From Octopus bimaculoides (lineage: Eukaryota), in NCBI RefSeq assembly GCF_001194135.2, contig NC_068984.1:76221112-76285111 (forward strand): a DNA stretch of 64,000 nt. Direction: 5' to 3'. Under the pieces are notes generated by a model. That model was not told where the DNA came from and did no database searches. It saw nothing but the letters and a program-made list of their open reading frames with translations. Made by a program: the position numbers and the translations under genes. This document shows positions 1 through 64,000 of this stretch, piece after piece (within the stretch, counting starts at the first letter, position 1; every line of letters begins with the position of its first letter).

Positions 1-285
1 TATTTTCAATACATCTGAATATGTGAGTGTGTGTGTGTGTGTGTGTGTAAGCATATGATACTGTTAAATTGCGGATGTGTGTGCATGCGCATGCAAATAA
101 ACCTCATATTCGTTATGATGATAATAAGTATTCTAGTTATTCAATCGGTGGACCTACCTACTCCTTATATCGTTGTCTGTATTGTAGAGTTTCTTTCTCT
201 GAAAAGTAATCCTGAAACAGTACCAACATGATGCATTGTATGACAAGACTAGCTCTTTGAATTGCCGGTGATAAAATGCATGTTC

Positions 286-669
286 GTTGTTGTTGGCACT
301 CCATCGCTTACGACGTCGAGGGTTCCAGTTGATCCGATCAACGGAACAGCCTCCTCGTGAAATTAACGTGCAAGTGGCTGAGCACTCCACAGACACGTGT
401 ACCCTTAACGTAGTTCTCGGGGATATTCAGTGTGACACAGTGTGACAAGGCTGACCCTTTGAATTACAGGCACAACAGAAACAGGAAGTAAGAGTGAGAG
501 AAAGTTGTGGTGAAAGAGTACAGCAGGGTTCGCCACATCCCCTGCCGGAGCCTCGTGGAGTTTTAGGTGTTTTCGCTCAATAAACACTCACAACGCCCGG
601 TCTGAGAATCGAAACCGCGATCCTATGACTGCGAGTCTGCTGCCCTAACCACTGGGCCATTGCGCCTCC
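286..669 (-). mobile_element. Full-length tRNA-derived SINE (head GGCGCAATGGCCCAGTGGTTAGGGCAGC), body type 1
   Basis: Minus strand has an A-box (TGGCCCAGTGG), a B-box-like GGTTTCGATTCT and a (CAA)n tail. Flanked by a 13-bp TSD AAAATGCATGTTC (273-285, 670-682). The same body recurs at 32935-33171. Confidence 0.9.
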
Positions 670-697
670 AAAATGCATGTTCATACTGGTGTGTATG

Positions 698-733
<36 letters not shown>

Positions 734-1226
734 CAAACTAAGAAATATGTTTGAGAGAGAAAGAAACATCTGAGAAATAATAACTGTGAGGTAAATATAG
801 TGGATGACTGTCCTAACAGTCTGGAGTTCAAAGAATGATTTAGCCATTGTGTTATTTCTGGGAAAGACACATGACCGAGCTAACCTGAGTCGTATTTCGC
901 AGCTTTACTCATTAGTGATGGAAAAGTCAGTCAACTGTAAAAAAAAATATGCATATGTATGAATATACAAAAATTATCTTACCCATTTAAAAAAATGTAT
1001 GTAAAGTAACATGTGTGAGCATGTATAACTGTATGTATGTGTGAGTGTATAAATATATGCATGTGTATATGTGTGTATATATGTATGTGTGTACATATAT
1101 ATGTGTGTGTATATATATGTATGTGTGTGTACATATACGTGTGTGAATATATATGTNNNNNNNNNNTGTGTGTGTACATATACGTGTGTGAATATATATG
1201 TATGTATATATACGTGTGTATATATA

Positions 1227-1257
<31 letters not shown>

Positions 1258-1589
1258 AGAATATAAATAAGGAACAAAGATGTACAGGTGCCATTTCATG
1301 AATTGACAGCTGTACATCTTTGTTACTTATTCATATTTTGTTCACCTAACTTGGAATCTGCACTTCAGAAATACTATAGAAAGTACCTTTATAAAAAGTA
1401 CAGGTTTGAATTACCAAGAGCGGATATCCCCACTTAGCTGGGTTGTGTTGTCTGCACACACAACAGGACTATTGGGTACAAATACCCTGACACAGAGTCT
1501 TGATATTCAATATTCAAATAATATTGTCTGAGTGTGCAGATTATACCAAACAAGCAAGGTGCCTCAGCATTTTCTACCTTGACTTTTTT

Positions 1590-1629
<40 letters not shown>

Positions 1630-2226
1630 NNNNNNNNNNNNNNNNNNNNNNNNNNNNNNNNNNNNNNNNNNNNNNNNNNNNNNNNNNNNNNNNNNNNNNN
1701 NNNNNNNNNNNNNNNNNNNNNNNNNNNNNNNNNNNNNNNNNNNNNNNNNNNNNNNNNNNNNNNNNNNNNNNNNNNNNNNNNNNNNNNNNNNNNNNNNNNN
1801 NNNNNNNNNNNNNNNNNNNNNNNNNNNNNNNNNNNNNNNNNNNNNNNNNNNNNNNNNNNNNNNNNNNNNNNNNNNNNNNNNNNNNNNNNNNNNNNNNNNN
1901 NNNNNNNNNNNNNNNNNNNNNNNNNNNNNNNNNNNNNNNNNNNNNNNNNNNNNNNNNNNNNNNNNNNNNNNNNNNNNNNNNNNNNNNNNNNNNNNNNNNN
2001 NNNNNNNNNNNNNNNNNNNNNNNNNNNNNNNNNNATATATATATATATATATATATAGATAGATAGATATTAGAGTAAGACATGATCCTCTGACTCATTG
2101 GATTGTCATATCATCTAACCCATGGTAGCATGGAAAGTAGACTAAAATGATGATGATGATGATAATGATGCTCTTCCTGTCACTATCTGTTACCTGTTTT
2201 TCAGGTAACAAACTTTTATATTCCAT

Positions 2227-2600
2227 GGGCACAAGCATAGCTGTGTGGCTAAGCTTCTTTCCCAAACATGTAGTCTCGTGTTCAGTTCCACTGTGTAGCA
2301 CCTTTGGCAATTGTCTTCTCGTATAGCCCTGGACCAACTAAAGCCTTGTGAATGGATTTGGTAGGCAGAAACTAAAAGAAGCCCATTGTGTATATATATG
2401 TTTTTGTGTATACACTTGTCTAAACATCGCGTGATAGTTATAAATGAGCGTGATTGTTATACAAGTAAGGTAGTTCATTTCCTACCTTCCATGAAAATTT
2501 TGTCCCACTGGAGGGAAATACCTTATTGGTACAGGAAGGGCATCCAGCCATAAAAAGTCTGCCTCAGCAAATTCCATCAAGCATAGATAAATGGATATTA
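2227..2600 (+). mobile_element. tRNA-headed SINE with a CORE-like domain (GCACCTTGGGCAAGTGTCTTCTACTATAGCC family), diverged copy
   Basis: Head GCTGTGTGG...GTTCAGTTCCACTG followed by the CORE-like motif. Related copies at about 9108, 22520, 23335, 30781(-), 33315, 36105(-), 38510, 48520(-), 49150(-), 50840, 51990, 56390 and 62630. Confidence 0.8.
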
Positions 2601-2776
2601 AATGATGACAATGACAATGAAGTCTTCAAAAGCACAGAGCAACAGGTCATAATGGCAACAAGGAATGTTAACCTTACCATTGCTTTGATCAAATGGCAAG
2701 AAGTGAAATTTAGTACTTCTCTCCTAAGCATCTACAAAATTCATTATGTGTCTCAGAAGACAGCAAAGCACGTGTT

Positions 2777-2781
<5 letters not shown>

Positions 2782-2851
<70 letters not shown>
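2782..2851. repeat. (GT)n microsatellite
   Basis: Uninterrupted GT dinucleotide run; one of dozens of GT/CA and AT tracts in the window. Confidence 0.98.
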
Positions 2852-2852
<1 letters not shown>

Positions 2853-3522
2853 TCCTAGCTAGTTTCTTGAAATTTGTATAAATAGGCTACCAGTGATTCA
2901 CTATATTCATACTTTTTGAGAACAATTACTTTAATCTGACAGTGAGATTAGGCAGTGCAACTAGCAAGTACATGTATGAGTTGTAGTGACATTTCTGACT
3001 ACACTGACAATGAATTGGGACATTTCTGAATCAATTAAAAGAAAAAAAGAAAAAAGAAAAATGCAGCTGCAGTTTGGAAACTGGAAGAGACATCAATTTA
3101 ATTGATTATATGGTTAAAATCTGTGGCAACAAATCAATTTTAATTACAAAACTGTCAGTGTGTGAAGCTGACTCTATGAACTGAACTATAGTTTTTACTT
3201 TGCTTGAATTAACCTTTTAGCAATCAAAGTGGCCAAATCCATTCAGCATAAAGATAGTAATATGCAAGCACACACATATGTGTGTGTGTGTGTGTATTTA
3301 TAAGATATTCATTCATTCATTTAACATCTGTTTTTCTTTGCTAGCTTGGATAAATTACACAGGAAGTTTTCCAAGGCAGAATTTTTACTGCCAACTTTTT
3401 CTTCTTTTCCAAGTTAAGGATCTTTTATTCCTGATCTCTTTGAAAGCACAGAGTGACTAGTCATAATGTCAACATAAGCACTGTGTTTCGATGAGGTGGG
3501 GACAAATATGGAATATAAACTT

Positions 3523-3563
<41 letters not shown>

Positions 3564-3794
3564 TGCACAGCTTCCTGCAGTTTTTGCCTTCCAAATTCAC
3601 TATATATACACATATGTATGTGTTTGTGCTTATCTTGCAATGGTTTGGTGCTGTCTGTGTTCCTGTAACTTAGCAGTCTGGTAAAAAGAAACCTATATAA
3701 GTACCAGACATAAATATAAGTACTGGGGGGTCAGTTTGATTTGAATTAACACTTCAAGGCAGTATATATATATATATATTCATATATATATATA

Positions 3795-3843
<49 letters not shown>

Positions 3844-4394
3844 NNNNNNNNNNAAAACAGATAATGCTGTACTTTATGAGGGTCTTGCTGGCAATTAGAA
3901 TTCAAAGAACAAAGACAAGGGGTATCTGCTAACACATAAAAGTTGCTTGAGGTGGGGTACATTACCATGGATAAGGTCAAAGGCCTGTATAAAAGAATTT
4001 TGTCAAACTAATTTATTAACTGATTATCTCTCTAATTGCTGATAAAAAAAGAAGTCCAATACAACCAATATATGTTTTAATTCATGCCATGATCCTTCCA
4101 AAATACAACAGTGTGTGCACATGCGTGTGTGTTTGTGCACATGCGTGTGTGTGTGCACATGCATGTGTGTGTGTGTGTGCACATGCGTGTGTGCACATGC
4201 GTGTCTGTGCATTGTGTGTTTGTATGCATGTGAGTGTATATATACATAGTACAGGTAAGGTTATTGGTGGTGGTGGTGGGTTAAGAAGTTTGTTACAGTC
4301 ATGTACATAGTTCTGGGCTTAAATCTCACAGTACCGCATGTTGGATACCATTGCATTAGGTTGTCATCAAATATGTGTGTGTGTGTGCATGTAT

Positions 4395-4444
<50 letters not shown>

Positions 4445-4550
4445 GGAAAGATCATATGTGTGTGTATATGAATGTTTTGATTTTTTTACAGGCAAAACAA
4501 TATAGATTATATGAAATAATACAAATTGGTAGTTTGTATTTTTAGCTTGT

Positions 4551-4590
4551 ATTTCAGTATTTCAGGGTCATGATCCCTTCTTCAGGAAAT
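4551..4590 (-). ncRNA. Minimal hammerhead-ribozyme-like motif, one core mismatch
   Basis: Minus strand reads AUUUC-CUGAAGA-AGGG(AUCAUGA)CCCU-GAAAU-ACU-GAAAU: 5-bp stem I, 4-bp stem II, both core boxes present, C in place of U16.1. Confidence 0.5.
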
Positions 4591-7500
4591 CTTTGGAGAA
4601 ATGGTGTTGGAAATTAATCTCTCTGTTCTGTAGTGTGTGTGTGTGTGTGTGTGAACACTACAGAATGTAGTGTGTGTCTAGTGTTTACACTATATATATA
4701 GCAGAGGCTCTATATAAATGTAATTAAAAAAGTAGTAGTTATTGTTTGATTATTGTAAAATGAAATATGGTAGTGTATTGAAATTATGATTTTATAAAGA
4801 GGCCATCATTAGAGATATTTACTACTAAAAAAAAATGTATGTTGTACTCCCTTCGAGGCAAACATCACTTAATTTCCAAACACACTACAGTTTTCTTTAT
4901 AACAACTAAAATTTTCTTCAATTTTTTATTTTAACATCAATCAAAGTATATATTTATTCAATTGTTTAATTGGTAGTTTGTTGTACACTTTTTTCTCTTC
5001 AATTAAATGTGTTTCCTGCGAACAGAAATCAACCATTAAATTGCTTTATATTACAAGTGCATTAAAATCGCCTTCATACAAAATGAAGATTCTGTTAAGA
5101 GTGAATATTGCATGCAATGCAATTAAGAGTTAAAGCTTAAATTCCTAAATAGATTTATCACCAAGTAAACAATGAAACACACACACACACAAACCTACTC
5201 ACATTCACTCACACACGTATATATATTAAAAAGAAGAAAAAGAGAAAATGAAAAATCCAAAATTGTAATTGTGTTTACGAAGTGGAATAGTGAATAATCT
5301 TAATATGACAAATTTCTTTTAATTGAGATTGCTAAAGATGAATTTATACAGAATTTCTACAGAATATTTTGATTAAATGTTTTATAAGAAAAACCAAAAT
5401 ATTTTTATAAGAAAAATTAAGACGTTTTATAAGAAAAATGAAAATAGCTTAGAGAGACAAAGGCAATAATAAAGAGTCTTAATCTAACCTCCTTCATGTG
5501 ATGCAGTGTGTAAAAGGGGTATTTATTTGTGTCTTTTTAAAAATTCTAATTTCCTATCCTAGAACTTATGGAAGTGTTCTATTTGGATACTTAAATTTCT
5601 CTTTTTTGCATGTGGTAGTGTTGTTGCGTGAGTGAGTATGTGTAGATGGTGGGGTAATTGAAAAAAATTTGGTGGAGAAGGTCATTTAGTGGAGGAGCAC
5701 TCTGAGACTAGTAAATTTAATGTTGTTGATGTTCAAAGAAAAGTAGATGGATTTTAGTTAGATGTAAAACACTAGCAGACCCTAACCTCTGATAATTCTG
5801 TAACTGATATGGGTTTAAGTAAACCAACTTTAAATGACTACTAGAAAGAATGGAAACATTGTTGTGTTTCAGGGCATTTGTAGTAGGGTACATGTAATGA
5901 TGTTAAACCAAGAGCTAGTTGGATACCTACACTGTCTGAATTTGTCTCCAGCTTTATATTTATATTATTTCAATAACAGAAGATTTGTAGAATAAGGATA
6001 TCCTTTAGATATAAACCAGGTAAGGGTTGGTGACAGGAAGAGCTCCTTCTTAAACCATGCCAGCATGAAAAATGGACATTGAATAAATGAATGAGTCCAG
6101 AATAGCATCAGATTTAATGCTTTACAGTAGTTAATTGTATCCCTTTACATTCTGACAAATTCTTTATCATTTACTTTTCTGTAGGAGTCATAAAAACAAT
6201 GTACTAGTCGGATATCAGAGATGATCTAATCAATTAATTCAAACCCTTCTCCAAAATTTGAGACCTTGTATCTGTGCTCCAAATCCTGAAATATGTCTAT
6301 CGTTTTCACCAGCTGGCTTTAAAGACAAGATTAACACCTGTGTTAAGTTGTTTACATCTGTCAGTTACATATAATGTTTGCTAAAATCTATAGATATATT
6401 CAGTAGAGTAGCATTAACATGCTAATCATTTTGTAATTATACTAGCCAATCCATCAATTATGCAAATAAGTCTACCCAATGTACTCAAGCCCTTAATAGT
6501 TGTCAGTTGAAGTGTTTTCTCTCTCTAGATTATATGTCTGATATTCAACCATGTTAATATAACAAGTTTCAGTATATTTTTCATCTCTAAGGGAAAAGAA
6601 AAACAAGTTGGTGGAGTTGCATCTGTGAAAAAACAATGTAGGGTGATGGTGGTGGTGATGTTGCATCTGTAATATATGAATTCTATTTTCATTTTTCCTG
6701 TACTCCACTTCCTTTTGTGCCATATTTTACCTTGTTTTATTATGGCTACTTATTCCTCTTCGCCACTGACATAATATAATGATGAGAATATTGTTTAGCC
6801 CCTGAGTCAAACCTGATCAGATAGACTTGTGATTAAAGACATTCCAACAATGATCAACTTGCCTTTGTGCAATTTTTTGCTGGCTAAGACCAGCCTCAGA
6901 TTGCCCAACAATATGACCTTCGAAAATCTGACAGTTCTGCTGAATTTTTGTGCGTGGTATGGTTACTCTTCGCAAATGTTTAATATAATGGCACCTGGAA
7001 TGAAAAAGAATGATTACATTGTAAATTCTACACCGTTGAAAACATTAAGACACTTAGATCAGAAATTTTGAAAATTAAAGGTGTCTATTTACTTCCTGCA
7101 TGTCCGTGTATATATATACATACACTCATATATACTTGTGTACACACACACACTCATATATACTTGTGTACACACACACTCACATGACAGACTTCCATAG
7201 AGTTTCTATCAAATTCACTCACAAGGCATTTGTCAGCCCATGCTATAGGCCTAAAGCACCATGTGGACAGACTGGGCCCAAAACCATTCTGTTACAAAGG
7301 AAATTTCTTTACCGAACAGCCACTGAAAATTTTTTTTAAGAAATGAAGGAAAATGGTCATGGCTGGAATATTGTTAATTATAGGTCTCAGGCTTGAACTG
7401 CACTAAGCAGCAGCAACAACATATTTTACTGCATCTTTTTTGAGACCAATTTATATTTTTTTATGGAAATTCTTGTATGATTGCATGAGGACATTATATT

Positions 7501-8182
7501 TTTTCTGTTCAGCTCCTCTGGTATAATCATCAATAGATTTTGCAATAGATAAATTTATTATTTATGATAGTGCTGACAATGAATTCTTTATAGCAGGAAA
7601 ACTTTTATGTAGTTGCTTGATATGCCAATATAGTATTCATAACTGCTGTAATAATCTTCCCACTGATATTGTAGTGTTTTAGCAATATAGAATGTTTAAC
7701 ATGGTTATAAATCTAAGTTTTGAGATGAGTTACCATCAATGCTGAAAGAGAAAAATTTTGGATCACTTGTCCAAAGCTTTGTGGTTGAGAATGTGTTGGA
7801 ATCATGAATAAAATGAAAGATTTTAAGTCCAGTCTCCCCACTTAGAGTATATGTATTATTATAGTTTAGCTCCAAGTCAGCACTGCTGGATCAAAGGTGT
7901 TCTAACTGTGAGCTGTGACCATCTCATTGTCTATTTGGTTATAGTGCATCCAGGGCCACATTAATCATTGTGTCTTTCTCTTTTTAAGATGTTAGGGTGT
8001 GAATTGAGAAAATTTTACTACTATTTCATGCTTGTTGAGTATCCACTTAGAAGCTCTCTCTGCTTGGCTCATAATGACCTAATGTACATACACATACCTG
8101 ATGATAAACAAGGATGAAACTATTTGAAACAGTTTGACTCAAAAAGAGTTTGGAAGTTTGTTTTGTCAATTTTCTACTTGTT

Positions 8183-8408
8183 TTAACCCTTCAGCATTTA
8201 AACCAACTATATCCAGCCCATATATTTTAACTATTTTATGTTCAAACCAGTTAGATCCAACCTCTTACACCTATCCTACAATATCACTCTAAAAGTAAAG
8301 TTACATCATTGAAATCTTAAAGCTACAAGATAAGGCATGGTTAATTCATAGCAATATAAATAAATAAGCATTACATTCAATAGGGTTATCTGGACACTAA
8401 AAGGTTAA
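8183..8408. mobile_element. piggyBac-type MITE (TTAA-flanked), family A
   Basis: TTAACCCTTCAGCATT...ACACTAAAAGGTTAA, with TTAA at both ends and imperfect CCC/GGG-type TIRs. A partial reverse copy lies near 28855-28918. Confidence 0.7.
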
Positions 8409-9399
8409 TCAAATTAGCTGACATTAGTGTTAGATTTAAACAATATGTTAGTATTGTGGTCCTGCATTATCAGTAGAGTGTCAGACAAATGCCATGCGAT
8501 ATTTAATCAAACTTTTGTACATTTAAATTTAATTCCTGTGAAGGTCAGCTTTTTCTTTCATTCTTCTATGAGTTGATAAATATATACAAGTTTAGATCTA
8601 GTAGCGATCTTCATTGACTATACACACCCCTAAGTTTGAGGCCTTGTGCTTATTATAAAAATAAATCTTTATATGACATACTTAATGTGTATTTATCGTT
8701 GAAGAATCAGAAGCTGCAATGTTTGTCTCGGGGAAAGATCCCTTTATAGAGGTAGTGTGTTAAAAACCCACAATATACTTCAGAACTAGACATAATGAAA
8801 TTGTTTCATAAGCAACTGCAAGAGTGACACATTTCACTGTTTTTGCAGTTTGTCAATACCATGCACTTAAGTCACTTCCAATACATAGTCACATTGGCCA
8901 GTCTGTAGTGTATAGAATCACTGAATAAACAGCTCAGTGGATTTTCAAAGGGGCTACTAGCTGAATAAAATTCGAATTATGCAATAGAAATATTGAAAAT
9001 GACATCTTGACATAAATACATATTCCAGTAACTCAGGAAATAAATTTTCTTGAAGTTTAAATACATAGATGTCTCTTTTTTTATTTGCATCTCATTGTTC
9101 AGCTGAACACAGGTTGGTTGTATGGCTAAGTAGTTCACTTCTCTATCATGAGATGTTGGGTTCAATCTCATTATGTAACATCATGGACAAGTGTCTTTTA
9201 CCATACCCTTGACATTGTGAGTGATATTGGATCAACAAAAATTGTGGTGAAGTCCATTATACCTGTCATTCAAAAGTTCAGCTTTGTCACAACACTGTCA
9301 CACTAACTCAACTTGAAAATTATAGTAAGAGTTCGTATATCTGTGGAATACTCCAGCACTTACATGAATTTCACATGTAAATAGTTCTGTTTATGGAAC

Positions 9400-9910
9400 A
9401 GCTGTTATGAACTCACCTGCACACATGTCCCTGTTGAATCTCTTCCCTCAAAACATATCCTCCAAACACCTTTTCCCCTGTATACACTTACTACATCCTC
9501 CCCTTTTGCAATCTCACAGACTTAACCACCCACTCACCCTGTCCTGGTCCACTTCACTACATACACCTCCCTGTAACTTGAGTATATACCCAGTCATATC
9601 TTCACCATCTTATCTCTCTCTCTCTCTTTGGGTTAGCCATGTATCTCCTTCACTGCAAGACACCTATTTCTGCTTCTCTGTTGATACTCTAACTTCTCAT
9701 CACCTGGCATAAAGCCACCTCCCTCAATACTCCTCCCACTTTGGTTGATGAGTCTTACAAGTTATTTGGTGACCTCGGTGTCACATAAAAAGCACCCAGT
9801 ACATTCTATAAAGTGATTGGCTTTAGGAAGGGCATCTGACTTGCTAGCTTCTGTCAAAACGTCCAACCTGTGCCAGCATGGAAGGAGAACATTAAATGAT
9901 GAGGATGATC
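9400..9910 (+). mobile_element. RTE LINE 3'UTR and tail fragment
   Basis: Ends TTAGGAAGGGCATC...CCAACCTGTGCCAGCATGGAAGGAGAACATTAAATGATGAGGATGA, the tail type that follows the RTE ORFs at 25973-26760 and 46105-47480. Confidence 0.65.
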
Positions 9911-10265
9911 TGTATCCCACACAACCAAACACTACATACAATAATTTGTAGTCAGGTCTTTCAACTGAACCAAGCATGAGATGTCTAGTACCCTAGACTG
10001 TGGGTTGCTTTCGCAAATATTTAATAAGCTGTCTCAATCATAGAGCTATTTGGAATTGCCAGCAACAACACCAGCAATTAATATATGCATGTGCTTGTAA
10101 ACCTATCAAATTAATATTAGCACTCAAACATGTTAAAAGAAAAAAAAGTATGGTTGATCTTTTTCAATTTTATCAAATGTTATGAAAATAACATTAACAT
10201 GCTTAGGTCTTTTCTAAATTAAACCATTTAAAAGAATATTTAATTCCTCTTGCAGATCTGAAACC

Positions 10266-10447
10266 ATGGATACAAGTGTCCAACGCCGTCTAGTGCATCA
10301 GAATAGTGAAGGACAAGATGTTGAATCTGAGGATTCAGACGAAGAACAGAAATACCTCCAAGATCCTGGAGAATTTGCTTACAACAAAAGAGTGAGCGTA
10401 CCTGCCATTCCTGGTATGTTAATTGTCTTAGGACTTGTTGGAGAATT
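10266..10447 (+). CDS. NEF1-like: First coding exon (exon 10256-10447) of a polytopic membrane protein gene, NEF1-like
   Basis: Acceptor TTAATTCCTCTTGCAG|10256; Kozak-like AAACCATGG; open frame MDTSVQRRLVHQNSEGQDVESEDSDEEQKYLQDPGEFAYNKRVSVPAIPGMLIVLGLVGE; donor TT|GTAAGT at 10447/10448, where the frame closes and the sequence turns AT-rich; phase 2. The family call rests on my recall of the Arabidopsis NEF1 N-terminus. Confidence 0.85.
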
Positions 10448-11309
10448 GTAAGTACACTCATAATTTATTATTAATATTATATTTTTGGATTGTTTTCAGT
10501 GTTAGACTATTTCATCTTTTACAAGTCATGGGATGGAACTAAGCAATTGGCTCTGTAATTATTTTGTAGAGACAAGGAATATAATTTCTATTCGTGTATG
10601 GCTTATTTTGAGAAGGAAAGGGAAGAAAAAATTGTTATCCCTGGGTCAGTGCCATAAGAAGTAGCACGTTTGGATATTTTTTTACTTGCTGGGTTTGAAG
10701 GAAAGGAGCAGTGCCCATGACCTTTGGAAGCCCTACAAGGTCAGTGAGATTGATGCCATTAGTGTTCCTCTTGGACCTTTGTAGTCAATACCAGCCTCTA
10801 AGACATGAGCAAGTGGGGAATTCTGTAGGGCCAACATTCTGGAACGGAAGTTTGAGTATAGGCATAGAGATTTGTGTAGGGTCTGAAAGTTGAATACAGT
10901 AAGGTGTAAGTTGAGTAGGTCAAAAATACTTGAGTGGAAGTGGTTATGAGCCTGGACAGCTTCATGGAGCAAAGACCATTATAGCAGTAGTAGTAGAAAA
11001 GGCAGAAAGAGAAGTCTCTGCCTGTGGGCCAAAAGTTAAAGCATATTTGTGAGTTAGGTGGATTTTTTTAATTTTTATGTAATCTTGGATGCTGAGTGTG
11101 CAACTGCAGCATTGTCCTACATGTTATGTGCAATTAATACTCCATTGTAGATGTCACCTATTTTTTTTGTCAATTATCAATTATTGTTGGAGACTGGCTC
11201 TGAAAAGAAGGGCCAGTTTGGGCTGTGACATTGTGTTTTCTTCAGGAGACCTTGTTCAAATGCTTTAAACATAGTGGACTCCACTAAAAACATATTCTAT
11301 GTAATTGTG

Positions 11310-11543
11310 TTAACACTTTTGGAATCACCCCATCTGAGACTGTCCCCTGGCTCTATGATACAAACTTCCTGAGTTAACATGATCTAAATTAAAACCTTCT
11401 ATCAAAATTCTATGTTAATTTATATTCCAAACACGGGCTTAATAAGGACATAGTTTTTTGCATTAAATTCTTTGTTATAATCAAAACTGATTGAAACATA
11501 GGTTGTATGTCTCATCAGAAGTATGGTAACAAAAGGGCTTTAA
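11310..11543. mobile_element. piggyBac-type MITE, family B
   Basis: TTAACACTTTT...GGTAACAAAAGGGCTTTAA; the body is homologous to the two copies at 42251-42690. Confidence 0.7.
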
Positions 11544-12571
11544 CCAGGCACCAGATTAAGTCTACCACCAACATTTGATAAGATTCTGCACATTTTCTGT
11601 GATAAAAAACATTTTCTCAGGGTGCCATTGCATCAAACAGATGTTTTATAAATAATTTCTATTCTCTTTTCGCTGTTATTCAAATTTGTGAGCATCTAGT
11701 TCAAAAACATAATTCAAGTGACTTACAAAATTCATTGCAAAAATTATTAAAATGACAGGAATATGAGAGGTAAATAGCAAACAAAAACAAGTCAATATCC
11801 TTGAAGTGTAAATAACCCAAGATGGAAGTCAATTTAAATCACTCTTTAATTTAAATAATGTTCCACTACTAGGGATTGTGGGTTATAGAGGCATTTATAG
11901 CTGTAGCTAAGGTACCAAATTAGTAGGGTCTTTAGAGCATTGGATAAGATCCCTTGTGGTATTTGTTCCAATATCCTATACTCTGAGTTCAAATCTTCCC
12001 ATGTTTACCTCTGACATCATCTTTTCAAGGCTGATAAATAAGTAACAGTCTAGGATTGTGGATTGGTGGATTTGTTAGTATGTTGGATGGGATCTCTTGT
12101 GATCTTACCTGCTTTGTTACTTTGCTTTCTGATAAAGACAGTGTCTGCAACATCAACACCACTGGTGCAAAACTATGTCAGTCCTGCTTTTCCTTTGGAT
12201 AGTATTGGTATATTGGAGTGGAGGAGATTTGCATGCATAGGCAATTGCAAATCATCCAGAAAAAAAAAAACCTTGTTCTACTCTTTGATTGGTTTCCAGG
12301 AGTTTATTGAGACATACAGCAACAATACTCGGTAGTAAAATGTAGCATCACATAGAGATTCAACTATTTATATATTATTATCATTTAAAGTGATGGATTG
12401 GCAAAATTGTTAGAACTTCAAACAAATTGCCTTTCTGTATTTCATCCAGTTCTTTACATTCTGAGTTAAAATCTTGCTGAGGTCAAATTCACCATTCATC
12501 CTTTGGGGATTTATTAAATAAAATGCCAGTCAAATACTAGGGTTGATGTAATTGACTAACGTGCCATCCCC

Positions 12572-13090
12572 TAGGGCCAGATTAAGACTCACCGAGACCC
12601 TAATTACTTAAAAGATTTTGGTGCCCCCATAAAAGATTATGTAATTCAAAATATAAACAATAACAAACCATAAAATAAGTTTATATTTTTCAAAATGAAA
12701 CAAAACAGTAACAAGGAAAATAATGTTTATTTTTGTATACTTCCACTTTATTTATATTTCAAAAGTTTCCTTCTACTTTTTTGAATTGCAAAGTCTTTGA
12801 TCAGATCCTCAAAATTAATCTTAGATAACACATCTGCGTCTATGCTTAGTAGAGATAAAGGCATCCTGAATATTATTTTAGCAAGTTTAAAGTGATTTCT
12901 TTTGTGCCGTAAATCATTTACCATTTCTGTGGTTCCCTCTCCTTCCCTTGATGCCCTATGCACATGCTTATTTTGCTTAATGGTTAATCCAGCACTGCCA
13001 TTCCCTCTTAACACTGATAGCCTTGTGCCTAAATTAGAAATGATTATTTGAATGGATTTAAGGTGGTAGATTAGCAAAAACATTAGAACA
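12572..13090 (-). mobile_element. hAT transposon 3' end relic (C-terminal dimerisation region plus terminus)
   Basis: ORF 12748-13083 ends LSLLSIDADVLSKINFEDLIKDFAIQKSRR, matching the hAT C-terminal pattern. Terminus TAGGGCCAGATTAAG. A second copy lies at about 45880-46070. Confidence 0.7.
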
Positions 13091-14851
13091 TTGGGCCAAA
13101 TGCTTTGCTGTATTTCTTCAAGCTCTTCATCTTCTGTGTTCTAATCCTACCAGGGTCATCTTTGCCTTTCATCTCTCTTGGGTTGATAAACTAAAGTACA
13201 AGTCAAGTACTAAGTTCAACATTAAACACTCCTTCATCAACCCAAAAGGAATGGTGTATTTGACTTAAGCAAAACTAAGTTATGCCCTAAAAATTTCTGT
13301 CCTTATGTCTGTGTTAGAAACGGTGATTATTTACATAAAATTATTTTATTCTTCTCTTCACCAAAAGGTTATAGTTGCAATTAGCTTAGTAGGATTTCCA
13401 ATATTGTTACAAAGGCCACAATTTATGAGGAAGGCACAACTAATTAAATGGAACCAGTATCTAAGTTATTTTATCAGTTTTGTTGCACGTCTCTGCTCTG
13501 GTCATTAATACCAAACTCTGCTTTCTTATACTTCAGGCTGTTTTTATTTTTCATAGCTACAATGACTATTGCAATGCAATTGTTTTAGTCCCAACACATG
13601 ATCTCAGTTCAGTTCACTTACCAAATGAGCACAACTCAGATATTTAGCTATTTTCTTTTATACTCTTTATTTCTCAACATGAACTATTTTTTAATAAACT
13701 TAATGACTTGATACAAACTTCTACTTAAACAAAGCAATTCTTTAGATAATACATTTTAATATCCCACTCTGTCAAAATATTTCTTTCTTTTCAATAACAC
13801 AATTCAAGAAGCAGATGGTCATATTGTGATTTGTATTTTAGATGTCTATGAGACGCATTATTTTAGAAACAAATGAAATAGTATTTTTTCCCCCCACTGT
13901 CTACTTCACAATATGAACAGTCCTGAAATACAGCTGCATCACTTTCATTATTATAATCATCATCAACACAATATGACTGCTTAGGAATGTTTCTTTTCAA
14001 TTTCATTCCTGTTTCAGTAGGTTTGTTCATTTGTCATCGTTTGAACTATATGACATTGTGAACACTTCAAGACTGCATAATATTGTTTCCATTTGTATTT
14101 GGTGGTAATTTGTAGTGTTTTAGTAATCCCAATATTTCTAGCGGTAAACTTAACTTAGTGGAGTTCACTCTGTTGCAAGTATTCAGACCAGTATGAGATG
14201 TTTTAGCACAACTGTTATGGCTCCATCCATTTAGCATCACTGATTCAATATTGATTCATTTCACAGCTTACGTTTTAATCTCTCTCTTTCTGTTTACATG
14301 TATGAGCATATTTCTCCAAGTGTGTGTGTGTGTGTGTGTTTGCTTGCTTTCAGTGCCAAAAAGTACTGTTGTGAAAAAAAGGTTCAGTGTCCAGTCAGCC
14401 ATGCCAAATTGCCAGTATCCAAAGCAGCCATGCCCAGCCATCTCATTCTGCTGATCTGCTTGGTTCTTTTGACATAAACTATATCAGTTTCATTATACAC
14501 CTTCTCCTTTTACTAACTGTTGTGTTTCACTCATTTAGAAAATATATTGAATGTTCATAACCACAAGTTACACAACTCATTTCCTAGCATCATCCTCCCC
14601 GTGCATAGTAGTATCACCCCCTTTTCTGGCTGCCAGCACATTCATCTTTCATCTCATGAGTTCCACATGGTTGCACAAGACTTCTCTTGAGAGTTCTATA
14701 CATATACATATCAGAGTATCAAAATCAGCAACCCAATGCAACTCATATTATTCCTCTTCAAACATTTTAGCTTTTTACATCCTGCACTTCATCTCAGTTG
14801 AGGACTTGATGAAATTTTCATGTTTAATCTTCAACAGCACACCTAGCATTG

Positions 14852-15931
14852 TCAATAATACGCTGCCCCCACTTCTTCTATAACTCTGGTGTTGGTGTCG
14901 TGCCTAGTCTGGGGACTTGATATGGTCGCACCATCACTGTTAGGCATCCTTGCAAACTCAGCGTGAACCATTGTTCTAGGTGTTGTGCTCAATTTTGGTT
15001 CTGATTCCCATGTGTTTAGCAGGGCCAGTTGCTCAACTGCTACTAACTGCAGTGTGCAACCCTCCTTCTTAATCCATGCTGTATTCTTTCCAGCATGAAT
15101 CACATCTTTTGCTTTGGATGCAACTTTGTCGAATATGATTTTGTGTACTACATCCTCACCTATTTCAAAGAATGGGTTTACAGCAACCGTCAATGGTCTT
15201 TTCATTAACTTTTCGGATGGTGATAATTTATGACTACCCAAGGAACTCCAATGGTTGAACAGAATTTTGTTCAAGTAATTGCCAAAATTCCTTGTCTTCA
15301 AATCAAAATGATTCTGTACAGCTTCCACAGTTTGTACAGCCCTTTCAACAGTGCCATTAGATGCTGGACTGTGAACAGGTGTCTCAATTATTCTGCAACC
15401 TATTGATGACAACATATTCTTTGATGCAACAAATTCAGGCCCAATGTTCGATACTAAAGCTGTAGGCACACCATAACGAATGAAGACCTCAAGCAGCTTG
15501 CTTTTTACCACCTCAGTCAAGCAATTAAGATACAAGCGGGCTTCGATCAATGTTGAATAGGCATCTACAATTACAAGTATGTTACCAATGTTTGGAACAT
15601 ATGCCCAATTCATATGCACACATTCCCAGGGCCCAGAAATAGGCCATGAATCATTTGCGTTTACTAAATTTGGCCTAAATCTCTGGCAACTATCACAAGA
15701 TTTGACAAACTTCTCTGCCGAGTAAGCCAACTCAGGCCACCAAACACAGAGTCGTGCCTCCTTAATTGTTTGTTGAATGCCCATGTCTGTGTCATGTAGT
15801 TTAGTTATTACTGTGGCTCTATAAGGTGCTGGAATAAACAGACGATTTTTATGATATATTAAGCCATTTTCGCATGTTAGAAAATCCTTTGCTTTAACAA
15901 ATGCACTTCCCAGATTTAAGATCATCTCCAA
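14852..15931 (-). mobile_element. Gypsy/Ty3-type integrase ORF (359 codons), catalytically degenerate
   Basis: HHCC-like zinc finger LHDTDMG...WWP...CDSC; core motifs PWECVHMNW, LVIVDAYS, VSNIGPEF and SNGTVERAVQT; purine-rich PPT-like AGAAGAAGTGGGGCAG at the 3' end. No RT, RNase H or LTR pair is visible. Confidence 0.9.
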
Positions 15932-16277
15932 TTTTGCTGTAAATTCTTTCTTTTATTTTGTTATATAATGCATTTGCATTTACACTAATCCCTCACCATA
16001 TCGCGGTTTATTATTTAAGCTTACGTCGATCCTTTCATGGTGTTTGTTTTGCATTTATAATAAAATAAATATATACAGATTATAAAAATACAAAAAAAAT
16101 ATACAGTACTGTTTTTACTTCATGGATTTTCACCTATCACGGTGAGGTTTGGAATGTAACACCCACAATAGTCGAGGGATTACTATAGTTGTTTTTGAAT
16201 GCCTTCCATCATTACATGGTCAATGTCCTGCTACACACTGTTGCATTTGTCTAAATGCGAAGCAAAGAAAATTATAT

Positions 16278-16405
16278 CATCATCATCATCATCGTTTAAC
16301 GTCCGCTTTCCATGCTAGCATGGATTGGACGATTTGACTGAGGACTGATGAACCAGATGGCTAAACCAGGCTCCAATCTGATTTGGCAGTTTCTACAGCT
16401 GCACC
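16278..16405 (-). mobile_element. RTE-tail SINE-like repeat, truncated next to the Penelope-like element
   Basis: (CAT)n-CGTTTAACGTCCGCTTTCCATGCTAGCATGG..., near-identical to 61583-61730 and to the reverse complement of 28700-28830. Confidence 0.85.
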
Positions 16406-16474
16406 ATCGTTAATACAGTTCTATAATTAAGAGATTTGGTTTGACAGATATTTGTCCTCATCTTTTTTGTTCTT

Positions 16475-16517
16475 CACACGTTTCGGCTGATATACCCTCC
16501 AGCCTTCATCAGGTGTC
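16475..16517 (-). ncRNA. Minimal (Penelope-type) hammerhead ribozyme core, decayed copy
   Basis: GACAC-CUGAUGA-A-GGCUG(GAGGGUAUAU)CAGCC-GAAAC-GU-GUG. CUGAUGA 16506-16512, GAAAC 16480-16484, 5-bp stem II. The cleavage-site nucleotide appears deleted. Confidence 0.75.
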
Positions 16518-16591
16518 TTGGGGAAATTTTGAACCTGGGTTCTCATTCCTAAGGTATTTTTTGATATTATTATTATTATTATTATTATTCA

Positions 16592-16665
16592 GGTCACTGC
16601 CTGGAATCGAACTCGGAATCTTGGGGTTAGTAGCCTGCGCTCTTAACCACTACGCCATATGCCCA
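16592..16665 (-). promoter_or_regulatory. tRNA-like segment with Pol III A and B boxes inside the Penelope-like 3' region
   Basis: GGGCATATGGCGTAGTGGTTAAGAGCGCAGGCTACTAACCCCAAGATTCCGAGTTCGATTCCAGGCAGTGACC. A-box 16647-16657, B-box 16603-16614. The stems pair poorly, so it is not called a tRNA gene. Confidence 0.75.
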
Positions 16666-18335
16666 TGGGCATTTATAGAGTGAATTTTAGGGCTTATAAA
16701 TCTAATATTTTCCTATCCTTCCTTAATACCGGTTCTCATATGCTATTTGTATCTGCACTCGGTCGGCTTAGGAGGTTGTTGTGTCCTAGCATATGTGCTA
16801 CTTCTTTTAGTTTTCGTATTTTCCAGTGGTGTTCTCTGTCTATTATTTTAACTTCATCCCACAGGGGGAGGGGGTCTCCATTTTTCCATATATGATCAGC
16901 TATACCTGATTTATCAATATCTCCTCGTGTCACAGCTTTGCGATGTTCCTCTGCCCATATTTTGAGGGGTTGGCATGTTTCGCCTCTGTACAACCAACCA
17001 CAGCTGCATGGGATGGAGTACACACAGTTTGATGCATTGTTGGGACTATAATGTCTATTGTTGAGAATGGACAACGAAAAATATTGTTGAAACTTTTTTC
17101 TTTTTTTCTAGAATACCTTCAGATGTTTTCCACTCTTAGAAATATAAGTTTGAGTTATAATCACTATGAATTACCAAATTAGTAATTTAATTAAGTTTTC
17201 AATTTATACATCTTTTGGGGACAAAAATGCAGTTTGGAAGTATAAAAGGTTCAGACTTCTAGAACAATTGCAAATCCTTGAACTATAGAAAGTATACCAG
17301 GAAACATCATTCACTCCCATTAAGTTATACACAGTTCCTACCATATATTTCATTTTTAAGAGTTGACTTGTTTAATTTATCTATTTACATTTAAAAGATT
17401 GGGTGGGGGTTGTAATAATGTTTTTGGATAAAGTTAGAACACAGATTAATGTCGTTTTTGTTTGTTTTTCTTTTTCCATTTTTTCATGTTCATATCACTT
17501 TCTAAAGACTTTAGATGAGAGTTTTCATAAAATGTTGTTCTAACAGAAATCTAATAGTTTGGATAATCATAATATTCTTTGAAAACTAAGTATTGGTTTC
17601 CAAATACTTAAAGTTTAAATAGCAGTGTTATTTTACATCCACTTTATTTACATTTTTTTAATATTCTCCCACTTTCTTCATATTTTCAAATAAATTTATT
17701 ATCTATCCACTCAAACACGAATAAAATCTAGTAATGTAACTTCTGTATTCAACAAGATTCGTTAAATTTATCTCAAATGATATATGTCTAAATTACCAAA
17801 TTAAAAAAAATTTTGAAAGTTATTTTCATGTTCATATTTCAAATCACCAGTAAAAGATGTTATGCAAATAAATTTAAAATTCCAATACTTAGAAATTAAT
17901 ATTTTTAGTTAAATTCCTTGAAATCTTCTTGGAAAGTAACTGTTATCTTGTCATAAAAATGTAGTTAGTTGATTCTGACCTCAATATCAATAACTTCAGT
18001 TTACTTATGTAAATTAGTTTTTAATATGATTTGGCTAATAAGTAGATTATTTTGTAATAAGTAAATTATTTTACAATTGCTTATGTATTCTTTTTTTTTT
18101 TTTTGTACTGTAAAGTATAACTTTTTTAGTTTATCTTCAGTCAGATAACTGCACTATGTTTGCTTTTTTTTTTTAGTAACAGAATTAATTATTAGTAATT
18201 TTTGGAACATCAGATAAATTGTCTCACAGTATTTATTTTGGTTCTTATATTCTGTATTCAAATCTTGCCTAAGTCAATTTTCCCTGTTATTCACTCTCCC
18301 AAATTTAAGATGTTGTGTCTATGTTACAAACATCA

Positions 18336-18545
18336 GTGAGCTGGCAGAACTGTTAGCATGCTGGGTAAAATGCTTAATGACATTTTACCCATCTGCATGT
18401 TCTGAGTTCAAATTCCACTGAGGTCAACTTTGCTTTTCATGCTTTCGAATTTGATAAGATAAGTACCAGTTGAACACTGGGGTCGATGTAAACAACTCAT
18501 CCCCTTCCCTGAAATGGCTGCCCTTGTGACAAAATTTGAAACCAC

Positions 18546-18593
<48 letters not shown>

Positions 18594-19411
18594 TTTTACT
18601 ATTATTATTCAGGCGGCAAACTGGCAGAATTGTTAGCACACTGGGCAAAATGCTTGGCAGTATTTTGTCTACCACTATGTTCTCAGTTCAAATTCCTCCA
18701 AGGTCAACTTTGCCTTTCATCCTTTTGAGGTTGATAAAATAAGGACTTGTGAAACACTGGGGTCAATGTAATCAATTAGTCCCCTCCTACCAAATTCAAG
18801 GCCTTGTGCCTCCAGTAAAAAAGGATTATTATTATTATTATTATTATTATTATTTCTAATTTAAGGTGGCGAGCTGGCAGAATCATTCATTAGTGCACTG
18901 GGCAAAATGCTTAGTGGCATTTTGTCCATCCTTACATTCTGAGTTCAAATTCTGATGAGGTTGACTTTGCCTTTCATCCTTTCAGGATCAATAAAATGAG
19001 TACCAGTTGAGCACTGGGGTTAATGTAATCAACTAGACCCCTCCCACAAAATTTCAGGGCTTGTGCCTATAGTAGAAAGGATTATTATTATTTCTAATTT
19101 AAACACGTGGCCAAAAGTTTGGAGAGGAAGGAGTTAGTCGATTACATCAGCCTCAATACTTGAATGCTACTTTATTTTATCACCCTCAAAAGGATGAAAA
19201 GTGAAGTTGATTTTGGTGGGATTTGAACTCCAAACATTAACAGTCAGAAGAAATATCACAAACTTTGTCTGGCACTCTAATAGTTCTACCAGTCTACTAC
19301 CCTATAATGATATTTCTAACTTAGACATGAGGTCTGTAGTTCTGAAAGTTGAGTCTTAGATGATTTATTCAGCCCCAGTACTAAACACTGATACTTTATT
19401 TTATTGATCCC

Positions 19412-19459
<48 letters not shown>

Positions 19460-19665
19460 CCTTTCTACTAAAGGCATAAGGCTTGAAATTTGTAGGGATG
19501 GGACTAGTCGATTACATTAACCCCAGTGTTTCATTGGTACTCAATTTATCAATCCTGAAAGGATGAAAGGCAAAGTCGACCTCGACAGAATTTAAACTCA
19601 GAACATAGTGATGGGCAAAATATTGCTAAGCATATCAGTCAGCATGCTAATGATTTTGCAAGCCC
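18336..19665. mobile_element. Cluster of six SINEs (GGCGAGCTGGCAGAA...GAGTTCAAATTCC family): three forward, three reverse, separated by (ATT)n/(AAT)n
   Basis: Forward copies at about 18336-18546, 18610-18826 and 18861-19080; reverse copies at about 19105-19290, 19300-19410 (partial) and 19459-19665. Other copies at about 8480, 11930, 12390, 22620, 27190, 43155, 43532(-), 44280(-) and 51705. Confidence 0.85.
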
Positions 19666-20899
19666 ACAATAGAAATAAGAAGACTAGAAGAAATCATAAT
19701 ATGGTATTTGTAGCAAACTTTAAAAAACTGGGTAGAACAGACACTTGTCATACTGTCCAGAACTAAATTTCAGTGAAATTTAGTTCTGGATATTCTGCTC
19801 TTTTATTTATTACTAGCACTACCATTTTAAAGAAGATTAAATCTTTGGATCAACCTTCCTGATAGTTATGTCTGTCGATTTCTCCATATGTTACTCTTAT
19901 CTGCAATTAAGTTTTCAGAATATAAAGATAACATCATTACTGGTGAGTAGTGCCAGTCATTATCAACAGACCACTTTTCATTGTTACCATGTTAAAGAAC
20001 AAACCAACCAGACCACATTTATTACACATACCTTCTTCTCTTGCATCATTTCCTTTCTCTCTCTCTCTCTCTTTGTCTGTTTCTCTCTCTCTCTCCTGCA
20101 GACACACAATGTAAACTCTATAAAGATGAAAATACACTGTTTATGATATGTTAGGTGTTAAGATTATTGATGTAATATAAATTGTATTAAATTCACATGA
20201 AGTTATATGCACAAATGTATGCATCATAATTGTTTTAACGCCTATTTTTTTTGTATATTGATATCTGTTAGACATAATATCAATTTCATATGGAAAAAAT
20301 GTTCACACACAAACACACACAGAGTACAACATTTTTATATGTATCTCAGTTTTTTACCCTAAGGCTTAATATTACTCAATCATATCTAACTACTTACTAA
20401 CTCTTTCTTAGTTTGTCTTGACTACAAGTATCTGTCCCTGCCACCACCACCATCACTATATCATCACATCTCATTAATCAAATCTATTTGATTCTTGGTC
20501 TCTTACTCCACTCATTTCTGCTCAGATTTTCTGTTTGGTCATACTGTTCATCAAGTATCAAATGTATATTGGCAAAAGATGTAAATATCAACAAAGAAAT
20601 TGAAAAAAAAACTGGTGCTTTGGAGTAGAATTCTTTGTATTTTGATCCACTTGAGTTGCACAGACAAACCCGTCATTCTTGGCATGTTATAAGAAATGAG
20701 TTGCTCATTGGAAATGTATAACAAACATTATTGTTAACCAAATGTGATATAAAATTAAGAAGAATGAGAAAGAACTCATGGTGTCCCAAAGCAGTTAAGT
20801 ATCTTCTACATACTTTCTGTCCCATTATTGGATATATTGTATAAAACTAGCTGTCAGTACTCTTTCTTCCAGTGAGTTATATGAATGGGGGTCTTTATT

Positions 20900-22470
20900 T
20901 ATTTCAAAGCTACTCACACTTCTTAGCTCTCCAAATTTTTTGATGTAGGCAATGCTTGTGAAACCTGTCTTTTCACATCTTCTGATCTATTTGCAACTAT
21001 ACTACCAAGAAACTGAAACTCTCTTACATGTTCTACTTTTGAAACATCTCACTGGATAATTTCATTGTTATGTGAGTGGATCTTGCATTTCACACTATTT
21101 ATTTTCACATTTCAGTTTTCACTGACTTTGTCTAACTGTTTGCTGAACACTTTCAAGTTGTCAAAGACCATGAATATTAGGGTTATGTCATCAGTATGTC
21201 CACTGTTTATGGATAAGGAGTCAGTAAGTGCTAGATTGTTATCTGGGTCTAAAGTTCCCTCATGTTTAAGATGTTGAAAAGTGTGGCAGAGGCATGCAAT
21301 TATGTCTCACACAAATGCATGCATCAAATGAATCCATCAACTGACCATTCTTGATCAGTCTCACTTAGTACCTATATTATTTGCACTATCTTGGGGTTCT
21401 ACACTTATTGTTGTTGTCATTTTCTATAAGGTCTTCCTCAAGATCATGTTGAAGCTTTAAAGATAATGAAGTTGAAATGTAAAGACACTTGATGTTCTCT
21501 TACTCTTTCAATGATCTGTTTGACTTTAGAAATGGCATTGAAAGTGCCTCCTCCACTTAGTCTGAAACCTAACTGATTCTTCCCCATTGCTTCTTCTGTT
21601 TTACTTTTTATTCAGTCAGGGAGGATTCTACAGAACACTTTTTCTAGTATTGATAAGAGAGGGATCGCCTTGTAGTTCTCTGGATTTTACATGTCACTCT
21701 TTTTATATGTTGGAGTTACTGGTATATGGTTCCAACCTTTTACTGTCTTTTCTGTTTTCCAAACTATATTGAATATTACATAGAACATGTTAATCATGTG
21801 CTCACCTCCTGCTTTTAGTACTTCATCACTGATGGCATCTATTCTAGGGACTTCATGGTTTTTCATTCTTTTTATTGCTTTTTTCTATTTCATATTTTGT
21901 TATTTCTGTGCAAGTATCTACATCAGATGAACCATCCAGGATTTCTGATATTGCCTCTTCATTGTGTAGCAATTGAGTGTTAAAATGTTGTACAAAATTA
22001 TCTTTCCATTATTGGAAAACTGCAGCTGTGTATGTACGTATGTTACATTCTTTATTTTTGATTGTGCTGTATGTTTTCTGCTCTTTCCCTCCATTTCATA
22101 AATGGACTTGAAAACATTGTGACTGTTATTGTTCTTGAAATTGCCTTCTAGTAGTTTTGTTTTGTCATGTAGGTTCTTGTTCTTTTGTATTTTGACTTCT
22201 GTTTTGACTGCTTTGTTCGTATGAGTTGTTCAATGTTCCTGTTCTGGTTTTTCACCTTTATTCACAGTCTGCCACTGTTTCTTATGAGAGCCCTGTCATT
22301 TTCCTTTTTTCCTTTTTTTTTTTTTTTTTTTTTGTTCCTAAGCTTCCACGTGGACAGTCTCTACTGTTATTTCATGTTTTTCCTTTGAAATACGCATACA
22401 CCTTGCCTATTGTCATCTGTTTTGAGCACGTTAGGAGGTGCAGTGCAAGATGTAATGGGTTAGGAGGTTC
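20900..22470 (-). mobile_element. Degraded RTE-clade LINE, reverse transcriptase region
   Basis: Manual minus-strand translation gives TKYEIEKAIKRMKNHEVPRIDAISDEVLKAGG, NYKAISLLSILEKVF, GFRLSGG..FNAISKVKQIIERVREH and a HTDD RT-like motif; many stops and frameshifts. Confidence 0.8.
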
Positions 22471-23334
22471 ATTACACTGCCTCACTGTATTATTGGCAAT
22501 TTCATTTACATTTGTGAAGGTATATGGCTTAGTGGTTAGGGTATTCAGCTCACAATTGTAAGGTTGTGAGTTCAATACTCAGTGGCATATTGTATCCTTG
22601 AGCAAGACACTGTATTTTGTTAGGTGGTGAGCTGGAAGAATTGTTAGCATGTCAGGCAAAATGCTTAGCAGCATTTCATCTGTCATTACATTCTGAGTTC
22701 AAATTCTGCTGAGGTTGACTGCCTTTCATCCTTTAGGGATCAATAAAATAAGTTCCATTCACTTTGTCTGACAGTGTCTGTTCAGGTTGTGACTTCACAT
22801 TCGTGCTTTCTTTATTGTTATGCTTAAGTAGTCACAATTATAATTCTGATCTCTTATCCAGCAGAAACCATCTTGAGTCTTAAATAATCTTAATTCTTTA
22901 GTTCATTAACTTCTAGGTCAACACCTTCCCAATAATAAAACCATATTCTTTATTAGAATATAATGGAAAAAGAAAAGAAATGTTTATTTTTAGAATGTGA
23001 TAGAGAACAGTAACTATTCATTATTCAAAAACTAAATATCTATCAATTTTTAAATCTTGTATAATTTATATGTAGTCATCCATATAAGTCAGGAGAAAAA
23101 AATATGCACTTATGTATTTGTTAATAGTGGGGGTATATTTATCAAAGTATCCAGTATTGTAGATTCATTTCAGCCAATCTTACTAATTGGTTTTGCACAT
23201 AACCAGATAAAAGATCAGAGCACATATTACTTAAATATGCTAATATCTAACATCTGGTTATCTAATACCTTTGCAAAACCAGTTGGTAACATTGGCTGCA
23301 ATAGATTTATAGTGTGTGTGTGTGTGTGTGTGTG

Positions 23335-23720
23335 TTGGGCTGGGTGTGGCTAAAAAGCCTGCTTTCCAGCCATATAGTTTCAGGTTCAATCCCATTGCAT
23401 GGCACCTTGGACAAGCGTCTTCTGTAACCCCAAACTAACCAAAGCCTTGTAGGTGGATTTTGTAGATGGAAACTGAAAGAGGCCCATTATGTGTGTGTGT
23501 GTTGTTTCATTAACTTCACCCCATGTAATTGTTGTAAATAAATGTTATTTAGTTTCAATATTCTCCAAAAACGTATCTGACCAAAAGGGGAATATTACTT
23601 CGCTTGGAAACAGGTAAAGGTTAGTGACAGGAAGGACACCTGGCTGTAGAAAATCTGCTTCAGTAAACTTTATCCAACCAATGCAAGCCATGGAAAAGTG
23701 GAGATTAAAACAGTGATGAT
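23335..23720 (+). mobile_element. CORE-like SINE with RTE-type tail
   Basis: GGTTCAATCCCATTGCATGGCACCTTGGACAAG...GGAAAAGTGGAGATTAAAACAGTGATGATGAC. Confidence 0.8.
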
Positions 23721-25972
23721 GACAATGATATGTGTGTGTGTGTGTAACGAAAAATTTTCAAGTTGGCTGGAAAGGCAAACTATCTGTGACACATAGTTAT
23801 GATGTTTAGCCACACAGTTTTTGTACATCCATTCAAAGCAACAAATGTCACAGTGACAAAAGAATAGGAAATTCAATTGATTTATTACAATAACTTTTTC
23901 TTTGAAAAGAAACCAAATTTCATTGATTTTTAAATCCTGTTTTCCTTGTACATGTGAATAAATTGGATCATTCCAAGTCAGCTGATTCTTGTTTTCCCTT
24001 ATCTTTATTTTGCCATTCCCAGTATATTTATTATATTTATTCTGAAAGACAGCAAAGCCCTCAAATGCTGTAGAGGCATCATTTCAAATTTGATATTCCT
24101 CTCACATGTATAGGAAGCCCATNNNNNNNNNNNNNNNNNNNNNNNNNNNNNNNNNNNNNNNNNNNNNNNNNNNNNNNNNNNNNNNNNNNNNNNNNNNNNN
24201 NNNNNNNNNNNNNNNNNNNNNNATAAATACGCGCGCGCACACACACATACACACTTTACTCTTTGAATTAAAAGAACTCTTTCTCAATGTTCTTTGCAAT
24301 TCAATTATTCAAGCATGAAGTTTTGCTGAGACAGCATTACTGATAAATATGAAAGGACTTACAGCTTTGCTGAATTACTTCAAAAAAACATATATACATT
24401 GTTGCGGGTACGGTGACAAGGTTGCTTTGTTACAACATGGTCTCAAAGTTCTATCTCACTATATCACACCTTGGCCAAGACTCTTTTACTGTAGACTGAG
24501 GCCAACAAATGCTTTGTGAGTGAAATTAGCAGATGAAAATGTATGGAAACTTGTTCTCTCTTTATGTGTGGTTGCCATATTTAACAGGTTGAATTACCTC
24601 ATAGAGGCTCTTCTATCATGAAGTGATGAAATAAATGGTTTGTATTAAGGTTGTTCAATCAGTATTAGGTATTTTATCATCTAAGTCTTATTATATTTCT
24701 ATTTTACTTCCCAAATTGTTCTGAAGTCTTCTGGCATTGAAAACTTTAACTGGGATACAGGAGACATTTATTTATGCAAGAAACATTTTTGTTGCTTTTT
24801 TTCTTCTTTTTCTTTTTATTTATTTATTTATTTTTGTAACATTTTTCAACGATCTCTTCCCTCTATGGAGTAGAAATATCATTTATATTATTACTATCAA
24901 TATTAGTTATATTTCAAAAATTGCCCACAATCCGAGATGAGAAGAACTTTGTCTGACTCTTTATCTATTATTTGCCTATATTTCAGTTTCTCTCTCCCTG
25001 TCTATATCTCTGTTGGCCTGCTAATAAATAAGCAGATTAACATAGGAAATAGCGAGATAGAGGCAGAGAGAAACACATACATACAAGCAAATATTGTCTG
25101 TCTTTCACACACATACACAACTGAACAGGGATATCAACAGATCCTAAGTCATTTCCTCTTTATAAGCCTAAGCATAAAACAGTGATCAGTCACTAACCCC
25201 ACCCGTTGTTTATATATATGTGTGTGTGTCTGTGTCTGTGTGTGTGTGTGTGTGTTTATATGTATGTTACATGTATAGGCACACTCAGACACACTCACAC
25301 CCACACAGTGTAATGAAAACTATCTCCAGCTTTGTGCTAAACCAAAGGAGCTCATTAATAATTCATATCACATATTACTCACTCTTCTCTCATACAACAC
25401 TCATGCTGGTTTCTGTGTGTGTGTGTGTGTGTATATATATCCATCACATTTTTTCTCTATCTTTTTTTATTTTTGTTAGTTTTTGTTATATAATGTTGAT
25501 TTTTTATATGTTTTTTTTTTTTTTTTTGTTCACAAGTAATTGTTTTAAACACTTAAAAAATTTCATTTTATAAATGAAAGTGCAGTGCACATGACCTTTG
25601 CAAGGCCCCAGTTTCAAACTGGTGTGATCAATGGCACTGGAGGTTCAGTGTTAACGTTAGCAAGCCTCGATGTCTGCAGGAAAAAGTACCATCTGAGAAG
25701 GGGACCTTCTGCCACATCAGACAGAGGCTTGCCTTTCTGAGAAAGAAAAACTGAGGTATGCAGAGCTTGGGAGATGGGATTTGGTGAGGAGAGATCAATA
25801 TCTACAGGAAGACATTCATTGAGTTGGATCTCAGAAGCACTTAATATGAATGCAAGTAGCAGGAATGAATTCCACTAAATTTATAATACCTTCAAATTAT
25901 AAAGTTATCTTGTCATGACATTCATAATGTATACTGTGTTGATAATATCTCTTCCTTCACTCATATATATAT

Positions 25973-26760
25973 TATCATCGTCATCATCATTTAATGTCCA
26001 TTGTCCATGCTGGTATGAGTTGGACGGTTTGACCAGGCTGGCACGTTGGAAGCCTGCACCAGACTCCAGTCTGATTTGGCATGGTTTTCTATGGTTGGAT
26101 GCCCTTCCTAACACCAGCCACTCTAAGAGTGTTATGGGTGCTTTTATGTGCCACCAGCACAGGGGCTATTTGCATGACACTGGGGTGCTTTTATGTGCCA
26201 CCTGCATGGGTGCCATTTGCATGACACTAGTATTTACCATGACTGCGATTTTGCTCGACTTGGTGAGTCTTTTTCACAAGCAAGACATAATGCCAAAGGT
26301 CTTGGTCATTGCCTCTGTGAGGTTCAACACTCGAAAGGAACTCACCTACTTTGCCTCCATGAGGCCCAGTACTTGAAAAGAACTCAGCTATTTTGCTGAC
26401 TTCATTACTTCCAAGCCTGCGCATATCCTTAGCTGTCACAGCCCATGTTTCAGTGCCATGCAGCATAGCTGTTCACACACAGGCATCAAACAATCTGCCT
26501 TTCGCTCTGAGAGAGAGGCCCTTTGTTGCCAGCAGGGGTAGGAGCTCTCTAAACTTTGGCCAGCCTAAACTTATTCTCACAGCTAAGCTTTCATAGCATC
26601 CACCTCCACTACTAACTTGGTCACCTAGATAACGGAAGCTATCTACTACTTCTGGCTTGCTCCCCTGACAGTTGATGGAATCTCTTTTCTGCACATTTTC
26701 ATCATTTATTGTACCTATGCATCTTCCACATAGTGTCCAAAGCTTACACTGAGTGCATCC
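25973..26760 (-). mobile_element. 5'-truncated RTE-clade LINE (ORF C-terminus, 3'UTR, (GAT)n tail)
   Basis: ORFs EVVDSFRYLGDQVSSGGGC...GWPKFRELLPLL...KGRLFDACV and MLHGTETWAVTAKDMRRL; tail GGAAGGGCATCCAACC...GGACATTAAATGATGATG. Confidence 0.85.
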
Positions 26761-27550
26761 TATGGAGTTTCTACCTTATGGAGCTTTGAGCAGGGCCATC
26801 TACCTGAAGGGATTTGTGATTTGTCTACCTTCCTACTTCCTACTTTGGTTTTATATATATATATGTGTGTGTGTGGTTGACTGTTGCTACTGAAAGGGAG
26901 AGGATTGCTTTAAACATAGAGAGTACATATCTTTCTATATAATTATTTTTTTGTGCATTTCACTTGGAAACAGGTGAAAGTTGACACAGGAAAGGCATCC
27001 ACTTGTAGAAAATCTACCTCAACAAATTCAATCTGACCCATGTGAGCATAGAAAAGTGGACATTAAAACAACGATGAGAATATGATGATGATGATGATGA
27101 TGACGACGACGACGATTGTTTGTGTGCGTGTGTGTGTGTGTGTGTGTTTGTTTTGATCTTTGGGATCAGAAAGTATTTATTATCTATGGACAGATGGCAG
27201 AATCAGTAGTACTAGATAAAATACTTTGTATTGTATTTGATTATGCTCTTTTATATTCTGAGTTCAACTCCTATCCAGGCTGCCTTTGCCTTCATCCTTC
27301 CAAAATCGATAAAATAAGTAGTAGTAATATACTCTAGTGTACAAGGAGATTGATATCATTAATTGTACCCTTGAAGGTAATGGATGTCCTGTCACTGAAT
27401 GAATAAAATAAGTCAATATGACATCCATAAGCTATGCACAAATCAATAGGGTCTTTTTTTTTTTTTTTGCTGATAACAATTATGAGCCACCATAAATTGA
27501 CTTAATCTCCTCAATTTGATCTCCATTTTTTGTATATTATTGATTCGTTA

Positions 27551-27850
27551 TTACAAACCAAGCAATAAGGCAGAATGGTGATTCAGATATATCTCCAAGA
27601 GGAAGAGTATGACCTCATTATTACTTTGATAGTTGGTGTGGGCTACTAAGATCACATGACATCCAATTTTAGGTCCTTGTTTGCATTTAGCAGAATTCAC
27701 TCTATTGCAAGCATTTGGACCAAACTCCTGCAATTTTTTCTTGTTGGCATTAGTCTACAGATGTTTGGGCTGAGTATTAGACATTGTAGTCTCACCAGTA
27801 AAAGGAGGGCTTGAGTAGATCCTAGGATTTCTCCATCTCCTCTGATTAAT
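27551..27850 (-). mobile_element. Old RTE-like LINE relic
   Basis: NACNRVNSAKCKQGPKIGCHV resembles the RTE 'EVNCRIAKASxAFGRL' segment; heavily decayed. Confidence 0.4.
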
Positions 27851-28474
27851 TTTAGATATGATGTTCTGACTTCTCTGTTAATTGTGCAATATCTTGTTTA
27901 TTCAACTACTCTCACTCTGAGTAGCAGAATGGATAAATGCTTGGTTCATGAGTTCAAAATATGTGCGGGCATAGCTTTGTGATTAAGTTATTCACCTTGC
28001 AGCTACATAGTTTTGAATTTGATTCAGCAATGCATTACTTTGGGCAAGTGTTTGGATTGATGAACACTTTGTTGAAGGTAAAATTTGGTAGACAGAAACT
28101 GTGTGAAAACCTATTGAAGGAACCATTCCTTGAAGATGGATTTAATTCATCTCCCTATTAAACACCATCTCCTATGTAAGGTACTTTCTCTTGCAGTCAT
28201 TCAGGCTATGTTTCCAGTCTGGGGCTTAGCATCATCTCTTCTTTCCACCAGTTTCTGATGTCACAGAAAGTGTCATTGGGGATACCTCCCCCTCTGATTA
28301 AGTAGCAAAAAAATAAATAAATAGATAGATAAATGATCCTTTGCAGATGTTTATCCCTTTAACATTCACATTGCTCTGTCAAATGTCACGATTATTTGTT
28401 TTGAATTAATCATGCATTATCTTGTATCTTTGACATTTCATTGATGTGATTGTTTATTTTTACAATGACAAAAT

Positions 28475-28830
28475 GCACCATTTTGAGCATGACCGTTGCC
28501 AGTACCGCCTGACTGGCCTTCGTAGGGTTTTCGAGCGAGATCGTTGCCAGTGCCCCTGGACTGGCTCTTGTGCAGGTGGCACATAAAAGACACCATTTTC
28601 GAGCGTGGCCGTTGCCAGTACCGCCTGACTGGCCTTCGTGCGGGTGACACGTAAAAGCACCCACTACACTCTCTGAGTGGTTGGCGTTAGGAAGGGTATC
28701 CAGCTGTAGAAACTCAGCCAAATTAGATTGGAGCCTGGTGTTGCCATCCGGTTTCACCAGTCCTCAGTCAAATCGTCCAACCCATGCTAGCATGAAAAGC
28801 GGATGTTAAACGATGATGATGATGATGATG
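28475..28830 (+). mobile_element. RTE-tail SINE-like repeat with an internal duplicated unit
   Basis: CCGTTGCCAGTACCGCCTGACTGGCCTTCGT occurs twice; ends GGATGTTAAACGATGATGAT; near-identical to 61583-61878 on the opposite strand. Confidence 0.85.
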
Positions 28831-30712
28831 ATTGTAGGGTAGACATGAGAAGCTAGATCTGGCCAGTTGCAATGTAAAACAGGTAGAATATGGCTGATTT
28901 AAATTTTAAAGGGTTAAACTCTGGTTTTGAGCAGATACCTAAATGTAGCTGTCAGAAACTGGGCCCAGAACATCTGGGAAAGAACTAGCTGCATTAGACT
29001 TAATTTGTGTATTGTTCAGTGTGTTTAGAGATATGTGTCTCTCGTCTGCTTAATATTTCAGAAGATTGTATAAAGTCACTCGCAGTTCTAGCTGCTCAAG
29101 GGAAAGAGCCTCATTAATCGATGAAGGAGACTTTACTAAATTGCTTGACTTGATTTGCTAGAAATAACACTCAGATCTGCCCCAAATCATATTTAACAGT
29201 CTTAAAAATAGAAAGTGCACAACATTGTTCTAGATACATTATCCTTAAAATAATAAATAAGTGCCTTTAGTCATAGGTCTGTTTGATCATTAATGACCTA
29301 GGGATAAGCACTAATAGCAACATCTATGCTGTCATTTTTAATCGGTTAGAAATAGCAGCCAGATCTCTTTCAGAACACCTTAAATAACAAAAGGACACAT
29401 TGTATAATGTCTGATAAGCCCCTAAAAAGACAGAATGATCAACTGGAATGCCCTGAATTACAGTTCTGTTTGATGAAGGTTTCCCTCGGCAGCTGAACAA
29501 AAACAACAATTTTGACTTTTAACTTTCTTTTTAGTTCTGAATATCATCATCAAGTGTTTGACCCTTGTTGATGTTAGGTCTATGTCAATCTTCATCTAGC
29601 AGTTTTATGATCAAAGACATTCTAAATATGATCAGGCCATCAATTTCTATATGACAAGCTACATTGTTTGCGCTCTTTGTTTGTTTGTTTCTTTCTTTTG
29701 TTATTTATTTTACATAGAAAAAGGGGGAACAGCATCCATTATCATCTTTGAGGCTTCTGAGACCGAGGGGAAGAAGGAAGGAAATTATCCTTAGGTTGGA
29801 CACCTTGGATCTAGTTTTTTCTATTCACAAAATATGCATTTTTTAAAAGACACTAAAAAATCTGAAAATTGGCTTTAATAGTAAAGTTTTCCAGTCTAAT
29901 TGCTATGAAGGTATGGTGTTGTGGAGATAAAAATTGGAGGAAAAAGTTACAGAGGTTTAAAAATCAAAACATAGTGTATTTTTAGCCAAATAGCAAGACA
30001 GAAATTTTCTGCGTTTAGCAGAGTGATGTCAACTTTAAGGCTGTACCCTGTGAAATTTATGGTTTAGCATCTGTGAAATGACCTCTTCATTGTAGCTTTC
30101 TAAATAAACAAAAATACCTAATAAAATCAACATGTATCATCTTACTGTTTCTTTTGTCTCTTCATTGATTGTAGGTTTTTATTATTTTTTTAATTTGTTA
30201 TATTAATATATTTGTCTGCATATGTTTACTTTATGCATATTTCAGTATTATGTATACCTGTCATGTATTTGTGTACATCATTAATATTTTAGTGTGTGTG
30301 TGTGAGAGAGAGAAAAGGAGGCATTTGTCTCCAAAACTTCAAAGTAGAGTAATGTTTTCATGTTTGGATTTGTAAACTATGATAAGAATAACACTGGTCA
30401 ACAATTTATTCCAAGAAAAAGAATGCCTGTGTCTCATATGTTGGTGCATACACAATTAAAAAATAATGTCAAGTTATCTTTACTAAGTTCACATATTCCA
30501 TTCACCTTCATTGTGCCAAGAAACTGTATTAACATTGCAAGCAACTTTTGCTATATATGGAAAATATGTAAAATATTAAGACAATTGATGAAAATATCTA
30601 TAATAGAATTGTAATTGATAAATATAAACTTTTATTAAAACAAAACACGCAGGTGAAGTAAATCTCAGTGTGAAGAATCAACACAAGCAGGTGAAACACA
30701 ATGCAACGTACG

Positions 30713-30758
30713 GTTGTCATGGTAACAAGCTGTTAATATCTCACTGATTGTTGATTGG
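30713..30758. promoter_or_regulatory. RFX X-box plus reverse CCAAT box
   Basis: GTTGTCATGGTAAC (30713-30726) fits the X-box consensus; GATTGGCT with ATTGG at 30754-30758. Motif match only. Confidence 0.35.
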
Positions 30759-30780
30759 CTAAAATTACCCAAATTTACTC

Positions 30781-31038
30781 TCTTTACTCTTTTACTTGTT
30801 TCAGTCATCTGACTGTGGCCATGCTGGAGCACCGCCTTTAGTCGAGCAAATCGACCCCAGGACTTATTCTTTGGAAGCCTAGTACTTATTCTATTGGTCT
30901 CTTTTGCTGAACCGCTAAGTTACGGGGATGTAAACACACCACCATCGGTTGTCAAGCGATGTTGTGGGGGACAAACACAGACACAGAAACATATACACAC
31001 ACATACATATGTATACACACACACACACACACATATAT
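30781..31038 (-). mobile_element. Low-divergence CORE-like SINE 3' half with (TTTACTC)n end, running into a gap
   Basis: CTTGTTTCAGTCAT...GGCCATGCTGGAGCACCGCCTTTAGTCGAGCAAATCGACCCCAGGAC; related to 36105-36290 and 48640-48830. Confidence 0.85.
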
Positions 31039-31592
31039 NNNNNNNNNNNNNNNNNNNNNNNNNNNNNNNNNNNNNNNNNNNNNNNNNNNNNNNNNNNNNN
31101 NNNNNNNNNNNNNNNNNNNNNNNNNNNNNNNNNNNNNNNNNNNNNNNNNNNNNNNNNNNNNNNNNNNNNNNNNNNNNNNNNNNNNNNNNNNNNNNNNNNN
31201 NNNNNNNNNNNNNNNNNNNNNNNNNNNNNNNNNNNNNNNNNNNNNNNNNNNNNNNNNNNNNNNNNNNNNNNNNNNNNNNNNNNNNNNNNNNNNNNNNNNN
31301 NNNNNNNNNNNNNNNNNNNNNNNNNNNNNNNNNNNNNNNNNNNNNNNNNNNNNNNNNNNNNNNNNNNNNNNNNNNNNNNNNNNNNNNNNNNNNNNNNNNN
31401 NNNNNATTTTAGTTCCAAATAACCTCAGATTCCTTAATTTACGAGATAAAGTAATTGGTTGATCGTAATCAAGATTCAGAGTTGTATTGATACACCAAAA
31501 CTGAAAGCAATCTGAGCGAAATTAAAGGGGGCTCATTTTGCGAATCAGAAAAACTAGATCCGACACCTTGTCATAAATACTTGCAATAAAGT

Positions 31593-31785
31593 TACAGGTA
31601 AGGAAATAATTTTATTTTCAAATGCTAATAATATAGCATGAACAGGATAAACAGTCCATATTTTGCAGAAAAATCTGTCGGTGGCCAGCCATGAGACTCA
31701 AACTCACATCCCTGTGATTACCCGTCAAGTGCTTTATTATTAGCATTATCCTGCGTTTGAAAATAAAATTATTTCCTTACCTGTA
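31593..31785. mobile_element. Inverted-repeat element (30-bp perfect TIR) with a tRNA-like core
   Basis: TACAGGTAAGGAAATAATTTTATTTTCAAA (31593-31622) is the exact reverse complement of 31756-31785. The minus-strand core has a T-arm GTGAG-TTTGAGT-CTCAT. Confidence 0.8.
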
Positions 31786-32269
31786 TCTTTCAGTGCATCG
31801 CAATGCTTCTAAAGCAAACTTTGTTTGTTGACTTTCAACGTAAGTTGAACTTGCAATAAAGTGTACTTAAAGTCAGCCAAGGAACTTTTAAGACTAGTGT
31901 GTATTTTGAGGGAAAGTTGACTGCTCTTTTGAGCAGGCCAATAAACCACATCATAGAGCCTCTCTTCTTAGGTTAGGTTCATTCCTATTATGTAATATAC
32001 AGCTAAATCAAAAGTTCAGCTGATTTGTAAGGGCAACATTTGCAGTCAGTCATTCAGCAGATGAAGAGCTGAATAGACACACCTGGAAAACAGATGTTCT
32101 TATAGTCTGACTTTTCTGTATGCATATCTAACCTATATCTTGTGTGGAAATACGAAAATAAAAATCAGTGATGATGGATATTATGTAGATAATCTCCCTC
32201 CTTCCATCACACACTCTCTTTTCCTCCCTATATAAATTTGTATGTCTGCCTTCTCTGTCTCTATCTCTT

Positions 32270-32328
<59 letters not shown>

Positions 32329-32934
32329 CATCTCTCACACACATGTGCATGCATGTGTGTGTGTGTGTGTGTGTGTGTGNNNNNNNNNNNNNNNNNNNNN
32401 NNNNNNNNNNNNNNNNNNNNNNNNNNNNNNNNNNNNNNNNNNNNNNNNNNNNNNNNNNNNNNNNNNNNNNNNNNNNNNNNNNNNNNNNNNNNNNNNNNNN
32501 NNNNNNNNNNNNNNNNNNNNNNNNNNNNNNNNNNNNNNNNNNNNNNNNNNNNNNNNNNNNNNNNNNNNNNNNNNNNNNNNNNNNNNNNNNNNNNNNNNNN
32601 NNNNNNNNNNNNNNNNNNNNNNNNNNNNNNNNNNNNNNNNNNNNNNNNNNNNNNNNNNNNNNNNNNNNNNNNNNNNNNNNNNNNNNNNNNNNNNNNNNNN
32701 NNNNNNNNNNNNNNNNNNNNNNNNNNNNNNNNNNNNNNNNNNNNNNNNNNNNNNNNNNNNNNNNNNNNNNNNNNNNNNNNNNNNNNNNNNNNNNNNNNNN
32801 NNNNNNNNNNNNNNNNNNNNNNNNNNNNNNNNNNNNNNNNNNNNNNNNNNNNNNNNNNNNNNNNNNNNNNNNNNNNNNNNNNNNNNNNNNNNNNNNNNNN
32901 NNNNNNNNNNNNNNNNNNNNNNNNNNNNNNNNNN

Positions 32935-33171
32935 CTGCTGTACTCTTTCACCACAACTTTCTCTCACTCTTACTTCCTATTTCTGTTGTGCCTGTAATTC
33001 AAAGGGTCAGCCTTGTCACACTGTGTCACGCTGATTATCCCCGAGAACTATGTTAAGGGTACACGTGTCTGTGGAGTGCTCAACCACTTGCACGTTAATT
33101 TCACGAGCAGGCTGTTCCGTTGATCGGATCAACTGGAACCCTCGACGTCGTAAGCAACGGAGTGCCAACAA
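32935..33171 (+). mobile_element. 3' part of the tRNA-derived SINE seen at 286-669; head lost in the gap
   Basis: Near-identical to the reverse complement of 286-530. Confidence 0.9.
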
Positions 33172-33314
33172 TTGGAATTATCAGTGTTGCTTGTAGTTTT
33201 CAGATTTCTCAGTTAACAGTGATACAACAGAAGCATGCTGGGCCAATAACCCCAGAGATCCATCAATCAAAACAATGTAATAAAGATATCTAATATATGC
33301 AAGCATAGCTAATT

Positions 33315-33710
33315 GGCACAGGCATGTTCATGTGGTTAAGAAGCTTGCTTTTTAAGCAAATGGTTGGGGGTTCATTCCCACTGTGTGACACCTTGTGAAA
33401 TTATCTTGTACAGTGCCTTTTAAGGGAATTTGGTTGGTAGAAACTGTGTGGAAGCTTTTTGTGTGTGTGTGTGTGTGTGTGTGGTGGGGAATAAGTGTAT
33501 CTTTATGTTTGTCCCTCCCCACTGCTTAACAACTAGTCTTGGTTTGTTTTTTTTTACATCCCTGTAACTTAGTGGTTTGACAAAGGAGATCCCTTGAATA
33601 AGTACCAAACTTAGAAATAAGTACTGGGGTTGATTTGTTCAACTAAGCCCTTCAAGGCAGTTCCTTAGCATATCTGCAATTCAATGATTGAAACAAGTAA
33701 GAAAAAAAAA
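33315..33710 (+). mobile_element. CORE-like SINE, full length with an internal (GT)n
   Basis: GGCATGTTCATGTGGTTAAGAAGCTTGC...GGGTTCATTCCCACTGTGTGACACC...ATTGAAACAAGTAAGAAAA. Confidence 0.8.
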
Positions 33711-34369
33711 AAAGAAAGAAGTTTTCAACTCACTACATTTAAATATATAAAAACTCTATTATATGCATATTTAGCATGCAGATCACTTTCCTGACGTATT
33801 TTTTCCTCTGCTCTCTTGTTCACACGCACTCGTATGTTGTATGTATGTTTCTATGGTTGTATACATGCAAAAACTTTAAGGCATTAAATACACTCTTCAA
33901 AGAGGAAATGTTGATAGAGTATTGGCAGTTGGTGTATGTTTATTCAGATCTGTTCAGTTTTAAGGGTGAATGCCCTTCTTGTGACTAGCCCACACCTGTC
34001 TTGAAACTAGGTAATATTTCTCATGGCCAGACATATTTTCCACAGATGACTGAAAACATCACAGTGATGTTCATTTATAACCTTCACATATTGTCAAGAC
34101 AAGGGTGCATACTATGAGCTTCTTTCAGTTTCTGTCTATGAAACATTCACAAGGTTTTCATTGGGAAGCAAGCTTCATAACCACATAGTTACACTTGAGC
34201 CTATATATATATATATTTATTATAGATACAGTTGCCTTTAGAATCAAACTGTTCCATCGGTTGCAAAATTTAAAATCTCTGTATTGAATTTTCTTGTTTC
34301 ATTCTGCGTTGCTATAAATATTCTCTTCCTTCAAAGATTTATTGTATTTCTATCAAAATATCTGGTAGA

Positions 34370-34489
34370 ATATCACCTGAAGAAATGGAATGGTTATGTA
34401 ACAGGATGAATTTATATTATGTTTTGTTCCAAGTTATTTAATACTGTCATATTTGGAAGAAACCATATTATTGAAACGTGTAGTGATGT
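34370..34489 (+). ncRNA. Candidate type I hammerhead ribozyme with a long stem II
   Basis: AUAUCAC-CUGAAGA-[stem II arms 34384-34395 and 34461-34472, 11 of 12 paired including G-U]-GAAAC-GU-GUA-GUGAUGU; 7-bp stem I. Confidence 0.45.
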
Positions 34490-35113
34490 TTTGATCTATC
34501 TGTTTCAGTGTGTGTGTGTGTGTGTGAGATNNNNNNNNNNNNNNNNNNNNNNNNNNNNNNNNNNNNNNNNNNNNNNNNNNNNNNNNNNNNNNNNNNNNNN
34601 NNNNNNNNNNNNNNNNNNNNNNNNNNNNNNNNNNNNNNNNGTGTGTGTGTGTGTATAAATATGTGTGTGTGTGTGTGTATAAATATGTGTGTGTGTGTGT
34701 GTATAAATATGTGTGTGTGTGTGTGTGTGTGTAAATATGTGTGTGTGTGTGTGTGTGTAAATATGTATGTCTCTGTGTGTGTCTGTGTATCTACATGTGT
34801 TTTTGAGTGCATGTGTACATGTATATATACATATATTTCTACTGTTAGATCTAATTACCTTTTGGATATACACTTTTTATACACATCTGTATTGGCTTTC
34901 CCCTATATATATATGCATGAGTGTAATTCTTTTCCCAAATAAATTGCACTTCATATTCAAGACTCTGATAAAGCGATAAGGTGTTATTCAGGCACTAAAC
35001 TACGAGTCCACTGCATCTTATAGCAGAAACATTTGTAAGCTAATGAAATTCATAAGATGATTGTTTATTCCTTTATCATCTCATTTTCTTTTATACATGC
35101 ACACACATACACA

Positions 35114-35187
<74 letters not shown>

Positions 35188-36104
35188 CTTTACATACAGT
35201 AAACATAAAAAAATACAGTAGTCTGATTTGAGAGAAAAATTTGGTTGCTATTTGTGTTTTTCCAGCAGGTTGACAACTGACCACATAGATCTCATTTTAG
35301 CTCATTAAATTTGCATTAGTTTGGTTTGCTTTGTTTCATTTTATTTATTTATTGATTTACTTTTATCTTCCTGCTTTTATTTCGTGAGAAACCGGCTGAA
35401 TGAGAATAAAGAATTAGACGTACATCATTTTGTAACTAACATTTCAGGCCTTATGTTTGCTTAGTTTCAAACAATTTTTCTGGGGAGAAAAGGAAAAAAA
35501 AATGTAAATGAGATGAAGCAGTGGACAAAGGTTATGATATTACCGGGTATATAGGAGTTGAGTAGGTGGAATTAATCTATGTTTTCAATCTAATTTGTTA
35601 TGTTCTGTAGTGTAACTTTTTTTTTTTATGTATGCATAACTATGTGTACATGTATACAAACACAAGCACTGAAAAATGTATGAATGTGTTGATGTAATGT
35701 TAAGAATATAATGTGAGTCTGAACGAAGTTATGCACACAAATGAAAACTTGTAAATATATACACACATACATGTATACATACACACATTACACATACATG
35801 TACACACATGCCCACAGACAGATGGTTAATATTTGTTGTGTTATAAAAAAGTAGAACATAAAAATACTCTAAACATGCTTTTATAAATTATGAAAAATTG
35901 AATATAACACAAAGAACAAGTTTGTCAATGTGTGTGTACATGTATATTCACTGACAAACTTGTATGTGCATGCTTGCATATTTCTTTCTCCTAATACTGA
36001 TGTCAGTTTCTAAGAAAAAAACGGTTTTATTCAAATTTAGACATCAATACCATTTACAAGTAGGTAGAAAAGTATGCATGTACATGTGTATGTTGGCTGA
36101 AAAT

Positions 36105-36470
36105 TGTATCTTTTATTTGTTTCAGTCTTTGGACTGCAGTCATGCTGGGGCACTGCCTTAAGGGGTTTTAGTCAAATAAAATGACCCGAGTACCCATTTT
36201 CTAAGCTTGGTACTTATTCTGTTGGTCTTTTTTACTGAAATGCTAAGTTGCAGGGATGTAAACAAACCAACATTAGTTTTCACACATATGTATATACAAT
36301 AGGCTTCTTTCAGTTTCCATCCACCAAATCCACTTGCAAGGCTTTGGTCAGTCTGGAGCTACAGTAGAAGACACTTGCCCAAGGTGCCATGCAGTGGGAC
36401 TGAACCCGGAACCATATGTGGTTGGGAAGCATACTTCTTGCCACACAGCCATGCCTATATATGTATATAA
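36105..36470 (-). mobile_element. CORE-like SINE, full length
   Basis: Reverse copy ending GTGGGACTGAACCCGGAACCAT...TTGCCACACAGCCATGCCT. Confidence 0.85.
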
Positions 36471-36933
36471 GTTGAAAAATATGTGTGATGTCAGTAGGTA
36501 GAACAATATGCTCAAATATGAGACAAAATAATCTGAAAGAGACTGAGTGTCAACAGTTTTGCTCACCCTGCTAGAAAAAGCAGCCAAATCTCCTGCAAAC
36601 CACGCTTTACCATCTTAAGAAAGAAAAGACATTAAATAATGTAGTCCATATTATACCATACTACAAAATATATCCAACACTGTATGTAGAGTCAGATATA
36701 AACACCTTGTCTTTATATAGGATTTTCTTTGTGGACAAAAACAGGAGGAATCAGTTGAACTAGTTTCAACCCTGAGTTTGGATTTCATCAATCACTAAAC
36801 ATTGTCTTTGACTGTCTTATTAAGTGCTAACTGAACAGTAATTTGCACATGTATTTTATTCTTAGTAACTAGTTAAATTATGAGTGAGTTTACAATGTTT
36901 CCATATTCAATACTTTACTGTATGTACTATTTG

Positions 36934-37027
<94 letters not shown>

Positions 37028-37901
37028 CATATATATACCATCATCCTTTAATGTTCGTTTTCTATGGGTTGAATGGTTTGACCAGAGCTAACGAGCTGGG
37101 AAGTTGTATCAGGTTCCAGTTTGATTTGGCATGGTTTCTACAGCTGGATGCTTTTCATAATGCCAACCGCTCCATGGTGTGTGCTGGGCACTTTTAACAT
37201 GTCACTGGCACAAGCACTTTTACATGGCACTTGCACAACTGCTTTTTACATGGCACCAACACAAAACTCTTCTAGGCCAATCCTCTTCACCAGATGATAC
37301 AGCCTTAGCATTTCAGCTGTGGAGGACAGGTCAGTGTTGGCTAAAAATCTGTGGGCAATCAATTATATTTTATTTTGGCTATGAAATGTTTTGTGATAGC
37401 TATTTTGGTGCTGCCTGTTTGCTACCACTGATTCACTGCTGACTTATTTGACATCAGATGTTTTTTTTTTTTTGTTTCTCATGTTCTCTTTCCATCTCTC
37501 TTTCTCTCTTCTCATCTTTCTCTGTTTTATGTGGTTAAGCATTCAGTTAATAAATTTTAATCTCTTCCTCCCCCCCTCTCTCTCTATGTGTTACATTTCT
37601 GTACATGTATGAATTTATGTGAATGTGTGTGTTTGCCTCCAATTCCTAAAAGTACTGTCACCAAAACAGGTTGAATGTTCTGTCAGCCATGCCAAGTCAT
37701 CAGCATCCAAACAGCTGCACCCAATCATTTCATTCTGTGTTATTTAGCCCCTGGTCAGTCCTTATTGAGTAGATTTGTGATTAAAATATTCCAGCCATGA
37801 TTATCCTATTTATCAGCTTCTGAGACTCTATTATATATGTCCTTTCATTTTGTTAGAATGTACAAGTGTACATGGGGAGGAGATGAACATCTCATCTTCT
37901 T

Positions 37902-38386
37902 TTGTTAAATTTCGTCGCCCTTTCAAAGCCTAGCCAGGCTCATGGGCCCGGTTTCCCAGTTTCTATGGCGTATGTGTTCCCCCCAGCTGGACGGGACGCC
38001 AGTCCATCACAGCGTTACTCAAGAAACAGGAAGAAAGAGTGAGAGAAAGTTGGGGCAAAAGAGTACAACAGGAGTCGCCTCCACCCTCTGCCGAAGCCAC
38101 GTGGAGCTTAGGTGTTTTCACTCAATAAACACTCACAACACCCGNNNNNNNNNNCCCCCAGCTGGACGGGACGCCAGTCCATCACAGCGTTACTCAAGAA
38201 ACAGGAAGAAAGAGTGAGAGAAAGTTGGGGCAAAAGAGTACAACAGGAGTCGCCTCCACCCTCTGCCGAAGCCACGTGGAGCTTAGGTGTTTTCACTCAA
38301 TAAACACTCACAACACCCGGTCTGGGAATCGAATCCGTGATCCTCCGACCGCGAGTCCGCTGCCCTAACCACTGGGCCATTGCGCC
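37902..38386 (-). mobile_element. Young tRNA-derived SINE, same head as 286-669 but body type 2
   Basis: 12-bp TSD TCTCATCTTCTT (37890-37901, 38387-38398). Body contains GATGGACTGGCGTCCCGTCCAG. The internal duplication across the 10-N gap is likely an assembly artefact. Confidence 0.9.
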
Positions 38387-41300
38387 TCTCATCTTCTTAG
38401 GGATGTTTAAAACTTCTTCGTTTAATGAGATTTGGCTACTGTATTTAGCAAGCAAGTAACCATTTCAATATTTGATGCATACATTGTATCTGACAATAGG
38501 TAAGGTGGTCAACATGGCTGAGTAATAAGAAGTTTGCTTCCCAACATGGTTCCAGGTTCAGACCCACTGTGTGGAACTTTGGGTAAGTGTCTTCTACTAT
38601 AGCCCCAGGGTGGCCAAAGCCTTGTGAGTGGCATTGGTAGATGATAACTGAAAAAAGTCCATCATATGTATGTGTGTGTGTGTGTTTACATCCCCTATAA
38701 CTTAGCAGTTTGATGAAAGTGACTGATGGAATAAGTACCAGTACTAGGGTTTATTCTGTGGACTAAAATTCATCAAGGCAGTGCCCTAGCATGACCGTAG
38801 TCTTATGACTAAAATAAGTAGAAAGATAAAAGAAGTCAGCCTTACCAGGACTGACCTGGGGTTTAACAACAATGTTATATATGTTCTTATGGAAATCAGT
38901 TTAGCTCTTTCTTAATTAGTTTTCTTAAGAAGCAACTTTTTGATAGATTTGATTCCTGTGTATGGATTTTGTTACTGTTGTTGTTTTGTTCCTGATCAGC
39001 AAACAAAGACATTCCAGTGATGACCATCCCTTCATTTTTTTCAAATATAGATTCACATTGTTTAATCTGTCCTTTTGTATTTTTAAATGCTACAATGTAA
39101 CTTGAAGGAGATTTGACAGCTATTTCTAAAGATCGATCAATGATATAATGATAGTCTTTAACAAATGGACATTTTTATTCTCTTTGGATTTGGTTGACAC
39201 TACAGACTTCTAATCTAAATAGGATTGGAAATAAATCCATGGATCTCATATCAGAAAATGCTTGTTGTTTATGACAGGAATTCATATCATATTGAAAGAT
39301 GCTTCATTGTGTTCTTGGGCTGTATATATTACTTGCTTCAGTTTATATCTCTGTGAGGAAACAGAGTAATTGAGAGGTTGGTAAAGAGAGAGAAAAAAAG
39401 CAGTACCACTCCTGTTTATTTTCAAAATTAAATTCTTAATAAATTTGAGTCTAATTTCCAGCAGAGGATGGAAGAAATAAATAATATATTTTGCTCTTCC
39501 AAATACTACTACAAAAATAAAAATAACAGCTAAGCTATTCAAATGCTATTTTAGAGAATAAATTACTCAGAAGTTATTCATTTTAATCAAATGTTTGTTA
39601 ATCTAGGGAGTCATTGTAGTTCAAAACAAGCAAAATCCATGAATAAAACAATATAAATTAGAAATAAAAAAGAAAAATATTGGCTTTTAGTAAAGTCTTT
39701 AAAGTTAAATTAAAGCTAGTCTCTCTTTCGAAACAGGATCCCCAGCTTTCTATTTTCAGATTATATCCTTGCTGTTTTCGACCATTTACCTTCAGCTGGG
39801 AAAAATGGTTTTATAAACAGTGTGTTTGTGGGCTTTGAAGGAAACAAAGCAGGTTGTTCACATGATGAGCCATGAAAACTAATACAATATTATATTGATT
39901 TGCTGAAAGCATTGTAATAATCATCAATGGTTTCAGTCTAATCAATGATTCTATTGGCCCAGTGAAAACATCCCAATAGAAAAAAAGAAAATAATCGATA
40001 GTTTTGCCCTTTGATGTCTTCCAATTTCATAACTGAAGCACTTGTGGTAGAGCTAACATCTAGCTTCTTTGTCAGCTTAAATCTGTTACACTTGACTGCT
40101 TCAATGTAAGCTCTTTGTTTGCATTTACTTTTGAAGTTGTATAGACTTAAAACATCTTAAACATGTTGATCCCAAAGTGTTAATAACATGAAGATATGTG
40201 TGCAGGCATGGCTGTGTGGTCTAGGAGTTTGGTTTGCTGCCATATATTATTCTGGGTTTGATCCAATTCCATCTTGTGAGTGAAATTATATAGATGAAAC
40301 GTTTGTGAAAGCCTGAGCAAATGTAACTGACCTGACATAGTTATTTAGGACCAAAATGTCATGTGCAGTCATAGTTTAGTTGCCCTGCAGATGTGAACAT
40401 CTCTTCTACAATCAGAATGAGAATATCTATGAACAGCTGCTTTGTAAACTGCAACTCTTCTAACATGATCATAAATGTACAGTTGGTTCTGTTAGTAAAT
40501 GTCTAAGTCATAATCTGGAGAAGCTCGGATTTTCAACTTGTAAGTGGAACAGTAAAAATATGCAAGACTTTCTTGAATTTTGACATGTAACAATTATTGT
40601 TGTTCTCCATATCCAGTAATGGAGCTATGGTTTCTTTGTTAGAAATCATTTATTCATGGCACCAGTACTAGTGAGGTAGCTCACTGAATGGGACTACAGT
40701 AAAGAGGGCAGCTGCGTTATGCTAGATGATGAGAGGTTAAAAGGATGAGAGAAGGGGATGGAACAGATTTCTTACTGTAGAGGCTCCCCTTGAAATAATT
40801 TGATTTGTTTTTTAATGTTTTATTTTATTTTATATAATCCATTCTGCTTGTAGGTGATGAATCAGTTGTTATTGTTGTTTAGCTTCAGATCCACTCATCC
40901 TGTAGATCTATGACCCAAGGCATATGACGAGTGTGATTTATGTTCAGGCATGGCACATCTAAGACTACATTATCTATTGTGTTCTTTCTGTAGATGATGG
41001 TGTAATTTGAGGGGCATTTAGCTGCTGTTATTTGCCTGTCAGATGGTCACCTCCCCTATGTTGTGTGTGTGTGTGTGATTAGAATATTATAAATCGACGT
41101 TTATGTTGAGATGTATTATATACAGTAATATCACATGACATGCCAACAAGGGAAATTCTCTACTTGGTCATTTGTCCTGTGAGAAATAACAGCCAAATCT
41201 TTCTCATTTCACATCCTGCCATCTTTAGAAAAAGGATGAGAGACTCATTGGGTGGGCTGGAAGAAAAAAAGAAAAGGAGATTAAACTGTTATGGCTGGAA

Positions 41301-41756
41301 TCTTATTGACCACAGTTCTGCTTGATCTGAACTGGGTTTGCTTATGACCAATAACTACAACAAAAGAGATATCTCTTCCATCATCTGCAGTTAATCATGA
41401 AAAGACACAATATGATAATTCTTTAAATCTACAATTATTGTTGATTGGGAGTGGAAAAAGAAATTCTGTTAAATCTCAGTTTTATTATCATGTTCTTTCT
41501 CTACAAGAGTCAAATAGATGAAGAATTCCAAGTGTTGGCATTATAACAAATGCTTTTATATCATCTTCCAAAAACATTGTGAGTAAGAGTGAATGTATAC
41601 ATGTATGTATATATGTGTGTGTATTCTATATGCATGTATGTGCATTTATATATATGCATATGCTTATGTATGTATGTATCATGCATATATGCATATGTTT
41701 GCATGTATTGATATATACATATGCATGTATGAATGAATGTGTGTGTGTGTATGTAT

Positions 41757-41764
<8 letters not shown>

Positions 41765-41843
<79 letters not shown>
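41765..41843. repeat. (AT)n microsatellite within an AT/GT low-complexity block
   Basis: Uninterrupted AT run. Confidence 0.98.
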
Positions 41844-41844
<1 letters not shown>

Positions 41845-42250
41845 TTGCTTGCATGTGTATATATGTTTGTATCAATATCTGGATGTATGCACATGTGTGC
41901 TTAGCTATTCCTTCCTCAACGACCAGATGATCTAATAATACAAATGTAATCTGACATTTCCAAAGCAACAACTGAATATATTTACAATATTTGAAGGAGG
42001 ATAAAAAAAAAGAAAACAAAAAAAAAGAAATAAAGACTAAAATAAAATAAATCAACGTTCATTTTTAATGTATGAAGAATATTCCCTGTTTTGCTTCCTA
42101 ATCTCATATAAATTTTGGCTTCTTCATTTTCTTTCAAATATTTAGTATGTGCTTTTGTGGAGATATTTATTTATCACACTTATATACTAGTACTTCACTT
42201 CTTGCGTACCTCTTCTTACTACACTATTTAGGTAGTGTACTTGTGTTTTA

Positions 42251-42690
42251 TTAACCCTTTTGATACCAACCTACCCAAGACCACCCTGTTGTTGTGATAC
42301 AAACTTCCTGTTTTTAAGTGATCTAAATTAAAACCTATCAAAATTTCATGTGGATGTTTCAAAAAACCACCTTAATAATAATTAATTTTTACTAATTTCT
42401 TTATTATTTTCAAAATTAAGTGAAACAAGCACAGTTTAGTTTAACAAAAATATGGTGACAAAAGAGTTAACCATTTTGATATAAATCAGCCTGAAACTCT
42501 CCCCTTGTCCATGATACAAAGTTCCTATCTCAAGGTTATCTGCATTTAAACCTTCCATCAAAACTTCATGTTAATCTAAGTTGCAAGCACTTTAATAATG
42601 TCAAAGTTTACCAAATTCTTTATTATTTTCAAAGTTAATCGAAACAAGGACAGTGTATTTCAACAGAAATATAGTAACAAAAAAAGTCAA
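42251..42690. mobile_element. Two head-to-tail family-B TTAA MITEs sharing one TTAA
   Basis: TTAA at 42251-42254 and 42467-42470; the second copy ends AGTAACAAAAAAAGTCAA at about 42690. Confidence 0.75.
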
Positions 42691-43531
42691 ATGCATGACT
42701 TTGTTTATCCTCTGATCAGCCCTGATCAAGCAGACCTACTCTCAAAGGCATCACCATTCCATATCTATTACTGCATTTAAAATGTGTGCTTTTTTTGTTT
42801 TAATCAGCATGCAATTTATCAAGGCTAAATTATGTGTTGATTTGAAGGCATGCTTTTCAATTTATCCAAAAGAAACTATAAAAAAAAAGCAGCATCCCTG
42901 GGTAATGCAGTATATATTAACTAACACTCTAACAGTAAAATGTGATCCGAGGAAAATTTGGCTACTATTTCTAGCAGGCAAAGTGACCACTGAAAGATTT
43001 ACTTGTTGGCTCATTATGATATTTTTATGTGACCTCATGTCAGCTCTCATCAAATTGATCCATTGGACACAGATTGTGGAGTGGCATTTCAGTTGTGATG
43101 GCCATCATGTTTTTTTTCTATTTTTCCTATTATATTTTATAACTGAAGTAGTGAATTAATAGACTGGTGGGAAAAATAAAATGTCTTACAGTATTTTGTT
43201 GTCCTTGCTACATTTTGGTTTCAAATCTTACTGAGGTCAACTTTGCTTTTTCATCATTCTGGTATTGGACAAAATGAAGTACTATTAAGAACTGTTTTCA
43301 ATTTAATTGACTATGTCAGTCTTTCCAAGTTGTTTGCTACTTTGTGCCTATGTTAGAAACTATTTTTAATGTTGTTGTGTGACCCCCCCACTCCCCGTCC
43401 TACCACAGGTCAGGCCTGATCCAGCAGAGCAATGGCACATAGGTAGTCAGAGAGATGCTCCTTCTATGACCTTTCTTTCTTCTGTTCTGTTTTATCTAAG
43501 ACTAGCTTGTTCTGAATATTCTTCCGTTTCT

Positions 43532-43801
43532 TATTTTATTTATTTATTTATTTATTTTTTTTTTATTTATTTATTTTATTGCCCACAAGGGGCTAAACAT
43601 AGAGGGGACAAACAAGGACAGACAAAGGGATTAAATCGATTCCATTGACCCCAGTGCATAACTGGTACTGAATTTATTGACCCTGAAAGGATGAAAGGCA
43701 AAATCGACCTCGGCGGAATTTGAACTCAGAATGTAACGGCAGACGAAATACCGCTAAGCATTTCGCCCAGTGTACTAATGTTTCTGCCAACTCGCCGCCT
43801 T
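43532..43801 (-). mobile_element. Recent SINE insertion (GGCGGCGAGTTGGCAGAA head) with a 16-bp TSD
   Basis: TSD ATATTCTTCCGTTTCT at 43516-43531 and 43802-43817; (TTAT)n tail; CpGs retained. Confidence 0.9.
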
Positions 43802-45050
43802 ATATTCTTCCGTTTCTGTAATAATAGTGAGGAAATTTAGCTGTTATTTCTAGCAGGTTGAATGATTGTGTGATGAGGAACCTATATTAAGTATACTGTT
43901 TACATTAATCAGACTAGTGTCCTCATCTTGATTGTTGATTTCATGTTTTGACCATTGTATGCTCCAGCCTTCTTCAAGTTTCCTCTGTTGGACTCAGTTG
44001 TATAGGAATTTTGAACCTAACCCTTTATTTGATCCATGGGGATACACTGTCCTCATTCCACACTGCGTTTAGTGACATTTTTTTGATTTAGTTATTTTTT
44101 TTGTGAATTACCTTAGTGCTTTGCTTGGGATTGAACTCAGAACCTCTAGGTGTTTGCAACTGCACTATCTTTTTTCCTCTGATTGAATAGACCACTTTTT
44201 GTTATAATTATCCATCACATTCTTTCAACTTTGTTTTTTCTTCATTAAGACAGCAGGGTATGAGGAGATTTTGTAGATATTGGTTTCAAATTTTAACACA
44301 AAGCCAGCAGTTTGGGGGAAGGGAGTAAGTTGGTTACATTGACCCCAGTACTCAACTGGTACTTATTTTATTGACCCTGAAAGAATGAAAGGCAAAGTTG
44401 ACTTCGGCAGAATTTAAACTCACAATGTAAAGACAGATGAAATGCCAATTAAGCATTTTGTCCAGCATGCTAACGATCCTGCCAGCTCACTGCCTTAAGA
44501 TTTTGTAGCTATTCCAAGCAATTTGAGTCATCATATAGAGGGACACTTCTCAAATGGTGCACTTATTTTCCTATACAGAAGTATAACAAATGAAGTAGAA
44601 TAAACAATAGTATTTTTTTTACATTTATTCATTGTTTTTTAATTTTTCTTTTATCTCCAATGTGTCACACACAAAAAATTAAGAGCCATTGACAAAGAAG
44701 TTCTCTTATTGGTTTATCTGGTAAGTAAAGTGAAAGTTGAAGGATGCAGTCAATTATATTGGTCCCAGTATATTACTGGTACTTATGACATTTGTTATTG
44801 ACATTAGAAAGATTAATAGTAATTTCAAACTGGCAAGGTTTAAACTCCCGCTACAGTGAAAGGTGAAATTATATATTGTAAATTGTAAAGAATTCAGTTT
44901 TCACATTCTCCTGTTTCTATCAATTTGGTATCCTTGATTTATTTTCTTATTCTAATCAATAATGTCATAGAATGTTTTCCAGTAAATCAGTTAAGAAATA
45001 TATAAATCAGGAATAATATTGTTTATTTTCTATTTTGGTTTTGTTGTGAA

Positions 45051-45082
<32 letters not shown>

Positions 45083-45835
45083 CCTCTCCCTCTACCTCTC
45101 TCAATTAAATCATTTGATACATTCTTCCTCTTCCCTTGCACACATGCAAACACATACATATACATGTAGGTATGTACACATGTATATCTATGCTTTACCT
45201 TTCTCCTGTTCTCTTTCTTTCTCTATCTCTGCCTCTATGTCAGGCTCATAATTTCATTGAAATCTTAGAATAAAATAAAAATCTGCATATCCAATTTTTT
45301 TTTTTTAATTTTAATTAATTTATTTTTATTTTATTTTATAAAAGCTTATCGTGGGGACTGTTTAAAACTATATTCAGTTTTTGAAACCTTTTAATCCTTA
45401 TCTATCAGCTTTCCTTCACCTTCAATCATTTTTCTTTTTTTTTCTTTCTTTCTTTTTTTTTCTTTCTCATATTCCCAAATAATTTTTGCATAATCTGGCA
45501 CAGTTGGAATCACTTTAAGTCACCTCAGTTCATCAAACAAAGTAAAAGAATAATAAAATAAAGCAAAGACTGTTTTCAGCTCTGTCTCCATCTATGTGTC
45601 TGTCTTTCTTATTCATTTCTCTACCTATGTACCTTTCTTCTCTGCTGCCATCTATCAATCTATCTACTTACCTACATCTTGGTATCTGAAACTAAATCTA
45701 TAGTAATGCACAAGGACATTGGTATAGATTTATCTGTCAGAAAATATGATCTGTAATATATCCTGTTTCATTAGCAGCTATATTATATATATTGTTCAGA
45801 TGATAATTTTTTTCATCCCAGTGGTTATGTGTGTG

Positions 45836-45873
<38 letters not shown>

Positions 45874-45879
45874 TATATA

Positions 45880-46070
45880 CACTTGAAAAATTTTGGTGCC
45901 GACATATATATATAAACAATAATAAGCCATAAAGTAAGTTTTTATTTTTCAAAATAAAACAAAACTAATGTTTATTTTTGTATACTTCTACTTTATTTAT
46001 ATTGAAAAGATTTTCCCTACTTCTTTTAATTCCAAACTCTTTGATCAGATCCTCACTAGGACAACAAACA
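45880..46070 (-). mobile_element. Second hAT 3'-end fragment
   Basis: Aligns by eye to 12610-12810 (ATTTTGGTGCC...TAATGTTTATTTTTGTATACTT...CTTTGATCAGATCCTC). Confidence 0.65.
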
Positions 46071-46104
46071 TCAAAACCTCAAACTTATATTTCCAATCAT
46101 ATAA

Positions 46105-47480
46105 ACATCATCATCATTTAACGTCTGCTTTCCATGCTGGCATGGGTTGGACAGTTTGATAGGAACTGGGTAGGTAGAAGACTGCACTATGCTTCACTGT
46201 CTATTTTGGTATGGTTTTTATGGCTGGATGCCCTTCCTAACACCAACCACTCTGCAGAGTGGACTGAGTACTTTTTACATGGCACCAGCACAGGCGAGAT
46301 CAGTTTTGGCATGGTTTTTATTATTTTTTTTTACTGTTGGATGCACTTTCAATTGCCAACCATTTACAGTGTGGACTGGATACCTTTTATGTGTCAACAG
46401 CACTGACAGTGTTATCAAGTAACTTGCAAGACAATGATCCAGTGAGAGGGGATGGGGCATTGGAGGAGGTGATGTTGTGCTAGATGATGAAAGGTTAGAC
46501 TATGACAGAGACAGAAACAGATGTCTTGCTATACAGGAGATACATGATTATCTCGTCAGAGAGAGAAATTGAGGCCAGGAACAGGTGTATTGCTATTGAG
46601 GAGATACATAGTTAAACAGTCAGAGGTAGAGAGTGAGAGAAAGAGAGCAAGAGAACGAGAGAGAGTGGAAGAGAGCAAGAGAAAGAGAGAGTGTGGAAGA
46701 GAGCAAGAAAAAGAGTGCAAGAGAGCAGGAGAGAGATGGTGGTGATGTGCCAGGGCATGCTCACAAGGAACAGGAATATAAATGGGATGGTAGAGTAGAA
46801 CAGGGAGAGATGTGTGTTGGCGAAGTGAAAGGGCATACTTTCAAGATACAGGGTCAGAATATAAATGGTAGGGTATTGCCAAGATGCATGAGTTGGGAGT
46901 AGAGACTTCACATGAATGCAAAGAGTGTGGAGGTGGGCAATGCCATGACTGGTAAAACCTGAGCATACAGTGCACATGGGGGGACAAGAGGATAGCAATG
47001 ATACAGTGAGCAGGACAGTGAGGGCAATGAGGATTGGAGAGCAAGAGATAAGCATAGTGCATGAAAAGAGGAAATGTGAGGGTGAGGAGAGATATAGTTT
47101 GGTTTGTTGTGGTAGGGTGTGGAAAAAGTTTTATTGTTGTTACATGTGGGTGGAACCCACAGTGCTTCTAGAGCTCAGTTTCACTGAAGTGGGTGGGTCT
47201 TCTCAAGAACCTCATATTACCAGACATCTCAGTCCATTGTCATCTCCTCTGTGAGGCCCAACATCCTGAGGTCAGGCCTCACCACTTCATCCCATGTCTT
47301 CTTGGGTCTCCCTTTTCCACAGGTACCATCCGCTCTCTGTGATCGGCACTTCTTTATACAGCTGTCTTCATTCATACACATCATATGTCCAAACCAATGT
47401 AGTCTTCTTTCTTGCATACTGCATCTGATTCCTTTTATGCCCAACTTTCAGCACATTTGCACTTTGTCGTATGTGCACAA
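46105..47480 (-). mobile_element. 5'-truncated RTE-clade LINE with a long 3'UTR
   Basis: ORF 47229-47444 MQERRLHWFGHMMCMNEDSCIKKC...GKGRPKKTWDEVV; tail GGAAAGCAGACGTTAAATGATGATG at about 46105. Confidence 0.85.
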
Positions 47481-50400
47481 TGATGTTGCACATCTCTGTT
47501 TATATTACCAAATGTCTCCTTTTATATATGTATAAAGACACTAGGATATGATTTGAAGGAGATTTGATTGCTGTTTTGAACAAGTTGAATGGCCGTCTAG
47601 AGACTTATTTTCATGAGTTCATTTGTTCATTATGTATCTTCCTTATTAATTCTGTGGACTGTAAATGGAATTACATCTGTGCCTTTATTGATATGTCTTT
47701 GCTGAAGCTTTAATACTTACTACATTTTGCATGGATAATGCTATAAAACCATTGATATCTGTTTGGAATAAGGAGGTCTGTTAGTTACAAATGTTGCATA
47801 CAAAATGTGCATTTCAGCTTGCTCCTGTAATCCGAAAGTGATTATTATTTCTCTTGCGACATTAGATTATAAAAAAAATATATACATTTCACTCGATGCG
47901 GAATGTGCATACATTTTTCTTTGTTTGTAGTTGCCTCTAAAAACATTAGATCTAACATACCTCTGGAAAGCTGTCACTTGTACTGTTTTTTGTTTTTTTT
48001 TTCATTATGGTTTTACAGTTTTGTTTTTGTTTTTGCTTAGCTTCTTAGAAAACAAAACATGTACTTACATTTTGTGAGGTGTAAAATGCAGGCACATGTT
48101 TTGTTTAGAAAGCTATTAAGATAACTATTATTAAATTTACATGCACTTAAATTGCATTTTTATTCTCATTTTATATTTTCCTTATTATTATTATTATTAT
48201 TTTGATTGTTTCAATGTGGTCTATTAATTTTACTTATGTTTTAATCTCTTGTGTGTATCTTTGGGTTAGGTTTAACAAGACAAAGCTCGACTAGATTATA
48301 TTTAAAATTAGCTGTTTTGGTATGAGAAACAAAAAGCTAGCAATTTAAACAAAAAATAGAGCAAGAGTTGAGTTATAAAATACAGAATTTCCATTTATGT
48401 TACAGAAGTTATTAAGTCAGTTTATATTATGTGATAGAATGAAAAAGGAAGGAAAATAATAACAATAGTGCCTTCTAGTATAATCTTGGGCCAACCAATG
48501 CTTTGTGAGTGAATTTCATTAACAGAAACTGTGTAGAAACCTGTCAATATGTGTACGTCTTTGTGTGTGTTCGTGTATGTATGTGTGTGTGTGTGCGCAT
48601 GCATGCGTGTACTTGTTTATTTCCACCACCACCTAACAGCCAGTGTTGGTTTATTTACATCCCCTTAACATAACAGTTGGGGAAAAAAAGACCTATAGTA
48701 TTCTTTTATTCTTTTATTTGTTTCAGTCATTTGACTGCAGCCATGCTGGAGCACCACCTTAGAGGGTTTTAGCCAAAGAAATCAACTCCAGGACTTATTC
48801 TTTGTAAGCTTAGTACTTATTCTATCGGTCTCTTTATGGATCAGACAGAATTAGTGAGGTAGATCTTCTACAATTGGATCCCTATTCTGTCAACAACTCT
48901 CACCTGTTTTCAAGCAAGGTAATATTTCTATGTGGTTAGAACATTGGGCTCAAAATCATGAGGTAGTGAGTTCGATTCTCGAACCAGGCGGTGTGGAGAG
49001 GAGCAATTTCTGGTCAACTTTGCCTGGACTTGTGCCTCGAGGGAAACTCTAGGTGCAATCCCATGGACATTCATGACTGAAGGGGTTCTTTACCCTAATA
49101 TTTCTCCATGGCCGGACATGTTTCCACAGATGATTGAAGATGAATGGCACCATTTGTATTTTCACAGTACTTATTTTACAGCTATTATGCAATATGAAGA
49201 CAGTGCGATATAAACACAGGCATGCACACACTAATATGATGTGCTTCTTTCAGTTTCTGTCTACCATATCCACTGACAAGGCTTTGGTTGCCCTGGGACT
49301 GCAGTAGAAGATGCTTGCCAGAAGTGTCATCTAATGGGGCTGAATCTAAAACCATGTACTTAGAAAGCAATCTTCTAATCCTTTCAAAATGAAACTTCCT
49401 GATATTTGCTTTTGCATGAAAGAAGATGGGATTATTTTTTTTTACAAGAAACAAAAACAGAAAGATAACTATGTTAGGTCCAGCTGTATTATATAACTGC
49501 TCCTTTATTTGCTTGTTTTTTTTTTAATGTTAATTTTAGTTAGTATAGGACAGGGGAATAATAGCCAAGACATAGTTTAGAGCCTGGTTTAAATAAGGAC
49601 ACAGGGGATATTTGGAGTAAGTTCATTCAGTCTCTGTGCATGGCAGGAATAACAATTACAAGGAAAGAAATTTCTAAAAAATGAATTTGTGGTTAGGAAA
49701 CACTGAGATTGGGCAAACTGTTCAGCTTGAGACAAAGAAAACAGCTAGAGTTTGAGTCAAACCAACAAAGGAATCTTGTATGTGGTTGCTCACCCTGCTA
49801 GAAATAGCAGACAAATCTCTCTTGTATCAGACCCTACTATCTTAGAAAAAAGAAAAGAGCACATTGGATTGAAAATAGTCTAGATATACTGTGTCAGAAG
49901 TGAGGGTTCAGGATGGTCATGGTTGGAATATCTTAGAATATCCCAAGAAGTCCAATCAGGGTTCATTTGAAGTTAAGTAATAACTACTACTACTACTACC
50001 ACCATTACTGTGGCTGCTGCTGTCACCACTACCACAACTGCCACCACTACTATCTTAGAAAACAAGTGATGGTGTATATCAGAAACAAAAAAGCGAATAA
50101 AATTTTAGTGTGCCTCAAGGAGAGGTGGACATTAGTTTTGAGCAGGGCTCTTCTTTGAAGAAATAAGAAGTTTGTTGAAAAGCTATTCAGTTTGAGGGTC
50201 TAAGAAGGAGGCATGTGAATAGCAATCAGTGGTAGAAGGGTGTCCAATAGAAATATTTTAAAATTCTTTAGTAGCTTTTACTTTTGTTTTCCCAAAGAAT
50301 ATTTTAGGATTGCAGATTTTAAAATGAAGGATCATGGCAAAGAATGTTTTGGGCAGTAGTCTTAATCTCTTTCCTAGTTTAATATCACCACTAGCATTGG

Positions 50401-53400
50401 ACACTGTTCTTTATCTTTTGATTAAAGCTGTTAAAAAGGAAAATGGAGTTAGCAATTTTCTGAACAGCAGAAACCACTGAAGTTTAAAAAAAAAACAAGA
50501 GAAAAACTCTCTCTTGGTATTTTTTTTTTATATTGTCAGTAAAAGTGTAATTGTTTTTGTTTTTAGACATGGAGTGAAAAGAAAAGGAAAGGAAACCAAA
50601 AGAAGTACAAATAAAACAATAAATAATCTAAGAGAATTTCTCAATCTGTAATTTTGTTTTTGCAAAGTATTTGGAAAATAATTTCATCTGAGATCATAAT
50701 CACATGTTGAAGCTAAAAACTGTTTACATTGTAGTGATGTTATATTGGCCATTGAAGCACATACGCACTCACATACATATGTTAATTTTTTTGTTTTATG
50801 ATATTTTTGTAATAGTATATATTGAGAGGTTTACTTTTCAACCGTCTGATTTTAAACTGGGTTCCACTGCAAGGTACCTTGGGCAAGAGTCTTCTACTAT
50901 AGCCACTGGTTAACCAATTGCTTTGTGAGTTGAATTTGGTTGACAGAAATCATCTGAAACCTATTGTGTGTGTATGTATGTGTGTGAGTGAATGTTTATT
51001 CTGCACTCACATTTAAACAGCACTGAGTTATAAATGGCTAACTTTATTGATCCTCACCATCATCATCTTCATCGTCATCACCGTTTAACGTCTGCTTACC
51101 ATGCTAGCATGGGTTGGACGATTTGACTGAGGGCTGGTGAACCGGATGGCTCTCTGCTTTCAAAGATGTATGAAATATAAAAATAATAATCCCTTACTGT
51201 TAGCATCAAAAAGGGTATCCAGCTGTAAACCAACAACTCAAAATTATGTACTGCTCTAACTCCTGCTAACTTGGGAAAATGGACATAAAAATGAATGGAG
51301 TAAAGTTATAAAGTGTCAGTCTTTTGTCACAAATTCCACTGACAGTATTTTATCATTTTCTATACATGGTGTGTGGTATTTGTTTTTATCTTTCCTGCAA
51401 AGTTTTCATGAAGGAAAAATTACTTTGATTATCCTAAATTAATTAGGAAATCTAATTATTAAAGTCTTTTGTCACTGACTCTGGTAAGGAATACAAGTTG
51501 TTGTTTAAATGGAAGATTTGCTATTTCAACTTTATGCTTTATGTTCTGTGTTCATATCCTACTGAGTCATATGTGTGTTTCATCCCTTTGGTATCTAAAA
51601 AATAATGTACCAGTCAGGTACTGGTGTCACCAGTATCCAACTAACCTCTCCCCTCAAAATTGCTGGCTATGTCCCTAAATTAGAAACAATTATTATTATC
51701 ATATTGTAAGGTGGTGAGGTGAGCTGGCAGAATTGTTAGCACACCAGACAAAATGCGTTGTGGCATTTCGTTCCCCTTTTTATATTCTGATTCAAATTCC
51801 ACTGAGCTTAAGCTTGCCTTTCATTCTTTTGAGTCAGTGAAATAAGTACCAGTTGAGTACTAGGGTTGACATAATCAACTTATCCTCCAAAATTGCAGGC
51901 CTTATGCCAACAGTACAAAGGATTATTATCATTTCGTATTCTACTTTATATTATGTGTCATGTGATAACTACCAAAACTTTCTTCCCCCCCCCTCTCTCT
52001 GGTATGCTTCCTAACCATGTGGTCTCATATTCAATTCCACTGTACACCTTGGACAAGTCTTCTACTATAACCCCAGGCTGACCAAAGCCTTGTGAGCGGA
52101 CTTGTTAGATGAAAACTGAAAGAAGCCCACCATATATGTACATGTATTCATTGGTCTGTATTTATGTGTACCCTTGTCTTGACAACATGTGATGAATGTA
52201 AATGAGTATCACCATCAGGCAACCAATATTGTTTGTTTCCATGAAACATTTTTTTCTTCCGTGAAAAACATGTTAGTCCAGGGAAATATTACTTTGCTTG
52301 GAAGCAGGTGAGGATTGATGACAGGAAGGGCATCAGGTTGTAGAAAATCTACCTCAACAAATTCTATCTGATCCATGCAAACATGGACATTAAACGATGA
52401 TGATATATATATATACCCCATTCCTCACTCACTGATGGTCACTTATGCAAGCATCCAAACCTTGAATTAGTCATGCTGCCTATAAGTTTCTTCTAGAGAC
52501 TTGGTTACTAAATCACATTAAAACATAACACACTCTAATGTAAGCTTTTAAACCAACTCTGTGACTTGAGGCTGACTTAAATGATCTGACTTATTCATGA
52601 CTCTCTAAAGAAGACAAAAAAAACAGCATTAATAAACTGGTCAAGCAGACTAATGGTGAAAGGCATTCTAGTCATAACCATACTCTCCCCCCCCTCCCCT
52701 GAGTTATGTTGGGTTATATTATTTAACTCTCTTGCTACAGAAATCAGATATTTCCACTAAAATTTCATTACTCTTAACGGCAGGAAACAGTTTTATATAC
52801 CAATCTATGTTTTGTGGAGGAATGTCATGTTTAAATCTACTTTTTGTTGGGATATGTCAAATTGTCAAGTTGGAATATGTCAAGACCACATGACTTGCTG
52901 AAAATACCAGTTTTTTTTTTTGTTTGTTTTTGTTGTTTTTTTTTTGTAGATATATATATATATATATATTTAACAACATTAATGGAATAACCATGAACTT
53001 TAATTTTGTGGTAAAAAGGTCAGTATGTCCTTTCTAAGACAGTGAAGTGCAGTTTGAAAGAAATTGGGCTGCTATTTCTAGCAGGTCAAGCAATCATATA
53101 GAGGCTCGTTCTGAGGCAGATTCAGTTAGCAATATCTCCCACTAACAAATTTGTTGCCTTGAGTCAGTGTGAGAAATCAGTATCAGTGAAGCATGTCATT
53201 TTATTTTCCTATATGAATTCTTCATCAAGCAGACAGAAACAAGTTTAGTAATTTTCCTTACATGGTGGCACAGGACAATGTCTGTGACCAGGTTTAAAAT
53301 CATGACCCTGTGCTCAGTATTTCATCTTTTAAAACTTAACAGCTGTAGCCCAAGGATAAAAGACGAAAGATTAGAGAGAAAATAGATATTCCAGTATTTC

Positions 53401-53842
53401 TGAATCTTTTTAAAGAAAGCAATTATAGAAATAAATTATCGATGTTGTTTCTGCTTGCTGATTTTCCTCTCAGTTATGCGTATATTCAAATGTTTAATTG
53501 CATTTGTTTGTAGATGCAGGAGTATGTGTGTATGTGCATATGTATGTCTGTCTGTCTTTCTGTCTATCTATCTATATTGTGCTTGCAAGTGTGTATATAT
53601 CTGTACATACAGATATGTGCTCATATATATATATACATGTGTATGTTTAATTTTATGTAAAATTATATAGTAAAAAAGTTCAAACATTAAATTGAAAGAA
53701 CACGCAATGCTTTTTAGTAGAGTTCCATATTTATCAATTTTACAAGGAAAACAGTGACTTCAAAGTTTTGGCTTTGTAAACATCATCCGACTGACTACTT
53801 ATAAGTGAAACTTTAAGATTACTGGCATGTATATACATTTGC

Positions 53843-53876
<34 letters not shown>

Positions 53877-55259
53877 GTATATATATATATATANNNNNNN
53901 NNNNNNNNNNNNNNNNNNNNNNNNNNNNNNNNNNNNNNNNNNNNNNNNNNNNNNNNNNNNNNNNNNNNNNNNNNNNNNNNNNNNNNNNNNNNNNNNNNNN
54001 NNNNNNNNNNNNNNNNNNNNNNNNNNNNNNNNNNNNNNNNNNNNNNNNNNNNNNNNNNNNNNNNNNNNNNNNNNNNNNNNNNNNNNNNNNNNNNNNNNNN
54101 NNNNNNNNNNNNNNNNNNNNNNNNNNNNNNNNNNNNNNNNNNNNNNNNNNNNNNNNNNNNNNNNNNNNNNNNNNNNNNNNNNNNNNNNNNNNNNNNNNNN
54201 NNNNNNNNNNNNNNNNNNNNNNNNNNNNNNNNNNNNNNNNNNNNNNNNNNNNNNNNNNNNNNNNNNNNNNNNNNNNNNNNNNNNNNNNNNNNNNNNNNNN
54301 NNNNNNNNNNNNNNNNNNNNNNNNNNNNNNNNNNNNNNNNNNNNNNNNNNNNNNNNNNNNNNNNNNNNNNNNNNTTCTGTTCATCTGGGACCCCTGTATC
54401 TCAGTCTACATTTGCTTTACATAAACATATTATACTTGTTTGGAATCAGGATGATCCCAGGATTGAAAATCTGCCTCTCGTTTGGTTCTTGGGCATCCAG
54501 CATTGGGATCTGATTTAAAAGCCTTTGGGTTGCTATTTCTAGTAGGTAAATAAATCTTGGCCGATTCACGCCATCTTGGATGGCATTTGTCAGATGACAT
54601 CAAAGATCAAGGGGGAGATAAATGACATTTGTTTTGTTAATTTGACGTTGAGATAAGAACTTTGGGACAAATTGGCCAACAGTTGGAATTCAACTTGGGA
54701 CTGGAACGATAGAATGATTGCATTACAGAATTAATTCTCATCTGTCCTTAACCTCTGATCGAACACCACCAGGGCATATAGTCAGTAGAGACATATTATA
54801 GTCATGCTATTTAGCTCTTTTAAGTTTTGGGTCACAAGCCGAATTAGCCTTCCACAGGAGCTAGCTTAGAAATCTGCACAGAGTGTGGCTTTTAAGCTAG
54901 TATATAATATATGTATAATACGTGTGTATGTGCATGTCTGTGTATTTATACGTATACACACACATATATATCATCATCATCATTTAAGCGGACGTTAAAC
55001 AGTTGATGATGATGTGTGTGTGTATGCATATATATNNNNNNNNNNTATATATATAACATACTGTGAATAAATACTTTGTTGTGGCGTGGAAAATTATTCT
55101 ATTATGCAATACAAATTGAAAAGATATTTCCATAGAAATATTGAAGTATCAAGCTTAGTGTGATTGATTAACAAGTTACTATCCTGCCGCGTGTTGTAAC
55201 CCCAAAATAGTATAACTGCCACTTCTAAGGTTTGTTTTTAATTTTTTGATTTATTTTAG

Positions 55260-55790
55260 AGGAATATTTTCACAATCATTTTATTTTGCAATAAGAGAAA
55301 GGTTGTTTCGTTGGTAGAATTTTGAAAAGTGTTCAATTATAGAAAATGTGATTGAAAATATCCAGTAATCATAAGGAAACAGTAACACCATATGACATGA
55401 GATCTGATTGGAGCATTTTACCTCATTGTGCTAATGATTCTGTTGATCTTACCCAACATGAAGAAATTAATGGAACAATAGCTAACAATGGAAAGAGGGC
55501 TTGGTTTCAACAGAATACCTGATAAATATGTTCGTGATTTACTTGAATCACGTTTGAAAGAATTAACTGATTGAGACATTCTTAATTTGGCTCTACAGCA
55601 TGTATGTAAAGAAGTATATAGTCAAGAATCGATCAAAATGAACTACACATGAAAGCAATAGCTGGAATTTAGTTTCGTTAAATGTGTTGCAGATTTGAAG
55701 ATTTCAAACCATTAATAACAGATTTTAATTCTCACTTCATGTCAAACATGTAATTTCAACAAAACTGGACATAAAATTTTGCAGCTACAG
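55260..55790 (+). pseudogene. Decayed coding-like segment bounded by splice signals; origin unidentified
   Basis: TTATTTTAG|55260 and CAG|GTATGC at 55790/55791. Broken frames read SNHKETVTPYDMRSDWSILPHCANDSVDLTQHEEING and RIPDKYVRDLLESRLKELTD*DILNLALQHVCKE. Confidence 0.35.
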
Positions 55791-55860
55791 GTATGCATGT
55801 AGCCACAGATGCATGCAGTGAAAGAGAGGAAGAGATAAAAATGTCATTTCAATGAATGGT

Positions 55861-55996
55861 TACTATATCTTCTGGCACATAAGTCAAATTTTTCAGATCA
55901 AAATTTACGGCCAAAAATGGTAGGTCAAAGAAAAAGCTCTGGTGGGACAGTTATTTGGGAGAAAGTGGGTTGACTTATATAATGAGTATAGATTTA
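55861..55996. mobile_element. Degenerate pogo/Tigger-type MITE
   Basis: Termini TACTATAT...CATAAGTCAA and GGGTTGACTTATAT..GAGTATAGATTTA resemble the pogo-type TATAAGTCGA/TCGACTTATA ends. Confidence 0.45.
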
Positions 55997-57384
55997 AACT
56001 TTGATTTTCATTTTTTTAATTAATTTTTTTTTACTGAAAAATCTACCTTGATTTGTCTGCCAGAAAGTATGGTATTTCATCTCAGAAATAAAATTGTAAA
56101 TATATATTATTTAGCTACTATTTATTGTATGTGTGTGTACACTGCAGTAAAATGTAATGTAAAATTTATCATAAACTGTTGAATAATATGCACACATTTC
56201 CATTATCTTATGTTATTATATTATTTTCAAATATGGTTTAAAAAAACTGTTTTGGAAATTGTTGAACTTTTCTGTATTGCTTTCATGTCATTATATTCAG
56301 TTGCTCAGTTTCAATTAGTACAGTAATTTCATGGATGAATTAACCAGGTTAATCATGATTTTACTCTGCATGCTTGCATGTGTATGTGCATGTAGGCACA
56401 GACAAGGCTGTGTGGTTAAAAGTTTGCTTCTGAACCACATGGTTTCAAGTTCAGTCTTCCTGCATGACACCTTGGGGAAGTGTCTTCTACAGTAGTTCCA
56501 GGCCAACTAAAGCATTGTGAGTGGATTTGGTTGACACAAATGGAAAGAGAAGTTCTGTTGTATGTGTGTGTGTAAATGTATGTATGTATTTGTACATGTG
56601 TTCTTTGTTTTGACGTCACATGCTAGTTGTAAATGTTGTCACATTTAAGTAGTGTTGTTCATTTCCAATTTGCTGTGGAAACATGTCTGGCCAAGGAAGC
56701 AGGTGAAATTACCTTGCTTGAACATAGGTGAGGGTTGGTGACATGAAAGAAATCTGCTTCAATGAATTCTATCTGACCCATGAAGCATGGAAAACTGGAT
56801 GTTAAAACAATGGTGGTGGTGATATATACACACCAACACATATATGTGCACATACTCTCTCTCTTTTGCATGAGGCTTGTTCTGAAAGAAACTGAACTTT
56901 TAAAACAGCTTGCAACCAGCTGGCACTGCTATTAAATGAAATGTCAAGGGCACTTACATTTCAGTGCTGTGCATAAGTAACCTTCACCTTTAGTCTAATA
57001 ATGGCTACATCGTCCCATGTCAGTTAGTTATTGATCTATGTATCCTTGAGACAATTTAGTAGAACAATGAACAATTTGAAATAGCAATGTGCTCATGTGA
57101 AATTCTGCTTCAATTTGAGAAAAACTTAAATAAATACTTATTAAATTTTGCTACAGGTCCACTGAAAGGATTATTTGAGTTCTGTAATTTCTCACAAGTA
57201 AAAAAAAAAAAATAAATAAAATAAAATTAAACTTTTTCAAATTGAGAAGAACATCCACTGAAGATGATCCCAAATCTTTCCACAGCAAAGAATAATGATC
57301 ACTTTATGAAAATGTCTACTGTAATCCTTGAAAATCATCCTTATTTGTCTTTGAAATTTCTAAAGTCTTTTTAATTCCTTTGAC

Positions 57385-57525
57385 TCCATGTGGTGTATAG
57401 GTCACCAGCTTGAGATCTCCATTTGGCTTCATTTTTGACAATGGATTCTAGTTGTCCCCAGGCATAACCTCCTGCCAGTGCTTCAGTTTCTGTGGACCTT
57501 CTTCATGTTGTTTTTGAAGTAGGCA
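57385..57525 (-). mobile_element. RTE LINE extreme C-terminal relic
   Basis: KTT*RRSTETEALAGGYAWGQLESIVKNEAKWRSQAGDLYTTWSQRN*. Confidence 0.65.
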
Positions 57526-57589
57526 TCTGTAAAAGTTTGTTGTAAGATTTTATAAGAAAAATTGACAATGCATCATTTTGCTACAAAAT

Positions 57590-58035
57590 TTAGACTGTGT
57601 CTACTAACAGATGAACAAAGAGGAACACCAACTCACAGTCAGTCAAGAGGTGTTTGATTGTTCAAATGCTGGTAAAAGGTTTGTGAAAATGTCATAAGAG
57701 ATGACAAAACGTGTGTAGCTATGATGTCAAAACAAAAGGCTGTCATTGGTAAAGCATGGAACAACTCTTGTCTCTTCAGTTGCCCTACTCTTTGAGTTTG
57801 ACTTTTGAGGGGTTTTTTTCTCCCAGAGTTGAAATCCACTTTGAAAGATATGATTTCAAATGATAGAATACATCAAAACAAATTTTTTATAGGAATTGCA
57901 GACTACTTCTGAAACGTGTTCTTGAGAGCGGTGTGATAATAATGTAAGGAATTATTTTAAGGAGATCAAGTCTGATTAAAAGAATAAATTTGTATTTTAA
58001 AAAGTTTGATTTTTGTTTTTGGCTTGGTCTCATAC
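57590..58035 (+). mobile_element. Internally deleted mariner transposase relic
   Basis: LLTDEQ...SQEVFDCSNAG..NVIRDDKTC..YDVKTK matches the mariner ITGDETW.YGYD.ETK pattern. It is followed by a PYS...FFLPELKSTLK-like segment and a TIR-like GGTCTCATACTTTTG. Confidence 0.7.
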
Positions 58036-58299
58036 TTTTGCTTATTTTTTGTCTTCAGAATTTTTCTGTGGAAGAGTGTTCTGTTTTTAAGATATAAACG
58101 CAGAATGTTTTTAAAGGAGATTTTTGTTTCTTACCATTTCTTGTCTTCTGATTGGTAGTTAATTCATTAGAATTTTCAAGTATTAAATTTCTTTTTTCAC
58201 TTTCTAGAAAGCAAGAAGAAAATGAAAAATACATATTGTTTCTGCTAATTTTTACTTAAAATCTATAATGAAAATATTTTGGTTTATATTATTGTTGCT

Positions 58300-59050
58300 G
58301 TTGTCATCATCATCATCCTCTTCAGTGTCCGTCCCACTTCAGCAATTTCTGATGCCAGTGGCACTGAAAAAGAAACAACTTTGTCTTTACTTCTATGAAC
58401 TATTCTTAGAGATGGAACCATTAGTGCTGTGAGAACATTGACAGCTTCAGATATGGTCTTCACCATATATGCTTGCTAGTGTTGCCATCTCTGCTGTTAT
58501 TAGCAACCTTCCTTATTTTCCCTTCCCTCTTCTTTTGGACAGAAAGTCCTCAAGCAACCTTTCTAACTAAGCATATTAGTAGCTTTCTTTCTGTTCTGCA
58601 TCTCTAATTTGATCAATCTTTCGTCCACACCCACTGAGCTTTAACTCTAGGATAGACTTGAGATCTCCAAGGCTCATCAATGCTTGAAGGTCTAGTCTGA
58701 CCTGTTGTTGCAGATTATTTCCATGCTTACTACTTGTCTGAATTCTGCTGCAAAGGTGATGCCAAACTAAGAGTCAGTATCAGTACTAATATCTCTGGCC
58801 AAGTCTTTAATATTCCTTTTTCTCATCTACTGCATTCACAACCTGTGAGCAGGTTTGTGGCACACCAGCTCTGCCTGTCTCCTTACCTTATTCTCAGGTT
58901 GATAAAGAGACACATACTTTCATATGTTCTTACCATTTGAGGGGGCATGCATCCAATTTCACATTAATTGGGGATCCTTTGAACTCCACTTTGAAGGGTA
59001 TATGGAAATCCCTAGTCATTATCGCTTCACTCTTATCTCCTTTTTCTATT
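58300..59050 (-). mobile_element. Degraded RTE LINE C-terminal region
   Basis: EKGILKTWPE...QKKREGK*GRLL, resembling the RTE 'RRMLKIPW...GKRKRGRPR' region; many disruptions. Confidence 0.5.
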
Positions 59051-60699
59051 TTGTTTTGAACTGAATAGTATCAGAGAGTTTCTTATAACCCACAACATTA
59101 GCAAATGATAAAATTGTGCAGTAGCAGTGCAATTGTGGTGATTAGTCCTAGATTCAGTGGGTCTGATAAAATATGAGATGGTTACAGTTAGAAGACCTTT
59201 CATTCAAACTGTACTGGAGACTTGATAACTTTAACACTGTGAGTTTGGCCTGCTAATAGGGCATATTTACATATAAAAAAATCTAGTTCATTGGAAATTG
59301 TCTTTAGTAGGGACTTCCCACTTTGTTATTAATAAAGTTCTGCATCTTTTAAAACAAATAATCATAATATATTGAAAAATATTTCTTCTCTGAAATGTGT
59401 TAAGCAACTAACTGCCAAAATCTGATCACAAAATGTTATATCTCATCAATATAGCAGTGATTGTTGTTGTGGTTGTTGTTTTTATGTCTCTTCTCAGCAT
59501 TTCTTAATTCCTGCATCCATTGTGTTCTCAGTAAGTCTGATTGACAATAGGTTCCACTCTTACTTCATGACTGAACAGTTTCCAAGTAAAAAGACATCAA
59601 TATAAAGTGAAAAAAAAAAAAAAAAGGGGAGAAAAAGATCAAGCAGAAATATGTTCAGCAAGCAGCCCACTCTCCTATTGTGTTATATTCTTGGAAGCAA
59701 CATTCGATCTAATATTTAACTAAAATGTTAATGGAAATTAANNNNNNNNNNNNNNNNNNNNNNNNNNNNNNNNNNNNNNNNNNNNNNNNNNNNNNNNNNN
59801 NNNNNNNNNNNNNNNNNNNNNNNNNNNNNNNNNNNNNNNNNNNNNNNNNNNNNNNNNNNNNNNNNNNNNNNNNNNNNNNNNNNNNNNNNNNNNNNNNNNN
59901 NNNNNNNNNNNNNNNNNNNNNNNNNNNNNNNNNNNNNNNNNNNNNNNNNNNNNNNNNNNNNNNNNNNNNNNNNNNNNNNNNNNNNNNNNNNNNNNNNNNN
60001 NNTATATATATATATATATATTGCCAACAGCTCCATAAAGAAGTGCTGATCTCCCAAAGTGGATTGGACACATGGGCACTAAACTCTGCTTGCGAAGACC
60101 TGTTGGGGCAAGTTAAATCGTAATCGTAATTGAACCAAATTCGATGACTCTGAACACAAAGTGCTAGCACAAATATTGAAAGTTATTTGTTTGACATTTT
60201 AACAATCTACCAGTATACATAGGTTTAGATAAGCAAATGAGAGTAAAGAAGTGAATGCACATAGTGGTTTATATATTCAGTCACCACTTAGAATTTTTCA
60301 CTATATGTGATCCTCAACTGAGAAATATATGGACAGGGAAACTTGAATGAGAATATCTTGTTACCTGACTAGAGCTAACCAGAAAAAGACAATGCCCTTT
60401 CATACGTTTATTTAGTGAGCACCCAAGTTCTTTTATTGTTTATTTTTGTTTGTTTGTTTTTTGTTGTTGTTTTTTTTTTTGTCCTGAAGGATCACGTGTT
60501 GATATGTAAGACATAAAGAATGATGTTAACACTGCACATCAGTACCACTCTTATATATAAATGTTCAATTTTTTAAACTGTAAATTGGGTGACATGCTGG
60601 ATAAATGAGAAAAGTAGACTTTTGTCTTCAGTTCGTCATCTGTTTTATTAAGAATTTACATAGAACACAACTTTTCCAAGAAAAGAAAACAAAGTGACA

Positions 60700-61130
60700 T
60701 TGGAGAGTTCTGTTCATTGTGGGAAAATGTGTGTTTAAGGAAAAATAAGAATATGCCTGTAAAAGTGGTGAGTGTAATGTTGGTGTAGATACGTCTTTTT
60801 ACAACAGAGCATTTTGACAATCACAACTCTGGAAACTCTGCCAAATGGAAGAATTTTGTAGCTGTCTTGCTTTGCTGCTCATATCACTAAGTTTCTGACA
60901 TTCAGACTTTCTGTCAGGTTCTCTGTATTTTGTCTTCAGACATGATTTCTTTTATTATGCTCCAGAACAAATTTGATTGGGCAGATCTATGTTGAATATA
61001 TTTCTTGTTGGCCAGATTTTTGCTGATGCCACTATTCAATTTTAAAGATTCTTTTTGTGTTTATGAAAACCTTCTAATGGAAAAGATGACAGTTGGCATT
61101 CAAACTGAAGTAGAGACCTACATTTTCAAG
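60700..61130 (-). mobile_element. piggyBac transposase C-terminal relic
   Basis: VASAKIWPTRNIFNIDL and WSIIKEIMSEDKIQR resemble piggyBac 'KAASRRWP..VFYNILDLA..NAWILYKE..G.KISR'. Confidence 0.45.
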
Positions 61131-61443
61131 AAAATTGTAAAGAGTAAACAATTTATTCTGAAATTGTCATCAGAGTAACGTGCCTAAATGTACTAAAGAA
61201 ATAAAATAGGTGTAAAGTAGTCAAAAATATGTTTAAATGGATCAAACAGATAAAATAAATGTATTAGAATAAATAAAAATCAATTTGGTGTCAATACTGG
61301 TTTCAAATAGAGACAGCATTATTTCTCTTGATCTCTTTCTTCATTGTCATCTTCATCTTTATTTTTGTTATTATCTATTTCATCTTTTTCATTGGTATTG
61401 CCTTCATCATCATTGTCTCATTTTCATTCTCTCTCTGTTGCAG

Positions 61444-61512
61444 GTTGTTATGCTTTGTCAGCATTGGTGCTGTCGTTACTTTTCTGTTGGATTACCTGGG
61501 TGAAAAGAAAAG
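61444..61512 (+). CDS. NEF1-like: Second coding exon (69 nt, phase 2-2) of the NEF1-like gene
   Basis: Long pyrimidine tract TCATTTTCATTCTCTCTCTGTTGCAG|, donor AAG|GTAAGG at 61512/61513; encodes (L)LLCFVSIGAVVTFLLDYLGEKK(R/S). No further compatible exon was found before 64000. Confidence 0.8.
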
Positions 61513-61582
61513 GTAAGGTTTCCCTCCCCCTCTCTCTCTCTCAAGAGTTGTATATATCTATATATATATATATATATATATA

Positions 61583-61878
61583 TCATCATCATCATCATCA
61601 TCATCGTTTAACGTCCGCTTTCCATGCTAGCATGGGTTGGACAATTTGACTGAGGACTGATGAAACCGGATGGCAACACCAGGCTCCAATCTAATTTGGC
61701 AGAGTTTCTACAGCTGGATGCCCTTCCTAATGCCAACCACTCAGAGAGTGTAGTGGGTGCTTTTACGTGTCACCTGCACGAAGGCCAGTCGGGCGGTACT
61801 GGCAACGGCCACGCTCGAAATGGTGTCTTTTATGTGCCACCCGCACAAGAGCCAGTCCAGGGGCACTGGCAACGGTCT
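61583..61878 (-). mobile_element. Young RTE-tail SINE-like repeat
   Basis: Near-identical to the reverse complement of 28560-28830; (CAT)n tail. Confidence 0.9.
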
Positions 61879-62329
61879 CACTATATCTACAGATTCAAGT
61901 ATTTATGTTTGCGTACACAAACACACACACATACACCATATTTTTAGACCCTGACCACTACATAGTTGCTTTTGGCCATGTAAACACTACCAGTGCAACA
62001 GTGAATCTCTTCCACTTTTGTTCAATGGAAAATAACATAACATTTGTTAGGAGATAAAATGAGTTGGCCAGAGTTAAATTTCTTAACAATGGACACTGCA
62101 CAGTGACAGTGCATTAATCTCAGAGCAGAGAGCACCACTTTTTTTGGTACCAGATTATTTCAGTCATCTGCATTTATATATGTGTGTGTGTACACTCTGT
62201 AAAATGGTTGGCATTAGAAAGTGCTTCCAGCCATAGAAACTATGTTGAAGCATGATGCTATCCTTGGACCCTCAGATCCTGGCAAACTGTTCAACCCATG
62301 CCAACATGAAAGATGGACATTAAAATATC

Positions 62330-62364
<35 letters not shown>

Positions 62365-62531
62365 NNNNNNNNNNNNNNNNNNNNNNNNNNNNNNNNNNNN
62401 NNNNNNNNNNNNNNNNNNNNNNNNNNNNNNNNNNNNNNNNNNNNNNNNNNNNNNNNNNNNNNNNNNNNNNNNNNNNNNNNNNNNNNNNNNNNNNNNNNNN
62501 NNNNNNNNNNNNNNNNNNNNNNNNNNNNNNT

Positions 62532-62562
<31 letters not shown>

Positions 62563-64000
62563 CTTTGCATGTACCATGTCCTTGCGCTGTTGTTTTTTCT
62601 CTGTTTTTTGGGGGGATTATATATATATATGACATGGCTGTATATTTAAGGAGTTCATTTCACAACCACATAGTTTTGGGTTCAGTCCTACTGCATGGCA
62701 TCTTGGGCAAGTGTTTCTACTATAGCCCTAGATGAGCCAATATCTTTGGGTGAATTTAGTTGATAGCAACTCTACGAAACTCTGTGTGTGTGTGTGTTTG
62801 TGTATATACGTATGTACATACATGAATGTTTATAATTTGTAATTGCATGAAAAATCACTGAACTGTAGCTGGTGTTATCTATTGTCATTTCCTTGTCAAC
62901 AAATCATCTAGTATTTCTGCCTTTTGAAGACAAATGGAATGAAAATTGCCTTTCTTAAAATGCAAATAAGAGTTAGCAGAAGAAAGCATCCTGCTGTAGA
63001 ATACTGCATCCATTTTCCACACTGGCATTTTTTGGACAAGTCATCATTGTCTGAATCAGTCCTTATTCAGACCATGCCCTATCTATCATATAGATGGGTC
63101 AATGAAATAAATTTTGAGTTAAGTATTAGGGCCAGTGGTATGCTCTACTCATCCCCACCCCATCGAAATTCTGACCTTGTGCCTATCTCAGTGTCCCACT
63201 CAGATGGTTGCCATCCAGCTTAGTTTTGCAAGCTGGATGGTGACCTCACTAGTTCTGGTGACATGAAAAAAAGCACCCTGTATGCTTTGTAAAGTAGTTG
63301 GCATTCGGATGGGTATCCAGCTATAGAAAACAACCCGATACAGTCACTGAAACACAATGCAGTCCTCAGACCATTCAACCCTTGCCAGCATGGAACAAGG
63401 ATATTAAGAGATTATCATCATAATCATAATAATCACCAAGTAAGAAAGAAAACATCTGCCATAATAGTTTTATGAGCTTCATATTTATCTACTTATGTAT
63501 ACACACATACATCAAGTCACATTTCTAAATTGCTTCCTCTTGTGCTTAATGCATCTGTTTTCATGCACATCAATACATTAGTATGCATAGAGATATGTCA
63601 TGTTAGTGCATTGAAATACATTTATCATCTACCAATATGTTTGTATATTAACGCACAAGCTCATGAGGTATGTATTGTGTCTCTAGGCAGGCAAGCAATA
63701 TTTATAGTTTCCAGTTTAATGTTTTGAGGTGGCACATTAATAACAAGTGACCAGATGTGCCTTGCTTCAGAGCCAGCTGTGGCATAAGAATATCACTGTC
63801 CTTATGCTGCTGCTACTTGATGTTTAGCCCCAAGTCACTTCAGATCAAGTAGACCTATTATCTAATGCATTTCAACCAAGAACATACTGTCTTTCCAGAC
63901 ATAGTTTATATCAGACTGATTGTATAATGTATCCATCTTATTTATTTATTTATTTATTTATTGTTAAAGACAGTTGTGTGCGATTTGAAGGGGATTTAGT

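Follow-up and report, generated by a model that had tools for sequence, protein, structure and literature searches.

The 5′ end of an octopus gene that is probably orthologous to plant NEF1

The window analysed here, a stretch of 64,000 nucleotides of Octopus bimaculoides DNA, very probably (about 0.88) includes the 5′ part of an ordinary nuclear gene that the octopus inherited vertically and that corresponds, as the orthologue in animals, to plant No exine formation 1 (NEF1; At5g13390 in Arabidopsis). The gene is the RefSeq 'uncharacterized protein' LOC106878824 in O. bimaculoides and LOC115211136 in O. sinensis and Argonauta hians, and a model of it exists on a chromosome-scale assembly of each of the three. 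These entries describe the same gene, but bear neither a family name nor a function, and all animal members of the NEF1 family that were seen are labelled 'uncharacterized' or 'hypothetical'. The protein of O. sinensis comprises 932 aa, and the O. bimaculoides model of 913 aa has an aberrant stretch at approximately residues 188-232 in place of conserved sequence, which is a misprediction. A literature search for NEF1 outside plants returned no report.

Two coding exons lie in the window, both on the forward strand. Exon 1 (10256-10447), lying between ttgcag and gtaagt, begins with a 5′UTR part (10256-10265) ahead of the ATG at 10266 and encodes residues 1-61, which comprise a disordered tail of acidic character at the N-terminus, the conserved DPGxF-x-Y-N-x-R motif and membrane helix 1. 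It is the first coding exon, but the transcript begins with an earlier exon; searches with the UTR of a relative and the upstream genomic DNA as queries found no 5′UTR exon. Exon 2 (61444-61512, 69 nt), flanked by tgttgcag and gtaagg, encodes residues 62-84, that is LLCFVSIGAVVTFLLDYLGEKK followed by the first 2 nt of an R codon, and provides membrane helix 2, completing the first helical hairpin. The codon at the junction is split in phase 2 (GAA TT/G TTG), and the 3′ end of exon 2 is likewise in phase 2 (AAA AG/gtaagg). Joining of the two exons gives the frame MDTSVQRRLVHQNSEGQDVESEDSDEEQKYLQDPGEFAYNKRVSVPAIPGMLIVLGLVGELLLCFVSIGAVVTFLLDYLGEKK(R), which contains exactly the 47-aa peptide proposed in an earlier sequence-only reading, whose claim of two exons with strong splice sites and matching phase was borne out by canonical sites and an in-frame join.

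The predicted order of the two exons and their direct joining are independently supported by RefSeq models, by transcripts of a relative and by conserved introns. The 84 residues encoded by the joined exons are 100% identical to the N-terminus of both Octopus RefSeq models, and transcript contigs of another cephalopod (L001 and P0004) carry both exons joined with nothing between them, diverging from the genomic sequence precisely at the exon borders, both of which are conserved in L002. The proposed 10447/61444 junction is thus present in transcripts of a related cephalopod, as distinct from reads of the window species itself, and in the RefSeq models. Additionally, the bivalve Potamilus and the gastropod Batillaria possess an equivalent short exon 2 with identical borders and phases, so that the position and phase of both introns flanking exon 2 are kept in these molluscs, while the intron between exons 1 and 2 is absent at the corresponding site in the plant Ricinus.

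The intron separating the two exons (10448-61443, forward strand, phase 2) spans 50,996 nt as assembled and contains repeats together with a retroelement integrase remnant. Eight assembly gaps with 1,894 N in total interrupt it, including N runs at 55036-55045 and 59742-60002, and the gaps closest to the exons lie 13.7 kb past exon 1 and 1.4 kb ahead of exon 2. The start of intron 2 (61513-64000, forward strand) bears a further N run at 62365-62530, and exon 3 (CVMVFVF...) is located beyond the window. Since exons 1 and 2 contain no N and all gaps are intronic, the reading frame is independent of the gaps, and only the intron length (~51 kb) and the scaffold order are uncertain. No parts of the protein were detected by tblastn between exons 1 and 2, and residues 85 onward had no tblastn match anywhere in the window, so 61513-64000 holds no further exon; an Rfam search over the whole window gave no match. 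In O. sinensis the CDS covers ~156 kb of a 164.8-Mb chromosome, indicating that the gene characteristically has long introns.

The relationship to plant NEF1 extends over the full length of the protein. A profile built from six mollusc proteins and searched against a library of 1.84 billion proteins matched 325 sequences at E<=1e-3 and 142 at E<=1e-10, among them plant and charophyte proteins named 'No exine formation 1' from Vanilla (E 1e-24) and Chara (E 4.6e-22), and the Vanilla protein shares 63-81% identity with more than 100 angiosperm proteins of the same name. The plant side of the comparisons consisted of NEF1 proteins from cotton, castor, sorghum, Vanilla and charophytes. Alignment by hhalign against plant NEF1 was colinear over 854 columns (query 41-932, template 55-1099) with a probability of 99.8% and E 9.1e-29, in keeping with the expectation that the downstream protein would resemble NEF1, and BLASTP of the octopus protein against cotton NEF1 reached E 2e-16 with a second colinear HSP at 1e-4. 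The search with the mollusc profile and that with a 54-sequence profile against PDB sequences returned nothing at E<=10, and scanning the complete cephalopod protein against Pfam assigned no family, so that no known family competes with the 'No exine formation 1' proteins recovered by the profile search.

The original argument rested on 14 of 47 identities with a peptide given for Arabidopsis NEF1. A recount gave the same number, up to 40 of the 47 positions of that peptide agree with actual NEF1 sequences of angiosperms, and hhalign places octopus FAYNKR on plant FAHNAR in the gapless register that had been proposed. Even the next motif, anticipated as G.W.TL, was found in the close form G129-x-W-x-x-L-Q135-F136. 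Nothing turned up of what the sequence-only reading had listed as evidence against a NEF1 homologue.

In total, 28 positions are conserved family-wide, four of which fall within the exons of the window (F37, P49 and G59 in exon 1, G69 in exon 2); these positions of the window peptide FAYNKR...P49...G59...G69 are conserved in at least 18 of 21 animal and at least 26 of 33 non-animal members. The strict N-terminal pattern F-x-[YH]-N-x-[RK] occurs in 35 of 54 members spanning animals, plants and protists. Family-wide conserved E151, E415, K464, N766, D804 and P888 (of 'PLN'), all encoded outside the window, are present in the full-length O. sinensis protein. Octopus and plant proteins share the F-x-Y/H-N-x-R motif and, after it, a helical hairpin with P...G...G, the motifs GxWxxLQF, ExxLF, SSF, GN(V/I)A and LLxQD, and the C-terminal PLN; both are polytopic, about 1000 residues long and devoid of any Pfam domain. 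In contrast, identity is just ~17-21%, or 15-18% by a further measure, and the animal protein is ~190 residues shorter, with its acidic tail in place of the Ser/Pro-rich plant N-terminus. The gene structures differ as well, since the first exon of Ricinus encodes residues 1-412, whereas Octopus residues 1-84 are spread over two exons 51 kb apart. The animal gene has no pollen or exine context, and its host lacks plastids, while plant NEF1 is a predicted plastid membrane protein.

Relatives of NEF1 were recovered from molluscs, annelids, a brachiopod, a nemertean, echinoderms, cnidarians, Amoebozoa, CRuMs and green algae. The matches from molluscs, annelids and other animals comprise Patella, Babylonia, Nucella, Mactra, Owenia, Capitella, Paralvinella, Lingula and Tubulanus, further animal matches are Acanthaster, Anneissia, Lytechinus, Oculina, Xenia, Paramuricea and Nematostella, and named non-animal matches include Vanilla, Chara, Chlorokybus, Diphylleia and Luapelamoeba. 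Among animals the family was identified in marine invertebrate phyla only, within ~30 named matches, and judging by the same matches it appears to be missing from vertebrates, arthropods and nematodes. No species with two copies of the family was found. The sampled sequences place the origin of the family no later than the last ancestor shared by plants, Amoebozoa, CRuMs and animals, and this distribution fits the earlier description of a patchily retained ancient eukaryotic protein.

The same reading had offered horizontal transfer as its alternative, in which animals, or molluscs, acquired the gene from a plant or alga, and the first description of NEF1 in plants and the seemingly patchy animal distribution would favour it. 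The tree speaks against it. In a neighbour-joining analysis of a trimmed MAFFT alignment with 200 bootstraps and 21 animal sequences, the animals together with one further sequence, P0052, formed one clade excluding every plant, algal and protist sequence with 100% support (46% for the 21 animal sequences without P0052), which was sister to the non-animal members rather than nested among them, so that descent is best read as vertical. The order inside this clade follows animal phylogeny, with cnidarians, then echinoderms, then lophotrochozoans (molluscs 100%, cnidarians 92%, bilaterians 79%; land plants 100%). The low plant identity, the homologues in Amoebozoa and CRuMs, and the introns kept in three mollusc classes but missing at that site in Ricinus also argue against transfer, which is highly improbable. 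That same low identity, the shorter animal proteins and the clustering of protist sequences closer to plants than to animals might instead reflect an ancient paralogue, namely an animal sister family whose divergence from NEF1 preceded the last eukaryotic common ancestor, in which case the plant phenotype would be little informative. Against this, the exhaustive search gave one family with no second animal group, the NEF1 group was the nearest plant or algal match to the animal profile, and the proteins are colinear end to end with common motifs that begin at F-x-Y-N-x-R and extend to P-L-N at the C-terminus; such a split is accordingly improbable, and orthology to NEF1 is preferred.

The remaining explanations concern the exons themselves. 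The eight gaps between them, together with initial evidence of 14 of 47 identities drawn from a hydrophobic stretch, could raise the suspicion of contamination, of a scaffold mis-join over the gaps or of chance hydrophobic similarity, an artefact that is hardly conceivable in view of the gene models on three chromosome-scale assemblies, the joined exons in the cDNA of a relative, the absence of N from both exons, and a full-length homology that is highly significant by composition-adjusted BLASTP as well as profile methods. An extra or alternative first coding exon might also be hidden in the intron or its gaps, the 10447/61444 join being only one isoform; the unread N within the intron leave room for it, and the O. 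bimaculoides RefSeq model is mispredicted elsewhere. The proteins of Octopus, Argonauta, a bivalve and a gastropod and a decapodiform-like cDNA are nevertheless colinear over the junction with no residues missing or extra, which makes such an exon quite improbable.

The AF2 model, which is confident and entirely helical (pLDDT 85.9, pTM 0.74), predicts 34 helices, 24 of them clearly hydrophobic, connected by loops mostly shorter than 10 residues. Residues 1-28 have pLDDT <50, followed by a first helix at 40-58 and the next at 60-78. According to this model the octopus protein is almost wholly membrane-embedded, with at least 24 membrane helices and no soluble domain, and the colinear alignment suggests that plant NEF1 would share this membrane architecture. 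Polar residues conserved throughout the family are situated in predicted membrane helices (E151, E415, K464 and N766) or just past a helix (Q135 and D804). A Foldseek search of the model against the PDB gave nothing significant (best E 0.1, TM 0.13); its top matches were soluble helical-repeat proteins and were dismissed as meaningless. Comparison of sub-alignments by hhalign found no internal duplication. Its size, its many membrane helices and its conserved polar residues inside the membrane, a feature also of secondary transporters, make the protein resemble superfamilies such as MFS, RND, GT-C, ABC and LYCHOS/GPR155, but it has no significant structural or PDB sequence match to them, and it lacks the internal sequence repeat typical of MFS, LeuT and 24-TM channels.

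Within this architecture, the exons of the window would encode an acidic cytosolic tail, the F-x-Y-N-x-R motif in a juxtamembrane position and the first helical hairpin. Reports citing Ariizumi et al. 2004 (PMC12346373, PMC3220415) state that tapetal lipid and sterol esters are lost in the Arabidopsis nef1 mutant, and that the plastid-membrane location of plant NEF1 is an in-silico prediction. It is from this plant mutant that the link of the family to lipid accumulation and to the building of the exine, an extracellular wall, derives. The conserved intramembrane polar residues, the lack of a soluble catalytic domain and this phenotype tentatively suggest that the protein could act in a non-plastid membrane, in lipid handling or in a transporter-like manner, and the polar residues and plant phenotype would also be compatible with a channel, scramblase, membrane-embedded enzyme or scaffold. 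Plastids are absent from octopus, amoebozoans and CRuMs, and the ancestral role can therefore not be plastid-specific. It is a speculative and rather unlikely extension that the NEF1 family is a class of LECA age with at least 24 helices and an unseen fold, which might move or scramble lipidic precursors from the endomembrane or plasma membrane for resistant extracellular coats, such as pollen exine, protist cyst or spore walls, and the egg or larval envelopes of marine invertebrates, and which would have gone unstudied owing to its loss in vertebrates, insects, nematodes and yeast.

For twenty years NEF1 has been regarded as a 'novel plant protein' residing in the plastid membrane. The practical gain of the present assignment is modest, as the gene model was already in RefSeq and ordinary BLAST is enough to detect the homology. 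The seeming absence of the family from standard model animals would explain its lack of a name. Orthologues in animals, amoebae and CRuMs show that the NEF1 family is probably older than plants and open it to study in tractable non-plant systems, for instance Nematostella and sea urchin, and animal biology gains a conserved membrane protein of ~930 residues without a solved structural relative.

The splicing of the two coding exons in the window, proposed in the sequence-only reading, was confirmed by a cephalopod transcript, by RefSeq models and by intron positions conserved in molluscs. Exon 1 (10256-10447, plus strand, ATG at 10266) lies between a ttgcag acceptor and a gtaagt donor, and the 69-nt exon 2 (61444-61512, plus strand) is preceded by a polypyrimidine tract plus cag and followed by a gtaagg donor. 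Codon 61 is divided TT/G between them, so the intron is in phase 2, and translation across the joined exons gives MDTSVQRRLVHQNSEGQDVESEDSDEEQKYLQDPGEFAYNKRVSVPAIPGMLIVLGLVGELLLCFVSIGAVVTFLLDYLGEKK, a frame containing the 47-residue peptide originally put forward. A search with the 83-aa window peptide returned short relatives only, one of them on the transcript contig L001 (3,058 nt) from a different cephalopod, where exon 1 runs directly into exon 2 and a frame of 838 codons comes next. Alignment of the window with this transcript and a cephalopod genomic contig (L002) showed conserved acceptor and donor sites, with transcript and genomic sequence parting exactly at both exon 1 borders. Furthermore, the bivalve Potamilus and the gastropod Batillaria carry an intron after a G-[DE]- motif at the same codon position and phase, and a short second exon with the same end position and phase.

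Full-length relatives were recovered with the reconstructed protein: "uncharacterized protein LOC115211136" of O. sinensis (P0005, 932 aa) and Argonauta hians, the unnamed RefSeq model LOC106878824 of O. bimaculoides (P0007), and hypothetical proteins from one bivalve and one gastropod. Residues 1-84, the only part of the protein found encoded in the window, are 100% identical to P0005 and P0007. P0007 (913 aa) falls 19 residues short of the O. sinensis model, and around 188-232 the conserved stretch GFGLLQLFLVPTASSF... is swapped for an unrelated low-quality SYFILKLSYWGNFNLQKYK..., apparently through misprediction of an exon, for which a gap may be responsible. In the Logan contig L001 a T-run at ~395-410 (TGTGTTTTTTTCAG) has slipped by 1 nt, which breaks the ORF into 113-aa and 838-aa pieces; since the sister cluster protein P0004 is intact at 932 aa, the slip reflects an error of assembly or sequencing and has no biological meaning.

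The intron spans 50,996 nt as assembled, a length in character for this gene, as the O. sinensis CDS spans ~156 kb. Eight of the 12 N runs in the window fall inside it (1,894 N), including gaps at 55036-55045 and at 59742-60002, 1.4 kb upstream of exon 2; further gaps in the window lie at 1157-1166, 1630-2034, 3844-3853 and 62365-62530. Because both exons are free of N, the gaps leave the reading frame untouched and affect only how long the intron is and how the scaffold pieces are ordered. TA, CA or TATC microsatellites flank most gaps in the window. The intron also holds a 359-aa ORF (14852-15931, minus strand) matching the Pfam Integrase_H2C2 zinc-binding domain (E 6.7e-11), with many stop codons in the adjoining frames, probably a remnant of an LTR-type retrotransposon. 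Directly 3' of the exon 2 donor, 61545-61700 comprises a (TA)n run, a (CAT)n run and then gtttaacgtccgctttccatgctagcatgggttggac..., which may resemble an abundant octopus SINE.

A Pfam scan of the protein gave no match. A profile of six mollusc proteins (A1), searched with HMMER against all 1.84 billion representative proteins, gave 325 matches at E<=1e-3 and 142 at E<=1e-10, among which cluster look-ups identified proteins named "No exine formation 1" from Vanilla planifolia (E 1e-24) and Chara braunii (4.6e-22). Other distant full-length matches came from Chlorokybus (4e-27), Closterium, Diphylleia rotans (CRuMs, 1.6e-24) and the amoebozoan Luapelamoeba hula (4e-18). The Vanilla protein is 63-81% identical to >100 angiosperm No exine formation 1 proteins (among 120 listed, Arabidopsis not being one of them) and thus stands for the plant NEF1 (NO EXINE FORMATION 1) orthologue group. 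Profile-profile comparison of the mollusc and streptophyte NEF1 alignments gave a probability of 99.8% and an E of 9.1e-29 over 854 columns (query 41-932, template 55-1099), and BLASTP of the octopus protein against cotton NEF1 gave an E of 2e-16 with 29% identity over 212 residues, beginning at the part encoded by the window; a second HSP was colinear with the first. The proposed kinship of the octopus gene with NEF1 is supported. The register suggested for the two peptides recurs in the profile-profile alignment, where DPGEFAYNKRVSVPAIPG... pairs with SPSSFAHNARLAIALVPC..., and the count of 14 identities in 47 was correct; the NEF1 peptide quoted there agrees with real angiosperm NEF1 at up to 40 of 47 positions. 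Across animals and non-animals 28 positions are conserved, four of them in the window (F37, P49, G59, G69).

Closer matches to A1, labelled "uncharacterized" or "hypothetical", came from gastropods, bivalves, annelids (Owenia, Capitella, Paralvinella), Lingula, Tubulanus, echinoderms (Acanthaster, Anneissia, Lytechinus) and cnidarians (Oculina, Xenia, Paramuricea, Nematostella). Every animal member seen carries the label "uncharacterized" or "hypothetical" save one, the full-length Mactra antiquata protein P0011 (KAL4233802.1), filed, apparently in error, as "Pleckstrin y domain-containing A member 1". None of the ~30 named matches is from a chordate, arthropod or nematode, which fits loss from model animals. 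In a neighbour-joining tree of 54 full-length members (200 bootstraps), animals formed one clade, with cnidarians, echinoderms and lophotrochozoans ordered as expected, and streptophytes a separate one; support was 100% for animals plus P0052, 100% for molluscs, 92% for cnidarians, 79% for bilaterians and 100% for land plants. In the Ricinus NEF1 gene residues 1-412 all lie in the first exon, and the intron that separates octopus exons 1 and 2 has no counterpart there. Tree and gene structure together disfavour horizontal transfer from plants. Contamination was excluded by three chromosome-scale octopod assemblies and the conserved mollusc introns. P0052 (1068 aa; Logan/ENA) joins the animal clade at 100% bootstrap, at times inside it, and its source may be an animal lineage that branched early or a unicellular organism closely related to animals; such a source would help date the family in Holozoa.

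An AlphaFold2 model built on the 54-sequence alignment (mean pLDDT 85.9, pTM 0.74) is confident and all-helical, with 34 helices, 24 of them clearly hydrophobic, and residues 1-28 disordered; its loops are mostly <10 residues, so no soluble domain is predicted. The window encodes the acidic tail, a conserved juxtamembrane motif and helices 1 and 2; the turn linking these two helices is where the exons join. Foldseek of the model against the PDB found no relative (best E 0.1, TM 0.13), HMM searches of PDB sequences gave no match, and no internal repeat was detectable in the protein. Among the universally conserved polar residues, E151, E415, K464 and N766 fall inside predicted membrane helices, and Q135 and D804 each lie just past the end of one.

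Functional evidence on the family comes solely from the nef1 mutant of Arabidopsis, which, according to later accounts (PMC12346373 and PMC3220415, citing Ariizumi et al. 2004), accumulates less lipid and sterol ester in tapetal plastids and has a defective primexine and no exine; the same accounts give an in-silico prediction of plant NEF1 as a transporter-like plastid integral membrane protein. Given this phenotype, an architecture lying wholly in the membrane and the charged residues conserved within it, the octopus protein might be transporter-like or lipid-handling in a non-plastid membrane, a tentative best guess with a probability of roughly 0.3. The same evidence is compatible with a channel, a scramblase, a membrane enzyme or a scaffold.

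In the literature searched, the 19 papers containing "no exine formation" all dealt with plants, and searches for non-plant NEF1 homologues found none. The octopus gene belongs to a new animal branch of a known, biochemically uncharacterised family and does not define a novel type of system; the result, though solid and informative on evolution, is within reach of ordinary BLAST. Since orthologues occur in lineages that have no plastids, the NEF1 family probably did not start out with a plastid-specific role.
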